This document shows, one piece after another, positions 1-64,000 of a stretch of DNA of 64,000 nucleotides. The stretch spans positions 349,848 through 413,847 of the forward strand of contig OZ253582.1 in assembly GCA_965263085.1 (NCBI GenBank), in the 5' to 3' direction. The notes under the pieces were generated by a model that was given only the letters and a program-made list of their open reading frames with translations, searched no databases and was not told where the DNA came from. The stretch comes from Nitrospinales bacterium. GTDB lineage: Bacteria > Nitrospinota > Nitrospinia > Nitrospinales > VA-1. Position 1 is the first letter of the stretch, and every line of letters begins with the position of its first letter. A program made the translations under genes and the position numbers.

Positions 1-1220
1 TCCTGAAGAATGCCATCACGCTTGATGGTTTGATAAATGGTTTCCGAACCCGGGGTGACCATCAAATTGGACTGGGCTTTAAGACCGACTGCTTTGGCCT
101 GGCGAACCAAGCTGACCGCACGGGTCATGTCTTCATAGCTGGAGTTGGTGCAGGAACCGATCAAAGCAGCAGAAAGTTTTTCCGGATAGTCTTTTTCATC
201 AACTTCTGCGCTCATTGCAGATATGGGCCGGCCAAGATCTGGTGTATGCGGGCCAACAATATGAGGCTCAAGGCTGGCCAGATCAATTTCATGGTACTCA
301 TCGTAATATTTTTCAGGATCCGCTTCGACGGAAGCATCAGATCGCAGATGTTCGGCGTACTGCTTACACAGATCAGCAATGGGTCCACGGTCAGTCGCAC
401 GCAGGTACGGATCCATCATGTCGTCATAACCGAAGATAGAGGTCGTAGCGCCAATTTCTGCACCCATATTGGTGATGGTGCCCTTGCCGGTGGCGCTCAT
501 GCTTCTGGCTCCTTCACCAAAATACTCGAGGATTTTTCCGGTCCCGCCCTTAACGGTAAGCATGGTAGCCACTTTGAGAATGACATCTTTCGATGCCGTC
601 CAGCCGTTCAGCTTCCCAGTTAATTTGATGCCTACCAATTTTGGCATTTTGGTCATGAAAGGCTGGTTGGTCATGACATCGACCGCATCTGCGCCACCCA
701 CGCCAATGGCGATGGTGCCCATGCCGCCAGCATTGGGAGTGTGAGAGTCCGTCCCAATCATCATGGTTCCAGGGCAAGCATAGTTCTCATAAACCACTTG
801 ATGAATGATTCCCGAGCCGGGCTTCCAGAATCCCATGCCATATTTCATCGCGGCCGAACGCAGAAAGTCGTACACTTCCTTATTGGTCTCTTCTGCCGCC
901 TTAAGGTCTGCCATAGCTCCTGTATAAGCCTGAATCAAATGATCACAGTGCACAGTAGTGGGTACAGCTACATTGGGCATTTTGGCAGAGATAAACTGAA
1001 GGATAGCCATCTGCGCAGTTGCGTCCTGCATGGCCACACGGTCAGGGTTAAGAAAAATATCGGAAACACCACGCTCTAGTTTAGAATAGTTGGTGTTAGG
1101 AGCCATATGGGTAAAAATGATTTTTTCAACAATGGTGAGATCCCGGCCCAGGTTTTTACGGGCGGCATCACAAATGCTTGCGTAGGACTTAAATAGCTTT
1201 TCAATCGGGGCAATTTCCAT
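1..1220 (-). CDS. aconitate hydratase, mitochondrial-type (N-terminal ~406 codons; rest lies left of the window)
   Basis: Absent from the ORF track because it runs off the window edge. My reverse-strand translation from the ATG (complement of 1218-1220) reads [10 protein letters not shown]...[16 protein letters not shown]...[10 protein letters not shown]...[12 protein letters not shown]...[12 protein letters not shown] with no stop down to position 1. HCDH, GTDSHT and GSCTNSS are aconitase-family Fe-S/substrate motifs. Confidence 0.85.
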
Positions 1221-1447
1221 TAACATTAGACTTCACCTTAGTATTAATAGGGTTTCAAATAAAAGACCAGGCAAACAGGCCACCCAGCCAAAATTTCCTA
1301 CATATCAAGAACCGTTTTTCAAGGCACATATTCTGGCATGGATTAAAACGGATTTCAATTTTTTTCAAAACCACGTCCCGCAAGCGAATTATTAATAATA
1401 ATATAATTATTTATAGATTTAACTGGTAGTTCTTTACATTAAAGTTT

Positions 1448-2209
1448 ATGTCCTCAGTTTTCGACTCACAAGCTTTTAACGCAAATTTGTTTTTCCCTCG
1501 GCAGGACACTGCTCCTGCACCTGGAAGTTCCGATGATATTCAAGTGCAGGTAGAACCGGGAATAACGGTTCATGCTCGTCGATATCTATCACCCGAAGCC
1601 CGCTTCAGTTTGCTGTTCTTTCACGGCAATGGAGAAATTGTATCGGACTACGATAATCTGGCCGAGTATTTCAATGCCTTGGGAGCAGAATTGGTCGTTG
1701 TCGATTTTCGTGGCTATGGTAGGAGTACCGGATTCCCTACTCTAAAAAATTCACTGGAAGATGCCCATAAAGTTTTTGAGCAACTGAAATCAACCAGCAA
1801 GTTTAAGGAAAAGGTCTGTATCATGGGCCGGTCTATAGGTAGCGCGCCAACGCTCGAACTCTGTGCCAGACGTTCAGATATAGCCGGTTGCGTTCTCGAA
1901 AGTGGTTATGCCGATCCGATTCCTCTGGTGGAACGACGTGGATTGAAAATTGACAAAACCACACCTGAGGAAGATGCTCTTTTTAATAACAGCGAGAAGA
2001 TCCGGTTGGTGAAGTGTCCGCTTCTCATCATGCATGGGGCCGACGATTTTTTAATCGCTCCGCATGAAGCCAAATTGAACTACGATAATGCTGGGTCTAA
2101 AGTGAAACATCTGGAGATTCTGGAAGGGGTAGGGCATAACGATATGATGATGTCGGGTTCTTATTTCACCAGCTTAAAGCGGTTTTTTGATTCATGGAGT
2201 TCAATGTGA
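1448..2209 (+). CDS. alpha/beta hydrolase (BEM46/ABHD13-like short serine hydrolase)
   Basis: 253-aa ORF with FFHGNGE, a GRSIGS nucleophile elbow (GxSxG), and late HGADD and GVGHND. The 3' end overlaps the next ORF by 16 nt. Confidence 0.75.
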   Translation: MSSVFDSQAFNANLFFPRQDTAPAPGSSDDIQVQVEPGITVHARRYLSPEARFSLLFFHGNGEIVSDYDNLAEYFNALGAELVVVDFRGYGRSTGFPTLKNSLEDAHKVFEQLKSTSKFKEKVCIMGRSIGSAPTLELCARRSDIAGCVLESGYADPIPLVERRGLKIDKTTPEEDALFNNSEKIRLVKCPLLIMHGADDFLIAPHEAKLNYDNAGSKVKHLEILEGVGHNDMMMSGSYFTSLKRFFDSWSSM

Positions 2210-3399
2210 AAAAATATTACAACATCGAGGGAATGATCCGTAACGGATTCAAATTGAGCCGCGACTATGAAACACTCGATTTCAGTTATGCCAGATTCGG
2301 CGATGACGCGGTGCAGGCGCTGGCCAAATCTCGATCCATCAAACAGGTGCGAAGGTTAACCATCAGCGGGAAAAAACTGACTGCGCTTTCGGCCCGGGCA
2401 CTGGCGGAGTCCGAGGGTCTGCCTAGTCTGGAATCTCTCAAACTGTATAAAAATAAAATCGGCGATGAGGGCATGAAATATTTTGCTGAATCCGAGAAAC
2501 TGCCCAGTCTCAAATCTTTTCGACTAGCGTGGAATGAAATTGGACCCGAAGGGGCAAAATATCTGGCTGAGTCAACCCACATGGAAAATCTAACTTCCCT
2601 GTCATTGTCGGAAAACCGCCTCGGAGATGAGGGTTTAAAATATCTGGCCGAATCCAAGTCCTTAAATAATCTGGAGATCATGGATCTCAGGAATAACCAG
2701 ATCACCGATGAGGGTGCCAAGGCGCTGGCCAAAAGTAAATACCTGCCAAAATTGCAGACGATAGACCTTTCTGGTAATGCATTAACGCAGGAAGGACTAA
2801 ACGCTTTAGCCGAATTTAAAATTTTCAACCTCATCCGCGCCCGGCTTGGTGAAGACGGTACCAAGTTGGACCTCAGCAACCTGAATATCGGCGACGTGGA
2901 GTGCAAATGTGTTGCTGAATGTGAAGAACTGAAAAATCTGACCCACCTTTATCTGGAACTGAATAAAATCACCCAAAAAGGTATGGCACTTCTTGCCGGT
3001 AGCGAATATTTAAAAAACCTGACTTTGCTGACCCTCGACCGCAACAAAATCGGTGATGAGGGATTCATTCACATTATTAAATCAGAGTTCTTGCAGAATC
3101 TTCAGGTCCTGATGGTTGAAAATAACGGTATCACCGATAAAGGCATCAAAGCCCTCTGCGAGGAAGAGTGCATGAGAAATCTGCTTCGACTTTATATCGA
3201 GGAAAACGATACCACTGAAGAGGGTTTTGATCTACTGGCTGAACCTGAACATCTACAGCAACTCGAATATCCGGAATTTGAGCGCGAAGAAGAATTAGAA
3301 GAAGAGGAAAAGGACGAAGAAGAATTCGAAGATGTCGAAGACATCGAAGAAATCGAGGAAGAAGAAGACCTCGACGAAACCGAATACGAGAGCCAGTAG
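2194..3399 (+). CDS. leucine-rich repeat protein, ribonuclease-inhibitor (RNI)-like, with poly-acidic C-terminal tail
   Basis: 401-aa ORF with about 28-residue repeats of the form LxxLxLxxNxIGDEGxKyLAES. The last ~45 residues are almost purely Glu/Asp (EEELEEEEKDEEEFEDVEDIEEIEEEEDLDETEYESQ). Confidence 0.8.
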   Translation: MEFNVKKYYNIEGMIRNGFKLSRDYETLDFSYARFGDDAVQALAKSRSIKQVRRLTISGKKLTALSARALAESEGLPSLESLKLYKNKIGDEGMKYFAESEKLPSLKSFRLAWNEIGPEGAKYLAESTHMENLTSLSLSENRLGDEGLKYLAESKSLNNLEIMDLRNNQITDEGAKALAKSKYLPKLQTIDLSGNALTQEGLNALAEFKIFNLIRARLGEDGTKLDLSNLNIGDVECKCVAECEELKNLTHLYLELNKITQKGMALLAGSEYLKNLTLLTLDRNKIGDEGFIHIIKSEFLQNLQVLMVENNGITDKGIKALCEEECMRNLLRLYIEENDTTEEGFDLLAEPEHLQQLEYPEFEREEELEEEEKDEEEFEDVEDIEEIEEEEDLDETEYESQ

Positions 3400-3418
3400 C
3401 CGACGCAGAACCTCCTGC

Positions 3419-3964
3419 CTACCAGGAAGTGCGCCAGAGTTCCTGGGACGCCTTCATTTTGAAGACTTCGTTGATCTTCTCGGTAAAGTTTTTATCGGTG
3501 AAGGTTTTGGTATATTCGTCGCCGGAGGTTCGGTAAGGGTTCCACGACAGAACCAGGCGTTCGATGAACATTTCTTCTAATGAAACGTGGGTGATCTTTT
3601 TGATGATGTTGGTTTCTGAATCCACCAGAATCGCTACCATATTATGCTCATCTTTTGCATAAAGAGCTTCGATGAACCCAGGTGTTTCTTTTTCCTGCTG
3701 AGCCGGATTACACGGGGTCTCCAGCAACCAGTCTTCGCCCCCGATAGCAAAAATAGGAATAGAGGGAAACTCCGATTCCACCACTAGTTTGGCTTTCCAT
3801 TCTCCATCGAAGGCCTTGATTTGTGCCTCAGAAGGGTGGGGCACTGCGGCGATCAGGAGCATGTCGCCATTGGGAGAAAAGGAAAGCCCGCCACCATGAC
3901 CAGCGATAGGTAAGGGGCAAGGCTGGCCTTCCTGAAAACTTATAGTCTGATCCATTTCATTCAT
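3419..3964 (-). CDS. hypothetical protein
   Basis: 181-aa ORF that fits cleanly between its neighbours. I recognise no motif. Confidence 0.5.
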   Translation of the reverse strand: MNEMDQTISFQEGQPCPLPIAGHGGGLSFSPNGDMLLIAAVPHPSEAQIKAFDGEWKAKLVVESEFPSIPIFAIGGEDWLLETPCNPAQQEKETPGFIEALYAKDEHNMVAILVDSETNIIKKITHVSLEEMFIERLVLSWNPYRTSGDEYTKTFTDKNFTEKINEVFKMKASQELWRTSW

Positions 3965-4147
3965 GGCAATATTCGATATCAGGGTTGAAAAAGCTTATTT
4001 TGTTGGAGTTGAAAGCTGTTGTCAAGTTCACTGAGTTATGATGCATTGAGAATAAAAAAGGTTCAACCTCTCTCCATTCATTAAACCAGTTGAGTTCTCG
4101 TGCCGGTTCAGTTAGTCTTACCGGTTTAAATCCTTTTACAAAGACTC

Positions 4148-5536
4148 ATGATTGCGACCTTGATTTCCCACGCCTGCCTGCTGATCCAGTCGCGTGATAC
4201 CACGGTACTGACAGACCCTGTGTTTTTTGATTACCTGTGGGAAGAATGCAATGTCCAATGCCCGAGCATAGATCTGGATCAAGCCAAGCTCCCGAAGGTC
4301 GATATTTTAAATATCTCGCATCGGCATCAGGATCATTTCGATATCCGCACCCTGGCTTATCTGGCTGGGGACACGGGTATTCTGGCCTCGGATGCCGTGG
4401 TGCTGGCCCCGCGTGACGAGATTCTGCTTGAAGTTCTGGAGGAACTGGAATTTAAAAACGTGATCGTGGTGGAAGACTTCAAAGCTCTGGAGATCAAGGG
4501 ATTGACACTGACGCCCACACCTTCATTGAACGAGCAGGATTATTTCCCGGAACACGGTCTTTTGGTTCATGACGGAGAAGTGACACTGTGGAATCAGGTT
4601 GATACGATTGTGTCGATGGATATCATCAAGTACATGCACCGCTTATACGGGCAGTTGGATTTTGCACACGTTCGCTACCTGCCCCTTCTGGAAGGGAACT
4701 TCTCGTTTCATAATCCATTGGAATTGCCGATGGAGGAATATAGTTCTTTTCTTAAAGTGGCTACTGCCTGCCGGCCGAAGTTTGCGGTTCCCGGTTCTGC
4801 TGGATTCAAATACCGCGACGAGTTCGGGTTTCTCAATCAATATTCTTTCCCCACTACACAGGAACAGTTTTTAAGAGATCTGGAGGATTTTTGTCCGGAT
4901 ATCAAGAGCAGTATGTTTTATCCTGGCGACCAGGCTGTCATTACTAAAGAAGGAGTAAAAATTCAAAAAGCCTCTTCAGACTTTGTGAAAATTAAAGTGA
5001 ACGATGCGCATAAGTTGGAATTCAAACCCGTGGCAGAGGTGCCGCCTATTCGCACCCGCACTGAGGATAAAGCTGAGCACGAAAAACAGTGGCAGGAGGT
5101 GGTTGGTTTTATCGAAAACGAGTTTGTCGGACTTCTAATTAAGAAAAAAGCTGTACAAAGCTGGGTAGACTGGAAGGTGGCTTATCAACTTGAAGTGTTC
5201 GGTCAGGATGGATCGGAAATATGGTGTCTCGATTTTGCTGGAGAGGATGCGGATATCATCAAGGGGCGTATTGGAAAAATTAACCTCTACGAAGGCATCG
5301 CATGCTCTGAACTCTATAGCCTGATTAAAAATGAAACCAGTTGGGACTACGTTGGCATCAACGGGCAGTATCGTACATTTAAGGATATCTATCGGGTTCG
5401 GGTGGGAGAGTTCGAGCATTGGCCCAAGGAGGACAAAAAATTCCCTCAGCCATTGACCGAAACGTTTCCTGCGGGAAAAGAGATGGACCGCGCAAAATTT
5501 CTGCGCGATGTGAAACGTTGGAAAGGAAGCACTTAA
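4148..5536 (+). CDS. MBL-fold metallo-hydrolase domain protein with unrecognised C-terminal half
   Basis: 462-aa ORF. ISHRHQDHFD contains the HxHxDH zinc motif of the metallo-beta-lactamase fold. Confidence 0.65.
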   Translation: MIATLISHACLLIQSRDTTVLTDPVFFDYLWEECNVQCPSIDLDQAKLPKVDILNISHRHQDHFDIRTLAYLAGDTGILASDAVVLAPRDEILLEVLEELEFKNVIVVEDFKALEIKGLTLTPTPSLNEQDYFPEHGLLVHDGEVTLWNQVDTIVSMDIIKYMHRLYGQLDFAHVRYLPLLEGNFSFHNPLELPMEEYSSFLKVATACRPKFAVPGSAGFKYRDEFGFLNQYSFPTTQEQFLRDLEDFCPDIKSSMFYPGDQAVITKEGVKIQKASSDFVKIKVNDAHKLEFKPVAEVPPIRTRTEDKAEHEKQWQEVVGFIENEFVGLLIKKKAVQSWVDWKVAYQLEVFGQDGSEIWCLDFAGEDADIIKGRIGKINLYEGIACSELYSLIKNETSWDYVGINGQYRTFKDIYRVRVGEFEHWPKEDKKFPQPLTETFPAGKEMDRAKFLRDVKRWKGST

Positions 5537-5555
5537 ACCCAGTTTAGAATAGCCA

Positions 5556-5584
5556 TTGACAGTGTGCGGACCAGGGAGTAAAAT
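5556..5584 (+). promoter_or_regulatory. sigma70-type promoter candidate for the tRNA gene
   Basis: TTGACA (5556-5561), a 17-nt spacer, then TAAAAT (5579-5584). The site lies 40 nt upstream of the tRNA 5' end. Confidence 0.5.
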
Positions 5585-5624
5585 CCTAATCTTCTAAATA
5601 ACAAGTAGTTATAAAAATTAGCGT

Positions 5625-5701
5625 GGCGGTGTAGCTCAGGTGGTTAGAGCATACGGCTCATATCCGTAGTGTCGGGGGTTCAACTCCCTCCACCGCTACC
5701 A
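5625..5701 (+). tRNA. tRNA with CAU anticodon (elongator Met or lysidine-type Ile2; not initiator)
   Basis: 77 nt folded by hand. Acceptor GGCGGTG/CACCGCT (G1-U72 wobble); anticodon stem TACGG/CCGTA with loop CTCATAT; T-arm GGGGG-TTCAACT-CCCTC; encoded CCA. It lacks the GGG/CCC anticodon stem of initiator tRNA. Confidence 0.85.
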
Positions 5702-5805
5702 TTTTTATAATCCCAGTATTTCTTTTTTCTATTCTAACAGACAATTACCCACCTCTTTTTATAGTTTCTAGAATAGGAGCTACTCCCACTCGTAAAACAT
5801 TATCC

Positions 5806-6183
5806 TTATTTAATAATTTGTTTTACCTTATTTCTTGCCATTTCCTGTGCTTTTTTTATTTGTTGTAGAGACATTTTCTTTTCTACTATGTTTCTGTCTT
5901 CCGCGCCATGTGGATCTCCATTATAATCAGCCAGACTGAACCACATATGCGCTAACGCATAATCCTGTGGAACTCCTTGCCCTTTTTCATACATCAAACC
6001 CAAGCTGGATTGTGCTGATGCATTTCCCTGTTCTGCTAATGGTAACCACAACCTGAATGCTTCTTTGTAGTCTTTCCTTATTAAGTACGCTTCCAATCCA
6101 TCTTCGAAGTCATCCCCATAAACAGAACCACTAAACAAAAATAGAACAGTGAGTGGTAGTAAAAATGTGAGTGCTTTATTCAT
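5806..6183 (-). CDS. Sel1-repeat (SLR) protein with N-terminal signal-like segment
   Basis: 125-aa ORF with a hydrophobic N-terminus (LTFLLPLTVLFLFSGSVYG) followed by a Sel1 signature (AEQGNASAQSSLGLMYEKGQGVPQDYALAHMWFSLA). Confidence 0.75.
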   Translation of the reverse strand: MNKALTFLLPLTVLFLFSGSVYGDDFEDGLEAYLIRKDYKEAFRLWLPLAEQGNASAQSSLGLMYEKGQGVPQDYALAHMWFSLADYNGDPHGAEDRNIVEKKMSLQQIKKAQEMARNKVKQIIK

Positions 6184-6352
6184 TTTTCGAGTCCCCAGTT
6201 TCTTGCCAGTCTTTGTGCTTTTTCTACTTGTTCTGGAGTCATTTTTTCTTCTAATCTGTTTCTATCACCAGAATAATCAGCGACTATATCACATATGCGC
6301 TAATACATAATCCCGTAAAACTCCTTCTCCGTCTTCATAATGAACGGGCTGG
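6180..6352 (-). pseudogene. decayed Sel1-repeat gene remnant, tandem to the intact copy
   Basis: DNA at 6199-6345 is a recognisable diverged copy of the 3' half of the adjacent gene (compare 5828-5995), with a deletion of about 17 nt. Translation gives VHYEDGEGVLRDYVLAHM*. After a frame change it gives IVADYSGDRNRLEEKMTPEQVEKAQRLARNWGLEK*, whose TGA overlaps the ATG of the intact gene (ATGA). No start codon or N-terminal part remains. Confidence 0.55.
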
Positions 6353-6378
6353 ACAATGTCAGGAGATTAGGTTAAATT

Positions 6379-6397
6379 AATGAGAGTCGTTCTCATT
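6379..6397. promoter_or_regulatory. 19-bp perfect inverted repeat, candidate operator upstream of the Bfd-like gene
   Basis: AATGAGA-gtcgt-TCTCATT with AT-rich TTAAA/TTTAA extensions, about 25 nt upstream of the ATG at 6423. Confidence 0.3.
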
Positions 6398-6422
6398 TTA
6401 AGGGCTTTATAGCTTTAAGTTT

Positions 6423-6710
6423 ATGAACCTTCCTCCCACTATTGAAATCGACGAGGTCATCTGCCAATGCTTTCAGGTGACTGAGAGCGCAATCCGTAAT
6501 GCCATTGCTAAAGACAAATTAAAAGATGTCGATTCTGTCACGATAGCTTGCGAGGCCGGTGGAGGATGTCATTCCTGCCATATTCTCATTCAGCTCTTCA
6601 TCGATCAGCATCAGGAAAAAGCCACGAGCATGGAGGACCTGATTCACGATCATGCGCAGAAGGTGAAAAAGAAAGGCATTCTGAGCCACTTCTTCAAGAG
6701 ATTCCAGTGA
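6423..6710 (+). CDS. BFD-like [2Fe-2S]-binding domain protein (bacterioferritin-associated-ferredoxin-like)
   Basis: 95-aa ORF with the Cys pattern CQC ... CEAGGGCHSC (CxC...Cx5CxxC) and the surrounding VTESAIRNAI helix typical of BFD-like domains. Confidence 0.6.
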   Translation: MNLPPTIEIDEVICQCFQVTESAIRNAIAKDKLKDVDSVTIACEAGGGCHSCHILIQLFIDQHQEKATSMEDLIHDHAQKVKKKGILSHFFKRFQ

Positions 6711-6881
6711 ATTGTCAGGCGTAACACAAAATATAGTTTCCTACCGCGCAACTTTCGGACCCTGCTTAATTATTCTTTCCAAACCCTGATCCTTTTGATA
6801 ATTTGAATTCAAAGATTGCTACTAATAACCTTCAACCTCAAAAGGACTTATTTTGAAGCTTCCTTCAAAAAATAAACGACA

Positions 6882-8066
6882 GTGAAATCCTTCCGTATTG
6901 CTTACTTTGATTGTTATTCCGGTATCAGCGGTGACATGATTCTGGGGGCCTTGATCGATCTGGGGGTCGATCCCGGAAAAATCCGCAAGGCTCTTAAAAC
7001 CATCGACCTCAAAGGGTATAAGCTGAAAAGTAGCCAGGTTCAGCGCGGCTCCATCTCTGGCACCAAGGCTCAAGTCAGCGTAGACAAATCTTTCCACCCG
7101 AAGGTCCGGAAATATTCTGATATTAAAAAACTGTTGGCCAACTCGGACCTGTCTTCGACCAGCAAAAAAAATGCTCAGGAAATCTTTAAGCGTATTGCCA
7201 TGGTGGAAGCCGCGGTTCACAACACAACCATAGAAAAAATTCATTTTCATGAAGTCGGAGCCGTCGATTCGATCGTCGATATTGTGGGGGGTGTCGTCGC
7301 TATTGAATCTTTAAAGCTCGACAGGATCTATGCATCTCCCTTGAATACAGGTGAAGGGTTTGTTCAATCTGCCCATGGTTGCCTGCCTGTTCCTGCTCCT
7401 GCCACATTGAAACTCCTGAAAGGGATTCCCATTTTTTCCAGCGGAGTTAAAAAAGAGCTGACCACCCCAACGGGTGCGGCCATGATCGGTTTTTATTGCA
7501 ACCGTTTTGGTTCTCTTCCCACAATGAAAATTATCGACGATGGATATGGGGCAGGGGACCACATCATCTCCGAAATGCCTAATATGCTCCGAGTGATCCT
7601 GGGAGAGATTCAGAATGAGCCGAGGGAAGAACTTATAGTGATCGAAACCAATATTGACGATATGAACCCGGAATTTTATGAAGGGACTATGGACTCGTTA
7701 TTTAAGGCAGGCGCTCTGGATGTTTATTTGAATCTCATTATTATGAAAAAAAGTCGTCCTGCCACCAAAATTTCTATTCTCTCGACCGAGAGTGACAGGC
7801 AGGCATTGACTGAAATCCTCCTTCGGGAAACATCCAGTTTTGGAGTCCGTTATTATAAAGTTGGAAGGACGGTTTTGGAGCGTGAAATGAAAACCGTGAA
7901 GACCACATGGGGATCGATTAAAATAAAGATCGGGAAATTAAATGGAGAAGCAATTCAAGCCTCTCCCGAGTATGAAGATTGCAGGAAGCTCTCTATCAAG
8001 AAGAAAGTATCTGTTAAGGCTATCTATGATGAAGCCCATTCCCAAGCGATAAAACTGATTAGTTGA
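6882..8066 (+). CDS. larC: nickel-pincer cofactor biosynthesis protein LarC (DUF111/UPF0272 family)
   Basis: 394-aa ORF. The N-terminus IAYFDCYSGISGDMILGALIDLGV is the family hallmark, and length and layout fit. Confidence 0.8.
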   Translation: MKSFRIAYFDCYSGISGDMILGALIDLGVDPGKIRKALKTIDLKGYKLKSSQVQRGSISGTKAQVSVDKSFHPKVRKYSDIKKLLANSDLSSTSKKNAQEIFKRIAMVEAAVHNTTIEKIHFHEVGAVDSIVDIVGGVVAIESLKLDRIYASPLNTGEGFVQSAHGCLPVPAPATLKLLKGIPIFSSGVKKELTTPTGAAMIGFYCNRFGSLPTMKIIDDGYGAGDHIISEMPNMLRVILGEIQNEPREELIVIETNIDDMNPEFYEGTMDSLFKAGALDVYLNLIIMKKSRPATKISILSTESDRQALTEILLRETSSFGVRYYKVGRTVLEREMKTVKTTWGSIKIKIGKLNGEAIQASPEYEDCRKLSIKKKVSVKAIYDEAHSQAIKLIS

Positions 8067-8183
8067 TCGCCTTTTTCTAAAAAGACATACGATACCCAGG
8101 ACTCCGGTGGGAGTATATAGGCCCTAACGGTAAAGTGGTTAAGGTAGAACTTGAGCGGAACTTTGAGAGTGTCGGGATGAAAC

Positions 8184-8459
8184 TCACTGGCCTTGTTTGT
8201 TCATGTATTCATCAAAGTGTTTCTGATACATGATCCCCCACTCTGTTGAACCTTCACGAGGCCCGTTGCTGTAGGTGTTTAATATTCGGCGGGCTTCTGC
8301 ATCGGCCTTATCATCAATTTGCAGAATGTCGGTCATCACTTTGGTGATATCCAAACGGATGTCATTGAGTTCGACTTTATAATCCAACTCATCACGTTTG
8401 GCAAAATCGCGGATGATGAGACTGCTGATATGGTTGATTTTTTCTCGGCTGATTCTCAT
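8184..8459 (-). CDS. DUF507-like small protein (paralog B)
   Basis: The track ORF is 8184-8483. I prefer the start MRISREKINHISSLII (ATG complement of 8457-8459), 1 nt after the upstream stop. The C-terminal PREGSTEWGIMYQKHFDEY resembles my recollection of DUF507. Confidence 0.55.
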   Translation of the reverse strand: MRISREKINHISSLIIRDFAKRDELDYKVELNDIRLDITKVMTDILQIDDKADAEARRILNTYSNGPREGSTEWGIMYQKHFDEYMNKQGQ

Positions 8460-8460
8460 A

Positions 8461-8742
8461 TTAAAGAATAAGCCCTCGTTCACGCACTAATTTTGATTTC
8501 ACCATCTGGAACACCCGCCCGTAATCCATCATATTTCTTTCATACTCCTCGGTTTTGGAATCAAGCAAAGTTTTTACTTCTTCGTTGAGCTGGTCTTCAA
8601 CCATGAGATCTTCAGTAATAATTTTATTGATGATCGACTGAAGCTTTTCAGGTGGCTCTTCCCAGACAATCATATCTTTGTCGAGCAAGGATTTGATAAT
8701 TTTTTTAGCGAGAAGTTCAATAAGTTCTTTAGGAATACGCAT
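8461..8742 (-). CDS. DUF507-like small protein (paralog A)
   Basis: 93-aa ORF. It shares MRIxxExI... and an acidic central pattern with the downstream paralog. Confidence 0.5.
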   Translation of the reverse strand: MRIPKELIELLAKKIIKSLLDKDMIVWEEPPEKLQSIINKIITEDLMVEDQLNEEVKTLLDSKTEEYERNMMDYGRVFQMVKSKLVRERGLIL

Positions 8743-8776
8743 GGTCTAACCATTATTTTAATTTCATTAATTAAAA

Positions 8777-8849
8777 AGCGGGAGACGGGGTTCGAACCCG
8801 CGACATTCAGCTTGGGAAGCTGACACTCTACCAACTGAGCTACCCCCGC
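8777..8849 (-). tRNA. tRNA-Gly (CCC)
   Basis: The reverse complement is GCGGGGGTAGCTCAGTTGGTAGAGTGTCAGCTTCCCAAGCTGAATGTCGCGGGTTCGAACCCCGTCTCCCGCT. Anticodon stem TCAGC/GCTGA with loop TTCCCAA; T-arm GCGGG-TTCGAAC-CCCGT. No CCA is encoded. Confidence 0.9.
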
Positions 8850-8857
8850 CTGATCGA

Positions 8858-9046
8858 TCAATCAGAGCCTTTTTCACCCAGAATTAAAAAACAGTTTGTA
8901 TCAGTCACTTGTATGTCTATGATTGGAATTCTCTGCTGGTGCAACTCATGAATGACCTTGTTCACCATGGCATCTATTGCCGCAGCACCTTCTTCGGCAA
9001 TATCAAGGACTCTGATACCTGTGACAATTTGGTTGTTAAGGGACAT
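8858..9046 (-). CDS. hypothetical small protein
   Basis: 62-aa ORF immediately upstream of tRNA-Gly on the same strand. No motif recognised. Confidence 0.3.
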   Translation of the reverse strand: MSLNNQIVTGIRVLDIAEEGAAAIDAMVNKVIHELHQQRIPIIDIQVTDTNCFLILGEKGSD

Positions 9047-9318
9047 TTAATTAAAAGTCGACCCGGCTATCTGCCTGTCTATAGACCATTTCTCCTTGAA
9101 TTTAAAGGGGAAACAAGTTTTATGGTGTGACTAAATTTTCAGGCATTATCCACTATTTACCTTTTGTAATCAATACTAATTAGATGAGGGAGCGCGTAAA
9201 AACAGCAAGTAATAGACTATATTGCGGTTTTGAGGTTTTTGTTTGAGAAAGGTTATTGAATTTATTCCACCAATTGAGTAAGATAAAAAACTAAAATAAC
9301 TCGTGAAAACACAAAAAG

Positions 9319-10242
9319 TTGCGGGAACATGGCGATTTTTCAAGTTCCCATTTTTTATTTGGATTTTGGCTCAAAAACGCTCCAGCAAGGGGATTTGTGG
9401 TTAAAGAAATAGATTTTACGGAAAAAATACCTATCACCCACCACCTGATAGAGCTTAAAAACAGGCTGGTGTATGTGGGAATTGTCGTTGCTCTATTTTT
9501 TGGCGTTTGCTTTTATTTTGTAGATTTTCTCGTGTTATGGCTGCAAGACCCTCTGCCTAAAAAATATGCCGACCTTATTTTCATAACACCCACGGAACCC
9601 TTTTTTACCAATATGAAGGTTTCCTTCATGGGGTCTATGTTTATTTCCATGCCGTGGATTTTATACCATGTCTGGGGATTCATCGCTCCCGGATTAAAGG
9701 TAAAAGAAAAAAAGATCACGGCAATGTTTGTTTCTTTTGGAACGTTGTTCTTCCTTTTTGGTGGGTTCTTTTGTTATTTCCTGGTTGTTCCTTTAGGACT
9801 GAAATTCCTACTGAATTACGGCACAACTTGGTGGAAGATGCAGGTCACCATTGGTTTTTATTTCTCCTTTGTGGTGAAGATGATTCTGGCTTTTGCCTTT
9901 GCGTTTCAAACCCCTCTCATTATGGTTTTGTTGACAAAGTTCGGAGTGGTCAGCACTGTAAAGATGAAGCTCTATCGCAAATGGGCTTTTATGGGAACGT
10001 TTGCCCTGGCCGCAGTCTTAACCCCGCCAGATATTATCACTCAAGTGTTATTGGCATTTCCTCTTTATGGTTTGTATGAGTTTGGGGTGGTTGTATCCCG
10101 ATTTTTTGAGGATCCCAAAAACCGGGAATTAGCACTCAAACAAATGCAGGCGGAAGCGGCCCTAAGAAAAGCCGCCAAAGAAGCCGCTAAAAGGGCAGCT
10201 ATGGCGAGTAAGGCTAAGAAGAAAACTCGTAAAGCTTCCTGA
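9319..10242 (+). CDS. tatC: twin-arginine translocase subunit TatC
   Basis: Conserved TatC core (ITHHLIELKNRL, FITPTEPFFTNMKVSF, multiple TM segments). The track ORF starts at a TTG, but the in-frame GTG at 9397 (VVKEIDFTEK) is a more likely start. There is an unusual ~45-aa Lys/Ala-rich C-terminal tail. Confidence 0.85.
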   Translation: MREHGDFSSSHFLFGFWLKNAPARGFVVKEIDFTEKIPITHHLIELKNRLVYVGIVVALFFGVCFYFVDFLVLWLQDPLPKKYADLIFITPTEPFFTNMKVSFMGSMFISMPWILYHVWGFIAPGLKVKEKKITAMFVSFGTLFFLFGGFFCYFLVVPLGLKFLLNYGTTWWKMQVTIGFYFSFVVKMILAFAFAFQTPLIMVLLTKFGVVSTVKMKLYRKWAFMGTFALAAVLTPPDIITQVLLAFPLYGLYEFGVVVSRFFEDPKNRELALKQMQAEAALRKAAKEAAKRAAMASKAKKKTRKAS

Positions 10243-10249
10243 TTTCTGA

Positions 10250-10903
10250 TCAAACAAAAAATACCAGAACAGAAATTAATCGTGGGTAGTGAAATACGAT
10301 TAAAGTTTCCGCAATAGCAAAACCTATATGGACCAGAATCGGGGGAATTATTGATCCTGTGGTTCTTAATAATCCTGTCGATATCATCCCCAGAAACAAA
10401 TTCCCCAAACTTAGTTTGAAATGAAACAGGCTGTAGAGCAAACCGCTACCAATAGTGGCCTGTCCTGTGCTTTGTTTTTTAAGTAAGTTATTGACAACCA
10501 AACCCGTCACAAATATCTGGTCGAGAAAGGGAATGATGAGGGCAGTAAAAATGTTTCTCACGAGAGAATTATTAAATCCCATCTCTTCAGGGATTCTTAA
10601 CTCCGCCCCAGCAAATAATTCTGCTTGCGAAATCCCCGTTTTGACCAGTAAGGCGTCCATTAAAACCACACCGAGCAAAGGAATCGCTCCCAATAGAACG
10701 CCCATGGGCAGTGTTTTTTTGATATTTTTGAAGCCTAATTGCTGCAGAGATATACGCTTTAACGCAAGAAGGATCGCCAGTGCCGAGGTAAAATAAAAGA
10801 TGTGCCAGTGCTCGTAAATAAACTTGTTGCCTGAAAAAACAAGGTGGACTGCTGGAAAAAAAACCAGAAAGTAGAGGGCCAGGGTGAGAGTGAAAGTTCT
10901 CAC
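10250..10903 (-). CDS. CPBP (CAAX protease/Abi)-like polytopic membrane protein, catalytic Glu-Glu motif not evident
   Basis: 217-aa hydrophobic ORF with family-like motifs LLYSLFHF and PPILVHIGFAIAE. The position expected for EExxxR reads PFLDQIFVTG. Confidence 0.45.
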   Translation of the reverse strand: MRTFTLTLALYFLVFFPAVHLVFSGNKFIYEHWHIFYFTSALAILLALKRISLQQLGFKNIKKTLPMGVLLGAIPLLGVVLMDALLVKTGISQAELFAGAELRIPEEMGFNNSLVRNIFTALIIPFLDQIFVTGLVVNNLLKKQSTGQATIGSGLLYSLFHFKLSLGNLFLGMISTGLLRTTGSIIPPILVHIGFAIAETLIVFHYPRLISVLVFFV

Positions 10904-11154
10904 ACCATCAAGCGCCAGTGTGACGCTGGGTCTAAAGAGTAATAAACTATTGGCTTGAGAATATTATTGTTGGCGTGAGAAATCATTGCTGGTTATCTCG
11001 ACGGCTAGCAGGTGGAGGTTCTGCACGCATTTGGCCTTCATTAAGATAGGAGGATTCTAGACCAACATTGTAGCCAGTTTTTCAGAAATCCCCAACACAA
11101 AAAAGTTGTATCAAACATCTTCAATGGGTTCGATGAAGAAAGGAAATAAAGATT

Positions 11155-11595
11155 ATGTCATTTCTAAAATCAGGAAATAAATCAGTATTTACATTTTGGA
11201 TTGTATTTGTTTTAACATTGATGTGTTTTATTTGTGCCTCTGCACAACCAGTTCCAATGCCTCCAAAACCAAAAACGGATAAAGAATCAATTAAGATGTA
11301 TCATGTTCTTGCGGAACAAGGTGATGCAATAGGTCAATATAATTTGGGGTTGTTATATCTTGATGGAGCACATGTTCCAATAGATGAAAAAAGAGGACTC
11401 AAGCTTTTACGCTTGTCTGCCGAACAAGGATATGTGGAGGCAGAGTTTATGCTGGGGCTAACGCTTAGGATTGCTAATCCACCATATATATATAAAGTTA
11501 TTGAGGGAGATATAGAAGAAGCTATATATTGGCTTAGTAAGGCTACTAATAAAGGTCATATATTAGCAGAATCTATATTGGATGGTATTTATTAA
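11155..11595 (+). CDS. Sel1-repeat protein with signal-like N-terminus
   Basis: 146-aa ORF with AEQGDAIGQYNLGLLYLDGAHVPIDEKRGLKLLRLSAEQGYVEAEFMLG. Confidence 0.75.
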   Translation: MSFLKSGNKSVFTFWIVFVLTLMCFICASAQPVPMPPKPKTDKESIKMYHVLAEQGDAIGQYNLGLLYLDGAHVPIDEKRGLKLLRLSAEQGYVEAEFMLGLTLRIANPPYIYKVIEGDIEEAIYWLSKATNKGHILAESILDGIY

Positions 11596-11615
11596 TTTGG
11601 AATTAAATTTCTTAC

Positions 11616-11649
11616 AGGACAGATTAAATCAATTGATTTAATTTGTCCT
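11616..11649. repeat. 34-nt near-perfect palindrome (hairpin/terminator candidate)
   Basis: AGGACAGATTAAATCAA|TTGATTTAATTTGTCCT forms a 17-bp stem whose only irregularity is one G-T wobble. It lies 21 nt after the Sel1 gene stop. No T-run follows. Confidence 0.4.
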
Positions 11650-11666
11650 TATAGGAATGATTTGAA

Positions 11667-11924
11667 ATGAAAATAAATAATAAACTTAAAAAGGAAGTGG
11701 AGCAGAGGGAGTCTGTAGAGTTTTACGATAAAGGTTTTCGATATGAATATGGAGGTTAAGTTAAACAAAGTTATGAAAAGGCTCTTGAATGGTATTCTCT
11801 TGCTGCGAAGAAAGGCCATAAAAAAGCCAAAGTAAGATGCAAGGTTATTCCATTGTTAATGAAAATGAATTCTATTCAGGAAAAAATAGATATACTTGAA
11901 AAAGACGATGATGAATTTTTCTAA
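11667..11924 (+). pseudogene. small Sel1-repeat gene with an in-frame TAA
   Basis: ATG 11667 gives MKINNKLKKEVEQRESVEFYDKGFRYEYGG, then TAA at 11757-11759. The same frame continues VKQSYEKALEWYSLAAKKGHKKAKVRC...DDEFF* to 11924. Read through, YEYGGxVKQSYEKALEWYSLAAKKGHKKAK is one clean Sel1 repeat. Confidence 0.5.
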
Positions 11925-12149
11925 TCTTTATGGGAGATAAATATGACTCGACTTAGAGAATTTAAATGAGCGAATATAAAGGCTAGGTCGGAATGTCCAA
12001 GATCGTTCCTCATTAGAAAATTCCGATCTTTATTTAGTATCTCGTTTGAGTTAAACTACCTTAGCCTCCCACCTGGGCGCATATTTCATCATTCAGGGGC
12101 AACCATTCTCCTCAATTCAGGTAAGGTAAGCTTTTAACCGAAAAATATC

Positions 12150-12614
12150 ATGAAAAAGATCGCTATAGCTTCCGATCATGGGGGGTTCGAGCTCAAGGAA
12201 AGCGTTATCGCCCACCTGTTAAATATCAGCTGGGAAGTAGATGATCTGGGTTCGTATAGCGAGGACTCTGTGGATTATCCAGACTATGGCATAAAGCTTG
12301 CCAAAGCAGTTGCTGAGGAAAAGGTCAGGCGCGGGATTGTGATCTGCGGCACAGGTGTTGGTATGTCCATCGTTGTTAATCGCTATCCAGGGGTTCGGGG
12401 GGCTCTGTGTTCCGATGTATTCACAGCTAAATTGTGCCGTGAGCACAACGACTCAAATATCCTGATTATGGGAGGGAAGGGGATAGGCAAGAGGTTGGCT
12501 GCTGAAATTGTGAATACCTGGCTCAACACGCCTTTTGAAGGGGGGCGCCACCAAAGGCGGCTCGATAAAATCAACCAGATAGATACTTCTATAAAGTCCA
12601 AAGAAAATCTTTAG
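12150..12614 (+). CDS. rpiB: ribose-5-phosphate isomerase B
   Basis: 154-aa ORF with [30 protein letters not shown] and the RpiB/LacAB family layout. Confidence 0.85.
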
Positions 12615-12633
12615 CCCTAAGGAGATATTTAAA

Positions 12634-13881
12634 TTGTCACTTGCCGATTTTGATCCGGAGATTGCCCAATCCATTAAAGATGAAACTGAGCGGGAGAATA
12701 ATACTCTCGAAATGATCGCCTCTGAAAATTTTATCAGTCCTCAGGTGCAGGAAGCTCAGGGTTCGATTATGACCAATAAGTACGCCGAAGGGTATCCGGG
12801 TAAGCGTTATTACGGCGGCTGTGAATTCGTTGATGTTGCTGAAAGCCTTGCCATTGAGAGGGCCAAAAAAATATTCTCGGCCGAGCACGCTAACGTCCAG
12901 CCTCACTCCGGCTCTCAGGCCAATATGGCAGTTTATCATACTCTCCTCCAACCTGGAGATACGGTTCTGGGAATGAACTTATCGCATGGTGGACACTTGA
13001 CCCATGGTAGCCCGGTGAACTTTTCTGGATACACTTATAACGTCGTGGCTTATGGGGTAAACCAGGAAACCGAGCAGATTGATTATGACGAAGTACGAAA
13101 GCTTGCAATTGAGAACAAACCCAAAATGATCATCGTTGGTGCGAGCGCCTATTCACGAGTGATCGACCCGGTCAAGTTCCGAGAAATTGCTGATGAAGTC
13201 GGTGCAAAAATTATGACCGATATCGCTCATCCTGCAGGATTGGTTGCGGCAGGGCTTTATCCTTCACCGGTACCGCACTCAGACTTTGTCACCACCACCA
13301 CGCATAAAACCTTAAGAGGTCCTCGCGGCGGAATGATTTTGTGCAAGGAAGAATACGCCAAAGAGATTAACAAAAAGATTTTCCCTGGTATTCAGGGCGG
13401 ACCTCTCATGCACGTGATTGCCGCAAAAGCCGTTGCCTTTAAGGAAGCATTGAGCGCGGATTTTGTGATCTACCAAAAACAAGTGATTGCCAACGCTAAA
13501 TGCCTGGCTCGGTTTTTAATCGATCAAGGGTATAAAATTGTCAGTGGTGGAACCGATACACATCTGATGCTAATCGACTTGCGCCCTCAGGGTATAACTG
13601 GTAAGGATGCCGAGGCGGCGCTCGAAAAGGCTGGCATCACGGTGAATAAAAATACCGTACCTTTTGAGACCCTGAGTCCGTTTGTGACTTCCGGGGTTCG
13701 AATCGGTACCCCGGCGCTGACCACCCGGGGAATGAAAGAGAATGAAATGCGCGGTATCGGAGAAATGATTGTTCGGACACTGGAAAATATTAAGGATGAT
13801 AGTTTCCACGTCCAAACCCGTAAAAAAGTTCGTGAGTTCTGCGGCCAGTTTCCGCTCCATCTGGAACTCACCAATAAATAA
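12634..13881 (+). CDS. glyA: serine hydroxymethyltransferase
   Basis: 415-aa ORF (TTG start preceded by AAGGAG) with the PLP-lysine motif [14 protein letters not shown] and full-length family resemblance. Confidence 0.95.
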
Positions 13882-13884
13882 ACT

Positions 13885-14367
13885 ATGAAATGCTCCAGTT
13901 GCTCCGGCATGGAAAACAAAGTCATTGACTCCCGCCTGAATAAGGAAGGGACTATCATACGACGGCGAAGAGAATGCCTGAGTTGTTCTGACAGGTTCAC
14001 CACCTATGAAAAGCTAGAGCGGTCTTTACCTATGCTGATCAAAAAAGACGGTCGGCGGGAAGAGTTTAATCGCGACAAGATCATTGATGGGGTAAAGAAA
14101 GCTTGCCAGAAAAGACCAGTCAGCGTTAAAAGTATTGAAGAACTTGTAGACTGTGTAGAGCAATATCTTCAGGAACTGGGTGAAAAAGAAGTTTCTGCTG
14201 TGAAGGTAGGAGAAAAAGTTATCAGTGAAATTTACAATCTGGATGATGTTGCCTACGTGCGCTTTGCGTCTGTCTACCGTTCCTTCAAAGACGTGAATGA
14301 GTTTATGGTTGAGTTGAAAGAAGTCCTTAAGAGTAAAGAAGGTATCAAAGGCGACCGCTTGCAGTAA
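13885..14367 (+). CDS. nrdR: transcriptional repressor NrdR
   Basis: 160-aa ORF with an N-terminal zinc ribbon (MKCSSCSG...RRRECLSCSDRFTTYE) followed by an ATP-cone. Confidence 0.9.
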   Translation: MKCSSCSGMENKVIDSRLNKEGTIIRRRRECLSCSDRFTTYEKLERSLPMLIKKDGRREEFNRDKIIDGVKKACQKRPVSVKSIEELVDCVEQYLQELGEKEVSAVKVGEKVISEIYNLDDVAYVRFASVYRSFKDVNEFMVELKEVLKSKEGIKGDRLQ

Positions 14368-14624
14368 GCAAAGTGTGCCTTCACAGGCGTGATACCTTTT
14401 CGTAGCTGTGATATTCCTCCTTAAATTTTATACCCTCGTTATATTCCATCTAAGTACCCCGCAGGGGTGCAAGTAACAATCCCTCATGTTGTAAACAAAC
14501 GTTCTCTCGACTTCAGAAGTCCTCACTCTGCTTCTACGGCTAGTGGAGTTGAATCCCAGAAAACAAAGTGTTACGATACCCGATCAGCTTTTAAGATTGT
14601 CATTTCTTGCATCATTGGTCGGCT

Positions 14625-15416
14625 ATGGATAAAATTTTGTTCAATCTGTCTTTATTGAGTTATCTCATGGCGTCCTTTGGTTATTTTGTTTATCTGGCGT
14701 ACAGGCGACCTCTAGTTTCGACCCTTGCCGGGTGGGCGGTTGCATTTGGGCTTGTTTGCCAAACAGTGACTATAGGAATTCGCTCCAGCCAGACTGGGCA
14801 CGGGCCCTACACCACTTCGTTTGAAGTGGCATTGTTTCTGGCCTGGTTGGTGGTTGTAGTTTATTTTTTGACAGAGTGGAAATATAAAATTAAGAATTTG
14901 GGGGCTTTTGTCCTCCCTTTGGTTTTTATTGTTTTGTTATTTGCGGCTTTTCTTTCGAAAGATACGGCTTTGGTCCCAGAATCGGAGGTACGTTTCTGGC
15001 TAACCATGCATCGAACCCTGTCAATCATGGGGTACGCGGCGTTTTCTATCGCATTTGCTGCCGGAATCATGTATTTGATTCAGGAACATCAGGTTAAAAC
15101 CAAAAAGTTGAGCATTATGTATTTTAGGATGCCGTCCCTTGAAGTTCTCGATGACTTGAATTTCAAGGTGATCACGATAGGGTTTCCGTTGTTCACTCTG
15201 GGTTTTATGACCGGGTCTATTTGGAATACACAAATAGATCTGCCATTCTTCTCGTGGGATCTGACCCGGACCCTGCCGCTGGTGGTAACATGGCTGATCT
15301 ATTGTTTGGTATTTTTTGGAAGAATGATGGTCGGAATGCGAGGCAAGAAAGCCGCTCAAGGGGCTATTCTAGGATTTATAACGGTGATCGGGACTTACTT
15401 TCTACATATATTATGA
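14625..15416 (+). CDS. cytochrome c assembly protein, CcsA/ResC-like (HemX-like position next to hemA)
   Basis: Polytopic membrane ORF with a degenerate Trp-rich segment (GSIWNTQIDLPFFSWD). I prefer ATG 14625 (MDKILFNL) to the TTG at 14607. Its TGA overlaps the hemA ATG (ATGA). Confidence 0.6.
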   Translation: MDKILFNLSLLSYLMASFGYFVYLAYRRPLVSTLAGWAVAFGLVCQTVTIGIRSSQTGHGPYTTSFEVALFLAWLVVVVYFLTEWKYKIKNLGAFVLPLVFIVLLFAAFLSKDTALVPESEVRFWLTMHRTLSIMGYAAFSIAFAAGIMYLIQEHQVKTKKLSIMYFRMPSLEVLDDLNFKVITIGFPLFTLGFMTGSIWNTQIDLPFFSWDLTRTLPLVVTWLIYCLVFFGRMMVGMRGKKAAQGAILGFITVIGTYFLHIL

Positions 15417-16693
15417 TATCAGCCGAACCAAATCTTGTTCTCGTGGGGGTCAGCCATAAGACCACCCCTGTGGAAATCAGAGAGAAGCTTGCCTTCAGTC
15501 AGGTCAAGCTGGAAGCCTCTCTAGAGCAATTGGTCCGTTGCCCCGAAATTACTGAGAATATCATCCTCTCAACCTGCAACAGGGTCGAAATTTATGCTCG
15601 TGTCAATAACACCGATCGGGGTATCCAGCTTCTTAAAGATTTCATTTGCGACTATCACGGAATATCGTGCGGTAGTCTGGATGATTATTTTTACAGCTAT
15701 ACAGATAATCAGGCTGTTGAGCACCTCTTTAGAGTTTCGGCGAGTTTGGACTCGATGATTCTTGGGGAGGCTCAGATACTGGGGCAAGTGAAGGATGCCT
15801 ACAACACCGCCCGCGCATTAAGTTCTACCGGCCTGGTTCTCAACCAGTTATTTGAGAAAGCCTTCAATGTCGCTAAAAAAGTAAGAGAAGAAACCGGAAT
15901 TTCTGAGCGCGGGGTTTCTATTAGTTCCGCAGCTGTGGAACTAGCGAAAAAAATATTTGAAGATTTGGAAAACCATTCGGTCATGTTGGTGGGAACCGGG
16001 GGAATGGCCGAACTTGCTGCGAAACATCTCATGTCTTATGGTGTTAAAACTGTGTATGTAGCCAGCAGGACCTATGAACGGGGCATTTCACTTGCCCAGA
16101 CCTTGAATGGCTGTGCCTTGGACTTTGAAGCTTTTAAGGAAGAATTGTACAGGGCAGATATTATCATCACTTCTACTGCCGCGCCGAAGTTTGTCATTCA
16201 TAAAGAAATGGTAGAGCAGGCTATTCATAAAAGAAAAAATAAACCCATGTTTCTCATAGATATTGCAGTTCCCCGCGATATTGCCCCAGAGGTGAACGAT
16301 TTAGAAAATGTTTATTTGTATGACATTGATGACCTACAGAATGTGGTGAACGCGAACATGGAAGAGAGGCAGAAAGAAGCCGAAAACGCCATGGAGATCA
16401 TCAAGCAGGAAGTTGCCAAGTTTAACAACTGGTTTTCCACGCTCGACGCAGTTCCCACTATTGTTGAAATTAGAAACCGGGCAGAAGAAATGCGTATAAC
16501 GGAAGTGGATAAAACACTTAAGACCCTCACCCATCTTTCTGATAACGATCAGAGAGCAATTCATCAATTGACGCAATCATTGGTCAAGAAAATTCTTCAT
16601 AAGCCCACCATAAATCTGAAAAAGAAAACTCAATCTCTGGATGGTTACGTCTATTTAAAGGCCATTCGCCACTTATTCCATTTGGACGATTGA
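15413..16693 (+). CDS. hemA: glutamyl-tRNA reductase
   Basis: The track ORF 15221-16693 has a 64-codon extension that overlaps the previous gene. The family N-terminus starts at ATG 15413 (MISAEPNLVLVGVSHKTTPVEIREKLAF). The catalytic LSTCNRVEIYA motif is present. Confidence 0.9.
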   Translation: MISAEPNLVLVGVSHKTTPVEIREKLAFSQVKLEASLEQLVRCPEITENIILSTCNRVEIYARVNNTDRGIQLLKDFICDYHGISCGSLDDYFYSYTDNQAVEHLFRVSASLDSMILGEAQILGQVKDAYNTARALSSTGLVLNQLFEKAFNVAKKVREETGISERGVSISSAAVELAKKIFEDLENHSVMLVGTGGMAELAAKHLMSYGVKTVYVASRTYERGISLAQTLNGCALDFEAFKEELYRADIIITSTAAPKFVIHKEMVEQAIHKRKNKPMFLIDIAVPRDIAPEVNDLENVYLYDIDDLQNVVNANMEERQKEAENAMEIIKQEVAKFNNWFSTLDAVPTIVEIRNRAEEMRITEVDKTLKTLTHLSDNDQRAIHQLTQSLVKKILHKPTINLKKKTQSLDGYVYLKAIRHLFHLDD

Positions 16694-17623
16694 ATGGAAC
16701 CCAGAAAAATTAGCATTGGTAGCAGGGGGAGCCCTCTGGCATTATGGCAGGCCAATTGGGTCAAGGACCAGTTGGAATCACAGAATCCAGATATTCCTGT
16801 AGAGATTGTCATCATTAAAACTTCCGGTGATAGGATTCAGGATGTTCCGCTGGCCAAAATCGGCGGAAAGGGTTTATTCGTTAAGGAAATCGAAGAAGCC
16901 ATGTTGAGAAAAGAGGTCGATTTTGCTGTCCACAGCATGAAAGATATGCCGATCAAGTTTCCTTTTGCCTTGTGTATCGCGGCAGTGACCAAAAGAGAGA
17001 ACCCTTTCGACGCATTAATCGCAAGAGACAATCTTAAATTGGACGAACTTCCCAAAGGTGCCAAAGTCGGGACAGGCAGTTTAAGAAGGATGTCGCAATT
17101 ACTTCATTATCGTCCCGACCTGAACCTGATTTCACTCCGAGGTAACCTCGAGACGAGAATCAGAAAACTGGAAACTGAAGGACTGGACGCGATCATTCTT
17201 GCCGCAGCAGGACTCATCCGCATGGGGTGGGACGATAAAATCACAGAAATCATCAGTTCCGAAATTTTATTACCGGCAATGGGGCAGGGTGCTATCGGAA
17301 TTGAAGCGCGAAAATATGATATCGACAACCAGATCCTTCTGGCCAATATGGATGATGAAAACACGCATCTGGCATTAGATGCAGAGAGGGCAGTCGTCAC
17401 ACAGCTTGAAGGTGGTTGCAACGTTCCTATTGGCGCGTTTGCAACGATTGAAGATGATCAGATGACACTAAAAGGATTGGTCGCAAGCCTTGACGGAAAA
17501 ACGCTCTATAAAACTGAATTGCAGGGCTTCAAGCTCAATGCCATAAAAATGGGAAAAGAGCTGGGCAACACGTTATTGGAGATGGGCGGGGATAAAATTA
17601 TGCAGGAAATCCATTCGATTTGA
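16694..17623 (+). CDS. hemC: hydroxymethylbilane synthase (porphobilinogen deaminase)
   Basis: 309-aa ORF with IGSRGSPLALWQA, KTSGD and GTGSLRR motifs. Confidence 0.95.
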   Translation: MEPRKISIGSRGSPLALWQANWVKDQLESQNPDIPVEIVIIKTSGDRIQDVPLAKIGGKGLFVKEIEEAMLRKEVDFAVHSMKDMPIKFPFALCIAAVTKRENPFDALIARDNLKLDELPKGAKVGTGSLRRMSQLLHYRPDLNLISLRGNLETRIRKLETEGLDAIILAAAGLIRMGWDDKITEIISSEILLPAMGQGAIGIEARKYDIDNQILLANMDDENTHLALDAERAVVTQLEGGCNVPIGAFATIEDDQMTLKGLVASLDGKTLYKTELQGFKLNAIKMGKELGNTLLEMGGDKIMQEIHSI

Positions 17624-17721
17624 ATCCTACAAGTGGGTTTTATTCCCTGTAGCCTGCCAGGTCTTTTAAAATAACTCCTTAGGATACCCCGCCCGCTTAC
17701 AGCGAGGTTATTCATCACTCG

Positions 17722-18969
17722 CTAAAGCCAAACTTCTTCAGCACCCAACCTTTCCAGAGCCAGTTCCCAGGCAGCATCCCGAAAAATAGTGTCGCTATTT
17801 TTTTTCATACGCGAATAAGTTTCGCAAACATTATTGCTGATGGTGTTATCGATCAAATTTTCCACATAAGCTCTGGTTCCTTTTTGCTTTACTCTCATCG
17901 CATAAGAATCATTGACCATTAATTGCCTTTCTACTGCACAGCCAATCACCCCGCCGGCATTAACAATGAAATCCGTGAGCGATAAAATATTGCGGCGATG
18001 GTGCAAATAATATTCCACGGGTTTACTACTGGGAGTGTTTGCGCCCTGCAAAATATAGCGGCATTGAATGCGATCTGCATTTCGTGCCGTGATAGCATCG
18101 GGTCTGGCTGATGGAATGAGGATATCGCAGGGTGCTTCCAGCAACCAGTCCAGCTTGTCTGGTGAAAACTTTCTGTCCACTTTAAGAGGATAGTTGATCA
18201 ACCCCCCTGGCTGCTTGCGAACTTTACTCAATGCATGTGCGTCTAATCCATTGGGATTCCATAACCCGATATGGGCATCAGAAGCTCCAACAAGAACGGC
18301 TCCCGATTCCTGTAGTTTCAAGGCTGTAGGCGCTCCGACATTTCCAAAACCCTGAACCACAAACTCACTCCTTGATAGATATAACGACTCGTCCATGGCC
18401 TCAAGTGCTTTAGCAGAGGAAAACAAACCATGGGCAGTGAGTTCCCAGTCATCGATCGGGATGCCGCCATTCTCGACAGGTCTTCCTGCTCCGCCTCGCA
18501 AATGCTTTTCAGTACCAAGTTTATGTGAATGGTTATTTTGAATGATTTGGATGTCATTCTCGTTGCTTCCCATATCCGGGGCAGGGGTATAGTCAGGCAA
18601 CTCAAACAGGCAATCGGCAAGTTTTTCGATCAATTCCTTCCGGTAAACTGAGTTTTCAGCCAGTTCAAGCGAGTTCAGACTAATCCCAGCTTTAGCCCCA
18701 CCATAGGGGAGACAGGCGGCACTATTCTTCAAAGTCATGGCCTGAGCCAGCCGTACAATTTCATTTAAGCTCAGATCCTGGACCATGCGTATACCTCCAA
18801 GACCCGGCCCTCTCTGGGTATTGTCTATCGTGATGTAACCCCAGATTGACGAACTATCAGGATCAATGATCTTGTAAGATTTCTTGGTGGCTAGTTCTGG
18901 GCTGGTTGTGAAGCGGTCACCCTGTTCTCTGTCCGGAAGAAGAATTGCCTTCAAACTTTTTGGAAGCAT
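17722..18969 (-). CDS. Glu/Leu/Phe/Val dehydrogenase family protein
   Basis: 415-aa ORF with GPGLGGIRM, PYGGAKAG and the Rossmann motif QGFGNVG. Confidence 0.85.
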   Translation of the reverse strand: MLPKSLKAILLPDREQGDRFTTSPELATKKSYKIIDPDSSSIWGYITIDNTQRGPGLGGIRMVQDLSLNEIVRLAQAMTLKNSAACLPYGGAKAGISLNSLELAENSVYRKELIEKLADCLFELPDYTPAPDMGSNENDIQIIQNNHSHKLGTEKHLRGGAGRPVENGGIPIDDWELTAHGLFSSAKALEAMDESLYLSRSEFVVQGFGNVGAPTALKLQESGAVLVGASDAHIGLWNPNGLDAHALSKVRKQPGGLINYPLKVDRKFSPDKLDWLLEAPCDILIPSARPDAITARNADRIQCRYILQGANTPSSKPVEYYLHHRRNILSLTDFIVNAGGVIGCAVERQLMVNDSYAMRVKQKGTRAYVENLIDNTISNNVCETYSRMKKNSDTIFRDAAWELALERLGAEEVWL

Positions 18970-18992
18970 TGATATTTTTCCCTAACTATGAG

Positions 18993-19178
18993 ATAAATGG
19001 TAGGTATTAAACCACCCCGAAACAAAAACATACCATATTTAATCGCAAAAAAAACGACACTGAATGAACCCCTATGACTGCTCATATGGAATCTCTTATT
19101 GATACTGCACTGAAGGAAGACGTGCAAAGTGGTGACATCACCACCATGAATATTATCCCAAGGGACAATTCTGCGAGG
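18993..19178 (+). pseudogene. displaced nadC promoter/5' fragment (left copy of the island-flanking direct repeat; coding part 19074-19178)
   Basis: MTAHMESLIDTALKEDVQSGDITTMNIIPRDNSAR aligns with the nadC N-terminus at 36441 (20 of 36 residues identical by my count). It contains the 22-mer CAAAGTGGTGACATCACCACCA (19125-19146), identical to 36510-36531. The outer repeat ends are approximate. Confidence 0.75.
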
Positions 19179-19186
19179 GGGGGGGG
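19177..19186 (+). repeat. G10 homopolymer at the nadC-fragment/island junction
   Basis: Counted directly: ctgcga-GGGGGGGGGG-taag. It lies 34 nt upstream of ATG 19221 and is followed by (TACAA)x3 at 19206-19220. Confidence 0.9.
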
Positions 19187-19220
19187 TAAGGCCCATGCCC
19201 TACCATACAATACAATACAA

Positions 19221-22200
19221 ATGAAACCCTGCACGCCACCAGCAAAGAAGCCGCGCCTTTTCCGGGTTGCCTACCTGTCCCTGATCTGGCTCGCCGCAAC
19301 CATCTGCGCCCTGTTGTTCACCGCCTACCCGGCTAACGCCAGCCTGATGCTCAATACATCGGGCGACCAGAATTACACGCTTGACATGGCGATCCCCAAT
19401 CTGCAACTGCCGGAAGCGACCGGCGGCACGGGGACGCTGGACTACACTCTGACCGGGCCAGACGGCGGCGCCCTGCCGGAGGGTCTGATCTTTACCCCCG
19501 GCACACGCACGCTGTCCGGCACGCCGAGCCAGCCCGGTGCCACCACCCTGACCTACACGGTCACCGATACCAGCGATGCCGGAACGGTTACGACCTCCAC
19601 CTCCACGACCTTCACGGTCAGGGTCCACATGCTCAATACACCGGACAGCCAGGCTTACGTGTTGAACAGGGCGATCACTCTGCAACTGCCGGAAGCGGCC
19701 GGCGGCAAGGGGCCGCTGGTGTACACTCTGACCAGGCGAGGCGGCGGCGCCCTGCCGGGAGGTCTGGAGTTTGACGCCGACACACGCATACTGTCCGGCA
19801 CGCCGAGCATGAACGGTTACTTCCCCCTGACCTACACGGTCACCGATGCCAACGGTGTCAGCACGAGTGTGAACTTCCTGCTCATAGTCAGGGGCAGCGT
19901 GAAGCTGACCGCACCGCTCAACCAGAATTACACGCAGGGCATGGCGATCCCCGATCTGCAACTGCCAGCAGCGACCGACGGCACGGGGACGCGGGTGTAC
20001 ACTCTGACCGGCGTGCCGGCGGGTCTGACCTTTGACGCTGGCAAACGCAAGCTGTCCGGCACGCCGAGCGCGCTCGGTTCCACTCTCCTGACCTACACGG
20101 TCACCGATGCCAACGGTGACGAGACTAGTGTGACCTTCACGGTCACGGTCAACGCCGACCTGGCGCTCAATGCACGAGGCAACCGGAGTTACGCGCAGGG
20201 CAGGACGATCAGAGATCTGCAACTACCGGAAGCGATCGGCGGCACGGGGACGCTGGTGTACACTCTGACCGGGCCAGACGGCCTAGACGACCTGCCGGCG
20301 GGTCTGACCTTTGACGCTGGCACACGCACGCTGTCCGGCACGCCGAGCACGGTCGGTGTCACCACCCTGACCTACACGGTCACCGATACCAACAATGCCA
20401 GCACGACTGCGACCTTCACGGTCAACGTCATATTTAGTAGGGGAGGAAACCTGGGGATAGTGGAGACGGATGGCCTGGATTACGCGCAGGGCAGGCCGTT
20501 CACTCGGCAACTGTCGGAAGCGACCGGCGGCATAGGGACGCTGACCTACACTCTGACCGGGCTAGACGGCGGCCCCCTGCCGGCGGGTCTGACCTTTGAC
20601 CCCGACACACGCACGCTGTCCGGCACGCCGAGCATGACCGGTAACTTCGTCATGACCTACACGGTCACCGATACCAACGATACCATCCAGGTGTTCGGAA
20701 GGGGCATCCGTATCTCCGTCTTCTCCAACCTGAGGCTCAATACATCGGGCAACCGGGGCTATACCCAGAACACTTTGATCACCGATCTGCAACTGCCGGA
20801 AGCGACCGGCGGCTTTGGGACGCTGAGGTACACTCTGACCGGGCCAGACGGCCTGCCGATGGGTCTGACCTTTGACGCTGGCACACGCACACTGTCCGGC
20901 ACGCCGAGCACGGTCGGTGTCACCACCCTGACCTACACGGTCACCGATATCAACGATGCCTTCACGGCTATGTTCTCGAGGCGCTTCACGGTCACGGTCA
21001 ACGCCGGCCTGGCGCTCAATGCATCGGGCGACCAGAATTACACGCTTGATACGGCAATCACCGATCTGCAACTGCCGGTAGCGACCGGCGGCACGGGGAC
21101 GTTGACCTACACTCTGACCGCGCCAGGCGGCGGCCTGCCGGCGGGTCTGACCTTTGACCCCGGCACACGCACGCTGTCCGGCACGCCGGACACGGCTGGT
21201 ACCACCATCTTGACCTACATGGCCACCGATACCAGCGGTGTCGGAACGGTTACGTTCTCCACGACCTTCACGGTCAAGGTCAACGCCAGCTTGGCGCTCA
21301 GTGCATCGGGCGACCAGAATTACACGCAGGGCACAGCGATCAGCGTGCAACTGCCAGCAGCGACCGGCGGCACGATGCCGCTGACCTACACTCTGACCGG
21401 CCTGCCGGCGGGTCTGACCTTTACCCCCGGCACACGCACGCTGTCCGGCACGCCGAGCACGGCTGCTACCACCACCTTGACCTACAGGGTCACAGATGAC
21501 AACGGTGCCAGCACGAGTGTGGACTTCACGGTCACGGTCAGCGACGGCCTGACGTTCGACTCTGAACCGGCCAACCAGAATTACACGCAGGGCACGGCGA
21601 TCCCCGATCTGCAACTGCCAGTAGCGACCGGCGGCACGGAGCCACTGAGGTACACTCTGACCAGTGTGCCGGGTCTGACCTTTACCCCCGGCACACGCAT
21701 ACTGTCCGGCACGCCGGACACGGCTGCTACCACCACCCTGACCTACAGGGTCACCGATACCAACGGTGCCAGCACGAGTGTGGACTTCATGGTCACGGTC
21801 AACGCCGGCTTGGCGCTGACCGCGCCGGTCGACCAGAATTACACGCAGGGCACGGCGATCACCGATCTGCCTCTGCCGGAAGCGAGCGGAGGCACGGAGC
21901 CGCTGACCTACACTCTGACAGGGCCAGGCGACAGCGCCCTGCAGGGAGGTCTGGACTTTACCCCCGGCACACGCACGCTGTCCGGCACGCCGAGCACGCC
22001 TGCTACCACCACCCTGACCTACGAGGTCACCGATACCAACGGTGCCAGCGACAGTGTGGACTTCACCGTCATAGTCAACGCCAAACTGGCACTCGATACA
22101 CCGGACGACCAGAATTACACGCAGGACAAGGCGATCACCAATCTGGAACTGCCAGCAGCGACCGGCGGCACCGGGACGCTGACCTACACTCTGACCGGCC

Positions 22201-25200
22201 TGCCGGGAGGTCTGACCTTTAGCGGACGCACGCTGTCCGGCACGCCTGACACGGATGGTGACTTCACCCTGACCTACGAGGTCAGCGATGCCAACGGTGC
22301 CAGCACGAGTGTGGACTTCACCGTCATAGTCAACGCCAAACTGGCACTCGATACACCGGACGACCAGAATTACACGCAGGGCAGGGCGATCACCGATCTG
22401 ACTCTGCCGGCAGCGAGCGGCGGCACCGGGACGCTGACCTACACTCTGACCGGGCTAGGCGGCCTGCCGGGAGGTCTGAACTTTACCGCCGGCACACGCA
22501 CGCTATCCGGCACGCCAAGCACGCCTGGTACTACCACCTTGACCTACGAGGTCACCGATACCAACAGTGCCAGCACGACTGCGACCTTCATGGTCAAGGT
22601 CAACGCCGAACTGGGGCTCAATGCATCGGGCAACCAGAATTACACGCAGGACAGGAGGATCCCCGGTGGTCTGTTTCTGCCGGAAGCAACCGGCGGCACG
22701 GCGCCACTGACGTACACTCTGACCGCGCCAGGCGGCCTGCCGGCGGGTCTGGAATTTAACGTCAACGCACGCCTACTGTTCGGCCCGCCGAGCACGCCTG
22801 CTACCACCACCCTGACCTACACGGTCACCGATGCCAACGGTGCCAGCAAGAGTGTGGACTTCATGGTCACGGTCAACCCCGGCTTGGCGCCGCTGACCGC
22901 GCCGGCCGACCAGAATTACACGCAGGGCAGGGCGATCACCGATCTGACTCTGCCGGCAGCGACCGGCGGCACGGAGCCATTGACGTACACTCTGACCGGC
23001 CTGCCGCCGGGTCTGACCTTTGACACACGCACGCTGTCCGGCACGCCGGACACGCCTGGTACCTTTGACCTGACCTACGAGGTCACCGATGCCAACGGTG
23101 CCAGCACGGATGTGACCTTCATGGTCACGGTCAACGAGGGCTTGGCTCTGACCGCATCGAGCAACCAGAATTACACGCTTAACACGGCGATCCCCGCTCT
23201 GACTCTGCCGGCAGCGGACGGCGGCACCGGGACGCTGACCTACACTCTGACCGGGCCAGGCGGCCTGCCGGGAGGTCTGGACTTTAGCGGACGCACGCTG
23301 TCCGGCACACCGGACACGGCTGGTGACTTCACCCTGACCTACGAGGTCATGGATGCCAACGGTGCCAGCACGACTGCGACCTTCACGGTTAGTGTCAGCG
23401 ACGGCTTGGCACTCAGTGCACGAGGCGACCAGAATTACACGCAGGACAAGGCGATCACCGATCTGGAACTGCCGATAGCGAGCGGCGGCACGGCGCCACT
23501 GACCTACACTCTGACCAGTGTGCCGGGTCTGGACTTTAACGCCAACACACGCATACTGTCCGGCACACCGAGCACGGCTGATACCTTCGACCTGACCTAC
23601 GAGGTCACCGATGCCAACGGTGCCAGCACGACTGCGACCTTCACGGTCATAGTCAGCGACGGCTTGGCACTCAGTGCACGAGGCGACCAGAATTACACGC
23701 TTGATACGGCGATCACCGATCTGGAACTGCCGGAAGCGAGCGGCGGCACCGGGACGCTGACCTACACTCTGACCGGGCCAGGCGACAGCGCCCTGCCGGG
23801 AGGTCTGACCTTTAGCGGACGCATACTGTCCGGCACACCGGACACGGCTGGTGACTTCACCCTGACCTACACGGTCACCGATACCAACAATGCCACCACG
23901 ACTGCGACCTTCACGGTCATAGTCAGCGATGGCTTGGCACTCAGTGCACGAGGCGACCAGAATTACACGCAGGACAAGGCGATCACCGATCTGGAACTGC
24001 CGATAGCGAGCGGCGGCACGGCGCCACTGACCTACACTCTGACCAGTGTGCCGGGTCTGGACTTTAACGCCAACACACGCACGCTGTCCGGCACACCGAG
24101 CACGGCTGATACCTTCGACCTGACCTACGAGGTCACCGATGCCAACGGTGCCAGCACGACTGCGACCTTCACGGTCATAGTCAGCGACGGCTTGGCACTC
24201 AGTGCACGAGGCGACCAGAATTACACGCTTAACACGGCGATCACCGGTCTGGAACTGCCGGAAGCGGACGGCGGCACCGGGACGCTGACCTACACTCTGA
24301 CCGGGCCAGGCGGCCTGCCGGGAGGTCTGGACTTTAGCGGACGCACGCTGTCCGGCACACCGGACACGGCTGGTGACTTCACCCTGACCTACACGGTCAC
24401 CGATACCAACGATGCCACCACGACTGCGACCTTCACGGTCATAGTCAGCGACGGCTTGGCACTCAGTGCACGAGGCGACCAGAATTACACGCAGGACAAG
24501 GCGATCACCGATCTGGAACTGCCGATAGCGAGCGGCGGCACGGCGCCACTGACCTACACTCTGACCAGTGTGCCGGGTCTGGACTTTAACGCCAACACAC
24601 GCACGCTGTCCGGCACACCGAGCACGGCTGATACCTTCGACCTGACCTACGAGGTCACCGATGCCAACGGTGCCAGCACGACTGCGACCTTCACGGTCAT
24701 AGTCAGCGACGGCTTGGCGCTGACCGCATCGGGCAACCAGAATTACACGCTTGATACGGAGATCACCGCTCTGGAACTGCCGGTAGCGACCGGCGGCACC
24801 GGGACGCGGACCTACACTCTGACCGGGCCAAGCGGCCTGCCGGGAGGTCTGGACTTTGACGTCGACACACGCATACTGTCCGGCACGCCGACCGAGGTCG
24901 GTACCACCACCCTGACCTACGAGGTCATGGATGAAAACGGTGCCAGCACGAGTGTGGACTTCACGGTCACGGTCAACGCCGGCTTGACGCTGACCGCATC
25001 GGGCAACCAGAATTACACGCAGGGCACGGCGATCACCGATCTGCCACTGCCAGCAGCGACCGGCGGCACGATGCCGCTGACCTACACTCTGACCAGTGTG
25101 CCGGGTCTGGACTTTAACGCCGGCACACGCACGCTGTCCGGCACGCCGAGCACCGCCACTAGTACCACCACCCTGACCTACGAGGTCACCGATGCCAACA

Positions 25201-26327
25201 ATGCCAGCACGAGTGTGGACTTCACGGTCACGGTCAACGCCGGCTTGACGCTGACCGCATCGGGCAACCAGAATTACACGCTTGATACGGCGATCACCGG
25301 TCTGGAACTGCCGGTAGCGACCGGCGGCACGATGCCGCTGACCTACACTCTGACCGGGCCAAGCGGCGGCAACCTACCGGCGGGTCTGACCTTTAGCGGA
25401 CGCACGCTGTCCGGCACGCCGACCGAGGTCGGTACCACCACCCTGACCTACGAGGTCATGGATGAAAACGGTGCCAGCACGAGTGTGGACTTCACGGTCA
25501 CGGTCAACGCCGGCTTGGCACTCAGTGCACGAGGCGACCAGAATTACACAGAGGACACGGCGATCCCCGATCTGGAACTGCCGGAAGCGAGCGGCGGCAC
25601 GGAGCCACTGGTGTACACTCTGACAGGGCCAGGCGACAGCGCCCTGCCGGGAGGTCTGACCTTTAGCGGACGCACGCTGTCCGGCACACCGACCGAGGTC
25701 GGTACCACCACCCTGACCTACGAGGTCATGGATGAAAACGGTGCCAGCACGAGTGTGGACTTCACGGTCACGGTCAACGCCGGCTTGGCACTCAGTGCAC
25801 GAGGCGACCAGAATTACACAGAGGACACGGCGATCCCCGATCTGGAACTGCCGGAAGCGAGCGGCGGCACGGAGCCACTGGTGTACACTCTGACAGGGCC
25901 AGGCGACAGCGCCCTGCCGGGAGGTCTGACCTTTAGCGGACGCACGCTGTCCGGCACACCGGACACGGCTGCTACCACCATCTTGACCTACACGGTCATG
26001 GATGACAACGGTGCCAGCACGAGTGTGGACTTCACGGTCACGGTCAACGAGGGCTTGGCGCTGACCGCATCGGGCGACCAGAATTACACGCAGGGCACGG
26101 CGATCACCAATCTGGAACTGCCAGCAGCGACCGGCGGCACGGCGCTGCTGGTGTACACTCTGACCAGTGTGCCGGGTCTGGACTTTGACCCCGGCACACG
26201 CACGCTGTCCGGCACGCCGAGCACGCCTGCTACCACCACCCTGACCTACATGGTCAGCGATGCCAACGGTGCCAGCACGACTGCGACCTTCACCGTCATA
26301 GTCAGCGACGGCTTAGCGGCGCGCTGA
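19221..26327 (+). CDS. giant autotransporter adhesin, N-terminal segment (signal peptide + 26 He_PIG/cadherin-like Ig modules); frame lost at 26.3 kb
   Basis: The track ORF is 19074-26327. I place the start at ATG 19221 because MKPCTPPAKKPRLFRVAYLSLIWLAATICALLFTAYPANA/S is a canonical Sec signal peptide (basic n-region, hydrophobic core, AxA site). The modules carry the signature LP.A.GG.G.L.Y.L..LP.GL.F...R.LSGTP.....LTY.V.D.NG.S...F.V.V. The ORF ends at a TGA created by 5 extra nt in a linker (gcttAGCGGCgcgcTGAccg versus canonical gcttggcgctgaccg) and has no barrel of its own. Confidence 0.8.
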   Translation: MKPCTPPAKKPRLFRVAYLSLIWLAATICALLFTAYPANASLMLNTSGDQNYTLDMAIPNLQLPEATGGTGTLDYTLTGPDGGALPEGLIFTPGTRTLSGTPSQPGATTLTYTVTDTSDAGTVTTSTSTTFTVRVHMLNTPDSQAYVLNRAITLQLPEAAGGKGPLVYTLTRRGGGALPGGLEFDADTRILSGTPSMNGYFPLTYTVTDANGVSTSVNFLLIVRGSVKLTAPLNQNYTQGMAIPDLQLPAATDGTGTRVYTLTGVPAGLTFDAGKRKLSGTPSALGSTLLTYTVTDANGDETSVTFTVTVNADLALNARGNRSYAQGRTIRDLQLPEAIGGTGTLVYTLTGPDGLDDLPAGLTFDAGTRTLSGTPSTVGVTTLTYTVTDTNNASTTATFTVNVIFSRGGNLGIVETDGLDYAQGRPFTRQLSEATGGIGTLTYTLTGLDGGPLPAGLTFDPDTRTLSGTPSMTGNFVMTYTVTDTNDTIQVFGRGIRISVFSNLRLNTSGNRGYTQNTLITDLQLPEATGGFGTLRYTLTGPDGLPMGLTFDAGTRTLSGTPSTVGVTTLTYTVTDINDAFTAMFSRRFTVTVNAGLALNASGDQNYTLDTAITDLQLPVATGGTGTLTYTLTAPGGGLPAGLTFDPGTRTLSGTPDTAGTTILTYMATDTSGVGTVTFSTTFTVKVNASLALSASGDQNYTQGTAISVQLPAATGGTMPLTYTLTGLPAGLTFTPGTRTLSGTPSTAATTTLTYRVTDDNGASTSVDFTVTVSDGLTFDSEPANQNYTQGTAIPDLQLPVATGGTEPLRYTLTSVPGLTFTPGTRILSGTPDTAATTTLTYRVTDTNGASTSVDFMVTVNAGLALTAPVDQNYTQGTAITDLPLPEASGGTEPLTYTLTGPGDSALQGGLDFTPGTRTLSGTPSTPATTTLTYEVTDTNGASDSVDFTVIVNAKLALDTPDDQNYTQDKAITNLELPAATGGTGTLTYTLTGLPGGLTFSGRTLSGTPDTDGDFTLTYEVSDANGASTSVDFTVIVNAKLALDTPDDQNYTQGRAITDLTLPAASGGTGTLTYTLTGLGGLPGGLNFTAGTRTLSGTPSTPGTTTLTYEVTDTNSASTTATFMVKVNAELGLNASGNQNYTQDRRIPGGLFLPEATGGTAPLTYTLTAPGGLPAGLEFNVNARLLFGPPSTPATTTLTYTVTDANGASKSVDFMVTVNPGLAPLTAPADQNYTQGRAITDLTLPAATGGTEPLTYTLTGLPPGLTFDTRTLSGTPDTPGTFDLTYEVTDANGASTDVTFMVTVNEGLALTASSNQNYTLNTAIPALTLPAADGGTGTLTYTLTGPGGLPGGLDFSGRTLSGTPDTAGDFTLTYEVMDANGASTTATFTVSVSDGLALSARGDQNYTQDKAITDLELPIASGGTAPLTYTLTSVPGLDFNANTRILSGTPSTADTFDLTYEVTDANGASTTATFTVIVSDGLALSARGDQNYTLDTAITDLELPEASGGTGTLTYTLTGPGDSALPGGLTFSGRILSGTPDTAGDFTLTYTVTDTNNATTTATFTVIVSDGLALSARGDQNYTQDKAITDLELPIASGGTAPLTYTLTSVPGLDFNANTRTLSGTPSTADTFDLTYEVTDANGASTTATFTVIVSDGLALSARGDQNYTLNTAITGLELPEADGGTGTLTYTLTGPGGLPGGLDFSGRTLSGTPDTAGDFTLTYTVTDTNDATTTATFTVIVSDGLALSARGDQNYTQDKAITDLELPIASGGTAPLTYTLTSVPGLDFNANTRTLSGTPSTADTFDLTYEVTDANGASTTATFTVIVSDGLALTASGNQNYTLDTEITALELPVATGGTGTRTYTLTGPSGLPGGLDFDVDTRILSGTPTEVGTTTLTYEVMDENGASTSVDFTVTVNAGLTLTASGNQNYTQGTAITDLPLPAATGGTMPLTYTLTSVPGLDFNAGTRTLSGTPSTATSTTTLTYEVTDANNASTSVDFTVTVNAGLTLTASGNQNYTLDTAITGLELPVATGGTMPLTYTLTGPSGGNLPAGLTFSGRTLSGTPTEVGTTTLTYEVMDENGASTSVDFTVTVNAGLALSARGDQNYTEDTAIPDLELPEASGGTEPLVYTLTGPGDSALPGGLTFSGRTLSGTPTEVGTTTLTYEVMDENGASTSVDFTVTVNAGLALSARGDQNYTEDTAIPDLELPEASGGTEPLVYTLTGPGDSALPGGLTFSGRTLSGTPDTAATTILTYTVMDDNGASTSVDFTVTVNEGLALTASGDQNYTQGTAITNLELPAATGGTALLVYTLTSVPGLDFDPGTRTLSGTPSTPATTTLTYMVSDANGASTTATFTVIVSDGLAAR

Positions 26328-27477
26328 CCGCATCGGGCAACCAGAATTACACGCTTGATACGGCGATCACCGATCTGGAACTGCCGGAAGCGAGCGGCGG
26401 CACGGAGCCACTGACCTACACTCTGACCAGTGTGCCGGGTCTGACCTTTACCCCCGGCACACGCACGCTGTCCGGCACGCCGCCAGAGTCATAGTCCGAC
26501 GGCTTGGCGCACGCAACCAGAATTACAGATCACCACGGACCTACACTCTGCCAGCACCCTCACGGTCACGGTACACGGTCATGGATGACAACGGTGCCAG
26601 CACGAGTGTGGACTTCACGGTCACGGTCAACGACGGCTTGGCACTCAGTGCACGAGGCGACCAGAATTACACGCAGGACAAGGCGATCACCGATCTGCAA
26701 CTGCCGATAGCGAGCGGCGACCGACCAGCACGGGCTTTACCCCCGGCACACGCCACTGACCTACACTCTGACCAGTGTGCCGGGTCTGGACTTTGACCCC
26801 GGCACACGCACGCTGTCCGGCACGCCGACCGAGGTCGGTACCACCACCCTGACCTACGAGGTCATGGATGAAAACGGTGCCAGCACGAGTGTGGACTTCA
26901 CGGTCACGGTCAACGCCGGCTTGGCACTCAGTGCACGAGGCGACCAGAATTACACAGAGGACACGGCGATCCCCGATCTGGAACTGCCGGAAGCGAGCGG
27001 CGGCACGGAGCCACTGACCTACACTCTGACCAGTGTGCCGGGTCTGGACTTTGACGCCGACACACGCATACTGTCCGGCACACCGAGCACGCCTGCTACC
27101 ACCACCCTGACCTACATGGTCAGCGATGCCAACGGTGCCAGCACGACTGCGACCTTCACCGTCATAGTCAGCGACGGCTTGGCGCTGACCGCATCGGGCA
27201 ACCAGAATTACACAGATCACCGCTCTGGACAAGGCGATCACCGACTCTGCCAACTGCCGGAAGCGACGCACGCTGTCCGGCACGCCGAGTACCACCACCC
27301 TGACCTACAGGTCATGGATGAAAACGGTGCCACACGAGTGACTTCACGGTCACGGTCAACGCCGGCGCACTCAGTGCACGAGGCGACCAGAATTACACAG
27401 AGGACACGGCGATCCCCGATCTGGAACTGCCGGAAGCGAGCGGCGGCACGGAGCCACTGACCTACACTCTGACCAGT
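26311..27477 (+). other. scrambled-repeat zone interrupting the adhesin frame (assembly collapse or genuine disruption)
   Basis: Four patches (26314-26323, 26471-26580, 26716-26760, 27215-27375) are shredded or misplaced module pieces. They are separated by intact canonical modules, and ORF 26777-27460 reads through two of those. Confidence 0.8.
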
Positions 27478-30400
27478 GTGCCGGGTCTGGACTTTGACGC
27501 CGACACACGCATACTGTCCGGCACACCGAGCACGCCTGCTACCACCACCCTGACCTACATGGTCAGCGATGCCAACGGTGCCAGCACGACTGCGACCTTC
27601 ACCGTCATAGTCAGCGACGGCTTGGCGCTGACCGCATCGGGCAACCAGAATTACACGCAGGACAAGGCGATCCCCGATCTGCAACTGCCGGAAGCGAGCG
27701 GCGGCACGGAGCCACTGACCTACACTCTGACCAGTGTGCCGGGTCTGGACTTTGACGCCGACACACGCATACTGTCCGGCACACCGAGCACGCCTGCTAC
27801 CACCACCCTGACCTACATGGTCAGCGATGCCAACGGTGCCAGCACGACTGCGACCTTCACCGTCATAGTCAGCGACGGCTTGGCGCTGACCGCATCGGGC
27901 AACCAGAATTACACAGAGGACAAGGCGATCCCCGATCTGCAACTGCCGATAGCGACCGGAGGCACGGGGACGCTGACCTACACTCTGACCGGGCCAAGCG
28001 GCGGCAACCTACCGGCGGGTCTGACCTTTAGCGGACGCACGCTGTCCGGCACGCCGACCGAGGTCGGTACCACCACCCTGACCTACGAGGTCATGGATGA
28101 AAACGGTGCCAGCACGAGTGTGGACTTCACGGTCACGGTCAACGCCGGCTTGGCACTCAGTGCACGAGGCGACCAGAATTACACAGAGGACACGGCGATC
28201 CCCGATCTGGAACTGCCGGAAGCGAGCGGCGGCACGGAGCCACTGACCTACACTCTGACCAGTGTGCCGGGTCTGGACTTTGACGCCGACACACGCATAC
28301 TGTCCGGCACACCGAGCACGCCTGCTACCACCACCCTGACCTACATGGTCAGCGATGCCAACGGTGCCAGCACGACTGCGACCTTCACCGTCATAGTCAG
28401 CGACGGCTTGGCGCTGACCGCATCGGGCAACCAGAATTACACGCAGGACAAGGCGATCCCCGATCTGCAACTGCCGATAGCGACCGGAGGCACGGGGACG
28501 CTGACCTACACTCTGACCAGTGTGCCGGGTCTGGACTTTGACCCCGGCACACGCACGCTGTCCGGCACGCCGAGCACGCCTGCTACCACCACCCTGACCT
28601 ACATGGTCAGCGATGCCAACGGTGCCAGCACGACTGCGACCTTCACCGTCATAGTCAGCGACGGCTTGGCGCTGACCGCATCGGGCAACCAGAATTACAC
28701 GCAGGACAAGGCGATCCCCGATCTGGAACTGCCGGTAGCGACCGGCGGCACGGAGCCACTGACCTACACTCTGACCAGTGTGCCGGGTCTGGACTTTAAC
28801 CCCGGCACACGCATACTGTCCGGCACACCGAGCACGGCTGATACCACTACCCTGACCTACACGGTCACCGATACCAACGGTGCCAGCGAGAATGCGACCT
28901 TCATGGTCACGGTCAACGCCAGCTTAGCGCTGACCGCGCCGGTCGACCAGAATTACACGCTTGATACGGAGATCACCGGTCTGACTCTGCCGGAAGCGGA
29001 CGGCGGCACGGCGCCGCTGACCTACACTCTGACCAGCGTGCCGGGTCTGAACTTTAACGCCAACACACGCACGCTGTCCGGCACGCCGAGCACGGCTGAT
29101 ACCACTACCCTGACCTACACGGTCACCGATACCAACGGTGCCAGCGAGAATGCGACCTTCATGGTCACGGTCAACGCCAGCTTAGCGCTGACCGCGCCGG
29201 TCGACCAGAATTACACGCTTGATACGGAGATCACCGGTCTGACTCTGCCGGAAGCGGACGGCGGCACGGCGCCGCTGACCTACACTCTGACCAGCGTGCC
29301 GGGTCTGAACTTTAACGCCAACACACGCACGCTGTCCGGCACGCCGAGCACGGCTGATACCACTACCCTGACCTACACGGTCACCGATACCAACGGGGCC
29401 AGCGAGAATGCGACCTTCACGGTCACGGTCAACGAGGGCTTGGCGCTGACCGCATCGGGCAACCAGAATTACACAGAGGGCAGGGTGATCACCGCTCTGC
29501 AACTGCCGGTAGCGACCGGCGGCACGGGAACGCTGGTGTACACTCTGACAGGGCCAAGCGGCGGCAACCTGCCGGCGGGTCTGACCTTTACCCCTGGCAC
29601 ACGCACGCTGTCCGGCACGCCGAGCACGGCTGATACCACTACCCTGACCTACACGGTCACCGATACCAACGGTGCCAGCGAGAATGCGACCTTCATGGTC
29701 ACGGTCAACGCCAGCTTAGCGCTGACCGCGCCGGTCGACCAGAATTACACGCTTGATACGGAGATCACCGGTCTGACTCTGCCGGAAGCGGACGGCGGCA
29801 CCGGGACGCTGACCTACACTCTGACCAGCGTGCCGGGTCTGACCTTTACCCCCGGCACACGCACGCTGTCCGGCACGCCGAGCACGGCTGATACCACTAC
29901 CCTGACCTACACGGTCACCGATACCAACGGTGCCAGCGAGAATGCGACCTTCATGGTCACGGTCAACGCCAGCTTAGCGCTGACCGCGCCGGTCGACCAG
30001 AATTACACGCTTGATACGGAGATCACCGGTCTGACTCTGCCGGAAGCGGACGGCGGCACGGCGCCGCTGACCTACACTCTGACCAGCGTGCCGGGTCTGA
30101 ACTTTAACGCCAACACACGCACGCTGTCCGGCACGCCGAGCACGGCTGATACCACTACCCTGACCTACACGGTCACCGATACCAACGGTGCCAGCGAGAA
30201 TGCGACCTTCATGGTCACGGTCAACGCCAGCTTAGCGCTGACCGCGCCGGTCGACCAGAATTACACGCTTGATACGGAGATCACCGGTCTGACTCTGCCG
30301 GAAGCGGACGGCGGCACGGCGCCGCTGACCTACACTCTGACCAGCGTGCCGGGTCTGAACTTTAACGCCAACACACGCACGCTGTCCGGCACGCCGAGCA

Positions 30401-33400
30401 CGGCTGATACCACTACCCTGACCTACACGGTCACCGATACCAACGGGGCCAGCGAGAATGCGACCTTCACGGTCACGGTCAACGAGGGCTTGGCGCTGAC
30501 CGCATCGGGCAACCAGAATTACACAGAGGGCAGGGTGATCACCGCTCTGCAACTGCCGGTAGCGACCGGCGGCACGGGAACGCTGGTGTACACTCTGACA
30601 GGGCCAAGCGGCGGCAACCTGCCGGCGGGTCTGACCTTTACCCCTGGCACACGCACGCTGTCCGGCACGCCGAGCACGGCTGATACCACTACCCTGACCT
30701 ACACGGTCACCGATACCAACGGTGCCAGCGAGAATGCGACCTTCATGGTCACGGTCAACGCCAGCTTAGCGCTGACCGCGCCGGTCGACCAGAATTACAC
30801 AGAGGGCAGGGTGATCACCGCTCTGGAACTGCCGGTAGCGACCGGCGGCACCGGGACGCTGACCTACACTCTGACCAGCGTGCCGGGTCTGAACTTTAAC
30901 GCCAACACACGCACGCTGTCCGGCACGCCGAGCACGGCTGATACCACTACCCTGACCTACACGGTCACCGATACCAACGGTGCCAGCGAGAATGCGACCT
31001 TCATGGTCACGGTCAACGCCAGCTTAGCGCTGACCGCGCCGGTCGACCAGAATTACACAGAGGGCAGGGTGATCACCGCTCTGGAACTGCCGGTAGCGAC
31101 CGGCGGCACCGGGACGCTGACCTACACTCTGACCAGCGTGCCGGGTCTGACCTTTACCCCCGGCACACGCACGCTGTCCGGCACGCCGAGCACGGCTGAT
31201 ACCACTACCCTGACCTACACGGTCACCGATACCAACGGTGCCAGCGAGAATGCGACCTTCATGGTCACGGTCAACGCCAGCTTAGCGCTGACCGCGCCGG
31301 TCGACCAGAATTACACGCTTGATACGGAGATCACCGGTCTGACTCTGCCGGAAGCGGACGGCGGCACGGCGCCGCTGACCTACACTCTGACCAGCGTGCC
31401 GGGTCTGAACTTTAACGCCAACACACGCACGCTGTCCGGCACGCCGAGCACGGCTGATACCACTACCCTGACCTACACGGTCACCGATACCAACGGGGCC
31501 AGCGAGAATGCGACCTTCACGGTCACGGTCAACGAGGGCTTGGCGCTGACCGCATCGGGCAACCAGAATTACACAGAGGGCAGGGTGATCACCGCTCTGC
31601 AACTGCCGGTAGCGACCGGCGGCACCGGGACGCTGACCTACACTCTGACCAGCGTGCCGGGTCTGACCTTTACCCCCGGCACACGCACGCTGTCCGGCAC
31701 GCCGAGCACGGCTGATACCACTACCCTGACCTACACGGTCACCGATACCAACGGTGCCAGCGAGAATGCGACCTTCATGGTCACGGTCAACGCCAGCTTA
31801 GCGCTGACCGCGCCGGTCGACCAGAATTACACGCTTGATACGGAGATCACCGGTCTGACTCTGCCGGAAGCGGACGGCGGCACGGCGCCGCTGACCTACA
31901 CTCTGACCAGCGTGCCGGGTCTGAACTTTAACGCCAACACACGCACGCTGTCCGGCACGCCGAGCACGGCTGATACCACTACCCTGACCTACACGGTCAC
32001 CGATACCAACGGGGCCAGCGAGAATGCGACCTTCACGGTCACGGTCAACGAGGGCTTGGCGCTGACCGCATCGGGCAACCAGAATTACACAGAGGGCAGG
32101 GTGATCACCGCTCTGGAACTGCCGGTAGCGACCGGCGGCACCGGGACGCTGACCTACACTCTGACCAGCGTGCCGGGTCTGACCTTTAACGCCAACACAC
32201 GCACGCTGTCCGGCACGCCGAGCACGGCTGATACCACTACCCTGACCTACACGGTCACCGATACCAACGGTGCCAGCGAGAATGCGACCTTCATGGTCAC
32301 GGTCAACGAGGGCTTGGCGCTGACCGCGCCGGTCGACCAGAATTACACGCTTGATACGGAGATCACCGGTCTGACTCTGCCGGAAGCGGACGGCGGCACG
32401 GCGCCGCTGACCTACACTCTGACCAGCGTGCCGGGTCTGAACTTTAACGCCAACACACGCACGCTGTCCGGCACGCCGAGCACGGCTGATACCACTACCC
32501 TGACCTACACGGTCACCGATACCAACGGGGCCAGCGAGAATGCGACCTTCACGGTCACGGTCAACGAGGGCTTGGCGCTGACCGCATCGGGCAACCAGAA
32601 TTACACAGAGGGCAGGGTGATCACCGCTCTGGAACTGCCGGTAGCGACCGGCGGCACCGGGACGCTGACCTACACTCTGACCAGCGTGCCGGGTCTGACC
32701 TTTAACGCCAACACACGCACGCTGTCCGGCACGCCGAGCACGGCTGATACCACTACCCTGACCTACGAGGTCATGGATGACAACGGGGCCAGCACGAGTG
32801 TGGACTTCACGGTCACGGTCAACGAGGGCTTGGCGCTGACCGCATCGGGCAACCAGAATTACACGCTTGATACGGAGATCGACGATCTGCAACTGCCGGA
32901 AGCGAGCGGCGGCACGGGAACGCTGGTGTACACTCTGACAGGGCCAAGCGGCGGCAACCTGCCGGCGGGTCTGACCTTTGACACACGCACACTGTCCGGC
33001 ACGCCGGACACGGCTGGTACCACCAACCTGACCTACAGGGTCACCGATGCCAACGATGCCACCACGACTGCGACCTTCACCGTCATAGTCAGCGACGGCT
33101 TGGCGCTGACCGCATCCGGCAACCAGAATTACACGCTTGGCACGGCGATCACCAATCTGGAACTGCCAGCAGCGACCGGCGGCACGGCGCCACTGACGTA
33201 CACTCTGACCAGTGTGCCGGGTCTGGACTTTGACCCCGGCACACGCACGCTGTCCGGCACGCCGAGCACGCCTGCTACCACCACCCTGACCTACATGGTC
33301 AGCGATGCCAACGGTGCCAGCACGACTGCGACCTTCACCGTCATAGTCAGCGACGGCTTGGCGCTGACCGCATCGGGCAACCAGAATTACACGCTTAATA

Positions 33401-36339
33401 CGGCGATCACCAATCTGGAACTGCCGGAAGCGAGCGGCGGCACGGGAACGCTGGTGTACACTCTGACAGGGCCAAGCGGCGGCAACCTGCCGGCGGGTCT
33501 GACCTTTGACACACGCACACTGTCCGGCACGCCGGACACGGCTGGTACCACCAACCTGACCTACAGGGTCACCGATGCCAACGATGCCACCACGACTGCG
33601 ACCTTCACCGTCATAGTCAGCGACGGCTTGGCGCTGACCGCATCCGGCAACCAGAATTACACGCTTGATACGGCGATCAGCAATCTGCAACTGCCAGCAG
33701 CGACCGGTGGCACGGGGACGTTGACCTACACTCTGACCAATGTGCCGGGTCTGGACTTTAACGTCGACACACGCATACTGTCCGGCACGCCGGACACGGC
33801 TGGTACCACCACCCTGACCTACGAGGTCACCGATACCAACGGTGCCAGCACGACTGCGACCTTCACCGTCATAGTCAGCGACGGCTTGGCGCTGACCGCG
33901 CCGGCCAACCAGACTTACACAGAGGACAGGGCGATCAACAATCTGCAACTGCTGGCAGCGACCGGTGGCACGGGGACGTTGACCTACACTCTGACCAATG
34001 TGCCGGGTCTGGACTTTAACGTCGACACACGCATACTGTCCGGCACGCCGGACACGGCTGGTACCACCACCCTGACCTACGAGGTCATGGATGAAAACGG
34101 TGCCAGCACGAATGCGACCTTCACCGTCATAGTCAACGACAGCTTGGCGCTGACCGCGCCGGTCGACCAGAATTACACGCTTGATACGGCGATCACCGAT
34201 CTGCAACTGCCGATAGCGACTGGCGGCACCGGGACGCTGACCTACACTCTGACCAATGTGCCGGGTCTGACCTTTACCCCTGGCACACGCACGCTGTCCG
34301 GCACGCCGGACACGGCTGGTACCACCACCCTGACCTACAGGGTCACCGATACCAACGGTGCCAGCACGAGTGTGACCTTCACGGTTAGTGTCAGCGAGGG
34401 CTTGGCGCTGACCGCATCGGGCAACCAGAATTACACAGAGGGCAGGGCGATCACCGATCTGCAACTGCTGGCAGCGACCGGTGGCACCGGGACGTTGACG
34501 TACACTCTGACCAGTGTGCCGGGTCTGGACTTTAACGCCAACACACGCATACTGTCCGGCACGCCAAGCACGGCTGGTACCACCACCCTGACCTACAGGG
34601 TCACCGATGACAACGGTGCCAGCACGAGTGTGGACTTCATGGTCACGGTCAACGCCGGCTTGACGCTCGATACACCGGCCAACCAGAATTACACGCTTGA
34701 CACGGAGATCCCCGATCTGCCACTGCCGGAAGCGACCGGCGGCACGGGGACGTTGACGTACACTCTGACCGGGCCAAGCGGCCTGCAGGGAGGTCTGACC
34801 GTGTCAAACGACGACACCCTGCCGGGAGGTCTGACCTTTACCGCCGGCACACACACGCTGTCCGGCACGCCGGACACGGCTGGTACCACCACCTTGACCT
34901 ACACGGTCACCGGTGCCAACGGTGCCAGCACGAATGTGACCTTCACGGTCACGGTATCCGACAATACGGACGAGGGGTTTGCCGACCTCAATACCTTGAT
35001 CCTGCCGGAAATGGCGCGGGCCATAGCCGACCAGAAGGTGAGCGCGATAACACAACGTATTGCTAAGACCATGAGCGGTGGCAGTACCCGGTCCGTCACT
35101 ATTGCCGGGCAGCCCACATTGGCCGAGGCGGCATCTGCCCACGGCCAGGCCATCGCCGATGGCACGCTGAGTCTTAAGGATCTGCTGAACAACTCTGACT
35201 TTGTCCTGCCGCTGAATGATGCCAGCGGTACGGACAGCGGAGCCTTATGGGGCGGGGGCAGCTACCGCAGCTTCGAAGGTTCCGGCGGGGAAGATGTGGA
35301 CTTTGACGGAGACCTGTTCAGCGCCTATCTGGGACTGGACACTCAACCGCGTGACGACCTGCTGATCGGCCTGACGCTATCCTGGAGCCAGAGCAATCTT
35401 GGCTACCAGAGGAGTGAACTCGAACGCAAGGGGGATTATAAGCTGGACCTCACCAGTATTAATCCTTATGTAGGCTGGGAAGTGCTGGCCGGAAAACTGG
35501 ATCTGTGGGCCACTGCGGGCTACGGCTGGGGTGACCTTAAGATCACTGATGACGGGTCGGACCAGGCATCGAGCTATGTTGAAGCGTGGGACGTGGCTGT
35601 GGGCGGTAATATCCAGTTGTCGCAGGCGACGAGCCCGGTCCTGTTCCGGCTCAAGAGTTCAGCCTTGCTGACCGAGATGGATGTGGAGGGCAGCGATGAT
35701 ATTGCGGGGCTGGGAGTGGATGCCAGCCTGTTGCGCATGGTCCTGGAAGGAACGGATAAACATCTGCTGGCCAACGGGGCTTATGTGGAGCCGAGCCTGG
35801 AGGTCGGAGTGCGGTATAACGGCGGCGACGGCGAGACTGGTTTCGAGGCCGAGTTGGGTGCCGGTTTCCGCTACATCAATCCGATCGCCGGTCTGACCCT
35901 GGAAGGCAGGGCACGCACCCTGGTGGGACGGGACAATTATAATGCATGGGGCCTTTCCGGCCTGATTCTTCTGGAGCAGGGCAGCAACGGGCGGGGGCTG
36001 TCGTTCAGCCTGAGTCCCGGTTACGGTAATACCAACAGCGGTACGGAAAAAATATGGAAGGATGGCCTGCGTGACGAGATCAGCGGTGACCAGGGTTACA
36101 GCCTGCGGCTGGACACCCGGATTGGTTACGGGCTGACCGCTCCCGGTGTGCGGGGACTGCTGACTCCTTACAGCGAAATGACCTTCGGCGGCTCTGACAG
36201 GAGTTACCGCCTGGGGATAAGATGGGAACTTGATTCGTTGTTTGACCTGAACCTGACCGGTGAGCGTATAGAGAGCAACAGCAGCACCGCTGACCGCGCC
36301 ATTGACCGCGCCATGCTGAAAGGCAATATCCGGTTTTAA
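27478..36339 (+). CDS. giant autotransporter adhesin, C-terminal segment (29 modules + linker + beta-barrel translocator)
   Basis: 2953-aa track ORF. Its GTG start falls inside a module (..SVPGLDFDAD..) and there is no signal peptide. After module 29 come a helical linker (ADLNTLILPEMARAIADQKVSAITQRIAK) and a barrel-like domain (LWGGGSYRSFEG, DLFSAYLGLD, alternating-hydrophobic strands) ending ...LKGNIRF. Confidence 0.85.
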   Translation: MPGLDFDADTRILSGTPSTPATTTLTYMVSDANGASTTATFTVIVSDGLALTASGNQNYTQDKAIPDLQLPEASGGTEPLTYTLTSVPGLDFDADTRILSGTPSTPATTTLTYMVSDANGASTTATFTVIVSDGLALTASGNQNYTEDKAIPDLQLPIATGGTGTLTYTLTGPSGGNLPAGLTFSGRTLSGTPTEVGTTTLTYEVMDENGASTSVDFTVTVNAGLALSARGDQNYTEDTAIPDLELPEASGGTEPLTYTLTSVPGLDFDADTRILSGTPSTPATTTLTYMVSDANGASTTATFTVIVSDGLALTASGNQNYTQDKAIPDLQLPIATGGTGTLTYTLTSVPGLDFDPGTRTLSGTPSTPATTTLTYMVSDANGASTTATFTVIVSDGLALTASGNQNYTQDKAIPDLELPVATGGTEPLTYTLTSVPGLDFNPGTRILSGTPSTADTTTLTYTVTDTNGASENATFMVTVNASLALTAPVDQNYTLDTEITGLTLPEADGGTAPLTYTLTSVPGLNFNANTRTLSGTPSTADTTTLTYTVTDTNGASENATFMVTVNASLALTAPVDQNYTLDTEITGLTLPEADGGTAPLTYTLTSVPGLNFNANTRTLSGTPSTADTTTLTYTVTDTNGASENATFTVTVNEGLALTASGNQNYTEGRVITALQLPVATGGTGTLVYTLTGPSGGNLPAGLTFTPGTRTLSGTPSTADTTTLTYTVTDTNGASENATFMVTVNASLALTAPVDQNYTLDTEITGLTLPEADGGTGTLTYTLTSVPGLTFTPGTRTLSGTPSTADTTTLTYTVTDTNGASENATFMVTVNASLALTAPVDQNYTLDTEITGLTLPEADGGTAPLTYTLTSVPGLNFNANTRTLSGTPSTADTTTLTYTVTDTNGASENATFMVTVNASLALTAPVDQNYTLDTEITGLTLPEADGGTAPLTYTLTSVPGLNFNANTRTLSGTPSTADTTTLTYTVTDTNGASENATFTVTVNEGLALTASGNQNYTEGRVITALQLPVATGGTGTLVYTLTGPSGGNLPAGLTFTPGTRTLSGTPSTADTTTLTYTVTDTNGASENATFMVTVNASLALTAPVDQNYTEGRVITALELPVATGGTGTLTYTLTSVPGLNFNANTRTLSGTPSTADTTTLTYTVTDTNGASENATFMVTVNASLALTAPVDQNYTEGRVITALELPVATGGTGTLTYTLTSVPGLTFTPGTRTLSGTPSTADTTTLTYTVTDTNGASENATFMVTVNASLALTAPVDQNYTLDTEITGLTLPEADGGTAPLTYTLTSVPGLNFNANTRTLSGTPSTADTTTLTYTVTDTNGASENATFTVTVNEGLALTASGNQNYTEGRVITALQLPVATGGTGTLTYTLTSVPGLTFTPGTRTLSGTPSTADTTTLTYTVTDTNGASENATFMVTVNASLALTAPVDQNYTLDTEITGLTLPEADGGTAPLTYTLTSVPGLNFNANTRTLSGTPSTADTTTLTYTVTDTNGASENATFTVTVNEGLALTASGNQNYTEGRVITALELPVATGGTGTLTYTLTSVPGLTFNANTRTLSGTPSTADTTTLTYTVTDTNGASENATFMVTVNEGLALTAPVDQNYTLDTEITGLTLPEADGGTAPLTYTLTSVPGLNFNANTRTLSGTPSTADTTTLTYTVTDTNGASENATFTVTVNEGLALTASGNQNYTEGRVITALELPVATGGTGTLTYTLTSVPGLTFNANTRTLSGTPSTADTTTLTYEVMDDNGASTSVDFTVTVNEGLALTASGNQNYTLDTEIDDLQLPEASGGTGTLVYTLTGPSGGNLPAGLTFDTRTLSGTPDTAGTTNLTYRVTDANDATTTATFTVIVSDGLALTASGNQNYTLGTAITNLELPAATGGTAPLTYTLTSVPGLDFDPGTRTLSGTPSTPATTTLTYMVSDANGASTTATFTVIVSDGLALTASGNQNYTLNTAITNLELPEASGGTGTLVYTLTGPSGGNLPAGLTFDTRTLSGTPDTAGTTNLTYRVTDANDATTTATFTVIVSDGLALTASGNQNYTLDTAISNLQLPAATGGTGTLTYTLTNVPGLDFNVDTRILSGTPDTAGTTTLTYEVTDTNGASTTATFTVIVSDGLALTAPANQTYTEDRAINNLQLLAATGGTGTLTYTLTNVPGLDFNVDTRILSGTPDTAGTTTLTYEVMDENGASTNATFTVIVNDSLALTAPVDQNYTLDTAITDLQLPIATGGTGTLTYTLTNVPGLTFTPGTRTLSGTPDTAGTTTLTYRVTDTNGASTSVTFTVSVSEGLALTASGNQNYTEGRAITDLQLLAATGGTGTLTYTLTSVPGLDFNANTRILSGTPSTAGTTTLTYRVTDDNGASTSVDFMVTVNAGLTLDTPANQNYTLDTEIPDLPLPEATGGTGTLTYTLTGPSGLQGGLTVSNDDTLPGGLTFTAGTHTLSGTPDTAGTTTLTYTVTGANGASTNVTFTVTVSDNTDEGFADLNTLILPEMARAIADQKVSAITQRIAKTMSGGSTRSVTIAGQPTLAEAASAHGQAIADGTLSLKDLLNNSDFVLPLNDASGTDSGALWGGGSYRSFEGSGGEDVDFDGDLFSAYLGLDTQPRDDLLIGLTLSWSQSNLGYQRSELERKGDYKLDLTSINPYVGWEVLAGKLDLWATAGYGWGDLKITDDGSDQASSYVEAWDVAVGGNIQLSQATSPVLFRLKSSALLTEMDVEGSDDIAGLGVDASLLRMVLEGTDKHLLANGAYVEPSLEVGVRYNGGDGETGFEAELGAGFRYINPIAGLTLEGRARTLVGRDNYNAWGLSGLILLEQGSNGRGLSFSLSPGYGNTNSGTEKIWKDGLRDEISGDQGYSLRLDTRIGYGLTAPGVRGLLTPYSEMTFGGSDRSYRLGIRWELDSLFDLNLTGERIESNSSTADRAIDRAMLKGNIRF
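28657..32820 (+). repeat. block of 16 near-identical modules organised as 1050-nt (4-module) and ~516-nt (2-module) higher-order repeats
   Basis: Identical 106-aa antisense ORFs at 29182, 30232 and 31282 show three identical 321-nt stretches at exact 1050-nt spacing. Module boundaries were mapped by hand (258+258+276+258 nt). Confidence 0.9.
34957..36339 (+). other. autotransporter linker plus C-terminal beta-barrel domain of the adhesin
   Basis: This non-repetitive ~460-aa tail starts SDNTDEGF. It is Gly/aromatic-rich with amphipathic strands and a terminal Phe, as is typical for outer-membrane beta-barrels. Confidence 0.75.
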
Positions 36340-36393
36340 CAGGAGAGGGGCCAGGATCGCATTAGCTATTCTGTTTCTTCTTTGCTGTGAGGC

Positions 36394-36564
36394 TGATAAA
36401 ATGGTTAAAGTTTTAACACCATTTTGACCGCGAAAACAAGATGCCGAATAAACCTCTCATGGCTGTAGATATTGAGTCCCTCATCATCACCACCCTGGAA
36501 GAAGACATCCAAAGTGGTGACATCACCACCAGGAGCATTATACCTGAGGGACAACTCCGCGAGG
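36394..36564 (+). repeat. right copy of the island-flanking direct repeat (nadC promoter/5' end)
   Basis: About 75-80% identical by eye to 18993-19178. The perfect 22-mer core lies at 36510-36531. The outer repeat ends are approximate. Confidence 0.7.
36398..36425. promoter_or_regulatory. 28-nt AT-rich imperfect palindrome just upstream of nadC (operator or weak terminator candidate)
   Basis: AAAATGGT-taaagttttaac-ACCATTTT, with an inner TTAAA/TTTAA pairing. It lies 15 nt before ATG 36441 and about 60 nt after the adhesin stop. Confidence 0.3.
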
Positions 36565-37295
36565 CGGAGCTGATTGCCAAAGATGATTTGATCCTATCCG
36601 GATTGGAAATATTTAAAACCTTGTTCCTGAAACTGGACTCTGGCGCTGTATTTCTATCGGAGCCTTTTAAGGATGGAGATTCTGTTGCAAAGGATTCCAC
36701 AATCATCAAGTTTCGTTGTAATGGTGTTAGATTATTGGAAGGTGAGAGGTCGGGACTCAATATTTTGCAGTGGTTAAGTGGAATTGCAACGCTCACCCGC
36801 AGGTATGTTGACAAGGCATACCCTGTTACGGTTCTGGATACCCGTAAAACCACTCCGGGACTGAGGGTTTTTGAAAAATACGCAGTGCGTTGTGGGGGTG
36901 GTTCCAATCATCGGTTTGGACTGTATGATGCGGTGATGATTAAAGACAATCATATAAAACTTGCCGGGAGTATTTCCGAGGCGGTAGAGAAAGTGCGTAA
37001 CGTATTAGGTCAACAAAAAAAAATTGAAGTCGAAACCCAAAACCTTGATGAAGTTCAAGAAGCTTTGAGGCAACGAGTCGAAATCATCATGTTGGACAAC
37101 ATGTCTATTGATATGATCCGTGAAGCCGTGAAACTCATTAAGGGTCAGGCAAAAGTTGAAATTAGCGGCGGCATAAATTTGGAAAGCTTGAACGAGATAT
37201 CCAAAACCGGGGCCGATTTTGTCTCGGTGGGTGCACTGACTCATTCTGCTCTCTCTGTCGATATCAGTATGAATATCATTTCGGGCGACGCATAG
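36441..37295 (+). CDS. nadC: nicotinate-nucleotide pyrophosphorylase (quinolinate phosphoribosyltransferase)
   Basis: 284-aa ORF with EDIQSGDITT, LDTRKTTPGLR, IMLDN and the C-terminal GALTHS. Confidence 0.95.
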   Translation: MPNKPLMAVDIESLIITTLEEDIQSGDITTRSIIPEGQLREAELIAKDDLILSGLEIFKTLFLKLDSGAVFLSEPFKDGDSVAKDSTIIKFRCNGVRLLEGERSGLNILQWLSGIATLTRRYVDKAYPVTVLDTRKTTPGLRVFEKYAVRCGGGSNHRFGLYDAVMIKDNHIKLAGSISEAVEKVRNVLGQQKKIEVETQNLDEVQEALRQRVEIIMLDNMSIDMIREAVKLIKGQAKVEISGGINLESLNEISKTGADFVSVGALTHSALSVDISMNIISGDA

Positions 37296-37718
37296 ATGCC
37301 TTGCAAAGATACAACAGCTCAGATAACCATTATTCTGGATGAAAGAGACTGTCTAGTCAGTTTTGATTTTTCAAAACTGACCTGCCAGAAGTCTGTCGGA
37401 GGGGGAACTGATCTAATGCAACTTTGTCGCGGTAAACCCGTTGACGAAGTAGTCAAGTTGGAGTTCAGTGATCTGGTGGTTGATCTCGGACTGATCGGTT
37501 CAGAAGAACAATTCCTGTTATATTTAGAGTGGGATGCTTTGGGAGCGGCTCTCAGCCAATATCAAGGGAGTCAACACGAAGTCGATAGAAATCGATATCA
37601 AATCGCCACCATTGCTTATGAATCAGGTCAGGTGGAAATCCGGCAAATGGTCGCATCGCCAGAAGAAATGCCAAAGCTTATACCCTGTAGAAAACGGGCC
37701 GTAGAAAAAACTCCCTAG
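37296..37718 (+). CDS. hypothetical protein, start abutting the nadC stop
   Basis: 140-aa ORF. Its ATG immediately follows the nadC TAG (gcaTAGATGcc). No motif recognised. Confidence 0.5.
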   Translation: MPCKDTTAQITIILDERDCLVSFDFSKLTCQKSVGGGTDLMQLCRGKPVDEVVKLEFSDLVVDLGLIGSEEQFLLYLEWDALGAALSQYQGSQHEVDRNRYQIATIAYESGQVEIRQMVASPEEMPKLIPCRKRAVEKTP

Positions 37719-38140
37719 TCTTCGGGATAAAGCCGCACCAAGCGGACATATCCCTGAGAATAGTCCTGATCGAATTGTTGCGCGTTGCCGGAGGAATAGG
37801 AAAAATAGAACGCCGCCTGTTGGTCAAAAGGCAAGCACCATGACGCATTTCCTCCACCTGTTGCGAAGAGTGGGTCGAGGTGAATTTCACAGCTTGATCG
37901 GGCCATGATCGTACATTCAGCAATGAAGATTTTTTCGATCTCTTCTCTTTCCGGGATACGCCAGTCGTGATACCCGAGGTAGTCTTTTTTATTCATTTCA
38001 TCGACAAATTGAAGTGCTTCTTGGAACGTCAACCAATCCTGAGCCACAGGCCAGGAGTCTTCTTTGGACCACACTAAACCGGTATCATGATCTAACACGG
38101 TCCCATCCCCTTTATCTTCAAACCTGCTGGTTTCATTCAT
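37715..38140 (-). CDS. DUF1566 (Lcl C-terminal domain)-like protein
   Basis: 141-aa ORF with GTVLDHDTGLVWSKEDSW...W.EA..F....N...YLGYHDWRIPEREE. It is a paralog of 52251-52679 and has no signal peptide. Confidence 0.55.
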   Translation of the reverse strand: MNETSRFEDKGDGTVLDHDTGLVWSKEDSWPVAQDWLTFQEALQFVDEMNKKDYLGYHDWRIPEREEIEKIFIAECTIMARSSCEIHLDPLFATGGGNASWCLPFDQQAAFYFSYSSGNAQQFDQDYSQGYVRLVRLYPED

Positions 38141-38357
38141 TTACAAAAACTCCAAAATTTCACGGATCCGCGAACATTTATAAAATACAAAATTGAAATA
38201 TTAGTGCAACTGAATTATTCTGTGAAGCCTTAACTTGATGGAAATCAAGAACCCGATGAAATCGCTGCTAGAGATCAGGGCTTGAATTTGATACAACCCA
38301 ACGACCGCAGATTATCTGAGTTCTTAGAAGTTTCAATATAACTGAATTTATGATCTG

Positions 38358-38897
38358 ATGAGTAATAAAACAAATCAATTATTTTTATCGATATTTATCC
38401 TGTTTTCAGCATCAGGTATTGCTTTTGGGCAAGCGTCCTGTGGGGAAAAAATTCCCACCTTGGGCATTTTTGACCAAATTTCTCAATATGCATTATGGTT
38501 AGCCTTGGCTCTCATGATTCCGGGAATCCTTTTTGATCGCAAGCTCTGGAAGAGGGCGTTTCTGATACTGGCAGTGCTTCCTTTTGCGGGCTGGGCTTAT
38601 GTTAATTTTTTTGTGGACTATGATAGCTTGAAAAAAGAAATCTTCAACCATAATGCCATGGCCGAGGCTACCTTGGCTAATATCGCCGAAGCCCAGGATA
38701 GATATAAATCAGAACAGGGAACCTATATTGGTGATCTTAGAAAAATTTATTCCCATATTGGCGGAGCAGGGGGCATGAACGAATGCGTCAAGATATTAAA
38801 TGTGCAGGCAGAATTTGATCATTGGCGCGCCGAGGCAGGGCATGTGTCCAGTCCTGATACTGTGATTTGGGACAGTCGGACTGGATTAGTAAATTGA
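38358..38897 (+). CDS. hypothetical membrane protein
   Basis: 179-aa ORF with a signal-like N-terminus plus two more hydrophobic segments. Family not recognised. Confidence 0.45.
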   Translation: MSNKTNQLFLSIFILFSASGIAFGQASCGEKIPTLGIFDQISQYALWLALALMIPGILFDRKLWKRAFLILAVLPFAGWAYVNFFVDYDSLKKEIFNHNAMAEATLANIAEAQDRYKSEQGTYIGDLRKIYSHIGGAGGMNECVKILNVQAEFDHWRAEAGHVSSPDTVIWDSRTGLVN

Positions 38898-39075
38898 AAG
38901 GAGCATGTAAATCAAGTGTTCCATATAGTGATGATCGAGAAAACTTTAGTTCTCCAAAAAGAAAGGTGTATGCAGTCGGGTAATCTTTCCTATGAAAATC
39001 TAGCAAAAATGGATTAGAAATTAGTTATTATAGCCCTTCAAACGATCATCTTATATCAGGAAAGTAGGGATAATT

Positions 39076-39618
39076 ATGAGTTCAGAGCAATTGAACCCGG
39101 ATGAGCTGGACCAGGATGATTTGAATAAAGAGATGATCTTGGATATATTTTATAATACCAAAGGAAGTATTGATGATATCAACGCGGCCATAGATGCCAA
39201 GCTGTTTGGCGCTCCCACTCGCAGTATCACGTTGTTTGAAAAATTTGTGAGGGCTCGTTTAGTTCTCAACCCAAAGGTTCTCCGATTAGTTGAACTGGAT
39301 TTAACGTGGTTTGAAGCCGTTTATTTGAGCCAATATCCCGGTTTGGAAAATGTCGAGGACCTCGATTTAAGAAAAAATCAATTGAAAGATGAAGGAATGG
39401 CGGCTCTGTTGTCATCAGACAAACTAGGTAATATTCGAAAACTGGACTTGAGAAACAACCAGATTACTCGCAAAGGCATGGAAGTTCTGGCGAAATCAGC
39501 AAAACTGGAGAAGCTGGAAGCGCTTGACCTAAGGTCGAACAAACTTGGCAAGTCTTGGGAGGATAAACTTAAATCAATTGGAACATTCCCAAACCTATCT
39601 TCGTTGAAAATAGCTTGA
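39076..39618 (+). CDS. leucine-rich repeat protein (RNI-like), short
   Basis: 180-aa ORF with LDLRKNQLKDEGMAALLSS, LDLRNNQITRKGMEVLAKS and LDLRSNKLG repeats. Confidence 0.7.
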   Translation: MSSEQLNPDELDQDDLNKEMILDIFYNTKGSIDDINAAIDAKLFGAPTRSITLFEKFVRARLVLNPKVLRLVELDLTWFEAVYLSQYPGLENVEDLDLRKNQLKDEGMAALLSSDKLGNIRKLDLRNNQITRKGMEVLAKSAKLEKLEALDLRSNKLGKSWEDKLKSIGTFPNLSSLKIA

Positions 39619-39656
39619 GCCTTGGAAGGCTCACATTTAGCCAGGAATAGAGAGCC

Positions 39657-39866
39657 ATGCGAAAAGTTTTTAAGATCGAAGGAATGACTTGCCAGCATTG
39701 TGTCGAAACTGTGAGTGAAACAGTGGCTAAGCTGGCAGGCATCGAAAAGGTAGAGGTCAGTCTGGAGCAGAAAGAAGTGGTCGTGGAGTTTGATGGGGCA
39801 CAAACTAAAACAGAGGATATATCTGCTCAGATCATCAAGGCAGGGTTTGAAGTGGTCAAAAATTAA
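39657..39866 (+). CDS. copZ: heavy-metal-associated (HMA) copper chaperone CopZ-like
   Basis: 69-aa ORF with the GMTCQHC metal-binding motif and a ferredoxin-like-fold length. Confidence 0.8.
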   Translation: MRKVFKIEGMTCQHCVETVSETVAKLAGIEKVEVSLEQKEVVVEFDGAQTKTEDISAQIIKAGFEVVKN

Positions 39867-39947
39867 CACCCCTCACTGGTGGGGATTCAGGAACTCATTT
39901 CCTCGATATCTGGAATATTCAAGCGGAAAGGATGAGTGGGTTTTGGG

Positions 39948-40688
39948 TCAGACATGTTTATATCCGGTGTAGATGGTTGTGATTCCGAAAGTCAATTCCT
40001 TGAAACCCACCGACCCGAAACCGGCCTCTTTCAGGATGGAAGCAAATGCTTCACCTTTTGGGAAAGACCCTACAGAATCAGGCAGGTAAGAATATGCATC
40101 CCTGTGACCAGAAATTAAGCGCCCCATAGCAGGTAAAATTTTCTCAAAATATAAACAATAAAGCCATTGCAAAAACCCATTCTGGGGAAGGGAGAATTCC
40201 AGAATCACGATTTTACCGCTGGGTTTTAAGACCCTGTGAATCTCGCAAATAGCATGATCTATATTGGCAAAGTTCCTAGCTCCAAAAGCGGAGATTGCGC
40301 CATCAAAGCTATCACTTTTAAGGGGCAGGTTTTCTGCCGTTCCTGGAAATAATTGAACAGACAGTTGCATGTTTCTGGCGGTTACCTTATTTTTTCCCAG
40401 TTCAAGCATGGCGGTACTGAAATCGACACCAATAACCTGGGACTTGCCTCGAAGAGCCAACTCCAGAGCAATGTCTGCTGTTCCCGTTGCGACATCCAGA
40501 AAAAGCCGGTTTGCTACAGGTTCCAGTTCGTTGACTGCTGTTTTGCGCCAGTATCTGTCGCAACCTGCGCTCAATAATCCGTTGAGAAAATCGTATTTTG
40601 GCGCAATAGCATTGAACATGTCCTGAATTGGATTTACCCTGCCAACCGGATCACTGAGTTTAACTTGAGGAGACACCATATCCAACAT
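39948..40688 (-). CDS. ubiE: demethylmenaquinone/ubiquinone C-methyltransferase UbiE/MenG
   Basis: 246-aa ORF with FNAIAPKYDFLNGLLSAGCDRYWRK and the SAM motif LDVATGTADIA. Confidence 0.85.
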   Translation of the reverse strand: MLDMVSPQVKLSDPVGRVNPIQDMFNAIAPKYDFLNGLLSAGCDRYWRKTAVNELEPVANRLFLDVATGTADIALELALRGKSQVIGVDFSTAMLELGKNKVTARNMQLSVQLFPGTAENLPLKSDSFDGAISAFGARNFANIDHAICEIHRVLKPSGKIVILEFSLPQNGFLQWLYCLYFEKILPAMGRLISGHRDAYSYLPDSVGSFPKGEAFASILKEAGFGSVGFKELTFGITTIYTGYKHV

Positions 40689-40980
40689 ATTGTTATATAA
40701 TAAGATAGAGCATAAAGTTTAGCATCAGTGGCTATGAGGCACAAGAAAGACTTGCTGAGAGTAGGGGAAGGCTATGGAAAAGGACTTTGATCTGATTGTT
40801 TTTCCGGAAGAGCAAGCCTGCACCGATAACCTAAAAAAGGATGAAAGGAGTCTTAGCAAAAATATAGTCTTTTGCGGTCTATAAAGAGGGATAGCAAATG
40901 AGCCAGAGAGATTTTTTGAAACTATTTTATGGAAGCCTCATCTTATTGGATGAGCAGATGGTTCGTGATTCATAGCTTGA

Positions 40981-41211
40981 TTGAGGCTAAACCCGATGAA
41001 TATTTCCTACAGTCAACTTTTAGTCAATAAAAGGCGTGTGAAACGCCGAGTGAAGAAAAAAGCCGCGACTGAAAGCCGTTGCTACCATTGCAATGGCGCA
41101 TTCAGAGGGCCTGAAGAAATTGAAACCTGCCTGATGTGCGGTCGAGAAAAAAGTCACGTTTGCTCAAATTGTTTATCTGCCCCCGAAAAACAGGAAAAAA
41201 AGCTCGCCTGA
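40981..41211 (+). CDS. hypothetical small Cys-rich (zinc-ribbon-like) protein
   Basis: Contains CYHCNG...CLMCG...CSNC. The start is uncertain (a TTG in the track; ATG at 40996). Confidence 0.3.
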   Translation: MRLNPMNISYSQLLVNKRRVKRRVKKKAATESRCYHCNGAFRGPEEIETCLMCGREKSHVCSNCLSAPEKQEKKLA

Positions 41212-41218
41212 AGATTTT

Positions 41219-42118
41219 TTACGACTCAAGGTTCATAAAGCCGGTAAAAACCGACTTGCATCGCCCACCCACACGAATTTTTTGAATTTCCTGTTTTGAC
41301 ACTTCCACATAGATCAATGAAGGGCGTTGCATTTCATATCCCTGCTCAATGATCATGGTGAGTTCTTCATTACTATCCAGACTGGCCCAATAAGCGCCCA
41401 TGGCCCCTGCCACGCTTCCTGTTGCGGGATCTTCGGGAATACCTAGGCCCGGAGCAAAGGCGCGGACATGAACCGTGTTTTCCCTATTAATGGTTTCGCG
41501 GCAGAAGGAATAAATCATACCGATTCCCAACGGTTCCAATACTTCATTTAAAATCTGGATATTAATACTTATCTCTTTGATTTTATTGATAGAAATCACT
41601 GGAACTATCAAAGCTGGAAAGCCTGTTGAGACGACTCGTGCTGGAAATTTTTCGTCCAGATCGTTGAGAGCGAGCCCCAACGCGGCGGAGATTTTTTCGG
41701 ATAAATTCAATTCTTGCAGGGTTTTAGCGGGTGGGTGTTGCATGAAACTCTTACCCTTTTCCTCCCAGACAGAGATTATTCCGGCCTTAAAGTTCAAACG
41801 AAGCGGATTTGCAGTCAAGGCCCCATATTTCCTGAGAACATATGCGGTGCCGAGGGTAGGATGACCAGCAAAAGGAATCTCCTGTGTAGGAGTGAAGATA
41901 CGCACATCGAAGTCCGCCTCATCCGTTGAAGGAGGATAAATAAAAGTGGTCTCGGATAAATTCATCTCTCTCGCCACTTTTTGCAAATCTTCTTCCTTAA
42001 AGCTTTGGCTCTTGGGAAAAACAGCTAAAGGATTGCCACCAAAAATATGGTCGGTAAAAACATCCACCTGATAGAAAGGGATTTCCATGCAACTGACTGC
42101 GGAAGTTCTCCGCTTCAA
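41219..42118 (-). CDS. PhzF-family isomerase
   Basis: 299-aa ORF with PFYQVDVFTDHIFGGNPLAVF, SETTF and FAGHPTLGTA. Confidence 0.85.
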   Translation of the reverse strand: MKRRTSAVSCMEIPFYQVDVFTDHIFGGNPLAVFPKSQSFKEEDLQKVAREMNLSETTFIYPPSTDEADFDVRIFTPTQEIPFAGHPTLGTAYVLRKYGALTANPLRLNFKAGIISVWEEKGKSFMQHPPAKTLQELNLSEKISAALGLALNDLDEKFPARVVSTGFPALIVPVISINKIKEISINIQILNEVLEPLGIGMIYSFCRETINRENTVHVRAFAPGLGIPEDPATGSVAGAMGAYWASLDSNEELTMIIEQGYEMQRPSLIYVEVSKQEIQKIRVGGRCKSVFTGFMNLES

Positions 42119-42381
42119 GAAAGGTTTTTATTGGTCCAGAATTTCAACACATACGGGCCACTTAGTGTTTTTGTTTGGTTCTTATAACATATATGAAGGA
42201 ATATCAGGCCTTTTTGCCTTTCCACAAGGAATAGATTTAAGATGATGCTTTTTAAAAAAAACCGTATTTTAAGTGGTTTCTTCAGGTTCCCATAACATAT
42301 ATTATGTCAACTAAGTAGTATTGGGTATGAAACGTGGGTTTTAGGGCTTCCCCCCTGCATTTGCCAAAAGCGAACGGAAGC

Positions 42382-43308
42382 TCAGAGGGATTCTTTGACA
42401 GCCTGGGCGATATGGTTGGCAGACAGGCCATATTTTTCGAAGAGCTGGGGTCCGGTTCCAGTTTCGGCGAACTGGTCTTTCACAGCAATTCGTTTGAACG
42501 GTTTGGAAATTTGCGCGTCGAGCAGAACTTCTCCGACCGCATCTCCCAATCCGCCGATAAAGTTGTGGTCCTCAGCAGTAATGATAGCACTGTGGCTGGT
42601 CGCTAGTTCTATAATGAGATCTCGGTCAATAGGCTTCAACGTTGAGATGTTCGCCAAAGTGACATGGATCCCGTCCTTTTCCAGCATTTCCATGGCTACC
42701 AAACTTTCCTGTACCATGATGCCGGTGGCAAAAATAACCAGGTCAAAACCTTTTTTCACCACCCTGCCCTTGCCGATCTCAAACTTATAAGAGTTGTCAA
42801 AAATACCTTTGACCTTCGGCCTCCCCAAGCGGAAATAAGCCGGCCCTTCATATTCAGCTAAGGCGCGGGTAGCTTGGATGGTTTCTTCCCAATCAGCTGG
42901 CTGGACGACAATCATGTTGGGGATGGCCCTTGTGTAGGCAATGTCCACAATCATTTGGGCTGTGGGGCCATCTTCACCAACAGCGAGACCTGTATGCGTG
43001 CCCACCAGCTTTACATTAGTATTAGAATAAGCGACGCTGACGAGAACCTGATCCATCGTCCTTCCTAACAGAAAACAGGCAAATCCGGTAACGAATGGGA
43101 TTTTCCCGGTGGTGGCGAGACCTGCAGCGGTGCAGACCATATCTGCTTCGGCAATTCCCATATTGAAAAACCGTTCGGGATATTTGTCCCCGAATTTTTT
43201 TGAGCGGGTGCTGTCGCTCACTCCTGCATCGAGAACGACGATGCGCGGATCGGCACCCATTTCTACCAGCGCCTGTCCATAAGCATCACGGGTGGGTGCA
43301 TCTTTCAT
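42382..43308 (-). CDS. transketolase, C-terminal (pyrimidine-binding) subunit
   Basis: 308-aa ORF with TRDAYGQALVEMG and GIAEADMV. It overlaps the upstream subunit by 4 nt. Confidence 0.9.
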   Translation of the reverse strand: MKDAPTRDAYGQALVEMGADPRIVVLDAGVSDSTRSKKFGDKYPERFFNMGIAEADMVCTAAGLATTGKIPFVTGFACFLLGRTMDQVLVSVAYSNTNVKLVGTHTGLAVGEDGPTAQMIVDIAYTRAIPNMIVVQPADWEETIQATRALAEYEGPAYFRLGRPKVKGIFDNSYKFEIGKGRVVKKGFDLVIFATGIMVQESLVAMEMLEKDGIHVTLANISTLKPIDRDLIIELATSHSAIITAEDHNFIGGLGDAVGEVLLDAQISKPFKRIAVKDQFAETGTGPQLFEKYGLSANHIAQAVKESL

Positions 43309-44126
43309 ACTAGTTCCTTTAAGGCTTTGTCATAATCTTCTTGTGAGGGGGCCACTCCGTGCCAAGCAGTTTTGCCTTCCATAAAGCTAACGCCCTTGCC
43401 TTTAACCGTGTCTGCAATGATCACACGGGGTTTTTCCAAGTGAAGTGGAAGCTGGAGCACTTCGACAATGGCTTTCATATCATGCCCGTCAATCCTGTGA
43501 ACATCCCAGTTAAAGGATCTCCATTTATCTTCGAGAGGCTCCAGGTCTTTCAGGTCTTTGGTGGTACTATCTTGTGCAACCTTGTTATAATCGACGATAG
43601 CGATCAGGTTGTTGGATTTAAATTTATCGGCGGACATAGCAGCTTCCCAGATTTGCCCTTCTTGCAATTCACCATCTCCTAGAATGACGTAAACTTTGGA
43701 GCTATGGCCATCCAGTCTTGTTCCCAAGGCTATTCCGTGAGCCACACTCAATCCCTGCCCTAAGCTTCCTGATGCGATTTCGATTCCGGGAGTTTTGGGA
43801 TGAGGATGTCCGGAGAGAAAACGCCCGCTGTTAATTTTCCGGTAACTGTCGAGGTCGGCCTCAGAAATATATCCTGCTTTTGCAAGTACCGAATAATAAA
43901 TTCCCGTTACGTGTCCTTTGCTCAGCAGAAACCGGTCTCTTTTGGGGTTGCATGGATCGCTGGAGTCCTGATTTAAGATCCCGCCAAAAAATAGGGCGGC
44001 CATTAAATCTGCTGCAGAGAAACTGCCTCCAGGATGCCCCGACCCGGCCTGAAAAATGATTTTTAGGGTAAGCCTTCTCAAGTCGAGAGCTATTTTCTCG
44101 AGTTCGGTGATGTCTGGAATAGTCAA
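43305..44126 (-). CDS. transketolase, N-terminal (TPP-binding) subunit
   Basis: 273-aa ORF with GSGHPGGSFSAADLMAALFF, GSLGQGLSVAHG and GDGELQEGQIWEA. Confidence 0.9.
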   Translation of the reverse strand: MTIPDITELEKIALDLRRLTLKIIFQAGSGHPGGSFSAADLMAALFFGGILNQDSSDPCNPKRDRFLLSKGHVTGIYYSVLAKAGYISEADLDSYRKINSGRFLSGHPHPKTPGIEIASGSLGQGLSVAHGIALGTRLDGHSSKVYVILGDGELQEGQIWEAAMSADKFKSNNLIAIVDYNKVAQDSTTKDLKDLEPLEDKWRSFNWDVHRIDGHDMKAIVEVLQLPLHLEKPRVIIADTVKGKGVSFMEGKTAWHGVAPSQEDYDKALKELV

Positions 44127-44876
44127 TTAGCTTTTCTTTTATTCATAAAAACATTTATAAGACACAAAATTATGTCCCTGCTTATATCATAACCCTTTTA
44201 GTTTTGCGAATTGAAAAGAGTAATTTTTCAGAGCAAAATCACATGCAACGGAGATGTTACAGGAACCAGGACTGATCCCGAAAACCCAAGATATTCTGAG
44301 GGAGAAGTCCTTGAAGCCGAAGCCAATGTATTCTTTTCTAAACCGGTTAATTTTGGAAAGCTCTTGTCACTGTTGAATGAATTCCTTAAGTCGCGATGAT
44401 CTTAATATTTTTTATTTTGTCGTCACCACGGAGGTCTTTGCAGACCTCCAAACCATTTATACCAGAAAGGGTGATACCCAGAATCAATAATGGCAGGCTG
44501 GCCTTTTTTCCTGCCTCCCATCCGTTATAAGCGGTTTCAACGATAAAATCGTTCTTCTAAAATATTTTTTAATAGGTTATAAAATCTATTTATTTATATA
44601 TTTAAGATATATTAGCTAATGTCAAAAATTGATTTATTCTCTTTGAAATAGTCCGCAGTGTTGCAGGCTTCTATCACTTTCTATCAGACAAAAATCTACC
44701 AAGCCTGTTTCACAAAAATCCGATAAAATACTAATAAATACGTTGGTTTAGAGGGTCACCCAATATTTCATGCTTGAGAAAAGTCTGAGAATAGATGCTT
44801 ATTAGCGTTTCTTTTGGCGAGTCCTTTAAATATAATGGCTTTACCACCCTTTCATCTTTTCAGAACCCAACGTCCC

Positions 44877-46406
44877 ATGAAGAATATTTTGTTCCCCAAA
44901 CACCTAATTTATTTATTAGCCCTATTTTTCACCTTTGATTCCTCCTTAGCGCGAGCCAGCGAAACTTTGCCCCTGACGTTAAAGGAAACGATAGAGAGAA
45001 CTTTAAAAAATAATATCAGCATTTCTGTCCAAAGTTATAACTCCAAAATCATTGAGCAATCCATATTCGAAGAGGAAGCTGACTTTGATCCTACCGTTAA
45101 CTTTGAGTTCAGGGTTGGGGAAGAAACCCGGCAGAGCGCGTCAGCGCTCATAGGTTCAAAGCGAACAAACAAAAATTACGACTGGGACTTATCGGTCACC
45201 CAGAAATTTATCACGGGTGGGGATTATGAGTTTTCTGTGGACAGTAGCAAGAATGAGACCAGTGCGTTCTTTACTTCCCTCAATCCGGTATATTCCTCGG
45301 ATCTGGTTCTGGCAGTCACTCAGCCTCTACTCAAGGATTTCGGAATCGATCTCAATAAACGAGAAATCTATATTGCTAAAAACGATCAAAAGATTTCCGA
45401 TCATGAGTTCACAGAAAAAGTCATTGATACTCTTACGGAAGCTGAAAATATTTATTGGGATCTGGTTTTCAGTATCGAAGTTCTGAAGGTCAAGGAAACT
45501 TCTCTGCAAAGAGCTCGGGATCTGGAAAAACAGGTCAAGGCCCAGGTTGATGTGGGGACCCTCGCGGGATTAGAGATTCTTCAGGCCAAAGCAGAGGTGG
45601 CCACAAGAGACGAAGAGCTTTTGGATGCGCAAAACCTGATTGATGATAATGAAGATAATCTTAAAAGCATTCTTAACTTGCCCTTTGACTCAGAGGAAGG
45701 TTTGAAAAAAATAATCCCTGCAGATAGCCCTGTCTTTGAACCGGGAAAGGGAAATTCATTAAATGAGGCTTTGAAGACCGCCCTCATCCATCGGCCCGAT
45801 TTGTTGGCCAAGAAAATGGAACTGGAAAGCAGAAATATTGAAGCCAAATATAACGAAAACCAAATGCTCCCTACTCTGGATTTAGTTACAAGCCTGGGCC
45901 TGAATGGATTGAGTGGCGATTCTGCAACGACCAATGGTGCTTACGACACTGCTTTGTCCGAGGCGTTCTCGACAAAATTTCGTTTATGGGAGTTTGGCAT
46001 CAACTTGAGTTACCCGCTTGGAAACCGAGCAGCCAAGAGCCAATTAACAGCAAAAAGGTTGGAAGTGGCTCAATTATTGCTCGACATTAAGGATTTGGAA
46101 AAACGTATTATTGTGGAGGTTCGCGAAGCCCATCGCCAAATTGAAACCGATATTAAAAGGGTTCAATCGGCTCGAATCGCGCAAAAACTTGCTGAAGAAA
46201 AGTTAAATGCCGAGGAGAAAAAATTTGAGGTCGGACTCTCCACCAGTTTTAATGTGCTGGAATTCCAAGAGGATCTCGCTGAAGAACAAAGTCAAGCGGT
46301 TAAGGCTATTACAGATTATAACAAATCCCGTAGCAGGTTAAACCAAGTCATTGCAAAGACACTGGAGGTGCATTCCATAAGGCTACTGTTCAAGGAAAGT
46401 TCATGA
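44877..46406 (+). CDS. TolC-family outer-membrane efflux protein
   Basis: The track ORF starts at 44814. I prefer ATG 44877 (MKNILFPKHLIYLLALFFTFDSSLARA, signal peptide). It has a two-repeat coiled-coil/beta layout typical of the OEP family, and it overlaps the next gene by 4 nt. Confidence 0.8.
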   Translation: MKNILFPKHLIYLLALFFTFDSSLARASETLPLTLKETIERTLKNNISISVQSYNSKIIEQSIFEEEADFDPTVNFEFRVGEETRQSASALIGSKRTNKNYDWDLSVTQKFITGGDYEFSVDSSKNETSAFFTSLNPVYSSDLVLAVTQPLLKDFGIDLNKREIYIAKNDQKISDHEFTEKVIDTLTEAENIYWDLVFSIEVLKVKETSLQRARDLEKQVKAQVDVGTLAGLEILQAKAEVATRDEELLDAQNLIDDNEDNLKSILNLPFDSEEGLKKIIPADSPVFEPGKGNSLNEALKTALIHRPDLLAKKMELESRNIEAKYNENQMLPTLDLVTSLGLNGLSGDSATTNGAYDTALSEAFSTKFRLWEFGINLSYPLGNRAAKSQLTAKRLEVAQLLLDIKDLEKRIIVEVREAHRQIETDIKRVQSARIAQKLAEEKLNAEEKKFEVGLSTSFNVLEFQEDLAEEQSQAVKAITDYNKSRSRLNQVIAKTLEVHSIRLLFKESS

Positions 46407-47728
46407 AAAAACTCCTGGTTTTTGTCGGGATAGTTCTTCTTCTGACCAGCCTTTATCTATTTCCTTATAACTCCAATGGTTCGAAGGACCCTCCAAAACC
46501 TATTTTCAAGACCTCAAAGGTCCTGCAAGGTGATCTGGCTGTAAAAATTTCTGCCACTGGCATTGTTGAACCTAATTTTAAAGTGGAGGTCAAATCAAAG
46601 GCCAGTGGTGAAGTCTTATCTTTTCCTTTGAAAGAAGGCGACCGAGTCAAAAAGGGAACGCTTCTCTTACAACTGGATAAATCTGATGAGCAGCGAAATG
46701 TCGCCAAGGCACGCACAGAACTATCCAGTTCATCGGCAAAATATAAAAAAGCGGAAACGAGCCTCCTGCTACAAAAAACTAAATACGATGCCAATATAAA
46801 ATCCTCTCAATCAGAAATTAAAACCGCTCTAGCCAACCTTAAGGAATCTAAAGACAAACTAAAGCGCCAAAAAGAGCTATTTGCGAAAAAGGTTGTCTCA
46901 CAGGAATCTTTGGATACGGCCATCACTCTTTTCAAGGTCAACCAGGAAAATCTCATTCAAGCGCAAACCCGGCTTCAAACAGCCATGGATTCCATTCACG
47001 ATATTACGATGAAGAAAAATGAGGTCGAGTTGGCCCAGTCTGAGGTCAAGCGCTCTGAAATTGCTGTGGATGAGGCAGAAGAAAGGTTGGAAGAAACGGA
47101 AATATTTGCCCCTATTGATGGAGTTATCATCGAAAAACTTGTCGAGGAAGGCCAAATCATTGCTTCGGGAATTTCAAATGTGAGTGGTGGGACAGCAATC
47201 GTAACCATTGCCGACATGTCGCGATTATTCGTCATTGCAGATATTGATGAAACAGATATAGGGTCTGTTAAATTAGGTCATGACGTACGGGTTACGGCGG
47301 ATGCTTTCCCCAATGAGGTTTTCAAGGGCAAGGTCACCCGCATAGCCCCACAAGGACTCATCGAAAATAGTATTACCATTTTCAAAGCTAAGATCGAGAT
47401 TTTGGGATCCGGGAAAACCCAGCTCAAACCCATGATGTCCGCCAATATAGACATCGTTACCCATCAGATTAAGGACACAGTGTATACCACCCGCGCCGGA
47501 ATTCACAAGGATGACAAAGGAGAATTTGCGGTGATATTGAAAAATAATCAGCCAGAAAAGGTCAGAGTTAAGACGGGTATCATGAACCCGGTTCATGTCA
47601 GCGTTGCCAGTGGGTTGAATCCCGAAGAAGAAGTCATATTGGGGGATTGGGAAAAGATTATCGAGGAGTCCAAGAAAAAGAAAAACTCTTCTCTCAGAAA
47701 AATTCTCTGGATGATTCGCTCCAAGTGA
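46403..47728 (+). CDS. efflux periplasmic adaptor (HlyD/MacA family)
   Basis: 441-aa ORF with an N-terminal anchor, a long coiled-coil hairpin, and a lipoyl/beta-barrel region (IFAPIDGVIIEKLVEEGQ). Confidence 0.8.
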   Translation: MKKLLVFVGIVLLLTSLYLFPYNSNGSKDPPKPIFKTSKVLQGDLAVKISATGIVEPNFKVEVKSKASGEVLSFPLKEGDRVKKGTLLLQLDKSDEQRNVAKARTELSSSSAKYKKAETSLLLQKTKYDANIKSSQSEIKTALANLKESKDKLKRQKELFAKKVVSQESLDTAITLFKVNQENLIQAQTRLQTAMDSIHDITMKKNEVELAQSEVKRSEIAVDEAEERLEETEIFAPIDGVIIEKLVEEGQIIASGISNVSGGTAIVTIADMSRLFVIADIDETDIGSVKLGHDVRVTADAFPNEVFKGKVTRIAPQGLIENSITIFKAKIEILGSGKTQLKPMMSANIDIVTHQIKDTVYTTRAGIHKDDKGEFAVILKNNQPEKVRVKTGIMNPVHVSVASGLNPEEEVILGDWEKIIEESKKKKNSSLRKILWMIRSK

Positions 47729-47735
47729 GGTTGCC

Positions 47736-48419
47736 TTGATTGAAGTAGAAGGGCTCTCTAAAACCTATCAAATGGGAGGACAACAAGTAGCGGCCTTGGC
47801 TGGAGTCGACTTCAGAATCGAAAAAGGTGAGTTTGTCGCCATCATGGGGCCTTCAGGCAGTGGAAAATCCACTCTCATGAATCTTATCGGATGTCTGGAT
47901 ATCCCCTCTTCCGGCATATATCGTCTTGAAAATCTCGATATTCAAGACCTGAAACCTAACCAGTTAGCAGAAGTTCGCAACCGCCGGATAGGCTTTGTTT
48001 TTCAGAGTTTCAACCTTCTACCTCGCGCTACCGCCTTGGAAAATATCGAATTGCCTCTGCTCTATGGTCGAGTCCCAAAAGCGACTGAAATCGCCCTTCA
48101 GGCTCTTGAGCGCGTTAGCCTGGCTCACCGAGCCAGACATAAACCTACCGAATTGTCCGGAGGAGAATGCCAGCGCGTTGCCATTGCCAGAGCCTTGGTG
48201 AATAAGCCTGCTATTATTCTGGCGGATGAGCCTACAGGAAATCTTGATTCCGTAACGGGTAAAGAGATTATGAAACTTTTTCAGGAATTGAATCAGGAAG
48301 CAGTGACTCTGATTCTGGTAACCCATGAACAGGAAGTCGCGCAGCAAGCAAAGAGAGTCATACAGATGAGAGATGGAAAAATCATAGCCGACACGTCCAA
48401 TGGAGCAGAACCATGCTGA
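47736..48419 (+). CDS. macB: MacB/LolD-type ABC transporter ATP-binding protein
   Basis: Walker A GPSGSGKST, signature LSGGECQR, Walker B ILADEPTGNLD. TTG start. Confidence 0.9.
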   Translation: MIEVEGLSKTYQMGGQQVAALAGVDFRIEKGEFVAIMGPSGSGKSTLMNLIGCLDIPSSGIYRLENLDIQDLKPNQLAEVRNRRIGFVFQSFNLLPRATALENIELPLLYGRVPKATEIALQALERVSLAHRARHKPTELSGGECQRVAIARALVNKPAIILADEPTGNLDSVTGKEIMKLFQELNQEAVTLILVTHEQEVAQQAKRVIQMRDGKIIADTSNGAEPC

Positions 48420-49621
48420 TATGGGATTTGTTTAAAATTGCTCTTAGAAGCCTCGTGACCCACAAACTCAGGACATTTTTAACCGCTCTGGGAATTATTA
48501 TTGGCGTGGCATCAGTGATTTCGATGATCTCTATCGGCGAAGGGACCAGGCGCCATACCCTGAACACGATTTCCAAGTTTGGCACCAACATCATTACTAT
48601 CAAGCCGGGGCAAAAGAAGTCCCGACATGTGGCAACGGGCAAAGTCGACACTCTCACTCTCGATGATGCAAATTTTATCGAAGAAAACACTCCCTTCATC
48701 ACTGGTGTTGCTGCGCAGGTTTATCGGTCCGCCCAACTAAAATTTGAAAATAAGAATATCAACACCACTGTCAGAGGGACAGGAGCCAGCTATGCGCGTT
48801 TAGCCAATTTTAAAATGGACCGCGGACGTTATTTCAATAACGAAGAAATAAGATCTGCGAGAAGAATTTGTGTTGTCGGTTCTACAGCAGTGAAGAATCT
48901 TTTCGGGGGTCGAAATCCACTGGGCAAGACCATCAAGGTGGATGGGAAAAATTTTTTAGTCATCGGCACAACGATGCCAAAAGGTGCATTAAGTTGGTTT
49001 GACCCTGACGACCAGATATTTATTCCGGTCACCACAGCACAGAAACGGGTTTTCGGAATGGATCATGTCCAGTCCATTGATGTGCAGGTTGATCAAATAG
49101 ATGATCTGGAAATAATAAAAGAGGATATCTCCCGCATTCTCAGGCAGAGGCATAATATTTCTGAAGGGAAGGAAGATGACTTTTATGTGCAGAACTCATC
49201 TCAATTGCTGAATAACTGGGGGGATGCAGCCAAAACATTCACATATTTGCTGGGAGGTATTGCTGCAATTTCTCTTATGGTTGGAGGCATTGGCATTATG
49301 AATATCATGCTGGTTTCAGTTACTGAACGCACTCGAGAAATAGGTATCAGAAAGGCTATAGGTGCCAAGAAAAAAGAGATTCTGGAACAATTCCTGATAG
49401 AATCCGTTTTAATCAGTTTCCTAGGTGGCGGCATTGGCATTTTGCTAGGAATCGGAATTTCTCGTATTGTTTCAGATCTTGGAGGTTGGGAGACCATTGT
49501 CTCCACCCAGTCCATTATTCTAGCGTTTGGCTTTTCGGTAGCGATCGGTATTTTTTTTGGTCTGTACCCCGCCAATAAAGCGGCTAACCTGAACCCGATT
49601 GACGCGCTTCGTTACGAGTAG
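48413..49621 (+). CDS. ABC transporter permease (MacB/FtsX-type, separate polypeptide)
   Basis: 402-aa ORF with an N-terminal TM segment, a large periplasmic domain, and a C-terminal FtsX-like 3-TM bundle (ERTREIGIRKAIGA). Confidence 0.85.
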   Translation: MLIWDLFKIALRSLVTHKLRTFLTALGIIIGVASVISMISIGEGTRRHTLNTISKFGTNIITIKPGQKKSRHVATGKVDTLTLDDANFIEENTPFITGVAAQVYRSAQLKFENKNINTTVRGTGASYARLANFKMDRGRYFNNEEIRSARRICVVGSTAVKNLFGGRNPLGKTIKVDGKNFLVIGTTMPKGALSWFDPDDQIFIPVTTAQKRVFGMDHVQSIDVQVDQIDDLEIIKEDISRILRQRHNISEGKEDDFYVQNSSQLLNNWGDAAKTFTYLLGGIAAISLMVGGIGIMNIMLVSVTERTREIGIRKAIGAKKKEILEQFLIESVLISFLGGGIGILLGIGISRIVSDLGGWETIVSTQSIILAFGFSVAIGIFFGLYPANKAANLNPIDALRYE

Positions 49622-49720
49622 CACTGGCGTGGGGCAGGCAAAGAGTTGTCCTGTCTAAGCCAGGTTTTTCCATCTGCCGCTTCCCCATCCTTTCATGCCT
49701 GGCGCTAAAAGATCATAAAT

Positions 49721-51199
49721 ATGAATATCTTGCCCGATAAAAATATATTTATACAATTGGCGGCATCTTCATCGCGCATCCCTGTCTGTGGGCAAGAAAA
49801 AATCCCGAACCTGAACCTTTCCACTTTATTCCAGAAGCTTTTTCCTCAGGCCAAAAATTCCTTCCTGTTCGAAAGCGCAAACGGGCCTGAGGAAACAGCC
49901 CGCTATTCCTTGATGGGAGGGAGCTTTTCAAAAACATTAGAGATTACAGGGCAGCGAGCAAAACTATTTCAGGAAGGTACGCTGGTTTCAGAATGGGATC
50001 AACCGGGCCCTGCCCTTGACCTGTTAAATTTTCAGGAAGACGTGCGTACTACGGATCACCTGCCTCATTTTTGGGGAGGCTGGGTAGGGTTCATCGGCTA
50101 CGAAGCTGGTGCATGGTTTGAATCGTTGCCCGTGAAAAAATCCCCAGAAAGCAATTTTCCAGACTTTATTTTTATGGAAGTGGAACGGTTATTTTTATAT
50201 GACCATGTCACTGAAAAACTCAAATTTATTCTTTCTCCAAAAACAAATGGAACAGGAAACAACTATGATGAACTCGTTCAGGAAATTGAAAAAGTCTGGA
50301 GAGATATTCATCGGGGTTTGGAAACCATAAACGGAAGTTTGGGCTCAGAAAATCCCAACTTCACTTCCCGACCCTCCAATGACCTGAGGTCTAATTTAAA
50401 TGAAGCGGATTATACTGAGCGGGTGGAAAAGGCTAAAAATTATATCCGTGAGGGAGATATTTATCAAGCCAATCTAGCGCAAAAATTCACAACATCATTT
50501 AAAGGCAATCCTTTCGAGCTTTATAGAAAACTCCAACAGATCAATCCTTCTCCCTTTTCAGGGTACCTAAATTTTCAGAGCTTTTCACTGGTCAGTTCAT
50601 CTCCTGAGCGTTTGGTAAAAGTTCATGAACATCGTATTGAGACGCGGCCTATAGCAGGCACCCGGCCTCGTGGGCTGAAAGATGAAGAAGATCAGGTTTT
50701 CTCGTCAGAATTATTGTCGAATCCAAAGGAACGCTCTGAACATTTGATGCTTGTTGATTTGGAACGCAATGATTTAGGGCGCATCTGCCAGACCGGATCA
50801 GTTTGCGTAACGGATTTTATGTTTCTAGAAAAATATTCGCATGTAAGCCATATCGTCTCTAATATAGCGGGAAATCTTAAACCTTCTATGGGTGTTTACG
50901 ATATTTTGAAATCTGTCTTTCCTGGCGGGACCATCACAGGTTGTCCCAAGATCCGTTGCATGGAAATCATTGCTGAGTTGGAGCCGGTTCTAAGGGGTCC
51001 TTATTCCGGCTCATTTGGTTATATCGGTTTCGCCCCTTATATGGACTTAAACATCATCATTCGTTCTATCGTGATTTGCGATGAGATAGCCAGTTTCCAT
51101 GTAGGAGCAGGTATTGTGGCTGATTCCAACCCGCAAAAAGAGTATCAGGAAACCTTGGACAAGGCTGCGGCAATGATACAAGCTCTATCACACCATTAG
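49721..51199 (+). CDS. pabB: aminodeoxychorismate synthase component I (chorismate-binding enzyme family)
   Basis: 492-aa ORF with INPSPFSGYLNF and GGTITGCPKIRCMEII. I call it PabB rather than TrpE because a class-IV aminotransferase/ADC-lyase-like gene follows. Confidence 0.7.
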   Translation: MNILPDKNIFIQLAASSSRIPVCGQEKIPNLNLSTLFQKLFPQAKNSFLFESANGPEETARYSLMGGSFSKTLEITGQRAKLFQEGTLVSEWDQPGPALDLLNFQEDVRTTDHLPHFWGGWVGFIGYEAGAWFESLPVKKSPESNFPDFIFMEVERLFLYDHVTEKLKFILSPKTNGTGNNYDELVQEIEKVWRDIHRGLETINGSLGSENPNFTSRPSNDLRSNLNEADYTERVEKAKNYIREGDIYQANLAQKFTTSFKGNPFELYRKLQQINPSPFSGYLNFQSFSLVSSSPERLVKVHEHRIETRPIAGTRPRGLKDEEDQVFSSELLSNPKERSEHLMLVDLERNDLGRICQTGSVCVTDFMFLEKYSHVSHIVSNIAGNLKPSMGVYDILKSVFPGGTITGCPKIRCMEIIAELEPVLRGPYSGSFGYIGFAPYMDLNIIIRSIVICDEIASFHVGAGIVADSNPQKEYQETLDKAAAMIQALSHH

Positions 51200-51344
51200 C
51201 CGCGAAAGCTATGAGCAAGAATTTATTAAGCTGAGAGCATCGTTGCTAACAGTATATGATATTCTTCCTAAGTATTTTGACCCGCAGGGATAAAAAGCTA
51301 TTGCAAGTCATCAGCGGAGGTCCTCTGCAAATTGAGAGAGGTAA

Positions 51345-52211
51345 ATGCAAAGTTCGATTGTTTATATAAACGGATTGTTCACTTATCTTGAAAAAGCAAA
51401 GGTTTCCATATTAGACCGGGGCTTTTGTTACGGGGACGGCCTATTTGAAACTATGCGTGCCTGCAAGGGAAAGATCTTCAGGCCAGACCACCATTTAGAA
51501 AGATTATTCCGATCCTTACCATTAATTTTCATTGATTTACCTATGACGCGGCAAGAGGTCAAGGCTGTGGTGCAGGAAACTCTCAACCGCAACAAGTATA
51601 AAAACGCTATTATTCGTTTGACTGTCACCCGTGGCATCAATGAGCAAAACTTTCAGATAGACCCGGAAGCTCCCCCTACTTTTGTGGTTTATGTCAGACC
51701 GCACCAGTCCTTGTCAAAAACGATTTATCGCAAAGGGGTTCAGGTTACCCTGCTGAGCATGAAAGCGCCCTCCTTACCTGGGATGAAAAAGAGCCTCAAG
51801 ACCTGCAACTTTCTTTCCAATATTCTGGTCCGTGAAATTTCCCAGCGTCAAGGTAGTATGGAAGGGATTATTGTCGACCCTATTCTGGGTGTGACTGAAG
51901 GGGCGGCTAGCAATCTGTTTATTGTGAAAGACGGGGTGCTTAAAACTCCGGCCGTCAATAGTAGTGTGCTTGAAGGAATCACCCGCCGGGTTGTCCTTGA
52001 GATCGCCGTAAATCATAAAATTCCTATTGAAGAAGGCTTGTTACTGGCAGAAGATGTTCTGACTGCTGACGAGATGTTCATCACCAATTCCGGGATTGAT
52101 ATCGTTCCTGTCATTCGTGTGAACGATACTTTTATTGGCAACAAAAAACCGGGAACCTTGACCTGTTTTTTACAGGATGAATTCTTAAAATGCGTTGAAG
52201 AAGTCTGTTAA
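51345..52211 (+). CDS. pabC: aminotransferase class IV (aminodeoxychorismate lyase-like)
   Basis: 288-aa ORF with RGFCYGDGLFETMR and the EGAASNLF motif. It sits next to the pabB-like gene. Confidence 0.65.
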   Translation: MQSSIVYINGLFTYLEKAKVSILDRGFCYGDGLFETMRACKGKIFRPDHHLERLFRSLPLIFIDLPMTRQEVKAVVQETLNRNKYKNAIIRLTVTRGINEQNFQIDPEAPPTFVVYVRPHQSLSKTIYRKGVQVTLLSMKAPSLPGMKKSLKTCNFLSNILVREISQRQGSMEGIIVDPILGVTEGAASNLFIVKDGVLKTPAVNSSVLEGITRRVVLEIAVNHKIPIEEGLLLAEDVLTADEMFITNSGIDIVPVIRVNDTFIGNKKPGTLTCFLQDEFLKCVEEVC

Positions 52212-52250
52212 ACATGATAGTTTTCCCATTTCTTTTCTTTCGGATATACT

Positions 52251-52679
52251 ATGAGTGAGCAAAGTCGGTTTCATGACAACCCTTCTGGGATAATTACCGA
52301 CACTAAATATAATAAGCATTGGTTGCCCAAAGACTCGTGGGGAGACTTAGGCCAATGGAGAACTTTTGAAGAGGCACTGGCCTATACCCGGTTGATGAAT
52401 CAGGTCTATGCAGGAGGATTCAGCGATTGGAGGCTTCCAATGAAAGAAGAGGCTGAAAATTTTTACGATGCGGATTTGAACCAAATAGGCTGGGAGGAAG
52501 AGATCGTCCATATCCATCCATTATTTGTCACTAAATGCGCCAATTTCATGTGGATTAAAGAAACCAATGATAGTCAGAAAGCAGGTCAGATCGACCTGAG
52601 AACTGGCGAGGTGAAATTTATTGACCGCAATACCCGTGAAAATCAGTCGGCAAGGCTGGTACGGGATATTAAGCCATAG
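52251..52679 (+). CDS. DUF1566 (Lcl C-terminal domain)-like protein
   Basis: 142-aa ORF with WLPKDSWGDLGQWRTFEEALAYTRLMNQVYAGGFSDWRLPMKEEAE. It is a paralog of 37715-38140. Confidence 0.55.
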   Translation: MSEQSRFHDNPSGIITDTKYNKHWLPKDSWGDLGQWRTFEEALAYTRLMNQVYAGGFSDWRLPMKEEAENFYDADLNQIGWEEEIVHIHPLFVTKCANFMWIKETNDSQKAGQIDLRTGEVKFIDRNTRENQSARLVRDIKP

Positions 52680-52700
52680 AACTCAGGGCCTGTGGAATTG

Positions 52701-53114
52701 CTAGTGACCCCAGATTTTATCCCAGAATTCCTTGGAATTCATTTTCTCGTATTGCCCTGTTCTGTAAGCTTCCCCTGAAATTGATTTTTCTTCAATCCCA
52801 TCATGGTCAGACCTAACAATAAGGACATCTGCATGTTTGGTGCGGGTGAAACCATTGAATAGCGTTCCAGAAAGGGTGGATTCAAGATCAAGGGGGAATT
52901 TCCGAGCATATCTGATTGCTCGGCACGGTTCATTTAGATCAACACATAAAATATTTCCATCCACCCAGTACTCAATATTTTGATCTTTTTCTTTTCCCGT
53001 AGCGAATATTTTATTTCCTGTTCGCACGGCATGGATTGGTTGGGTGAATCCCTTGCACCAGACTTTTCCTGAATCCTCAATATCTCCCATAAACATCACT
53101 AGGCATGGAGCCAA
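52701..53114 (-). CDS. hypothetical protein
   Basis: 137-aa ORF. No motif recognised. Confidence 0.4.
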   Translation of the reverse strand: MAPCLVMFMGDIEDSGKVWCKGFTQPIHAVRTGNKIFATGKEKDQNIEYWVDGNILCVDLNEPCRAIRYARKFPLDLESTLSGTLFNGFTRTKHADVLIVRSDHDGIEEKSISGEAYRTGQYEKMNSKEFWDKIWGH

Positions 53115-53262
53115 TGAGCAATAAGCTTCAATTGGCCAGTAAAACGCTGTTCCTGACTCAACGAGTCATTGTTATCTGCCCCCTACTAAGGGGTTTTGAC
53201 TTGCGGCTCAATTTATACCATAATTTTGTAATGATGATCCTCCCAACAAGGTTTAAAATTTC

Positions 53263-54399
53263 TTGAGCGAACATTTTTTCAACCGCCTTGAAGATGAGTT
53301 AAATTCCAGTCGGGATAAACATCTACTCAGGGAGGTTCGGCTGTACCCTGAATGCCGGATCAACTTATGCTCCAATGATTATTTCCAATTGCGACACGAC
53401 CCGCGAGTTATAGCAGGTGCTAAGGAAACCTGCGAAAAATATGGAACGGGGAGTGGCGCCTCTCCCCTACTCTCTGGTTTTCTTCCCTGCCATCAGAGCT
53501 TGCTCGACGAACTTAAAAAATGGAAACAAAAATCTTGCGGACTGCTATTCAATGCCGGCTTTCTGGCCAATCAGGCAGTTCTCAAGCATTTACCCGGCAA
53601 AAATGATCTTGTTCTCGCAGATAAACTAATCCATCACTCCATGGCTCAAGCTGTCACACAAGGTTTAGCACAGTTCAAGCGTTACCATCATCTGGATTTG
53701 AACCACCTTCATAAGTTACTAGATACCCATTTTGAGAAATATGAAACGGTTTTTGTGGTTACGGAAAGTGTTTTCAGCATGGATGGGGATTATCCGGATT
53801 TGAAAAAACTGGTTGAATTGAAAAAACGCTACCCTTTTATACTAATTTTGGATGAGGCCCACGGGACTGGTGTGTTTGGTGAAACGGGTGCGGGGCTTGC
53901 GGAGGAAATGCAGGTGCAGGATCAAGTGGATATTGTTATCGGCACATTGGGAAAATCATTGGCCAGTATGGGCGCGTATGTTCTTTCAAATTCATCAACT
54001 GTTATAGATTTTCTGACTAACAGGGCAGGAGAATTTATTTATTCCACATTTTTATCTCCTCCACAGGTGGGCTCCGCTGAAATCGCTCTAAAAATATTAC
54101 AATCTGCAGGGGCCGAGCGAAAGCACCTTCAGGGAATTTCCATAAATTTCAAAAATACCCTGAAACTGAGGAAACAGGAGGGAGTCTCCTCACCCATTGT
54201 TTCAATGGTAATCGGAGACCCGGTTAAGACACTCGAACTGAGGGACTCTCTTCTGCAACAGGGAATTATGGTGGGTGCAATCCGACCACCGACTGTTCCA
54301 CCTCAAACTTCGCGACTGAGAATCTCCCTGCATACGGGAATCACCCTGCAAACCTTGGAAAAATTGGAGGGAATACTGAGACCATGGATAACACCATAA
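53263..54399 (+). CDS. bioF: 8-amino-7-oxononanoate synthase
   Basis: 378-aa ORF (TTG start) with SVFSMDGD, LDEAHGTGVFG and the PLP-lysine motif GTLGKSLAS. Confidence 0.85.
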   Translation: MSEHFFNRLEDELNSSRDKHLLREVRLYPECRINLCSNDYFQLRHDPRVIAGAKETCEKYGTGSGASPLLSGFLPCHQSLLDELKKWKQKSCGLLFNAGFLANQAVLKHLPGKNDLVLADKLIHHSMAQAVTQGLAQFKRYHHLDLNHLHKLLDTHFEKYETVFVVTESVFSMDGDYPDLKKLVELKKRYPFILILDEAHGTGVFGETGAGLAEEMQVQDQVDIVIGTLGKSLASMGAYVLSNSSTVIDFLTNRAGEFIYSTFLSPPQVGSAEIALKILQSAGAERKHLQGISINFKNTLKLRKQEGVSSPIVSMVIGDPVKTLELRDSLLQQGIMVGAIRPPTVPPQTSRLRISLHTGITLQTLEKLEGILRPWITP

Positions 54400-55037
54400 C
54401 AGCTGTTTCCGGGTGGGGACTCCCATCAAAATGGTTTGCGGACGAAGTCGCTCGTGCTTTTCCTAGCTCGCGGGTTCAAATAATTTATCCGGAGACTCCA
54501 GAAAGGCTTGAAGAAGCAAAAGTATTATTATACCGATACCCTGCCGATCTCTATATAGGTTATTCTCTTGGAAGCCTATGGTTGCTGAAATATAAACATT
54601 TATTGCCTGATACCTGTATAAAGGCCCTGCTGGCCCCTATTTTATCATTCTTGAAAAAGGATGGATTGGGAGGCACCACAGCAGAAATACAATTGAAATA
54701 CCTATCCAGAAGTTTAAGACAAGATTTGGGCTACTCTGTAGCTATAAAGAATTTTCTTTTATATTGTGATCTGCCATTTCCAGAAGAAATGATTGATGAG
54801 ATTCCTGATAGAGAAGTCTTACTAAGAGGTTTGGAATTCCTGTTGAGATGTCAGGAAAAAGGAGAAAATGCTAAAAATTTTTTGTCCATCGTAGGAGAAA
54901 ATGATATTTTTATTGATGCAAGCATACTAAGAGAACATATCCCTGACTTGGATATTATTCAAGGTGTTGGACATGCTCCAGACAACCTGCTAAAGCATCT
55001 GGCAAGGCGATTAAATTTGAAAGCCCATAATTCATGA
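54384..55037 (+). CDS. short alpha/beta hydrolase, probable pimeloyl-ACP methyl ester esterase (BioH/BioG-type)
   Basis: 217-aa ORF with SGWG, the nucleophile elbow GYSLGS and late GVGHAP. It sits between bioF and bioC and overlaps bioF by 16 nt. Confidence 0.55.
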   Translation: MDNTITAVSGWGLPSKWFADEVARAFPSSRVQIIYPETPERLEEAKVLLYRYPADLYIGYSLGSLWLLKYKHLLPDTCIKALLAPILSFLKKDGLGGTTAEIQLKYLSRSLRQDLGYSVAIKNFLLYCDLPFPEEMIDEIPDREVLLRGLEFLLRCQEKGENAKNFLSIVGENDIFIDASILREHIPDLDIIQGVGHAPDNLLKHLARRLNLKAHNS

Positions 55038-55248
55038 AAATATTTAGCATAAATTTTAATCATTTGCCCAGCCAGAAAAAACCAATCACTATCGCTATTT
55101 GTGAGTTTAAGAAAAACCGTGGAAGTGTTACCATCACAAGCATGGAAGGTCAACTCTTATCATAAAAACGCTTGTCAAAGTTGTACCTAAAGCCACTCTT
55201 CGCTGACGGGCCAGTGATCGGTAATATCCTGTTTCTTTCCATTTTAAT

Positions 55249-56070
55249 TTGTCAATCTTTCAACGTATTCCGCATCAGAACTTAGTCTTAAAAACTAGGA
55301 AGTGCTCTTTGAATACCCAGAGTTTATTAAATGAAGAAAGTTTAATCGATAGCTTTTCCAAACATGCAAAAACATACGACCGTTATGCACAACTGCAGAA
55401 ATCAATGGCGGAGAGGCTGGCCTCTCTCCTTCCCACACCACTACCCGACAGGGTACTTGAGATAGGCTGTGGAACAGGGCTTTTCACGAGGCATTTACTA
55501 ACACAACCGGCAAAACAACTGGTTCTCAACGATATTGCTCCAGGAATGCTGGAAATATTGAGCAACTCTCTTACGCTACCAAAAAATATAAAAATATGCT
55601 CTGGAAATGCAGAGCGGATTCATTTTGAAAATACGGACTTGATTTGCGCTAATGCTGTATTTCAATGGTTTCAAAGCCCACAAGAAACATTGGAAAAATT
55701 GAATCAGGCTTTAACAATCAATGGACGGTTGATCTTTAGCGCTTTTGGTCCCCAAACACTTATCGAATTCAGGCAGGCCGCAAATTTAGAGAGCCCTATT
55801 GACCTTTACAAAAAAGAAACCTGGGCCAGAATGGTTCGTGATTCAGGATTTGCTATCAAAACCTGTGATGTGGAAATTCGAAAAATATTTTTTTCCAGTT
55901 CCATGACACTTCTAAAAAACCTGCAACAAATTGGTGCAGCGCCAATCCGAATGGTGAAGACCGGAGGACTTAGAAAGTTAATGCGTGACTACGATTCGAA
56001 GTTTTCAACAACGCAAGGTGTGTATGCGACCTGGGAGTTGTTTTATTTTTCTTTAATTCATAAAATTTGA
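55249..56070 (+). CDS. bioC: malonyl-ACP O-methyltransferase
   Basis: 273-aa ORF with FSKHAKTYDRYAQLQ and the SAM motif VLEIGCGTGLFT. The start codon is uncertain (a TTG in the track). Confidence 0.75.
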   Translation: MSIFQRIPHQNLVLKTRKCSLNTQSLLNEESLIDSFSKHAKTYDRYAQLQKSMAERLASLLPTPLPDRVLEIGCGTGLFTRHLLTQPAKQLVLNDIAPGMLEILSNSLTLPKNIKICSGNAERIHFENTDLICANAVFQWFQSPQETLEKLNQALTINGRLIFSAFGPQTLIEFRQAANLESPIDLYKKETWARMVRDSGFAIKTCDVEIRKIFFSSSMTLLKNLQQIGAAPIRMVKTGGLRKLMRDYDSKFSTTQGVYATWELFYFSLIHKI

Positions 56071-56224
56071 CAGATATCGCCTCTGTCTCCTCAAAAGAAA
56101 GAGATTCCTCTTAATATGAGATTATTTTTCACTGCACTTTTCATCGCCTGACGTTATATAATAATTTATAATTAATCTGGTAATAGGCTATCTAGCTACT
56201 CCTTATTTATCAAGCTATTAGGAT

Positions 56225-57109
56225 ATGAAAAACTACTATTCGATTTTGGGTGTTTCCAAAGGCGCTTCTGACGACGAAATTAAAAAGGCCTATCGTAAGC
56301 TAGCCATGCAATATCACCCCGACCGTAACGCAGGGGATAGCAGTGCGGAAGAAAAATTTAAAGAAGTCAGCGAGGCCTATGCGGTTTTAGGAGACAAAAA
56401 GAAGCGAAGCCAATACGACCAGTTTGGCTCTAAGGGTTTTCAACAGAAGTTTTCTCAAGAAGATATTTTTCGTGACTTTGATATTAATGAGGTCCTTAGA
56501 GGCTTTGGCTTTGGTGGAAAAAATCCCTTTCAGAATCAAGGAAGTGGCTTTAGTAATCCATTTCCCCAAGAACGATCCTCACAACGCGAACCTCAGATTC
56601 CTCCGCTGAAGACGGAGCTCTCAGTCAATTTTGAGGAAGCGGCATTGGGTTCTCAGCGTACTATTTCTATTGCTAGAAATGGAGTTCATGAAGAAACCAA
56701 TGTAAAAATTCCATCCGGAATAACACATGGAAAAGTTCTACGGTTACGAGGTAAGGGCCATACGGCCTCTACCGGGAATCGGCGTGGTGATCTGCATCTC
56801 CGTATCAATGCACTTTCACATCCTTTTTTTCGGAGAGAGGGCCAGGATGTGGTGGTGGATGCCGAAATAAAATTAACCCAAGCGCTTTTAGGGGCGACAA
56901 TTGAGGTTGAAACTTTGAATGGCATCAAATCTGTTAAAATTCCTCCCGGGACTCAAAATAATACTAAGCTGAAATTGAAAGGAGTCGGAATCCGATTTCC
57001 ATCTGGAGTTCGTGGCGATCAGTTGGTACGGGTTGTCATTAAAATCCCCAAGAAACTGACCCATGAGCAAATTCCACATATTCGGTTTTTACAGGACACT
57101 GGTATCTGA
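56225..57109 (+). CDS. J-domain co-chaperone, CbpA-like (no zinc-finger region)
   Basis: 294-aa ORF with the J domain (YYSILGV...YHPDRN), a G/F-rich linker and DnaJ C-terminal domains. It lacks CxxCxGxG repeats. Confidence 0.8.
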
Positions 57110-57183
57110 CAGGCAGAAAAATCATTTTTATTATAAACCGACAAGCCCTGTAAAGGTTTCCAGACATCTTTTAAACAATTACT

Positions 57184-57492
57184 TTGGAGTCACTTGTGGC
57201 GCGTGTTCATTTTAAAACAGACGACATAACCCATGAAGTAGAAGATGGGACCCCTCTCATAGACTTTTGTGATGAAGTGGAGGTTTCACTATCTTTCGGT
57301 TGTACAGAAGGGACCTGCGGAGTTTGCGAAGTTACAGTGGTCGAGGGAAGGAAAAATGTATCTCGGATAACGGAAGAGGAGAAAGACTATTTACTGCCGG
57401 AGGATCTGGAAGAAGGAATGCGCCTAGGCTGCCAGGTCAAAATCCGTAAAGGAGACGTGACATTGAGTTGGAAAAAAGTGAAAGCAAAATAA
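57184..57492 (+). CDS. [2Fe-2S] ferredoxin
   Basis: 102-aa ORF with the Cys pattern GCTEGTCGVCE (Cx4Cx2C) plus a distal LGCQ. Confidence 0.7.
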   Translation: MESLVARVHFKTDDITHEVEDGTPLIDFCDEVEVSLSFGCTEGTCGVCEVTVVEGRKNVSRITEEEKDYLLPEDLEEGMRLGCQVKIRKGDVTLSWKKVKAK

Positions 57493-57929
57493 CAGGGGTC
57501 TACAAACCACTATCTTTAATTTCATCTCCAACTCTTTTTATAATCGATTCCTCGATTTCCTTACAGGAATTAGCCGAAATGTAAGGGCTTGCAGACAAGA
57601 AAAAATTAACGCCCAAAACTGAAGAAACGGGACTATAGAAGATGGCTATACAAAAAGCAATATCAGTCAATGGTGATGTGCTACGTTGGGCGCGCGAGAC
57701 CGCGGGTCTTTCAGATCCTGAAAATCGAGTTTTTTTGTGATTTTTTTAAAAAAATCTCCGCTTGTATACATTTCTTAGCTTCATTCTTTAGTATATAGGA
57801 GATAAAAATGGAATAAATAGACAGCCATGGTCATTGATTTTAATTGATAAACCGTTAATAAGAGGAGAAACTGCGTATGCAGCTTGACTTACTACTTGGA
57901 GTTTCCTATAGTCTAGATATTACGCTCTT

Positions 57930-57958
57930 TAAGATAGTCCCGTGAGACTATCAAGGGA
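57930..57958 (+). promoter_or_regulatory. PyrR-binding RNA hairpin (pyr attenuator anti-antiterminator)
   Basis: A perfect 7-bp stem, GATAGTC...GACTATC (57933-57952). The RNA would read AGUCCCGUGAGACUAUCAAGGG, against the Bacillus-type binding-loop pattern AGUCCAGAGAGGCU...AAGG as I recall it. Confidence 0.6.
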
Positions 57959-57991
57959 AAAGCTATGGTTGCCTTAAAAAATACCTTATTC

Positions 57992-58032
57992 ACCTCCTGC
58001 TTCGGCTTTTAGCCTTTGGGAGGTCTTTTTTT
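57992..58032 (+). terminator. intrinsic terminator (attenuator) in the pyrR leader
   Basis: ACCTCC (57992-57997) pairs with GGAGGT (58019-58024), with an inner GGCT/AGCC pairing. It is followed by C and T7 (58026-58032), 15 nt before the pyrR ATG. Confidence 0.65.
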
Positions 58033-58047
58033 GCCTGTTTTCCACTT

Positions 58048-58584
58048 ATGAATTCAACTCTTCTAAGCGCAAAAGACATTTCCCATGCGGTCAGTCGCAT
58101 ATCTCACGAAATTCTTGAACGCAACCATGGTGCAGGAAATATAGCCCTAGTGGGAATTCGAACTCGTGGTGTTGTCATGTCTCAGAGATTGAAAGAAAAA
58201 ATAAAAGAAATAGAGAACGTCACGGTAGACCATGGGATTCTGGACATCACGCTTTATAGAGATGATCTGGCAGAAGGAACTCAAAAACCGGAATTGAAAA
58301 AAACTGACATTTCTTTTGCACTGGAAGGCAAGCATATTGTTCTCTGCGATGATGTTTTATTTACCGGAAGAACCATTCGCGCAGCCATTGATGCCCTCAT
58401 GGATTTCGGACGCCCCGCTTCCGTCCAATTAGCGGTGTTGATAGATCGAGGCCATCGGGAATTACCGATCAGGCCGGATTATGTAGGCAAAAATATTCCC
58501 ACAGCCAAATCCAAGCGCGTTCAGGTTCTATTTAAAGAGGAAGACGGTGAGGACAAGGTGATTATTCAGGAGCAGTCCAACTGA
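58048..58584 (+). CDS. pyrR: bifunctional pyr operon regulator/uracil phosphoribosyltransferase
   Basis: 178-aa ORF with the PRTase motif IVLCDDVLFTGRT. It occupies the leader position of the pyr operon. Confidence 0.9.
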   Translation: MNSTLLSAKDISHAVSRISHEILERNHGAGNIALVGIRTRGVVMSQRLKEKIKEIENVTVDHGILDITLYRDDLAEGTQKPELKKTDISFALEGKHIVLCDDVLFTGRTIRAAIDALMDFGRPASVQLAVLIDRGHRELPIRPDYVGKNIPTAKSKRVQVLFKEEDGEDKVIIQEQSN

Positions 58585-59519
58585 TGCTTCTTTCGACTAA
58601 AAATATATTGAGCACGAAGGAATTAACGAAACAGGATATCCAGCAAATTCTGGATACTGCCGAGTCCTTTAAAGAAATTTCTACCCGAGCCATTAAAAAG
58701 GTTCCCACCCTTCGAGGGAAAACCATCATCAATCTGTTTTTTGAGCCCAGCACTCGAACCAGAACTTCATTCGAGATTGCAGGAAAACGTTTGAGTGCAG
58801 ATGTGATAAATATATCTGGTTCGACGAGCAGTACTGTGAAAGGAGAGAACTTGATTGACACAGCCCGGAATCTGGAAGCAATGAATCCGGATATACTGGT
58901 AGTTCGGCATCAGTGTTCAGGTGCTCCTGCACTGCTGTCGCAATTTGTAAATAGCCGGATTATTAACGCCGGGGATGGGTCGCATGAACATCCTAGTCAG
59001 GCATTGCTGGACCTTTTGACAATCCGCTCTCATAAGGGAAGTTTAGAGGGGCTCAAAGTTATGATTGTTGGCGACATCAATCATAGCCGGGTGGCCCGCT
59101 CTAATATTAAGGCCATGCAAACGATGGGCATGAAAGTCCGCGTTGTTGGCCCTCCTCCGCTTATTCCTGTTGATCTGGAACGCTTGGGCGTAGAGGTGAG
59201 CTACAATCTTTCTGAAGCCATTAAGTATGTAGATGTGGTCATGGTTCTTCGTATTCAGTTGGAGCGGCAAAACCAAGGACTCATTTCAAGCCTGCGGGAA
59301 TACTCAAACTATTTTTGCCTGACTTCAGAAATTCTAGCTAAAGCGCAAGATGATATTCTCATAATTCATCCTGGGCCAGTCAATAGAGGGGTTGAAATTG
59401 CCATGGATGTGATGGAAGGGCCTCGCTCTCTAATATTGAATCAGGTTACCAATGGGATCGCTATCAGGATGGCGCTTTTTTATTTATTACTGGGGGAGAA
59501 TAATGCAAACCCTAATTAA
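58584..59519 (+). CDS. pyrB: aspartate carbamoyltransferase catalytic subunit
   Basis: 311-aa ORF with EPSTRTRTSFE, HEHPSQALLD and HPGPVNRG. Its start overlaps the pyrR stop (TGATG). Confidence 0.95.
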   Translation: MLLSTKNILSTKELTKQDIQQILDTAESFKEISTRAIKKVPTLRGKTIINLFFEPSTRTRTSFEIAGKRLSADVINISGSTSSTVKGENLIDTARNLEAMNPDILVVRHQCSGAPALLSQFVNSRIINAGDGSHEHPSQALLDLLTIRSHKGSLEGLKVMIVGDINHSRVARSNIKAMQTMGMKVRVVGPPPLIPVDLERLGVEVSYNLSEAIKYVDVVMVLRIQLERQNQGLISSLREYSNYFCLTSEILAKAQDDILIIHPGPVNRGVEIAMDVMEGPRSLILNQVTNGIAIRMALFYLLLGENNANPN

Positions 59520-60798
59520 AAATGGCCAAGTTATTGACCCTGCAAACCAGATCGATGGTCTCTTCGATATTCTAATCAACAATAGAAAAATTGAAGCCGT
59601 TGAGCCTCAAGGTAAAGTTTCTGCAAGTAAAATAAAAGAGGCCCAGATCATAGACGCAAAGGATTGTGTGATTGCTCCCGGCTTCTGTGATATGCATGTA
59701 CATTTCAGGGAACCTGGTCATGAATATAAAGAGACAATTGAAACTGGCAGTGCCTCGGCAGCAGCCGGAGGGTTTTCCACAGTAGTGGTTATGCCCAATA
59801 CGTCACCTGTCAACGATAACCGCTCAGTTACCGAACTAATCCTCTCCCAGGCAAAAAAAACTGGCATAGTCAATGTTCTTCCTATTGGAGCAATCACCAA
59901 GGGCTTGAAAGGTGAAATCTTGTCGGATATGGGCGAGCTAAAGGAATCCGGATGCATTGGTTATTCTGATGATGGGAAGCCCGTCATGGATAGCGAACTT
60001 ATGCGGAGGGCATTAGAATACAGTCGAATGTTTGACCTGCCTTGCATACAACACAGCGAGATTCTGGATTTGACGCGGGGGGGTTGCATGAATGAGGGCA
60101 TTGTCTCTACAGAACTGGGATTAAAAGGAATGCCGGTTGAAGCAGAAGACATCATGGTGTTTCGCGATATTTCCTTACTTCCAAAAACAGGCGGACGGCT
60201 TCATGTGGCACACATAAGTAGTGGTGGGGCTGTCGAATTGGTTCGCCAAGCCAAGGCTAAAGGTCTCCCTGTCACTTGCGAAGTTGCTCCGCATCATTTC
60301 ACTCTTACGGAAGAGGCCTGCCGCAATTATGACACCAACGCAAAAATGAGCCCTCCCCTGAGAACTGATCGAGATATAGAACTGATTAAGGAAGGTCTGA
60401 GGGATGGGACAATAGATATCATCGCTACAGATCACGCTCCCCATGATCTCGCCGACAAGCAGGTGGAGTTTAGCAACGCTTGTTTTGGAATCGTTGGCTT
60501 GGAAACGGCCCTTCCCCTGACTCTTAAACTAGTCGATGAAAACATCATCACGTTGCAAAAAGCGGTGGACCTCCTCACCCAACAGCCTTGCCGCATCTTC
60601 AATTTAGATAAAGGAACTCTAGGAGTTGGAAAAGATGCAGACATTGTTATTTTTAATCCTAGTACCAAGTACATCATAGATCCTGCAAATTTTAAGTCTC
60701 GCAGTAAAAATTCCCCTTACAAAGGTTGGAAGGTAAGAGGTGAAATCCTTCACACCTTGGTGGCTGGAAAAATAGTATATTCTGCCCACAATAAATAA
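59503..60798 (+). CDS. pyrC: dihydroorotase
   Basis: The track ORF starts at 59452. The family N-terminus begins at ATG 59503 (MQTLIKNGQVIDP). Metal motif DMHVHFREPG. Confidence 0.9.
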   Translation: MQTLIKNGQVIDPANQIDGLFDILINNRKIEAVEPQGKVSASKIKEAQIIDAKDCVIAPGFCDMHVHFREPGHEYKETIETGSASAAAGGFSTVVVMPNTSPVNDNRSVTELILSQAKKTGIVNVLPIGAITKGLKGEILSDMGELKESGCIGYSDDGKPVMDSELMRRALEYSRMFDLPCIQHSEILDLTRGGCMNEGIVSTELGLKGMPVEAEDIMVFRDISLLPKTGGRLHVAHISSGGAVELVRQAKAKGLPVTCEVAPHHFTLTEEACRNYDTNAKMSPPLRTDRDIELIKEGLRDGTIDIIATDHAPHDLADKQVEFSNACFGIVGLETALPLTLKLVDENIITLQKAVDLLTQQPCRIFNLDKGTLGVGKDADIVIFNPSTKYIIDPANFKSRSKNSPYKGWKVRGEILHTLVAGKIVYSAHNK

Positions 60799-60820
60799 AC
60801 ATAGATCGAATTACTGAAAA

Positions 60821-61948
60821 ATGAAGACAGCATTTTTAGCTCTAGCCGATGGAAAAGTCTTTGAAGGCAACCATTTTGGAGCTGAAGGCGAAGTTGACGC
60901 AGAAATTGTGTTCAATACCAGCATATCAGGTTATCAGGAGGTGCTCACCGACCCTTCCTATTACGGTCAAATGGTGCTGATGACCTATCCGCTTATTGGT
61001 AACTATGGCATCAACCCTCAAGATTTTGAGTCAGACCGCCCTCACCTTTCCGGCTTCATCATCAAAGAGTTGAGTGGTATCGCCAGTAATTGGAGATCAA
61101 GAGAATCACTGGAAGATTTTTTAAAAAAATTCGGGATCATCGGTATTCAGGGGATTGATACGCGCGCCTTAACCCGGCGTATTCGCGAAAAAGGAGTTCA
61201 ACAAGCTGTATTGTCGACGGTGCCCCAAGATCCGAAAAAACTGGTCCGTAAAGCACAAAACTCGCCAGGACTGGTGGGCAAGGACCTAGTGAAAGAAGTA
61301 ACTTGTCAGGCCGCCTATGATTGGGAAGAAGGAGAATGGGAAATTCTGAACGGCAAAACCTCAATCAAGCCTGCGGTCGATAAAAAGCACTTCGTCGTTG
61401 CCTATGACTTCGGAATAAAGAGAAATATACTGAGAAAGCTTGCTGATGCCGGCTGCCGTGTGCGTGTTGTTCCCGCATCCACTACGGCTGAAGAAGTACT
61501 GGCTTTAAACCCGGACGGCGTATTTCTGTCCAATGGGCCAGGTGATCCCGAAGGTGTACCTTATGCAATTAATAATATCAAATTTCTCTTGGGTAAGATT
61601 CCGATTTTTGGTATTTGTCTGGGACACCAAATCCTGAACCTAGCTTTAAATGGAAAAACGTTTAAGCTTCGGTTTGGGCATCATGGAGGAAATCAGCCCA
61701 TAATGAATATCTCTTCGGCAAAAGTAGAGATCACTGCCCAGAATCACGGGTTTGCCGTGGCTCAAGAATCTATTGGGTCTTCCATAGATGTGACGTCTAT
61801 CAATTTAAATGATCGAACGATTGAAGGTATCTGCCATAAAGAGTGGCCTGTTTTTTCCGTTCAGTATCATCCTGAAGCCTCGCCGGGGCCACATGATTCT
61901 GTCCATCTTTTTCAGCAATTCACACAACTCATGAAAGCAGGGGTTTAA
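60821..61948 (+). CDS. carA: carbamoyl-phosphate synthase small (glutaminase) subunit
   Basis: 375-aa ORF with the catalytic motif GICLGHQ and [16 protein letters not shown]. Confidence 0.95.
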
Positions 61949-62821
61949 TGCTCAAGGAAAATTTAGAGCAACTCTTCGAATTTATTGCCAAGCATATCCC
62001 TTCTGAGGAAATCATACAGGCAAAAATAGAATACCAGAAGACGGCTGGGGAAGTCTATGAGGATAACAAGTCTTATAATATACGGATGGCTCTGTTTTTG
62101 GAGTGGTACCTGCTGGATAATTATGTGCCAAGAACTCAAAAGACCATCCTGGAAAATATAGTTGAGAAAAACCAATCAACATGGATTCAAGACCATCTGG
62201 ATGTCTGCAAAGATATTTCCAACAATATTCAGGCGCTTTTCGAGGTTAAAAAAGTTCACAACAACTTGGTAACGGTTTTAGATCTATTTAGAGGCGAAAA
62301 ACATCAGATTAATGAGAAAAATTTAAAACTGGTGTTCAGAAAAAAGATATTTTTCAAAGCTGCATTATCCTTCATCAAGGCAAGTGGTATTCCACAGGAT
62401 ACTTCTGCTTTCATCCAGGTAAAAGCCACTGGCACATAAAAGATGAAGTTAAAAAATTCTTTTTGCTCCTGAAATCACGGAGAAAAGAACTTGCGCCCTT
62501 GAAAAAGAATTATTAAAGAAGTAAAAAGCCTCTTTAAAAAATTCCAAATGTATTGAAAAAAAGAAGATAAATATCAAGCGCAGAGATTTTGACGCAAAAA
62601 GAGAAAGATTAATAAAAGAACTTTTGGTTCTGGAGGAGAACTGTAGAGAAATAGACATCAACACCCAGGAAATAGAAAAGAAAATTTACCATTTGAAAAT
62701 TGAAACAATAAAACTTGAAGAGAGACTGTTAATTTCAGAATTGATCAATCGATTGGCTTATATGAATTTAAAATGGGAGTGCTCCCGGCAAATAGCAATT
62801 TCTGATATTTATAAAAACTGA
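61948..62821 (+). pseudogene. ORF of unknown function between carA and carB, broken by about three frame changes
   Basis: Its ATG overlaps the carA TAA (TAATG) and its final TGA overlaps the carB ATG (TGATG). Open-frame segments are 61948-62439 (frame 1), 62316-62516 (frame 0), about 62512-62556 (frame 1) and 62525-62821 (frame 2). The first switch coincides with A6 at 62340-62345. Confidence 0.5.
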
Positions 62822-64000
62822 TGCCCAAACGAACTGATATAAAAAAAATTCTTCTCATTGGGGCTGGCCCAATTGTCATCGGTCAGGCTTGCGAATTCGA
62901 CTATTCAGGGACTCAGGCCTGCAAGTCGCTAAAGGAAGAAGGTTACGAAATCATTCTGGTAAATAGTAATCCTGCCACCATTATGACTGACCCTGAGTTT
63001 GCAGATCACACCTATATCGAACCGGTTACTCCAGAGGTAGTCGAAAAAATTATTGCGCGTCACAGGCCAGATGCTTTACTTCCAACAATGGGCGGCCAAA
63101 CTGCCTTGAATATCACTTTGGCTCTCGCCGAAAATGGAGTTCTGGAAAAATACGATGTTGAATTGATTGGTGCTAATATTGGCGCCATCAACAAAGCCGA
63201 GGATAGAAGTCTTTTTAAAGAAGCGATGTTTCGCATCGGACATAAAGTTCCACCTAGCAGGCATGCCGAATCGTTGGAGGAAGCCTGGAAAATTGTTGAA
63301 GACACAGGTTTCCCTGCAATCATTCGTCCATCTTTTACATTGGGGGGAACTGGAGGAAGTATCGCCTATTCTAAGGATGATTTTGGGTCACTAGTGGAAT
63401 TTGCGCTTAAAGCAAGCCCTGTCACGCAAGTGTTGATCGAAAAATCTCTGATTGGCTGGAAAGAGTATGAATTGGAAGTGATGCGAGACTTAAATGATAA
63501 TGTGGTCATAATTTGTTCAATAGAAAACCTGGATCCTATGGGCGTCCATACCGGAGACAGCATAACAGTGGCGCCCGCTCAGACCCTTACAGACAAAGAG
63601 TATCAGATAATGCGGAACGCGGCTATAGACATTATCCGTGAAATTGGTGTGGAGACTGGTGGTTCCAATATCCAGTTTGCCATTGATCCCAGAACTGGAG
63701 AAATGATAGTCGTCGAGATGAACCCGAGAGTATCCAGAAGTTCGGCTTTGGCATCCAAGGCGACTGGTTTCCCCATCGCAAAATTGGCGGCAAAATTAGC
63801 GGTGGGCTATTCTCTGGATGAAATTAAGAATGATATCACGCGGGTCACTCCAGCTTCTTTTGAGCCAACCTTGGATTATTGTGTAGTTAAAATTCCACGT
63901 TTCACATTTGAGAAATTTTTCAAAACTGAACCAATTTTATCGACACAAATGAAATCCGTCGGCGAGGTCATGTCTATTGGCCGTACTTTCAAGGAAGCCT
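62821..64000 (+). CDS. carB: carbamoyl-phosphate synthase large subunit (N-terminal ~393 codons; continues beyond the window)
   Basis: Absent from the track because there is no stop in the window. My translation reads [62 protein letters not shown]... Confidence 0.95.

Follow-up and report, generated by a model that had tools for sequence, protein, structure and literature searches.

A GC-rich giant adhesin gene between two copies of the gdh-nadC promoter region in a Nitrospinales genome: a candidate ancient insertion with target duplication

The stretch of Nitrospinales DNA analyzed here (the window: 64,000 nt of contig OZ253582.1, positions 349,848 to 413,847) contains one very large gene of foreign composition between gdh and nadC, two divergently transcribed housekeeping genes, and a host segment of about 210 bp is found on both sides of it. 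We rate the chances as somewhat better than even that this arrangement arose by an ancient horizontal insertion that was integrase independent and duplicated its target. This is a known kind of event. The locus provides a datable case in which a very large foreign gene without mobility genes settles between divergent housekeeping genes, neither of which is silenced, and the shared promoter region ends up duplicated. The composition of the island is still far from that of the host, although nadC of the lineages with the insertion has diverged to a dS of ~0.65. There is also a caution for genome scanning: a short perfect match within the diverged direct repeats resembled the core of an attachment site, but it represents the most conserved codons of the target gene.

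On the left side, gdh is intact (17722 to 18969, minus strand; a Glu/Leu/Phe/Val dehydrogenase by PF00208 and PF02812), and exactly the same protein is encoded on the contig of a sister strain, L001. It is adjoined by the left copy of the gdh-nadC intergenic region (IG_L, 18966 to 19073, plus strand), which keeps the gdh upstream region and the old nadC upstream block, and by an orphan nadC 5' end of 35 codons (nadC', 19074 to 19178, plus strand). The adhesin gene occupies 19221 to 36339 on the plus strand. It is followed by a short junction remnant (36340 to 36351, plus strand; recognized by comparison with the relatives L008, L002, and L018) and by the right intergenic copy (IG_R, 36352 to 36458, plus strand), which begins with a remnant of the gdh start codon, 'GCAT', and serves as the upstream region of an intact nadC (36459 to 37295, plus strand; quinolinate phosphoribosyltransferase by PF01729 and PF02749). 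Orthologues of this nadC at 80-87% identity carry Nitrospinae or Nitrospinaceae names. An earlier note on this DNA had described an orphan nadC start on the left and an intact nadC on the right, and both Pfam and alignment bear this out; its nadC start at 36441 is an upstream alternative, the start homologous to that of the orthologues being ATG 36459. In place of the junction remnant, L008 has 137 nt and L002 and L018 have MITE-like repeats; the window junction is marked by a deletion between AGGAGAG(G/A)GGC direct repeats. Scans for tRNA genes and Rfam families revealed nothing relevant at the island borders (the only two tRNAs are at 5.6 and 8.8 kb).

The duplicated segment, roughly 18966-19178 against 36352-36563, is present twice in the window in the same orientation and once in relatives with an empty site. 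Alignment of the two sides, which the note had proposed as a check, gave a length of ~210 bp, and BLAST matched the upstream and downstream flanks with an E value of 9.5e-19. The similarity, said to reach into the upstream untranslated DNA, in fact extends from the gdh start codon through the entire gdh-nadC spacer to nadC codon 35; the repeat is therefore twice as long as the ~105 bp first described. The original estimate of 75-80% identity was sound for the coding part, where nadC' and 36459-36563 share 79 of 105 nucleotides (75%), and IG_L and IG_R are about 53-56% identical. At the protein level, the similarity is real, with 19 of 35 residues identical (20 of 36 by the earlier hand count), but the last residues are out of frame: a 1-nt deletion in the left copy after ...ATTAT, near 19155, shifts the frame while the DNA alignment continues. 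Over 26 codons, dN between nadC' and nadC is 0.22 and dS is 1.37, a dN/dS of about 0.16; these values are very noisy, and they hint that part of the divergence may date from a time when both copies still worked as genes.

Each copy can be aligned with the one intergenic region that the empty-site relatives have. IG_L aligns to that of L004, L011, L013, and L014 and keeps a middle segment of ~25 nt that is missing from the right copy; the counterparts of IG_R in L002 and L018 are 92-94% identical to it. The states of the left copy that appear ancestral (MTAD..., xTAL, and the 25-nt spacer segment) are gone from the right copies of all clade-mates, and among relatives only L001 and L008 carry the left copy. 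These comparisons suggest that the repeat is host-lineage DNA with an older-looking left copy. The right copy has the Nitrospinaceae-specific gdh-nadC spacer and the gdh start codon and thus derives from the host lineage rather than from a GC-rich donor, contrary to the suggestion that it was a partial nadC brought in by the element.

The sequence between the two copies is compositionally foreign, its nonrepetitive ends included. GC content in 1-kb windows is 0.59-0.65 across 19-36 kb versus 0.34-0.51 elsewhere (flanks ~0.44), or 0.63 overall for the island versus 0.44 for the host. In the repeats, GC at third codon positions (GC3) reaches 0.78-0.79; the values are 0.80 for the putative signal peptide and 0.67-0.73 for the nonrepetitive C-terminal domain, compared with 0.40-0.51 in eight flank genes. 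Synonymous codon choice differs as well. Tetranucleotide frequencies correlate at 0.86-0.94 among pieces of the flanks, but the flanks show a correlation of ~0 with the adhesin repeats and 0.36-0.50 with the barrel. The composition jump that the earlier note had counted by hand thus holds for GC, GC3, and tetranucleotides, and its claim that the adhesin gene arrived horizontally is supported by the foreign composition, the empty sites in relatives, and the high-GC homologues described below. Its report of an island without mobility genes also stands: Pfam searches of window positions 1-52 kb, which include the island, and of the left flank of L001 detected housekeeping genes and repeat proteins only, with no integrase, transposase, or recombinase.

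The island had been described as holding a single gene. It is indeed one gene of ~5,700 codons (~5,706 if continuous, as judged from Pfam, repeat spacing, and AF2/Foldseek), but in the window it is read as two ORFs, 19074/19221-26327 and 27478-36339, because a garbled zone at 26310-27480 (plus strand), with many small indels and partial repeat units, breaks the frame; aligned to intact repeats, this zone has 18-28 gap openings per kb. In L001, the reading frame of the gene continues uninterrupted for 4,426 codons or more. A putative signal peptide (19221-19340; n-, h-, and c-regions read by eye in the N-terminal MKPCTPPAKKPRLFRVAYLSLIWLAATICALLFTAYPANA) is followed by ~59 repeats of 86-95 amino acids matching He_PIG (PF05345, E = 4.5e-50) and by a predicted helix and beta-barrel (34957-36336), the protein ending in ...GNIRF. 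The barrel matches PF03797 (E = 2.6e-8; 34.4 bits against a cut-off of 26) over the first half of the model only, and a 500-residue query that included more repeat sequence gave no PF03797 hit; most homologues carry this domain. The AF2 model of the C-terminal domain (pLDDT 80, pTM 0.75) has a 33-residue helix and then ~18 strands. Foldseek matched the barrel to EstA, BrkA, EspP, AIDA-I, and NalP; the best PDB matches are autotransporter barrels, with a TM-score of only ~0.5 on target length and mixed with larger barrels. A profile search against PDB sequences returned nothing.

The predicted order of signal peptide, He_PIG passenger, alpha-helical linker, and outer-membrane barrel with a terminal Phe is that of type Va autotransporters with Ig-like or cadherin-like repeats. 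The predicted barrel departs from this type, with ~380 residues and ~18 strands instead of ~270 residues and 12 strands and with its half-length Pfam match. We infer that the product is a secreted, outer-membrane-anchored adhesin. A literature search on autotransporters in Nitrospinae and symbionts found nothing. Homologues of the barrel are found in contigs of 60-73% GC, where gene GC equals genome GC (L015, L016, and L017: 0.65-0.73 for the gene versus 0.59-0.70 for the flanks), and DDE transposases adjoin the homologue in L016 and L017. In Nitrospinaceae genomes, genes for autotransporter adhesins turn up repeatedly as GC-rich islets of a single gene, and none of five other loci of this family had flanking repeats.

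The note had predicted that in related genomes the dehydrogenase gene would lie beside a single nadC, and this is what we found: in L004-L007 and in L011-L014, the latter being four GTDB Nitrospinaceae representatives, gdh is ~90-110 nt from a single nadC. These loci, seven in the overall tally, represent about five distinct lineages, as L004-L007 have the same nadC protein and L012 matches L004. No outgroup lineage carries the gene at this site, not even L014, the most distant. The filled arrangement is seen in other assemblies. L001, which is 99.8% identical to the window over 11.3 kb of flank, has the same left junction, and L008 has the adhesin stop followed by IG_R and nadC at 98% identity; the junction copies of L001 and L008 differ in sequence from those of the window.

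Two further explanations, an assembly chimera and an ancestral gene that the 'empty' relatives lost by recombination between repeats, are extremely improbable in our estimate. A poly-G tract does lie at the left junction, the garbled zone shows that the assembly is imperfect, and a deletion between the 210-bp repeats would leave a clean site. However, a chimeric assembly was rejected on the recurrence of both junctions, with nucleotide differences, in L001, L008, and L018, and GC-rich paralogues are present inside a circular 2.43-Mb Nitrospinae contig with 1543x coverage. Ancestral presence would require multiple precise losses, all outgroups being empty. The GC3 of the gene also matches that of its high-GC homologues (0.82 in L017, at 61% amino acid identity, and 0.78 in L015), which speaks against both explanations.

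Judged by sequence comparison, the insertion is ancient. L018 and L019 have the order hemC, autotransporter gene, MITE-like repeats, and 'GCAT'-IG_R-nadC, and their barrel is 78.5% identical to that of the window at the nucleotide level, with the same ...ATCCGGTTTTAA end. Between the window and L002, which belongs to the same 90% nadC cluster as L018, the dS of nadC is 0.65. An orthologous autotransporter at the same right junction across this distance places the event far back, and the 25% divergence between the repeat copies needs no second source. Neutral decay over that time, calculated from nadC dS, predicts ~68% identity as against the 75% observed, a difference of ~1.7 SD; ordinary divergence therefore explains the 75%. 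As a separate observation, the window, L018, L003, and L004 are separated by distances close to those of a star tree, and a crude distance-based bootstrap recovered the island-bearing lineages as monophyletic in only 18% of replicates.

The left junction has had a more complicated history. The window and L001 differ at 6 of 75 nucleotides of nadC', versus 0 in the adjacent 103-nt spacer (IG_L) and 0.2% in the flank. This jump at the nadC' start codon is more than plain neutral drift in place can account for, and nadC' and the adhesin 5' end seem to recombine as a block between strains. In L008, the adhesin module with flanking host fragments is found at a second context and in tandem, with breakpoints corresponding to window positions 18764 and 36836, outside the repeats. 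In its copy 2, nadC' and the adhesin gene are joined by a deletion that begins where the 22-mer discussed below ends (coverage of this contig is only 7x).

Within the repeat, the earlier note had singled out a perfectly identical 22-mer, CAAAGTGGTGACATCACCACCA, at 19125-19146 and 36510-36531 (both plus strand), 17,385 bp apart, and had taken the repeats for attL and attR. The 22-mer itself was confirmed: a pattern search of the window found these two matches and no others, even with two mismatches allowed, and none in shuffled sequences. In its fullest form, the explanation would have a site-specific recombinase acting on a core of 22 bp within the 5' end of nadC, with an element that supplied a replacement end and is now a decayed or nonautonomous remnant. 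Direct repeats with a perfect 22-nt stretch are what this predicts; given 79 of 106 matching columns, a run of this length is modestly unlikely, with a P value of 0.014-0.018 by column shuffling (~0.015) before allowing for the high conservation of those codons. The 22-mer also contains a near-palindrome, TGGTGA-CA-TCACCA, its edge coincides with the deletion endpoint in L008 copy 2, and empty sites exist.

Several findings nevertheless make site-specific recombination very unlikely. The island contains no recombinase, and neither do the 17-19 kb to its left and right. The identical stretch does not lie at a host-element boundary: homology runs past it on both sides of both copies, for 32 nt on the island side of the left copy and for ~150 nt past the right copy, and what would be the arm of the element is Nitrospinaceae spacer including the gdh start codon. 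In the 99.8%-identical L001, the left 22-mer matches at 21 of 22 positions, with a C-to-T change at 19145, and the divergence between strains starts to the left of the supposed core. The palindrome is perfect in L002, L003, and L018 (GGTGATATCACC), and L003 has no island. The 22-mer had no match (0 hits) in IMG/VR viral contigs, and flanking repeats are absent from the five other loci of the autotransporter family. The same bases are conserved in all nadC orthologues because they encode GDITT; the 22-mer specifies QSGDITT, the most invariant stretch across these orthologues (17-20 of 22 bases identical). We take the 22-mer to be the slowest-evolving part of nadC and not a recombinase or crossover site, possibly refreshed once by a short gene conversion. 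A familiar precedent for the att explanation is prophage e14, an integrative element with a replacement end that leaves a diverged icd fragment in E. coli. The nadC locus is similar in having a displaced, diverged target fragment on one side of the insert and the intact gene on the other. It is dissimilar in that there is no integrase, the identical stretch is off the repeat boundary, the 'replacement' copy belongs to the host lineage and includes the gdh start codon, and the core varies between close strains.

The repeats might also have served homologous recombination alone. In such a scheme, which we consider improbable, the repeat-adhesin-repeat unit loops out through RecA as a circle with a single repeat and re-enters related genomes by a homologous single crossover; with partners 75% identical, the 22-nt identity would be the one stretch that can be used, which would place the crossover there. 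This would give the same topology as insertion-duplication, and it agrees with the separately recombining block of nadC' and adhesin 5' end seen between the window and L001 and with the second context and tandem arrangement in L008. Both window copies of the 22-mer have GAC where L002, L003, L018, and L004 have GAT; this common state may hint at an exchange between the copies or at a crossover in the 22-mer. On the other hand, an identity of 22 nt is at the lower limit for RecA exchange, the right junction is vertically shared with a distant lineage, the L008 breakpoints are not in the repeats, and no circular junction was seen.

The insertion that we favor would have proceeded as follows. The gene of a giant autotransporter-type surface protein from a high-GC donor would have entered between gdh and nadC of a Nitrospinaceae ancestor of ~44% GC, independently of an integrase, leaving in duplicate the ~210-bp host segment that begins at the gdh start codon and takes in nadC codons 1-35. 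One copy, on the left, would have stayed with gdh, placing the orphan nadC start directly upstream of the adhesin gene, and the right copy would have kept nadC whole, so that both housekeeping genes retained their upstream regions. Substitutions and the frameshift would then have accumulated in the drifting orphan while the right copy remained under selection, resulting in 75% identity in the coding part and ~55% in the spacer. As to the route, we infer a target-duplicating recombination: either a circular DNA with the segment on it integrated by a Campbell-type single crossover, or the segment was already duplicated in tandem and the gene entered one of the copies. A point against the proposal is that bacteria have no routine mechanism for duplicating a 210-bp target.

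Homology-facilitated illegitimate recombination is an established route, and it underlies a different proposal, in which the adhesin gene first replaced gdh, as is now the case in L018, and the window lineage later regained gdh from another Nitrospinaceae member. The hemC gene would have provided the homology anchor, with an illegitimate end upstream of the adhesin gene, and the incoming DNA would have included the intergenic region and 35 nadC codons; the two copies would then come from different lineages. We view this as unlikely, even though several observations are in its favor. L018, L019, and L003, which have the same right junction or nadC type, lack gdh, and the first bases of the right copy are precisely the gdh start codon, which is what replacement of gdh would leave. 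The divergence of the left copy is mostly synonymous or conservative, and it retains states found in relatives outside the clade, such as MTAD, which L011 and L013 also have. Over the final 250 nt of hemC, the window sides with L004 at 31 sites and with L018 at 17, whereas elsewhere it agrees with L018 at 173 sites versus 124 for L004. Yet a single one of 13 bins carries the hemC signal, which could be a change specific to L018, sliding identity across hemA-hemC gives only a weak hint of a break in those last 250 nt, and gdh is no phylogenetic outlier (its dS from L004 is 1.0, with 0.76-1.37 for other flank genes). Moreover, the adhesin gene of L018 has a low-GC, remodeled 5' end, unlike the GC-rich 5' end in the window, so L018 looks secondarily deleted; its sequence fits a later deletion that took gdh, IG_L, nadC', and the adhesin 5' end.

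Insertion with target duplication also has counterparts among known systems. Direct repeats flank 10-18% of small integrase-free variable segments (PMC2884548), and the references listed there for homology-facilitated illegitimate recombination include de Vries & Wackernagel 2002 and Prudhomme et al. 2002 (PMC2884548). The locus resembles such genomic islets in its single cargo gene, absence of mobility genes, direct repeats at the base, and presence or absence among relatives. It differs in that the repeat is long (~210 bp), old (75% and 55% identity), and comprises a whole divergent promoter region and a gene start, and in that the cargo gene is 17 kb. Campbell-type insertion-duplication and homology-facilitated illegitimate recombination in natural transformation both bring in foreign DNA with no recombinase encoded by an element; the former leaves the homologous segment directly duplicated, the latter one homologous and one illegitimate joint. 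Here, neither a circular intermediate nor a donor was seen, and the route is deduced from the anatomy.

The duplicated promoter region also bears on the expression of the adhesin gene, whose transcription probably relies on the orphaned upstream region of nadC. A sigma-70 consensus scan of both junctions found no promoter-like sites, and a terminator scan of the same regions yielded no more than a pair of weak hairpins resembling terminators, one within gdh (18802-18819) and one on the minus strand (19016-18999); neither result is informative. A Shine-Dalgarno-like motif precedes ~40% of genes here, so its absence before the adhesin ATG is uninformative. A protein search with the nadC'-adhesin N-terminus returned the L008 fragment alone, and exact-pattern scans of metagenome contigs for the adhesin start and the left nadC' gave 0 hits.

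At the left junction, nadC' runs into a poly-G tract, G10 in the window (19177 to 19186, plus strand), which is the sole G or C homopolymer of at least 8 nt in the 64 kb. L001 has G9 at this place, and L008 copy 1 has G18; these lengths are taken from long-read assemblies, in which homopolymers are unreliable, and L008 is covered at 7x. An improbable reading of these parts would make the orphan nadC start a captured expression module of the adhesin: the old nadC upstream region and start codon may drive a leader ORF, and the length of the poly-G tract may set a three-state phase switch through the frame that follows it. In the first state, a TGA overlapping the adhesin ATG would allow coupled translation (L001 and L008); in the second, the leader would be in frame with the adhesin gene, producing an N-terminally extended signal peptide (the window and, by deletion, L008 copy 2); in the third, the leader would meet an early stop. 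Homopolymer tracts are known from contingency loci of surface proteins in Neisseria, Haemophilus, and Campylobacter. The tract is like those of phase-variable loci in lying just upstream of the adhesin start codon and varying in length between strains (G9-G18), and unlike them in its location, an orphan leader ORF instead of the adhesin ORF or a defined promoter. Were the leader and poly-G idea correct, phase-variable surface proteins would be present in a group known mainly for nitrite oxidation, and a marine nitrite oxidizer would have a three-state switch built from a target-site duplication. A second short repeat differs in copy number: immediately 5' of the adhesin ATG, the window has three copies of ATACA (19205 to 19219, plus strand), and L001 and L008 have two.

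The GC-rich island is occupied by a single gene whose composition sets it apart from its surroundings. GC content is 0.59-0.65 in the island versus 0.34-0.51 elsewhere in the window, GC3 rises from 0.40-0.51 in flank genes to 0.67-0.73 in the C-terminal domain and 0.78-0.80 in the signal peptide and repeats, and tetranucleotide usage is unlike that of the flanks; all three measures confirm the sharp jump in composition described in an earlier note. The gene (19221-36339) encodes a giant autotransporter-like adhesin with a signal-peptide-like N-terminus, 26 + 29 intact repeats of 86-95 amino acids each (plus approximately four damaged ones) matching Pfam He_PIG, and a C-terminal region of 460 amino acids that scores above the cut-off for PF03797 (autotransporter beta-domain). 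Modeled with AlphaFold (pLDDT 80), the C-terminal part forms a long helix and then a barrel; the best PDB matches to the model are EstA, BrkA, EspP, AIDA-I, and NalP. The predicted translocator (34957-36336) consists of a 33-residue helix and approximately 18 beta strands over about 380 residues, only the first half of which is covered by PF03797; the modeled barrel thus seems to exceed the 12 strands that are canonical for classical autotransporters. The product should be secreted and anchored in the outer membrane.

The island was also said to carry one gene as its only cargo. That is correct, but the open reading frame is interrupted at 26310-27480 by a garbled stretch of partial repeat units and many short indels (compared with neighboring repeats, 18-28 gap openings per kb), while the remaining 16 kb or so keeps its frame. 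Within this region, positions 26806-27105 are 100% identical to 28035-28334. Because the adhesin gene of a sister strain (L001) is open over at least 4,426 codons, the stretch is read as a consensus or polishing artifact at a spot of variable repeat number; a strain-specific lesion is the less likely alternative.

Horizontal arrival of the adhesin gene is supported by its foreign composition, by empty sites in relatives, and by high-GC homologs. In related loci (L004-L007 and L011-L014) the dehydrogenase gene gdh and nadC are divergent neighbors separated by approximately 90-110 nt, with flank synteny as in the window, which is the island-free arrangement with a single nadC that the earlier note had predicted. 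All GTDB loci found with gdh belong to Nitrospinaceae or Nitrospina MAGs, and the nadC orthologs that are 80-87% identical are named as Nitrospinae or Nitrospinaceae. In L011, L013, and L014, about 3.4 kb (11242-14650) lies between gdh and hemC, which are adjacent in the window and L004; therefore, the other side of gdh is variable too. A chimeric metagenomic join is excluded, because both junctions recur in other assemblies: L001 has the same left junction and 99.8% identity over 11.3 kb of the left flank, and in L008, an ENA contig (ERZ26695902), the adhesin tail, the right copy of the gdh-nadC spacer (IG_R), and nadC are approximately 98% identical to the window.

The nearest barrel homologs (69-74% amino acid identity) are found at unrelated loci in other Nitrospinae genomes, as paralogous, GC-rich, single-gene islets (0.575 versus 0.43 and 0.61 versus 0.49; L009 10001-12040 and L010 8422-11212) that have neither flanking repeats nor mobility genes. 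Flanking repeats were seen at none of the other autotransporter loci compared. More remote homologs (42-61%) reside on contigs of 60-73% GC, where gene composition equals genome composition, and two of these high-GC homologs have DDE transposases directly upstream. This pattern fits acquisition of the adhesin from a high-GC donor.

The two copies of the nadC 5' region bracketing the island are real, although larger than the earlier note proposed. Alignment with relatives shows that both span the entire gdh-nadC intergenic region, giving a repeat unit of approximately 210 bp (~18966-19178 and ~36352-36563), the right copy of which starts at the gdh start codon ('GCAT'). Over the first 35 nadC codons, 79 of 105 nucleotides are identical, and a 1-nt deletion near 19155 causes a frameshift in the left copy. 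The intact nadC has two in-frame ATGs, at 36441 and 36459; the orphan ATG at 19074 matches the latter, and the left-copy counterpart of the former does not share the orphan reading frame. The 22-mer CAAAGTGGTGACATCACCACCA does occur at 19125 and 36510, and at no other site in the window with up to two mismatches; the regions around both copies align with each other.

This 22-mer had been interpreted as an attL/attR core left by site-specific recombination with an element-borne partial nadC. Three points speak for something special at this site: the run of 22 identities is somewhat unusual (P ~0.015; 0.014-0.018 by column shuffling, given 79/106 matches), both window copies share a GAC state not present in orthologs, as a short gene conversion or a crossover might produce, and a deletion endpoint in L008, a low-coverage contig, lies at the 22-mer edge. 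However, the evidence does not support an att-site mechanism: neither the island nor window positions 1-52 kb contain a recombinase, the borders have no tRNA or Rfam element, and a scan of viral contigs gave no match to the 22-mer. Homology runs on beyond the 22-mer, and the supposed element-borne copy contains the lineage-specific gdh-nadC spacer together with the gdh start codon. Moreover, the 22-mer codes for QSGDITT, the best-conserved block across every ortholog, has one mismatch in L001, and lies to the right of the point where L001 and the window begin to diverge, the start codon of the orphan nadC copy.

The right junction is old. In L018/L019, from a 2.68-Mb genome in the nadC cluster of L002, the order is hemC, autotransporter, MITE-like repeats, and 'GCAT'-IG_R-nadC; this last arrangement is 93.6% identical to the window, and the autotransporter barrel, 78.5% identical to the window barrel at the nucleotide level, has the same end, ...ATCCGGTTTTAA. 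L002 has the same right side, its contig beginning with CGGTTTTAAC, the last adhesin codons, and in L003 nothing but MITE-like repeats separates hemC from nadC. These arrays (L002 1-430, L003 9130-9900, L018 9575-9915; for example ...GATTCTTCAC..GTTCAGAATGACAAGAAA..GTTTGTCATCC... and ...CTCATGAGGGGAGGCAAGGCGTAGCCGCGGAGGGG....) lie upstream of nadC, in the place of the window's adhesin-IG_R junction. Since L018/L019 and L002 share the right junction, it predates the split of lineages with a nadC dS of ~0.65. Over that time, a neutral orphan is expected, by our calculation from dS, to retain ~68% identity to a selected right copy; the observed 75% is ~1.7 SD above this, so the divergence of the copies needs no second, element-borne source. 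The same interval would give partial amelioration, with GC3 falling to 0.70-0.78 from donor-like values of 0.8-0.9. A 137-nt spacer 3' of the adhesin stop codon in L008 (11563-11700), partly present in L002, is missing from window 36340-36358, deleted between 11-nt direct repeats AGGAGAG(G/A)GGC; thus, the window's right junction is not the original one.

Two integrase-free histories fit the repeat. The favored one is an insertion that duplicated its target, either by a Campbell-type single crossover or by entering one of the two copies of a tandem duplication; gdh, the left spacer, the orphan nadC, and the adhesin 5' end would then have disappeared from the L018/L003 branch at a later time. 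The low-GC, remodeled 5' end of the L018 adhesin counts for this history. Alternatively, the adhesin may originally have taken the place of gdh, and homology-anchored illegitimate recombination with another Nitrospinaceae may later have given gdh back to the window lineage, along with the adjoining spacer and nadC stub. This course is supported by the lack of gdh in L018 and L003, by a repeat boundary that falls at the gdh start codon, by the mostly synonymous or conservative differences in the stub, and by a weak mosaic signal at the hemC end. A target-duplicating insertion is still preferred. The case can be grouped with variable segments that lack an integrase and have direct repeats on either side (PMC2884548), and also with autotransporter adhesins acquired horizontally; its likeness to prophage-style gene-end replacement is superficial only.

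The module is also prone to segmental rearrangement, as shown by L008 6774-13000 (ctg119904_7.37x_l, a 7x contig with frameshifts). Two tandem units, each starting from window position 18764 inside gdh, comprise the 3' end of a ferredoxin gene, a 205-nt gdh 5' fragment, the spacer, the orphan nadC, and the adhesin. The interval between them consists of the 137-nt spacer that trails the first unit, IG_R, 500 nt of the nadC 5' end (to window 36836), and then a proC fragment. The module seems to have been duplicated, with host fragments, into a different context.

The orphan copy (19074-19178) retains the conserved upstream block and the nadC ATG. Across the four copies seen, its reading frame ends in a TGA overlapping the adhesin ATG in L001 and the first L008 copy, and is fused in frame in the window and the second L008 copy, there with adhesin codon 2. 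The left junction carries a poly-G tract, and no other run of 8 or more G or C exists in the window. The tract length is 10, 9, or 18 in three assemblies, of a kind in which homopolymer lengths are unreliable. These features would be consistent with phase variation and a captured leader, but the pattern of frames is not statistically significant; the leader and poly-G idea is the only part of the case with a higher upside. L001 and the window are 99.8% identical up to 19072, then differ by ~5% in the orphan nadC and by ~14% by 19500-19850 (compared over 19073-19850), and this abrupt change therefore marks the adhesin 5' end and leader as a recombining or diversifying block. The flanks encode eukaryote-like repeat and surface proteins (LRR, Sel1, and Lcl C-terminal domain; 2194-3399, 11155-11595, 37715-38140, and 39076-39618) that are retained in relatives and hint at a host- or particle-associated lifestyle.

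Follow-up and report, generated by a model that had tools for sequence, protein, structure and literature searches.

Whether a short homopolymeric tract can set the expression of a giant surface protein in a free-living marine bacterium is the question raised by a run of ten G residues (G10) that lies at 19177-19186, 34 nt upstream of an adhesin ATG (19221), in the genome of a Nitrospinales bacterium. Uncultured marine Nitrospinaceae are key nitrite oxidisers in the ocean, and repeat-driven phase variation has, to our knowledge, been documented almost entirely in host-adapted pathogens and commensals. We analysed the whole 64,000-nt stretch of DNA that carries this tract (hereafter, the window) together with related copies of its leader and homologous genes of other genomes.

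The G Tract and the Frames of the Leader

The tract is part of a composite leader, which lies between a dehydrogenase gene and the adhesin (adhesin ATG, ATG2); this region contains the following features.

17722..18969, minus strand: glutamate/leucine-type dehydrogenase gene (GDH; Pfam ELFV_dehydrog), the ancestral divergent neighbour of nadC
18970..19073, no strand: left copy of the ancestral GDH-nadC intergenic region, from alignment with the intergenic regions of relatives
19074..19176, plus strand: relic nadC 5' end that forms the leader ORF, 34 codons from the conserved Met7 (MTAHMESLIDTALKEDVQSGDITT...), from translation and protein alignment with nadC of relatives
19177..19186, plus strand: hypervariable G10 tract, abutting the exact end of nadC homology; 9 to 24 nt in other copies
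19187..19194, plus strand: spacer TAAGGCCC; TAGACCC, one base shorter, in other alleles
19195..19224, plus strand: mini-ORF from ATG1 (MPYHTIQYK*), the TGA of which overlaps the adhesin ATG
19206..19220, plus strand: (TACAA)x3 pentanucleotide repeat; x2 in other alleles, and a version 6 nt shorter in L010 copy 2

In the ORF list of the window, 19074..26327 is a single ORF of 2417 aa. We computed frame outcomes by editing the tract of the window sequence in silico. With G10, G7, or G13, the ORF from 19074 was in frame with the adhesin and added 49 residues to it; with G9, G6, or G12, this ORF stopped at a TGA overlapping the adhesin ATG (ATGA); and with G11, G8, or G14, it met an immediate TAA stop. 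An earlier, sequence-only reading of the locus had given the same position for the tract and the same consequences for G9, G10, and G11.

G10 is the longest homopolymer of the window and the sole G or C run of 8 nt or more there. Dinucleotide-preserving shuffles contained a mean of 0.95 G9 matches per window, with two or more matches in 26 of 100 shuffles, and because G9 or G10 is not rare by this standard, the run by itself is no evidence beyond chance. The tract is more than a chance run because it recurs, with differing length, at the same junction in related copies.

Variation of the Tract among Related Copies

The leader was found in nine copies, which are distributed over three genomic loci, several co-occurring Nitrospinaceae strains, and independent contigs. 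Eight of these copies carry tracts of seven distinct lengths, namely G9, G10, G10, G14, G6TG7 (14 nt, T-interrupted), G18, G20, and G24 (in these apparent long-read assemblies, two with 7-9x coverage, exact lengths may be off by one base), and one copy has no tract. A comparison of tract length among related strains had been proposed as a check by the sequence-only reading, and its outcome was strongly in favour of variation: lengths of 9, 10, 10, 14, 14 (T-interrupted), 18, 20, and 24 and one deletion stood between flanks free of indels. Flanking DNA between strains was 99.8% identical, with zero indels across 11.3 kb and 3 kb, and an A8 run located 130 nt upstream of the tract was A8 in every copy. 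SNPs flank the tract at 19083, 19111, 19121, 19145, and 19147. In all tract-bearing copies, including L010 copy 2 with its other nadC type, the tract abuts the end of nadC homology, and the same junction was seen in independent contigs from two assemblies. As judged from these alignments, the tract is a real, hypermutable poly-G simple-sequence repeat, of which G10 is one allele.

The three predicted frame states are all present among the natural alleles: five of the nine copies are fused, three have the overlap, and one has the early stop. The sequenced state is the ATGA overlap in L001, L006 copy 1, and L011 copy 2 and the fusion in the window. Fused ORFs are open from the relic start over 2417 aa in the window, more than 1520 aa in L010 copy 2, and 1260 aa in L011 copy 1; L006 copy 2 has lost the tract, and there the fusion is hard-wired and its ORF exceeds 2067 aa. 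Slippage during transcription is also probable for tracts of 14-24 G and would blur these frames.

With the leader and the adhesin N-terminus as query, a homology search returned a single protein, which led to L006. Exact-pattern scans of JGI metagenome contigs gave no match to the adhesin start and, for a 20-mer of the nadC relic, one unrelated chance match (L007). Exact look-ups of the window nadC protein and of a 77-aa GDH fragment (P0004) found neither on record.

Origin of the Leader and the Adhesin Cassette

The adhesin cassette is located between GDH and nadC, and nadC-derived repeats bracket the island. On its right side are the following features.

36365..36564, plus strand: right copy of the intergenic region and nadC 5' end, a diverged direct repeat of 18970-19178
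36441..37295, plus strand: intact nadC (quinolinate phosphoribosyltransferase)

In four Nitrospina metagenome-assembled genomes (MAGs), no adhesin separates the adjacent, divergent GDH and nadC genes, i.e., the site is empty. GC3 of the cassette is 0.78 vs 0.42-0.49 in host genes, and the GC-rich adhesin cassette is, by these genomic signs, foreign and horizontally acquired. The island contains adhesin ORFs alone, with no integrase or recombinase gene and no short identical att repeats, and the repeats on its flanks, about 200 bp long and diverged, derive from the intergenic region and nadC 5' end. A site-specific integrative element at nadC was ruled out, given the lack of an integrase and the length and divergence of the flanking repeats.

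The left copy (18970..19073) is identical in the window, L001, and L009, and the ancestral nadC ATG is mutated in it (ACA CTG AAT...). The relic carries indels of +3, +4, -1, and -2 nt in several alleles; together with the lost ATG, these indels are as expected of a decaying pseudogene. Between the window and L001, the leader relic and the adhesin 5' end have diverged about 29 times as much as the flank. When the cassette was copied to two or more other places in the genome, the complete leader (relic nadC start, G tract, ATG1, TACAA repeat, and ATG2) went with it, and some leaders are mosaic: L009 is part window-like and part L001-like, and the relic in L010 copy 2 is of the other nadC type. 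A housekeeping gene appears to have supplied, from its 5' end, the leader by which a foreign gene was wired into its host, and this leader appears to have travelled with the gene on duplication.

The Giant Adhesin

The adhesin gene of the window comprises the following parts.

19221..26327, plus strand: adhesin ORF part 1, with a signal-peptide-like N-terminus (MKPCTPPAKKPRLFRVAYLSLIWLAATICALLFTAYPANA) and 26 He_PIG Ig-like repeats
26320..27460, plus strand: degraded stretch of the repeat array, with numerous deletions, small and large, compared with the repeats beside it
27478..36339, plus strand: adhesin ORF part 3, with 29 He_PIG repeats and a C-terminal outer-membrane anchor at about 34990-36339, ending in ...NIRF

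In total, the adhesin has 55 or more He_PIG Ig-like repeats. The degraded stretch at 26320-27460, which splits the adhesin of the window into three ORFs, reflects either assembly damage in the repeats or pseudogenisation; in L001, the ORF at this place is unbroken for more than 4426 aa and runs off the contig. In the last 549 aa of the window adhesin, hmmscan found no match to PF03797 at E<=1, and a PDB sequence search with the C-terminal anchor gave no match. PF03797 Autotransporter is annotated in proteins homologous to the anchor (40-74% identity), some of which are named autotransporter domain proteins. The signal-peptide-like N-terminus, the He_PIG repeats, and PF03797 in anchor homologues mark the predicted product as a surface-type, autotransporter-type protein.

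Translation Starts and Promoters

The adhesin ATG (19221) has no Shine-Dalgarno motif ahead of it; for the ATG at 19074, neither a promoter nor such a motif was identified. The sequence-only reading had concluded from the missing motif that the adhesin may depend on ribosomes delivered by the upstream ORF. This argument is weakened by the genome itself: a Shine-Dalgarno motif is missing from most of its genes, and its absence at the adhesin is therefore not diagnostic. The region of the adhesin ATG is CA-rich and unstructured, folding less well than shuffled controls (z about +2), and RNA folding of four alleles revealed no conserved structure sequestering this ATG and a leader less prone to fold than shuffled controls; in the folds, the 3' end of the tract pairs with CCCUAC around ATG1. 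Given the genome-wide rarity of such motifs and the unstructured ATG2 region, independent initiation at the adhesin ATG is plausible, whatever the leader does.

A consensus scan found no sigma-70-like promoter in 18800-19400, and sigma-70 consensus scans upstream of the intact nadC and in the intergenic region of a relative found no site or a weak one. Transcription from the relic region, by what had been called a captured nadC promoter, is assumed here. A role of the tract as a -35/-10 promoter spacer was ruled out because no hexamers flank it, and the TACAAT hexamers in the TACAA repeat were rejected as a promoter for being too close to ATG2 and lacking a -35 element.

A second start codon, ATG1 (19195), which the sequence-only reading had overlooked, opens a 9-codon mini-ORF and has the G tract and TAAGG upstream. 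The window is the one tract-bearing allele in which ATG1 is out of frame with the adhesin; in the others, gene callers start there. That reading had proposed a three-state switch; its frame arithmetic is valid and its three states occur, but ATG1 and the variable TACAA copy number give further states, so that more than three must be reckoned with. In the common TACAAx2 alleles, every frame brings ribosomes to an in-frame adhesin start, and hence no OFF state is evident.

Proposed Mechanism

With a probability of about one half, we consider that G10 is an allele of a hypermutable poly-G tract in the leader of the giant adhesin and that slippage resets the frame in which the adhesin start is reached. 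In the proposed mechanism, slipped-strand mispairing would alter the length of the tract at high frequency, and with the tract inside the ORF opened by the relic nadC start, each change in length would reset the frame of ribosomes arriving at the adhesin start region. In the first frame, ribosomes would read straight into the adhesin and make a fusion, which is probably the strongest state. In the second, the upstream ORF would end on the ATGA stop-start overlap at ATG2, and in the third, it would stop just past the tract, a few bases before ATG1. Tract length and TACAA copy number would then set the expression level of each adhesin copy separately, in a graded and not an on/off manner.

Three of the features seen at simple-sequence-repeat loci are present here, i.e., a slip-prone tract (about 8 or more G/C), length polymorphism with stable flanks, and a surface-type product, and the leader is likely a contingency (phase-variation) locus in an unusual organism. 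Of the original suggestion that the tract phase-varies the adhesin, the part that gained support is hypervariable length between stable flanks, whereas the Shine-Dalgarno argument was weakened; no frame gives a clean OFF state.

Homologous Autotransporter Genes in Other Genomes

Long G or C runs also occur in or upstream of homologous autotransporter genes of three other genomes. In L013, a G11 run lies five codons after the ATG, in the 5' coding region, where G10 or G13 restores the frame; this ATG is located 7 nt beyond an 11/12 match to the sigma-70 consensus, and a C9 run is found at the next ORF break. In L014, a G20 run in mid-ORF is positioned exactly at an ORF break, and G18 or G21 lengthens the ORF from 1097 to 1738 aa. 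The L013 and L014 tracts occupy plainly translational positions. In L012, the sole long run in 22 kb is a C16 run in the intergenic region before the gene, ahead of the Shine-Dalgarno motif and ATG of that gene. Among the fetched loci, the sole G/C run of >=9 nt away from such genes or their immediate upstream regions was a C24 run in L014, where an IS lies between the run and the adhesin start.

Alternative Explanations

The alternative that survives best, which we consider possible though on the unlikely side, is that the tract is a neutral hypermutable scar of the insertion junction in a decaying nadC pseudogene, and that the adhesin initiates independently at ATG2 (or ATG1). The relic does decay like a pseudogene, and the rarity of Shine-Dalgarno motifs and the unstructured, CA-rich start region agree with independent initiation. 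The frame states of the nine alleles were no different from random (5/9 fused, binomial P about 0.15), and a statistical excess of the fused frame was dropped accordingly; in addition, the L006 copy that lacks the tract still maintains its long ORF. A neutral scar, however, is hard to reconcile with the scarcity of long G/C runs, which are otherwise missing in about 300 kb of fetched sequence, and with their recurrence at homologous autotransporter genes in three other genomes, in ORF-changing positions. Furthermore, the tract was retained at three paralogous loci and expanded to 24 nt, with no decay.

Action of the tract without the nadC leader ORF seems quite unlikely. The tract would in this case be a 5'-UTR or transcript-level modulator, or else a Shine-Dalgarno mimic (GGGGG, 7-8 nt before ATG1) with the TACAA number as the true frame switch. 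This explanation draws on the precedent of uspA1, which acts at the mRNA level (PMC7302503), and on the position of the L012 run ahead of a Shine-Dalgarno motif and ATG. It also accounts for ATG1, which is chosen by gene callers and keeps its frame in the tract-bearing alleles other than the window; the 6-nt-shorter TACAA region of L010 copy 2 preserves this frame, and the spacing from G run to ATG1 is constant at 7-8 nt. On the other hand, two or three pentamer copies are few for frequent slippage, and a change in tract length would leave Shine-Dalgarno spacing unchanged, since the 3' edge keeps a fixed position relative to ATG1. The pairing of the tract 3' end around ATG1 in RNA folds and the lack of promoter elements flanking the tract also count against it.

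A trigger for recombination is very improbable as the role of the tract. By analogy with pilE of Neisseria gonorrhoeae, the G-quadruplex (G4) of which stimulates recombination, G runs on the non-template strand might form a G-quadruplex or R-loop and stimulate recombination and gene conversion among paralogous cassettes. There are three or more such cassettes, with mosaic leaders in L009 and L010 copy 2, and the roughly 29-fold excess divergence of the leader and adhesin 5' end would fit exchange among them; however, a stable intramolecular three-tetrad quadruplex would need a run longer than G9 or G10, and nothing ties the mosaicism to the tract, which leaves the idea purely analogical.

A homopolymer sequencing error, which the sequence-only reading had named as grounds for abandoning its proposal, or a chimeric join of AT-rich and GC-rich DNA is scarcely credible and largely refuted: the window assembly is visibly damaged within the repeat array and long homopolymers are the main error class of long-read contigs (as these appear to be from their names), but the junction recurs in independent contigs of two assemblies, nadC-derived repeats stand on both sides of the island, length differences of up to 15 nt far exceed miscall error, and the flanks, including A8 and T8 runs, are without indels. 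The same recurrence and bracketing repeats ruled out a chimeric join through an Illumina-type poly-G artefact.

Comparison with Known Systems

The proposed frame-resetting leader resembles several known switches, each in part. Translational coupling via overlapping stop and start codons (ATGA) is known from operons of E. coli, and in the G9-type frame sequenced in L001, L006 copy 1, and L011 copy 2, the leader TGA overlaps the adhesin ATG in the same manner. The classic overlap is fixed and joins two functional genes, whereas here it would be a single state among three interchangeable ones, with a gene relic as the upstream ORF. Surface-protein genes of Neisseria, Campylobacter, and Helicobacter carry intragenic poly-G/C frameshift tracts of 8 or more nt, which lie in the 5' coding part of outer-membrane protein genes and are length-polymorphic among strains. 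This pattern is matched by L013 (G11 after codon 5) and L014 (G20 in mid-ORF), in contrast to the tract of the window, which lies before the adhesin's own start codons and not after them.

In Moraxella catarrhalis, a G(n) tract of about 9-12 nt is located shortly upstream of the start codon of the autotransporter adhesin gene uspA1; a one-base change, G9 vs G10, shifts expression in a graded manner, and strain-specific neighbouring indels alter which tract length expresses highly (PMC7302503). The likeness lies in a poly-G tract a short distance upstream of an autotransporter adhesin start. UspA1, however, is a trimeric autotransporter of a host-adapted pathogen, with the effect measured at the mRNA level; tracts of the window type lie inside an upstream ORF recycled from nadC and reach 24 nt, and their host is a free-living marine nitrite oxidiser. 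In licA of Haemophilus influenzae, the number of CAAT repeats decides which start codon, of several frames, is in phase (PMC2212159). The putative switch described here is likewise translational, with several start codons and more than two states. The licA repeat lies within its own 5' coding region and one of its frames is a true OFF state, whereas the upstream starts of the window belong to the relic of another gene, and its out-of-frame states end at or near further adhesin starts, with no clear OFF state.

Implications

Hypervariable poly-G tracts (9-24 nt across strains and paralogues) stand ahead of giant autotransporter-type adhesins in marine Nitrospinaceae. If functional, they would bring stochastic surface switching into the ecology of a free-living chemolithoautotroph, for example, in particle attachment or in escape from phages or grazers. 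A wider proposal, which we regard as doubtful as a whole, is that the portable nadC-derived leader, with its own tract of 9-24 G on at least three paralogous adhesins, acts as a graded multi-state translational switch that is independent at each locus. If true, this would provide combinatorial surface variation in a free-living marine nitrite oxidiser, e.g., against phages or grazers, and would be the first contingency-locus system described in Nitrospinota.

For gene calling, the frame at such tracts in long-read metagenome assemblies is not to be trusted at face value. The peptides of the predicted fusion started at 19074 read MTAHMESL... and ...GGGKAHALPYNTIQMK.

The G tract and its reading frames

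The longest homopolymer in the window, and its sole G/C run of at least 8 in 64 kb, is a G10 tract ahead of a giant adhesin gene. The sequence-only reading had located the following features, all confirmed by inspection:

19177-19186, + strand: G10 run
19074, + strand: ATG of the upstream ORF (relic nadC start), which passes through the G10 run
19206-19220, + strand: (TACAA)x3 repeat
19221, + strand: adhesin ATG (ATG2)

In-silico editing of the tract reproduced the predicted frame outcomes: with G10 (likewise G7 and G13) the upstream ORF is joined to the adhesin, adding 49 residues; with G9 (G6, G12) it terminates at a TGA that shares bases with the adhesin ATG; and with G11 (G8, G14) it halts at a TAA immediately 3' of the tract. 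The ORF listing of the window contains a single 2417-aa ORF at 19074..26327. In a window with 17 kb of 63% GC DNA, a G10 run is not improbable by chance: dinucleotide-preserving shuffles of the window gave a mean of 0.95 G9 matches, with two or more in 26 of 100. The run by itself is therefore no proof, and the evidence is the comparison with related sequences.

Tract length in related copies

Related contigs were found by exact-protein look-ups (ENA assemblies ERZ26695855 and ERZ26695902), and the leader (relic nadC start, tract, start codon ATG1, TACAA repeat and ATG2) is present at three loci across independent contigs. The locus of the Glu/Leu-type dehydrogenase gene (GDH) carries it in L001 and L009. 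At the ferredoxin locus, 3' of a NapG-like ferredoxin gene, L006, L010 and L011 have a pair of adhesin cassettes in tandem; ahead of each stand a GDH 5' fragment (190 nt), the intergenic region and a nadC relic, duplicated along with it. The positions noted for this locus are:

L006: 9562-10040 and 15215-15620
L010: 11317-11800 and 17480-17860
L011: 11317-11780 and 16733-17205

A 77-aa GDH fragment (P0004) lies on the 2.31-Mb contig bearing the window's GDH protein, with a junction identical to the ferredoxin locus, so that the window's own genome very probably has this locus too.

Leader alleles (tract; spacer; TACAA repeat; leader ORF)
Window: G10; TAAGG; x3; fused
L001: G9; TAGA; x2; ends on ATGA
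L009: G6-T-G7; TAGA; x2; ends at TAG after tract
L006 copy 1: G18; TAGA; x2; ends on ATGA
L006 copy 2: no tract; –; –; nadC codon 27 in frame with adhesin, ORF >2067 aa
L010 copy 1: G14; TAGA; x2; fused
L010 copy 2: G20; TAGA; region 6 nt shorter; fused, relic of the other nadC type
L011 copy 1: G10; TAGA; x2; fused
L011 copy 2: G24; TAGA; x2; ends on ATGA

The tract is real and is by far the most length-variable site. A uniform length across strains, which the sequence-only reading named as refuting a switch, is clearly not what is seen: related copies have 9-24 G. Over an 11.3-kb flank, 23 substitutions and 0 indels separate the window from L001, the L009 flank has 0 indels over 3 kb, and an A8 run 130 nt 5' of the tract is invariant in all copies. 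The contig names point to long-read assemblies, with 7-9x coverage for two; single lengths may be off by one, but length gaps as large as 15 nt are beyond what miscalls can explain. The recurrence of this junction, with a variable tract, in independent contigs all but rules out an artefact.

Compared with L001 and L009, the window shows a sharp rise in divergence at 19074-19850: the 11.3-kb flank stands at 0.2%, the nadC relic reaches ~6% and the first adhesin repeats exceed that. L009 is a mosaic of L001-like and window-like segments, a pattern that suggests gene conversion among paralogous cassettes. At the ferredoxin locus, a partial nadC stands 3' of the first cassette, and the region beside the adhesins contains toxin-antitoxin genes of ParE type together with defence genes that vary (GmrSD, HEPN, DUF4238); the set differs among strains, like a variable defence islet (L006 3010-5322, L010 4008-7081, L011 4733-7082).

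Possible roles of the tract

The most likely reading, at a confidence of roughly 0.5, is that the tract is a functional, slippage-prone modulator of adhesin expression. Comparable tracts at homologous autotransporter genes, and the lack of long G/C runs in the rest of ~300 kb of fetched sequence, speak for such control. Its length, its polymorphism among strains and its surface-protein target agree with the sequence criteria for contingency loci. The setting is unusual, as the host is a free-living marine nitrite oxidiser and the leader is the recycled 5' end of a housekeeping gene, copied along with the cassette. A neutral hypermutable scar is a less likely reading. Pseudogene-type indels in the nadC relic, and frames of the nine copies (5 fused, 3 overlapping, 1 early stop) that are compatible with chance, count for it and against the three-state coupling; that the tract has been kept and expanded at three loci counts against it.

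Within the modulator reading, the leading sub-hypothesis, itself doubtful, is that the frame of the leader ORF would set adhesin translation. Four other copies likewise have long open ORFs that begin at the relic start codon. The three-state switch originally proposed holds as frame arithmetic. Its dependence on upstream ribosomes, argued from a missing Shine-Dalgarno motif ahead of 19221, is weakened: the absence is uninformative because most genes of this genome lack the motif, and RNA folding left the ATG2 region unpaired in a leader less structured than shuffled controls. Every tract-bearing allele but the window's has ATG1 in the adhesin frame. As a result there is no obvious OFF state, since the three frames of the common TACAAx2 alleles (fusion; TAG 4 nt before ATG1; ATGA at ATG2) all run into an in-frame adhesin start or stop at or shortly ahead of one. 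Any effect on the adhesin is more likely to be graded. A captured nadC promoter had also been invoked; a consensus scan of the tract region returned no promoter-like site.

A mechanism acting without the leader ORF appears less probable still. ATG1 (19195) begins 7-8 nt beyond the G run, which could serve as a Shine-Dalgarno mimic.

Analogues include the poly-G tracts within genes for surface proteins in Neisseria and Campylobacter, and translational coupling through ATGA. The closest documented case is the G(n) tract 5' of uspA1, an autotransporter adhesin gene of Moraxella catarrhalis, where G9 versus G10 alters mRNA-level expression and neighbouring indels shift the optimal tract length (PMC7302503). 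The licA switch of Haemophilus influenzae, built on CAAT repeats, has several states that depend on the start codon in phase (PMC2212159), an idea like the proposed leader frames.

The adhesin gene

The GC-rich block contains only He_PIG-repeat ORFs:

19221-26327: He_PIG-repeat ORF
26777-27460: He_PIG-repeat ORF
27478-36339: He_PIG-repeat ORF

These look like one gene of ~5,700 codons, interrupted at 26320-27460, where numerous deletions of small and large size, judged against the near-identical repeats alongside, split it into three. Since the closely related strain L001 has an unbroken ORF (>4426 aa) at the corresponding place, the break is repeat-array assembly damage or recent decay; it resembles an assembly consensus damaged within tandem repeats more than it does mutational decay of the usual kind. 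The N-terminus resembles a signal peptide. The C-terminal 450 aa had no direct Pfam or PDB match, and homologues of this region (40-74% identity) are annotated PF03797, the autotransporter beta-domain. The repeat ORFs have a GC3 of 0.78-0.79 and the C-terminal anchor one of 0.69, far above the 0.42-0.49 of six host genes, which marks the cassette as foreign.

Origin of the junction

The window has ~44% GC except for the 63% block (~19190-36400), and the genes flanking this island are housekeeping genes (hemA, hemC, GDH, nadC, ubiE). The closest genomes are Nitrospinaceae/Nitrospina MAGs (GDH identity 71-80%); in 4 related MAGs, GDH and nadC adjoin divergently with nothing in between. The window's cassette sits between two diverged copies of this intergenic region and the nadC 5' end:

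ends 18969, - strand: GDH
18970-19178: left intergenic and nadC 5' copy, a relic by alignment with relatives
~36365-36564: right copy, heading the intact nadC
36441-37295: intact nadC

In the left copy the ancestral nadC ATG is now ACA, the ORF of the sequence-only reading begins at conserved Met7, and nadC homology stops at ...GCGAGG, exactly where the G run starts. A classical integrative island was rejected, as the island contains no integrase.

The bracketing copies span the whole GDH-nadC intergenic region and ~40 nadC codons, and their divergence far exceeds that between strains (99.8% identical), which suggests an old duplication or a recombination event that brought in one copy from a different lineage. 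A small leucine-rich-repeat protein gene (39076-39618) lies a few kb 3' of nadC amid otherwise housekeeping genes.

Homologous autotransporter genes elsewhere

Apart from the tract-bearing sites described here, ~300 kb of fetched sequence contained no long G/C runs, and two high-GC homologues (L015, L016) had no such tract. Three homologous loci in other genomes have the following tracts:

L012, 9741-9756: C16
L013, 8358-8418: G11 region
L013, 9291-9299: C9
L014, 6758-6777: G20
L014, 1851-1874: C24

In L013, an 11/12 sigma-70 consensus is followed 7 nt beyond by an ATG, five codons and the G11, where G10 or G13 restores the frame; the C9 lies at the next ORF break. The G20 of L014 is exactly at an ORF break, where G18 or G21 gives an ORF of 1738 instead of 1097 aa, and the C24 is further upstream of the adhesin gene. 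The C16 of L012, in the upstream intergenic region, is the only long run in 22 kb.

At the sequenced tract lengths, the ORFs of L013 and L014 are out of frame, and shifting the length by 1-2 bases restores long ORFs. The L012 gene seems to carry frameshifts at two short runs (T6 and C4) close to the signal peptide. Three DDE_Tnp_1_4 transposase copies (2081-3394, 14575-15888, 16161-17474) lie within 22 kb around the L014 adhesin gene, and one copy separates the C24 tract from the start of the adhesin.

Follow-up and report, generated by a model that had tools for sequence, protein, structure and literature searches.

The 17-kb gene at 19221-36339 (+) of the window, the 64,000-nucleotide stretch of DNA analysed here, is assessed as a type V secretion variant, so far uncharacterised, in which an enlarged barrel carries arrays of Ig-like domains. 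A signal peptide is followed by about 59 He_PIG modules and by a C-terminal domain of 457 aa whose last residue is Phe. The locus is likely to encode a giant type V-like, autotransporter-type surface fibre of a probably sponge-dwelling Nitrospinales bacterium, its secretion mechanism, surface location and adhesive function being proposed by analogy with known systems. The following features were distinguished.

19031..19181, +, diverged (~78%) duplicate of the nadC promoter and 5' end (local alignment with 36417-36567)
19177..19186, +, G10 homopolymer (sequence)
19221..19340, +, Sec-type signal peptide of 40 aa, predicted cleavage after ANA (translation, inspection)
19356..26324, +, He_PIG/cadherin-like modules 1-26, intact, frame 2 (module HMM, PF05345, identity matrix)
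26325..27375, +, scrambled stretch of ~4 module-equivalents (module HMM, frame analysis, identity matrix)
27376..34971, +, He_PIG/cadherin-like modules 31-59, 29 intact, frame 0 (module HMM, identity matrix, AF2, Foldseek)
34966..35238, +, conserved linker, a predicted 34-residue alpha-helix with short helices and strands (AF2, conservation in 44 relatives)
35239..36339, +, beta-barrel domain of 366 aa plus stop, autotransporter-related (PF03797, DSSP on the AF2 model, Foldseek, profile coverage, amphipathicity)
36441..37295, +, nadC, intact, right-hand neighbour (NCBIfam TIGR00078, E = 2e-94; synteny with contig L025)

Module array and reading frame

The N-terminus, MKPCTPPAKKPRLFRVAYLSLIWLAATICALLFTAYPANA|S, encoded at 19221-19340, showed on inspection a basic n-region, a hydrophobic core and the ANA motif, in agreement with the Sec signal peptide that an earlier sequence-only reading had placed there. 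About 59-60 tandem modules of 86-92 aa had also been proposed, with assignment to He_PIG and an Ig/cadherin-like fold, and both proposals held. A custom module HMM detected 55 intact and about 4 scrambled modules of this length (~59 in total), and TRF reported a period of 258 with 52-58 copies (score 11679). Two 500-aa samples matched Pfam He_PIG (PF05345) with E = 4e-50 and 1e-48 (168.7 and 164.1 bits, cutoff 24). The AF2 model of two modules (27634-28161, pLDDT 88) revealed a beta-sandwich with seven strands per module, for which the best Foldseek matches were the SraP CDHL structures 4m00/4m03 (E = 2e-11, 30% identity), followed by EC1-2 of E- and P-cadherin. The precursor is Thr-rich, acidic and Cys-free, with no Cys in 4,858 passenger residues.

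The N-terminal modules were the most diverged ones, with 73-86% DNA identity to the nearest paralog in the identity matrix. Many of the modules 31-59 were 100% identical at the DNA level and formed higher-order repeats of two and four modules. The array is best explained as having grown via recent tandem amplification. Long antisense ORFs within it (e.g., 31798-34464, 888 aa) were regarded as shadow ORFs of the repeat. Scans for sigma-70 promoters and intrinsic terminators at both gene ends gave no candidate above shuffled sequence.

The full length of the gene had been calculated on the condition that the frame was continuous, which turned out not to be the case. The ORF listing contained three pieces (19074-26327, 26777-27460 and 27478-36339) and the length of 19221-36336 is not a multiple of 3; the frame is therefore discontinuous, and passenger and barrel do not form one uninterrupted polypeptide in this assembly. 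The lesions are densely packed in ~1 kb (26325-27375), with at least six frame changes, more than 15 indels, a junk insertion of ~60 nt and a 185-nt module full of small deletions. A perfect module (26933-27190) lies within the same stretch, and the indels are confined to three modules interleaved with modules 100% identical to paralogs. The other 16 kb of the gene contain no stop codons.

In this assembly the ORF is interrupted, and the present copy may therefore be no longer functional. A real pseudogene, with an array decaying after horizontal acquisition and the full-length protein absent, would yield no more than an N-terminal fragment of 2,369 aa that lacks the barrel; the piece with the barrel lacks the signal peptide. 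The three ORF pieces with their frame changes and the foreign codon usage of the gene are in line with such inactivation, but the concentration of every lesion in 1 kb of a 17-kb gene is not. Frameshifts were found in relatives too, one in the barrel of L025 and others splitting the L004 homolog in three, and the relatives' MAG assemblies are HiFi-based, so that random indels should be rare there; on the other hand, intact giants are known elsewhere (e.g., P0063). Gradual decay is disfavoured because indel-rich modules alternate with modules identical to paralogs, a pattern that resembles the consensus of mis-stacked repeat reads. The locus is moreover prone to misassembly, as shown by contig L001. 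This sole near-identical contig is a jumbled 7x assembly, which runs from the 5' region through a short array, the 3' end and the nadC 5' end back to the upstream region, followed by an array and an inverted array, and therefore cannot decide the array length or the frame. Overall, a real pseudogene is considered rather unlikely, and a consensus artefact of assembling near-identical repeats is the somewhat favoured source of the frameshifts at 26325-27375, likelier than real inactivation.

C-terminal linker and barrel

The sequence-only reading had placed a helical linker and a barrel-like domain ending in Phe behind the array, and the AF2 model of the C-terminal domain (pLDDT 80) indeed showed a helix followed by strands. 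The helix comprises residues 3-36 (pLDDT 81-91), is kept across 44 relatives and precedes a segment of short helices and strands (residues 43-82). The protein from the window terminates with ...LKGNIRF and the consensus of the 44 relatives with RF; in a few giants among the matches listed the C-terminal residue is Y or L instead.

The relationship of the barrel to the autotransporter beta-domain is supported by PF03797 and Foldseek. PF03797, like PF05345 for the modules, scored above its gathering threshold (34.4 bits vs 26, E = 2.6e-8), with only profile positions 1-124 matched in the window protein. It was above the gathering score in 35 of the 44 relatives, with the best E = 9e-16 and profile positions 1 to ~210 covered. 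PF03797 and PF13505 were the only Pfam matches of the domain at E<=10. The top Foldseek matches were the autotransporter barrels of BrkA, EstA, AIDA-I, EspP and NalP, with modest TM-scores against the solved structures (0.34 by query, 0.56 by target). No NCBIfam autotransporter-barrel model matched the 457-aa or 367-aa query at E<=10, and neither the single C-terminal domain nor the 44-sequence profile had a meaningful match among PDB sequences. The control searches were likewise negative in every part searched: Omp85/ShlB-type barrel and POTRA domains had no Pfam match in the C-terminal domain at E<=10, the inverse-autotransporter (intimin/invasin) barrel none in the N-terminal 500 aa or the C-terminal domain, and RTX models none in array samples or the C-terminal domain.

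The description of the protein as a classical C-terminal barrel autotransporter was only partly upheld. The domain is C-terminal and PF03797-related, but the predicted barrel is of unusual size, with about 18 strands and not the classical 12, and the NCBIfam models miss it. A classical type Va barrel consists of about 250-280 aa and 12 strands (PMC6555100). DSSP applied to the AF2 model gave 18 regular strands connected by turns of 2-8 residues, with one longer low-confidence loop (357-376). PF03797 positions 1-210 account for strands 1-10 (residues ~89-295) and leave 160 aa over, and strands 9-18 displayed a strong hydrophobic/polar alternation in the amphipathicity analysis.

An ordinary 12-stranded type Va barrel would require that the extra ~110 residues form long loops or an added sheet and that AF2 over-predicted the strands. 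The AF2 alignment was shallow and the strand count comes from the DSSP output, but the regularity of the strands, the shortness of the turns and the amphipathic strands 9-18 argue against such over-prediction. PF03797 exceeded its threshold, as expected for an ordinary barrel, but the profile up to position 210 uses just residues ~89-295 and the NCBIfam models remained silent. Similarly, 12-strand autotransporter barrels were the best Foldseek matches, but the fit to BrkA was loose (TM 0.56 normalised to BrkA, rmsd 6.6 A) and 22-strand barrels scored equally by query-normalised TM. The ordinary type Va barrel is thus held to be unlikely.

Relatives and proposed export

At E<=1e-30 the family encompassed 1,730 clusters (50% identity). 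Thousands of public sequences carry the C-terminal domain, and many of them are giants with Ig-like arrays, intact He_PIG giants included. The domain was C-terminal in all 150 of the 150 matches listed, with the order of passenger, helix and barrel kept and lengths of up to 7,796 aa. In the intact 5,738-aa relative P0063, about 55 He_PIG modules lie between a signal peptide and the same barrel, and ORFs of more than 3,700 aa with this domain occur in many MAGs. The hosts are MAGs of Nitrospinales, Thermohalobaculum, Poriferihabitaceae, Spongiihabitans, Binatia and others, with multiple copies. MAGs of such kinds derive from sponge holobionts. Since the hosts of the relatives are sponge-symbiont MAGs, the Nitrospinales host of the window probably lives in a marine sponge. 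The translocator belongs to a distinct unnamed clade and is fused to interchangeable Ig-like repeat arrays.

The literature searched contained no paper linking He_PIG to autotransporters, nothing relevant on He_PIG and sponges or on an 18-stranded autotransporter, and no paper describing the family. The architecture is therefore undescribed in that literature, yet, the family being large and including intact giants, not unique to the window. The earlier suggestion of a possibly undescribed class stands in the former respect; rarity does not, the architecture being shared by many relatives, all uncharacterised.

On the model of type V secretion, the precursor would enter the periplasm by means of its Sec signal peptide, the C-terminal beta-domain would be inserted in the outer membrane by BAM with the linker helix in its lumen, and the passenger would be threaded outward C-to-N. 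The ~59 He_PIG modules could fold one by one extracellularly and so provide directionality, comparable to the Ig domains of intimin in the opposite orientation. Sequential extracellular folding of Ig domains is the proposed driving force in type Ve (PMC6555100). Such a protein would form a stalk of roughly 250 nm (authors' estimate, ~4.3 nm per domain) that is anchored by the barrel, and its diverged distal modules might attach to the host matrix or cells or be recognised by them. It may tentatively be proposed, at slightly less than even chances, that the C-terminal domain represents an undescribed type V subclass, in which a ~18-strand barrel and a helix-plus-plug linker export multi-thousand-residue Ig/cadherin-like arrays, and the translocator is exchanged horizontally with swappable passengers among unrelated sponge symbionts, for host attachment or recognition.

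In type V secretion as taught, type Va combines a 12-strand barrel with a beta-helix, and type Ve an inverted barrel with Ig domains. The protein resembles type Va (BrkA, EspP, NalP, AIDA-I, EstA) in the Sec signal, the single-polypeptide design, the helical linker, the C-terminal beta-domain with a terminal aromatic residue, the PF03797 score, the best Foldseek matches and the Cys-free passenger. It differs in the size of the barrel (366 aa and ~18 predicted strands vs 250-280 aa and 12 strands), in the linker elements added past the helix, in a passenger of ~59 cadherin/Ig-like domains in place of a beta-helix, and in lacking NCBIfam autotransporter model and PDB sequence matches. Long tandem Ig-like arrays on an outer-membrane barrel are shared with type Ve (intimin, invasin), but here the barrel is C-terminal, the array directly follows the signal peptide and no inverse-autotransporter barrel was matched. 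Types Vb and Vd, with an Omp85-type 16-strand barrel and POTRA domains, are set apart by the absence of Omp85/ShlB and POTRA matches.

Giant T1SS adhesins of the LapA/SiiE/MpIBP type consist of several thousand residues with tens of Ig-like repeats and form a cell-surface stalk; they are encoded next to ABC/MFP genes, have no Sec signal and end in RTX repeats with a T1SS signal. The protein is similar to them in size, number of Ig-like repeats and inferred stalk function, and dissimilar in its Sec-type N-terminus, the lack of an RTX match and the lack of ABC/MFP neighbours. The barrel could in principle be a mere membrane anchor or porin-like, with the array exported otherwise (T1SS-like, T2SS-like) or periplasmic. 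This is regarded as very improbable: very long Ig-like arrays are classic cargo of T1SS or inverse autotransporters (PMC6555100) and the larger barrel departs from the known Va design, but RTX, inverse-autotransporter and Omp85 matches were all absent, the flanking genes are housekeeping ones, a Sec signal precedes a Cys-free passenger, and the order of passenger, helix and barrel was constant in the family members listed.

The CDHL modules of SraP and the cadherin EC repeats, the best structural matches, are likewise tandem beta-sandwich stalk modules. SraP itself, however, is a serine-rich-repeat adhesin of Gram-positive type, anchored by LPXTG, and has just two such modules against ~59 in the giant protein. 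Neither a lectin-like cap nor a periplasmic LysM domain was detected by Pfam in the samples of the giant protein searched.

If the reading of the family is true, a C-terminal autotransporter-related barrel with an apparently larger pore can have a cargo of Ig-like domains 5-8 thousand residues long, which bears on how passengers cross the outer membrane and on the limits of cargo size and fold. The cross-phylum, multi-copy, foreign-GC pattern fits the eukaryotic-like and cadherin-domain proteins of sponge symbionts. The literature found on such proteins gives domain counts only, and a shared autotransporter-like translocator with an enlarged barrel is absent from it. Cadherin-like 'eukaryotic-like proteins' have long been noted in these symbionts, and the family is a molecular candidate for them that can be tested: its shared translocator is multi-copy per genome, occurs in many phyla and combines foreign codon usage with fast-changing passengers. 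The barrel region, at about 460 aa, is a compact handle by which such proteins can be mined and their display tested heterologously.

Genomic setting and origin

The gene is flanked by housekeeping genes (hemA, hemC, a gdh-like gene and nadC), and no ABC/MFP/TolC genes were present among them. The slot upstream of nadC is conserved: in the sister genome Nitrospinales OZ253496.1 it is occupied by a relative of ~1,390 aa, in which the translocator is the same and the passenger is another one, short and mixed.

Judged by codon usage, the gene is foreign to its host. GC3 was 0.78-0.79 in the array and 0.70 in the barrel vs 0.42-0.53 in host genes (gene, 0.78 vs 0.47), and because of these values the high GC could not be explained as a mere effect of Thr/Gly/Ala/Pro-rich codons. 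The history appears mosaic, the barrel being 98.7% identical to that of P0055 and the array only 65-68%.

The ATG at 19074, in the nadC-like duplicate, is in frame with the giant ORF (19074-26327). The G10 tract (19177-19186), the longest G/C run in the window, lies in this nadC' extension and precedes the ATG at 19221 by 35 nt.

Reading frame and module array of the giant gene

A single frame running through the giant gene (19221-36339, +), which the sequence-only reading had considered only conditionally, was not found. The ORF listing of the window split the gene over three ORFs and the length of 19221-36336 was not divisible by three.

ORF pieces (ORF listing) and module blocks (module HMM) of the giant gene
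19074-26327, +, ORF piece 1, frame 2
19356-26324, +, 26 intact modules, frame 2
26325-27375, +, about four damaged module-equivalents
26777-27460, +, ORF piece 2, frame 1
27376-34971, +, 29 intact modules, frame 0
27478-36339, +, ORF piece 3, frame 0

Each damaged module was aligned to its best intact paralogue. The lesions were confined to 26325-27375, a stretch with a ~60-nt insert of repeat-like debris, a net insertion of ~13 nt and one module reduced to 185 nt through more than 10 separate small deletions. Damaged modules alternated with modules 100% identical to paralogues, and modules 29, 31 and 34 were mutually identical. This pattern differs from gradual decay and resembles, at the sequence level, the consensus of stacked reads from different repeat units; the broken frame is probably an assembly or consensus artefact. 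That the copy is a real pseudogene seems rather unlikely. The comparable related MAGs are PacBio HiFi/metaMDBG assemblies and frameshifts were also present in two relatives, which would favor real damage, whereas the lesion pattern, the lack of any stop codon in the other ~16 kb of the gene and the intact housekeeping genes flanking it speak against decay. So does the state of L001 (ENA ERZ26695902), the only near-identical contig, obtained from another sample (27.9 kb, 7x coverage, 98% identity in the 3' end). Its order was the 5' region, a short array, the 3' end, the 5' 500 bp of nadC, the upstream region again, an array and an inverted array. This jumble illustrates that the locus is prone to misassembly.

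Tandem Repeats Finder reported a period of 258 with 52-58 copies (score 11679). A module HMM made from the intact 3' ORF and run on the three forward frames counted ~59 modules (26 + ~4 damaged + 29), in line with the 59-60 estimated before, a number that is uncertain because the scrambled stretch may reflect either an artefact or a pseudogene. As had been recognized from their pattern, the modules were assigned to He_PIG (PF05345, E = 4e-50 and 1e-48 for two 500-aa samples), with weaker overlapping Pfam matches to the other Ig-like families Big_9, HYR and Cadherin_5. Two consecutive modules, modelled in AlphaFold2 with the remaining module pairs serving as the alignment, were predicted as two seven-strand beta-sandwiches (pLDDT 88). 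Its best matches in the PDB were the cadherin-like modules of the staphylococcal adhesin SraP (4m00/4m03, E = 2e-11, 30% identity), with EC1-2 of E- and P-cadherin next, and the predicted structure thus confirmed the Ig/cadherin-like nature of the modules.

The 4,858 intact passenger residues contained no Cys and no Trp, comprised 23% Thr and were net acidic. Autotransporter passengers, which cross the outer membrane unfolded, are expected to lack cysteine. Central modules were up to 100% identical in DNA and recurred as higher-order units of two modules or of four, and the most diverged modules were the N-terminal, cell-distal ones, which indicates that the array grew by recent tandem amplification. 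Antisense ORFs of up to 888 aa inside the array (31798-34464, 19200-20222 and 20562-21614, all on the minus strand) were not taken as evidence of genes, since they are shadow frames that the GC-rich repeat leaves free of stops.

The C-terminal barrel and type V secretion

Searched alone, the last 457 residues matched the Pfam Autotransporter model PF03797 with 34.4 bits (gathering score 26, E = 2.6e-8), over profile positions 1-124 only. The domain also matched the generic OMP_b-brl and no further Pfam model at E<=10, and the PF03797 match was lost when a 549-aa query was used. PF03797 was matched by 35 of 44 diverse relatives (best E 9e-16). NCBIfam, which has curated autotransporter-barrel models, gave no match even at E<=10, and PDB sequence searches with the single C-terminal sequence and with a profile returned no relative.

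An AlphaFold2 model of the domain built with 30 homologues (pLDDT 80, pTM 0.73; pLDDT >90 across most of residues 110-310) comprised a 34-residue helix (residues 3-36), short elements at 43-82 and 18 predicted beta-strands within residues 92-456, joined by short turns, with a low-confidence loop at 357-376. The top Foldseek matches were the autotransporter beta-domains of BrkA (3qq2), EstA, AIDA-I, EspP and NalP, with TM-scores of only 0.34 (query-normalized) and 0.56 (target-normalized); 22-strand TonB-dependent barrels scored similarly. In 9 of 10 diverse relatives, PF03797 positions 1 to ~210 of 255 were colinear with residues ~89-295, corresponding to predicted strands 1-10. Beyond this point ~160 residues with eight predicted strands stood against ~45 positions in the classical profile, and across the aligned family the last predicted strands alternated strongly between hydrophobic and polar residues. 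Profile coverage and strand alternation agree with a predicted barrel that exceeds the 12 strands of the classical design. The earlier assignment to a classical C-terminal autotransporter barrel therefore held for homology (PF03797, Foldseek) and failed for the predicted strand number and for recognition by NCBIfam.

In type Va the barrel is 12-stranded and the passenger usually a beta-helix; long arrays of Ig-like domains are typically seen in type Ve (PMC6555100). The barrel studied here departs from Va by its predicted strand number and by the silence of the curated models, and its passenger is not beta-helical; for these reasons the giant gene was not filed as a classical Va. A type Ve, Vb, Vd or T1SS adhesin was ruled out by Pfam searches and the gene neighborhood. 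The product would work like a type V autotransporter and is homologous to the Va beta-domain, and its domain order is signal peptide, Ig-like array, helix and autotransporter-related barrel. No description of this architecture was found in the literature searched. Specialists in type V secretion would find both the architecture and the predicted size of the barrel surprising, and either can be tested directly.

All beyond the domain content is prediction, and the copy in the window may be broken or misassembled. The precursor would be exported by Sec, followed by BAM-dependent barrel insertion. The passenger would then be threaded C-to-N, its cadherin-like modules folding one by one outside the cell; the Ig domains of intimin (Ve), whose secretion is proposed to be driven by folding (PMC6555100), offer a possible analogue. 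The product would be a barrel-anchored fibre of ~250 nm. It might be speculated that a larger pore with a helix-plus-plug linker is an adaptation to giant Ig-like cargo.

Genomic slot and upstream region

The giant gene region had ~63% GC and the window otherwise ~43%.

Features around the 5' end of the giant gene and its flanks
Left flank: glyA, hemA, hemC, gdh-like gene
17722-18969, -, gdh-like gene (Glu/Leu/Phe/Val dehydrogenase family), between hemC and the giant gene
19031-19181, nadC' duplicate
19177-19186, G10 tract
From ATG 19221, +, Sec signal peptide, MKPCTPPAKKPRLFRVAYLSLIWLAATICALLFTAYPANA/SLML (slash, predicted cleavage site)
Right flank: begins with nadC

The gdh-like gene matched NCBIfam glutamate dehydrogenase models weakly (E ~1e-42, far under cutoffs). 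L025, a locus in the sister Nitrospinales MAG OZ253496.1, was syntenic with the window on both sides (~85-91% amino-acid identity), and the window therefore derives from a Nitrospinales bacterium. The hemC-nadC interval of L025 (7166-11336) had no gdh-like gene and encoded a ~1,390-aa autotransporter that carried a signal peptide of its own, PKD-like repeats, a single He_PIG module and, at 70% identity, the same linker and barrel; one frameshift interrupted the barrel at about 10582-10641. Thus, the translocator slot is conserved and the passenger wholly different.

GC3 was 0.78-0.79 in the array, 0.70 in the barrel and 0.42-0.53 in host genes; judged by codon usage, the giant gene is a single-gene island foreign to its host. 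The same contrast in all Nitrospinales paralogues of the family (loci L005-L008; gene 0.58-0.61, flanks 0.46-0.47) suggests either that high-GC co-symbionts have donated such genes repeatedly or that the paralogues have homogenized one another.

The proposed Sec signal peptide was borne out on inspection of the translation from 19221, which displayed an n-region, an h-region and an AXA layout. The array starts five residues past the predicted cleavage site and there is, therefore, no separate N-terminal head domain. Directly upstream lies a ~150-bp diverged duplicate (~78%) that covers the promoter and the 5' coding end of nadC (19031-19181 vs 36417-36567). Its ATG at 19074 is in frame with the giant gene and would add 49 residues before the signal peptide. 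This fragment, absent from L025, may be a relic of the insertion of the giant gene or a captured promoter. Within the in-frame extension, 35 nt before ATG 19221, the G10 tract is the longest G/C homopolymer of the 64-kb window and a candidate for a slipped-strand switch (un)coupling the nadC' start and the giant ORF, or for an error-prone site.

The wider family

A phmmer search with the C-terminal domain over 1.84 billion cluster representatives matched 6,246 proteins at E<=1e-3, 5,086 at E<=1e-10 and 1,730 at E<=1e-30. All 150 matches listed had the domain in C-terminal position and covered essentially the whole 457 residues, the proteins among them reaching 7,796 aa. Since such sequences are abundant in public data, the giant gene belongs to a family that already exists but is uncharacterized, for which no named relative was found in the sources checked. 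One public relative, P0063 (5,738 aa), had a signal peptide, an array of ~55 He_PIG modules like those in the window, and the same barrel, and another, P0064 (7,149 aa), was likewise mostly He_PIG; further retrieved relatives bore Calx-beta-like, PKD-like, cadherin-like and other repeats.

A scan of one genome per species yielded >200 loci, many with unbroken ORFs of >3,700 aa extending beyond the fetched flank. Multiple copies were present in MAGs of Nitrospinales, Thermohalobaculum sp. (at least 14 copies), Alphaproteobacteria, Ca. Poriferihabitaceae, Ca. Spongiihabitans, Ca. Azotimanducaceae, Halieaceae, Arenicellales, Binatia, Nitrospirales and "Deltaproteobacteria". Across this multi-copy, cross-phylum distribution the translocator is conserved and the passengers are variable. 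Sponge symbionts, recovered in sponge genome projects, account for several of these lineages. The fibre would adhere to, or be recognized by, sponge matrix or cells, a putative role consistent with reports that sponge microbiomes are enriched in cadherin-domain attachment proteins and that these are transferred laterally (PMC10947273).

Two Thermohalobaculum loci had 36-38 modules in the visible part, and the giants of this genus shared 61% identity with the window's gene over the barrel and 60-63% over the array. In the public relative P0055, the linker and barrel were 98.7% identical to the window's and the He_PIG array only 65-68%, while Nitrospinales paralogues with 74-76% identical barrels had no He_PIG array. 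Judging from these identities, passenger and barrel differ in their histories; the P0055 mismatch would reflect either extremely fast divergence of the passenger or its swapping on a conserved translocator.

An unusual poly-proline leader (PPPPPPPPRF..ASLQPQPGPPGGRRGVMPAAPRLAALLLGPLM...), preceding or containing the signal peptide, was common to L016 and L024 (both Thermohalobaculum loci), L055 (Ca. Spongiihabitans) and P0063. Its carriers span different bacterial classes, and the shared leader points to genes having been transferred whole, 5' ends included.

Follow-up and report, generated by a model that had tools for sequence, protein, structure and literature searches.

A scrambled repeat zone in a giant autotransporter adhesin gene of a Nitrospinales bacterium, probably a consensus or assembly error

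Results

The window analysed here, a 64,000-nt stretch of contig OZ253582.1 from a Nitrospinales bacterium (assembly GCA_965263085.1, positions 349,848 to 413,847), carries between positions 19221 and 36339 one autotransporter-type adhesin, in which a signal peptide is followed by approximately 58 He_PIG Ig-like modules and, at the C-terminus, by a PF03797 barrel (Table 1). The adhesin has a G+C content of 63% versus approximately 44% in the genome. In the window as given, signal, passenger and barrel do not lie on one polypeptide, as the coding sequence is split at 26327/27478 into two fully open reading frames, ORF1 (7.1 kb) and ORF2 (8.9 kb; 2,953 codons). Two sampled stretches of the array matched PF05345 above the gathering score (E 8e-28 and 2e-32), and an HMM built from the adhesin array gave 60 module matches.

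The ATG of the mechanically called ORF1 (19074) sits in a remnant of a nadC 5' end, which in the sister strain described below is out of frame with the adhesin owing to 1-, 2- and 5-nt indels. This remnant probably lies outside the adhesin proper, and the most likely start is the ATG at 19221, after which a signal-peptide-like sequence follows. By heuristic assessment, this N-terminus has the Sec signal of a type Va autotransporter: a K/R-rich n-region is followed by about 20 residues of hydrophobic core, where Kyte-Doolittle values reach 2.4, and by the motif A-N-A|S. The poly-G tract upstream of the start measures 10, 9, 6+7 and 18 in four assemblies of the adhesin locus or the paralogous locus. 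At the other end, the last 460 aa score above the PF03797 gathering cut-off of 26 bits, and the protein closes with the aromatic residue of a beta-signal (...MLKGNIRF). PF03797 was not listed when a longer 545-aa piece was scanned; it was matched by 10 of 11 aligned sequences, namely the adhesin barrel domain and 10 homologs. Metagenome-assembled genomes (MAGs) of sponge symbionts from several phyla carry many copies of the barrel family, and the host bacterium is itself a probable sponge symbiont.

A homolog search with the N-terminus gave only short fragments (at most 580 aa) and no full-length orthologs, and a PDB sequence search with the barrel profile gave the repeat part only (SraP-like) and no solved autotransporter barrel. 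The adhesin start sequence had 0 matches in JGI metagenomes, and exact look-ups of both nadC starts, the NifU-like gene and the Lcl_C gene gave no matches.

Table 1. Features of the adhesin locus and of its scrambled zone (positions in the window)
Feature	Position	Strand	Description
nadC 5'-end remnant	19074..19185	+	diverged; ~80% identical to the nadC start at 36459 onward
Poly-G tract (G10)	19177..19186	+	followed by ATACA repeats; ~35 nt 5' of the adhesin ATG
ORF1	19221..26327	+	adhesin N-terminal part; signal-peptide-like start (MKPCTPPAKKPRLF..AYPANA|S), then He_PIG modules; stop is the patch-1 TGA
Tandem array	19360..34800	+	~58 He_PIG (PF05345) Ig-like modules of 255-282 nt each; from TRF, Pfam and module HMM
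Patch 1	26314..26323	+	net +5 nt in an inter-module linker: GGCTTAGCGGCGCGCTGACC versus canonical GGCTTGGCGCTGACC
Patch 2	26483..26573	+	about one and a half shredded modules; 14-15 nt pieces in correct order, ~200 nt missing
Patch 3	26714..26753	+	~33-nt misplaced, shredded fragment of module register ~100-140, set before register 67
Intact block	26829..27213	+	identical to 28058-28442 (385 nt), by tiling
Patch 4	27214..27366	+	shredded 270-nt-type module; 8 deletion runs (1-74 nt), 3 insertions; register 17-37 doubled, as two alleles
Junction sequences			in the patch zone: GGCTTAGCGGCGCGCTGACC, ACAGATCACCGCTCTGGACAAGGCG, GCGGCGACCGACCAGCACGGGCTTTACC, CACGCCGCCAGAGTCATAGTCCGACGG
ORF2	27478..36339	+	adhesin C-terminal part; GTG start mid-module, without signal peptide, ~28 modules and barrel
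Linker and barrel	34957..36339	+	linker and autotransporter beta-barrel domain, ending in ...GNIRF; PF03797 34.4 bits, E 2.6e-8
nadC	36459..37295	+	quinolinate phosphoribosyltransferase; downstream flank of the adhesin

The disruption between the two reading frames consists of four patches, along which the frame follows the path 3>2>1>2>1. The first-pass annotation had described an otherwise strictly periodic array broken by an insertion that creates a stop, by two shredded modules and by one misplaced fragment, with intact modules in between and practically no point substitutions in the retained pieces; each of these elements was recovered, displaced by no more than a few bases from the positions it gave. 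Module lengths between CAGAATTACA anchors are multiples of 3 (255-282 nt) across the array except in the patch zone, where the run between 26079 and 27387 measures 263, 176, 144, 283, (258) and 185 nt. Lengths not divisible by 3 occur in five of six consecutive modules of the zone and in none of approximately 46 others, which is not a chance pattern. The module HMM, run in the three forward frames, traced 3>2>1>1>2>2>(no hit)>1, and the TGA that patch 1 brings into frame at 26325-26327 ends ORF1.

Altogether, approximately 25 deletion runs of 1-74 nt and several insertion runs fall into four clusters within 1.17 kb, or 7% of the 17-kb gene, patch 2 alone having 6+11 deletion runs against the best intact reference. 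No frame-breaking lesion was found elsewhere in the other ~14 kb of the array or in the 1.4-kb barrel. Greedy exact-match tiling resolved the patches into pieces of 14-27 nt, each of them exact in other modules, and novel 16-mers are limited to the patches save for one isolated substitution near 26625. The patches are set between exact repeats, one of 385 nt and one of 324 nt (the latter 27367-27690, identical to 28153-28476 by tiling), at the left edge of a block with almost no unique 16-mers.

The junctions have none of the tracts or microhomology that slipped-strand or microhomology-mediated deletion would leave. Neither a homopolymer nor a short repeat lies at the patches, and microhomology at the deletion junctions averages 0.24 nt, compared with 0.68 +/- 0.20 nt for randomly placed deletions of the same sizes; seven of 25 deletion lengths are divisible by 3, so that such lengths are not favoured. 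At two places, one register is doubled in series as two different alleles. Patch 1 interleaves the alleles TTAGCGC and TTGGCGC as TT-AGC-GGCGC-GCTG, the two being present as TTAGCGCTG in the sister strain and TTGGCGCTG in the window, and patch 4 runs through register 22-37 (exact match to 24760) and then through register 17-31 (exact match to 23447). A consensus of mixed copies would be expected to retain the conserved columns of the shredded modules; for three modules, the observed value was reached in 132/254, 28/254 and 1/254 circular shifts, a mixed outcome of a test with low power because most columns are ~88% conserved.

The gene is intact in relatives. In a sister strain (ENA ERZ26695855 contig_2), whose flanks are 99.8% identical to those of the window (23 substitutions and not one indel in 11 kb) and whose hemC and gdh proteins are identical to the window's (gdh at 17722-18969), the adhesin frame at the same locus stays open to the contig end, over at least 4,426 codons, with 37 modules in one frame. 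The arrays of the two strains are not colinear beyond window position 19850 (~83% identity), so the sister strain offers no base-for-base repair. Among 71 homologous loci, 21 have an open frame of 3,780 codons or more; ten arrays with 20 modules or more run without a frame switch, and a paralogous locus (L077) has signal, array and barrel in a single 1,400-aa ORF. These loci bear out the first-pass argument that two halves of which one has the signal and the other the translocator are parts of one gene.

The same assembly batch contains at least three strain variants of the locus with differently organised arrays, and at a 97% threshold just one module type is common to the window and any related assembly. 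Two further assemblies of the same locus contain local anomalies: in one (L075, 9.38x), a module has approximately 9 single-base insertions, and in the other (L001, 7.37x) the array becomes its own reverse complement at approximately 19050.

Discussion

We consider it likely from the sequence that a consensus or assembly error produced the zone 26311-27477 within a single giant autotransporter adhesin gene (approximately 19221-36339). The gene is probably whole in the organism, in which case the finding is an ordinary one and the patch zone not a real feature; the lesions would have arisen in silico. The window appears to derive from a long-read MAG, and we infer a metaMDBG assembly of HiFi reads. 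Related contigs have names in the style ctgN_covx_l/c, which we take to be the metaMDBG header style.

During consensus building, reads of different modules may have been stacked onto one stretch, perhaps joined by reads of co-occurring strains in which the array is organised differently. Agreeing reads would give a perfect consensus, while a conflict in register or length, as between 258-nt and 270-nt modules, would let the path through the alignment graph skip segments and, in places, pass through both alleles in series. The outcome would be shredded modules, a loss of several hundred bases and a shifted frame. The register-doubled, microhomology-free lesions fit such a consensus woven through conflicting reads rather than decay, slippage or simple duplication. 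As in errors of racon/SPOA-style window consensus, which metaMDBG re-implements, in long-read tandem repeats, the lesions are confined to repeats and dominated by indels, the sequence between and around them is perfect, and alleles are interleaved at the same register (patches 1 and 4). In metaMDBG, polishing proceeds in windows of 500 nt, for each of which an SPOA consensus is built from the mapped reads (PMC11392814), and the project's sponge-metagenome notes describe its application to libraries of typically 4-9 kb (PMC13224822). Related contigs of the same batch with metaMDBG-style names also show local defects.

The first-pass annotation had read the zone as a consensus built over collapsed near-identical repeats. 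The artefact part of that claim stands as a deduction from the lesions, but collapse as the sole route does not. The longest exact repeats in the array are 923 nt, a length that HiFi reads normally resolve. Arrays of Thermohalobaculum MAGs, which are equally or more repetitive (2.5-12% unique 16-mers), are in a single frame, and repetitiveness alone therefore does not force such errors. Because comparable MAGs have clean arrays of equal repetitiveness, something further has to be assumed for the window, such as a mixture of strains or low coverage of the locus, and a consensus that mixes reads of co-occurring strains whose arrays differ in organisation would fit at least as well as repeat collapse.

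A second explanation, which we regard as unlikely, is that the sequence is correct and that a single complex, clustered mutation in the array, e.g., through error-prone break repair, put the adhesin out of action very recently. The disruption is, after all, present in the sequence as given, and with 2,953 codons of ORF2 remaining open, a real inactivation could only be a recent one. Two small frameshifts in a paralogous adhesin of a related strain, on a contig with 37x coverage, suggest that genuine inactivation of such genes may happen in the lineage. The zone is also flanked by exact inter-module matches of 115-385 nt that could support RecA-mediated deletion, and the anchor at 26079, like the one at 27388, keeps the frame of the ORF to which it belongs. 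Recombination between any upstream and any downstream module could then restore the gene, as upstream anchors are in the ORF1 frame and downstream anchors in the ORF2 frame and a crossover would therefore excise the zone in frame. The zone would then be a real, recombination-reversible off state of a sponge-symbiont surface adhesin, relieved by unequal recombination that excises the lesion in frame, a reading that we think quite improbable. We know of no mutational process that would produce approximately 25 microhomology-free deletions together with two-allele weaves in four clusters while sparing everything else. The novel 16-mers were not found in the related loci compared, apart from a few edge 16-mers matching variants there; against a real lesion, the junction 16-mers are in none of the related assemblies compared, and the patch-1 junction had 0 matches in JGI metagenomes.

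An old pseudogene undergoing ordinary neutral decay is very improbable, as the first-pass annotation had already held. Such a gene would have multiple frameshifts and stops between signal peptide and barrel, as here, but decay would spread substitutions and indels over the whole 17 kb, whereas the lesions are limited to 7% of the gene, the retained pieces are essentially free of substitutions and both long reading frames are fully open. Two truly separate genes (a secreted Ig-repeat protein and a barrel protein with its own start), or a programmed frameshift as a bridge, are scarcely credible despite the two long ORFs, given that ORF2 would start at a GTG in mid-module without a signal peptide, that relatives carry everything in one ORF, and that at least four frame changes with stops in every frame separate the ORFs, which no single slippery site could bridge.

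As a protein, the adhesin shares with classical type Va autotransporters the N-terminal signal-like sequence, the long passenger, the C-terminal PF03797 barrel and the aromatic end. It differs from them in its passenger, which consists of approximately 58 He_PIG Ig-like modules rather than a beta-helix, and in the split polypeptide of the window as given. Very long Ig-like arrays are also found in SiiE, LapA/LapF, MpIBP-type RTX adhesins and the intimin/invasin inverse autotransporters, but adhesins of the SiiE, LapA, MpIBP and intimin types use type 1 secretion or an N-terminal barrel, in contrast to the C-terminal PF03797 domain here. Giant repeat adhesins have high DNA identity between modules, vary in module number by strain and are notoriously mis-assembled.

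The main value of the scrambled zone is as a quality flag. If it is an assembly or consensus error, genome annotation will show two truncated proteins or a pseudogene in place of the one surface adhesin that the organism probably makes, and pseudogene counts and adhesin repertoires in symbiont MAGs would be biased likewise. The He_PIG-array autotransporter gene is worth recording, as context rather than as a finding: if the zone is an error, the organism would make one protein of approximately 5,700 residues that consists of a Sec signal, approximately 60 He_PIG Ig-like modules and, at the C-terminus, a type Va barrel.

Organization of the adhesin gene

The adhesin, encoded on the + strand, is an autotransporter-type gene whose features are collected in the table below. 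Its last 460 residues, ending in ...NIRF, match the PF03797 autotransporter barrel with 34.4 bits (cut-off 26); the match is present on scanning these 460 residues by themselves and absent from a scan of a 545-aa piece (34702-36336) that takes in one He_PIG module. Among 11 aligned sequences (the adhesin barrel domain and 10 homologs), 10 match PF03797. The true start of the gene is most likely at 19221, since the first ~110 nt of ORF1, as called mechanically, are a diverged copy of the nadC 5' end (~80% identity) that does not share the adhesin's reading frame in the sister strain (ENA ERZ26695855 contig_2). Some 35 nt upstream of the ATG lie a poly-G tract, with lengths of 10, 9, 6+T+7 and 18 across four assemblies, and ATACA repeats in 3 or 2 copies, perhaps forming a promoter or leader subject to phase variation, or else a product of homopolymer miscalling.

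Features of the adhesin locus (window positions unless a related contig is named)
Feature	Position	Description
ORF1 (mechanical)	19074-26327	N-terminal part
Poly-G tract; ATACA repeats	19177-19186; 19205-19220	
Signal-peptide-like start	ATG 19221	K/R-rich n-region, ~20-residue hydrophobic core, A-N-A|S
Tandem array	19360-34800	~58 modules of 255-282 nt, each a He_PIG (PF05345) Ig-like domain
Patch 1	26314-26323	net +5 nt, giving a TGA at 26325-26327
Patch 2	26483-26573	6+11 deletion runs over two modules
Patch 3	26714-26753	misplaced fragment, ~33 nt
Patch 4	27214-27366	8 deletion runs (1-74 nt), 3 insertions
ORF2 (mechanical)	27478-36339	C-terminal part
Higher-order repeats	28750-32700	four-module units of ~1,050 nt, exact repeats up to 923 nt
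Second-locus copies of the gdh-adhesin-nadC unit	L001 6912-7490 and 12569-12948; L077 ~9560-15100	

Anatomy of the scrambled zone

The spacing between CAGAATTACA anchors is a multiple of three throughout the array except at 26079-27387, where the modules measure 263, 176, 144, 283, (258) and 185 nt from anchor to anchor. We scored the lesions in these modules by alignment to the best intact modules; module lengths, alignments and exact-match tiling all agree with the four patches described in the first-pass annotation. The pieces within the patches are 14-27 nt long, and the blocks between them are perfect (26829-27213 is identical to 28058-28442, and 27367-27690 to 28153-28476). As had been noted, the retained pieces are nearly free of substitutions: they match other modules exactly, and novel 16-mers are limited to the patches, apart from those of a single isolated substitution. 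Save for a few at the edges, the novel 16-mers were not found in those related loci that were compared. The reading frame follows the path 3>2>1>1>2>2>none>1 along the zone. Long exact repeats flank the zone, which adjoins the left end of a block almost without unique 16-mers (none between ~28860 and 32600).

Comparison with related loci

The hemC and gdh proteins upstream of the adhesin are identical to those of the sister strain, and the 11 kb of shared flank differ by 23 substitutions and 0 indels. The adhesin at the same position in the sister strain reads through at least 4,426 codons without a stop and reaches the end of the contig, its 37 modules all sharing a single frame. At the paralogous locus on L077, a 37x contig, a 1,400-aa ORF joins signal, 10 modules and barrel. 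On this comparative evidence the adhesin is a single gene across the zone, upholding the earlier view that both ORFs belong together. A barrel-profile scan of GTDB species genomes yielded 71 homologous loci, hosted by MAGs of Nitrospinales (68-76% identical), Thermohalobaculum, Nitrospirales, Azotimanducaceae, Poriferihabitaceae, Spongiihabitans, Binatia and others. In 21 of them no stop interrupts the frame for at least 3,780 codons, as far as the retrieved DNA extends, and ten arrays of 20 or more He_PIG modules show no frame switch.

Origin of the scrambled zone

The patch 1 sequence TT-AGC-GGCGC-GCTG is an interleave of the alleles TTAGCGCTG, which occurs in the sister strain, and TTGGCGCTG, the common form in the window. 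Patch 4 runs through register 22-37 (exact match at 24760) and then register 17-31 (exact match at 23447), and therefore contains the same stretch twice, as two differing alleles. A simple tandem duplication would yield two like copies, yet the alleles differ, and a series of deletions is unable to step backwards in register. Slippage or microhomology-mediated deletion was likewise unsupported, with a mean junction microhomology of 0.24 nt versus 0.68 +/- 0.20 nt for random placement (25 deletions); 7 of the 25 deletion lengths are divisible by three. Together, the interleave in patch 1 and the doubled register in patch 4 point to a putative alignment-graph consensus.

Such an error is plausible given the strain variants and local defects seen in related contigs. 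One ENA assembly batch holds at least three strain variants of the locus, with near-identical flanks and differently organised arrays. On the L075 contig (same locus, 9.38x), one module at 9147-9431 bears about nine scattered single-base insertions between clean neighbours, probably a low-coverage consensus error. On L001 (7.37x), the forward He_PIG array flips abruptly at ~19050 to its own reverse complement, likely a chimeric or fold-back join, and the locus is frameshifted relative to its 37x version. The related assemblies use ctgN_covx_l contig names, which we take to be the metaMDBG header style. In this assembler each read receives a unique assignment, and a SPOA consensus is built separately for every 500-nt window of a contig (PMC11392814). 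It has been applied in Aquatic Symbiosis Genomics sponge genome notes, where HiFi libraries are typically 4-9 kb (PMC13224822); reads of that length would not span a 15-kb array. Considering the interleaved alleles, the microhomology-poor junctions and the intact relatives, we side with the first-pass annotation in regarding the zone as probably a consensus or assembly error within one intact gene.

Counting against a consensus or assembly error are the length of the exact repeats, at most 923 nt, and the Thermohalobaculum arrays, which are clean despite having just 2.5-12% unique 16-mers. Since repetitiveness by itself does not suffice, such an error has to presuppose strain mixture or low local coverage. 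A mixed-copy consensus would favour conserved columns among those retained in the shredded modules; here the picture was mixed, with 132/254, 28/254 and 1/254 circular shifts attaining the observed value in three modules, and power was low, most columns being about 88% conserved. A real, recent, complex lesion is unlikely, though worth weighing; it would be revertible by inter-module recombination, because the anchors on either side are in frame with their own ORF. In its favour, on the 37x contig L077 a pair of small frameshifts (20504-20630) within one divergent module breaks a second large adhesin into a part of 1,520 aa and a following one of at least 1,607 aa, and real inactivation may therefore happen in the lineage; this break could itself reflect either a genuine pseudogene or an error from mixed strains. 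As had been argued before, a pseudogene formed through neutral decay is highly improbable: every disruption falls within 1.17 kb of the 17-kb gene, what is retained has exact counterparts in other modules, and neither long ORF is interrupted. Two separate genes, or programmed frameshifting bridging their expression, are scarcely credible.

Locus context and possible spread of the family

The adhesin is bracketed by nadC 5' sequences, with the ~80% diverged copy directly upstream (19074-19185) and the intact nadC directly downstream (5' end at 36459-36570), an arrangement that would fit insertion or exchange of the adhesin through recombination at nadC. A unit reaching from 205 nt inside the gdh 5' end (18764), across the adhesin, to ~400-500 nt into nadC is repeated at a second genomic locus, beside radical-SAM, Fer4 and ParE genes and with a short 10-module adhesin; it resembles a segmental duplicate of the entire adhesin cassette together with pieces of its flanks. 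A 77-aa gdh fragment is also present on an NCBI/ENA contig bearing the same hemC and gdh proteins. Neighbouring genes at 39076-39618 and 37715-38140 code for a protein with LRR_6/LRR_4 repeats and for one with an Lcl_C domain; sponge symbionts typically have eukaryote-like repeat proteins of this kind.

The adhesin (19000-36400) has 61-64% G+C versus ~40-47% for the genome. The barrel has ~62% G+C in Nitrospinales MAGs versus ~46% in the flanks, and in Alphaproteobacteria it equals the host. The barrel family is multicopy in sponge-symbiont MAGs of several phyla, where one Thermohalobaculum MAG has at least 16 copies and a Nitrospirales MAG at least 15. As a finding, the scrambled zone is ordinary, and the surrounding gene family is of greater interest: its G+C contrast with the flanks and its many copies across phyla suggest that it may have spread horizontally within sponge microbiomes.
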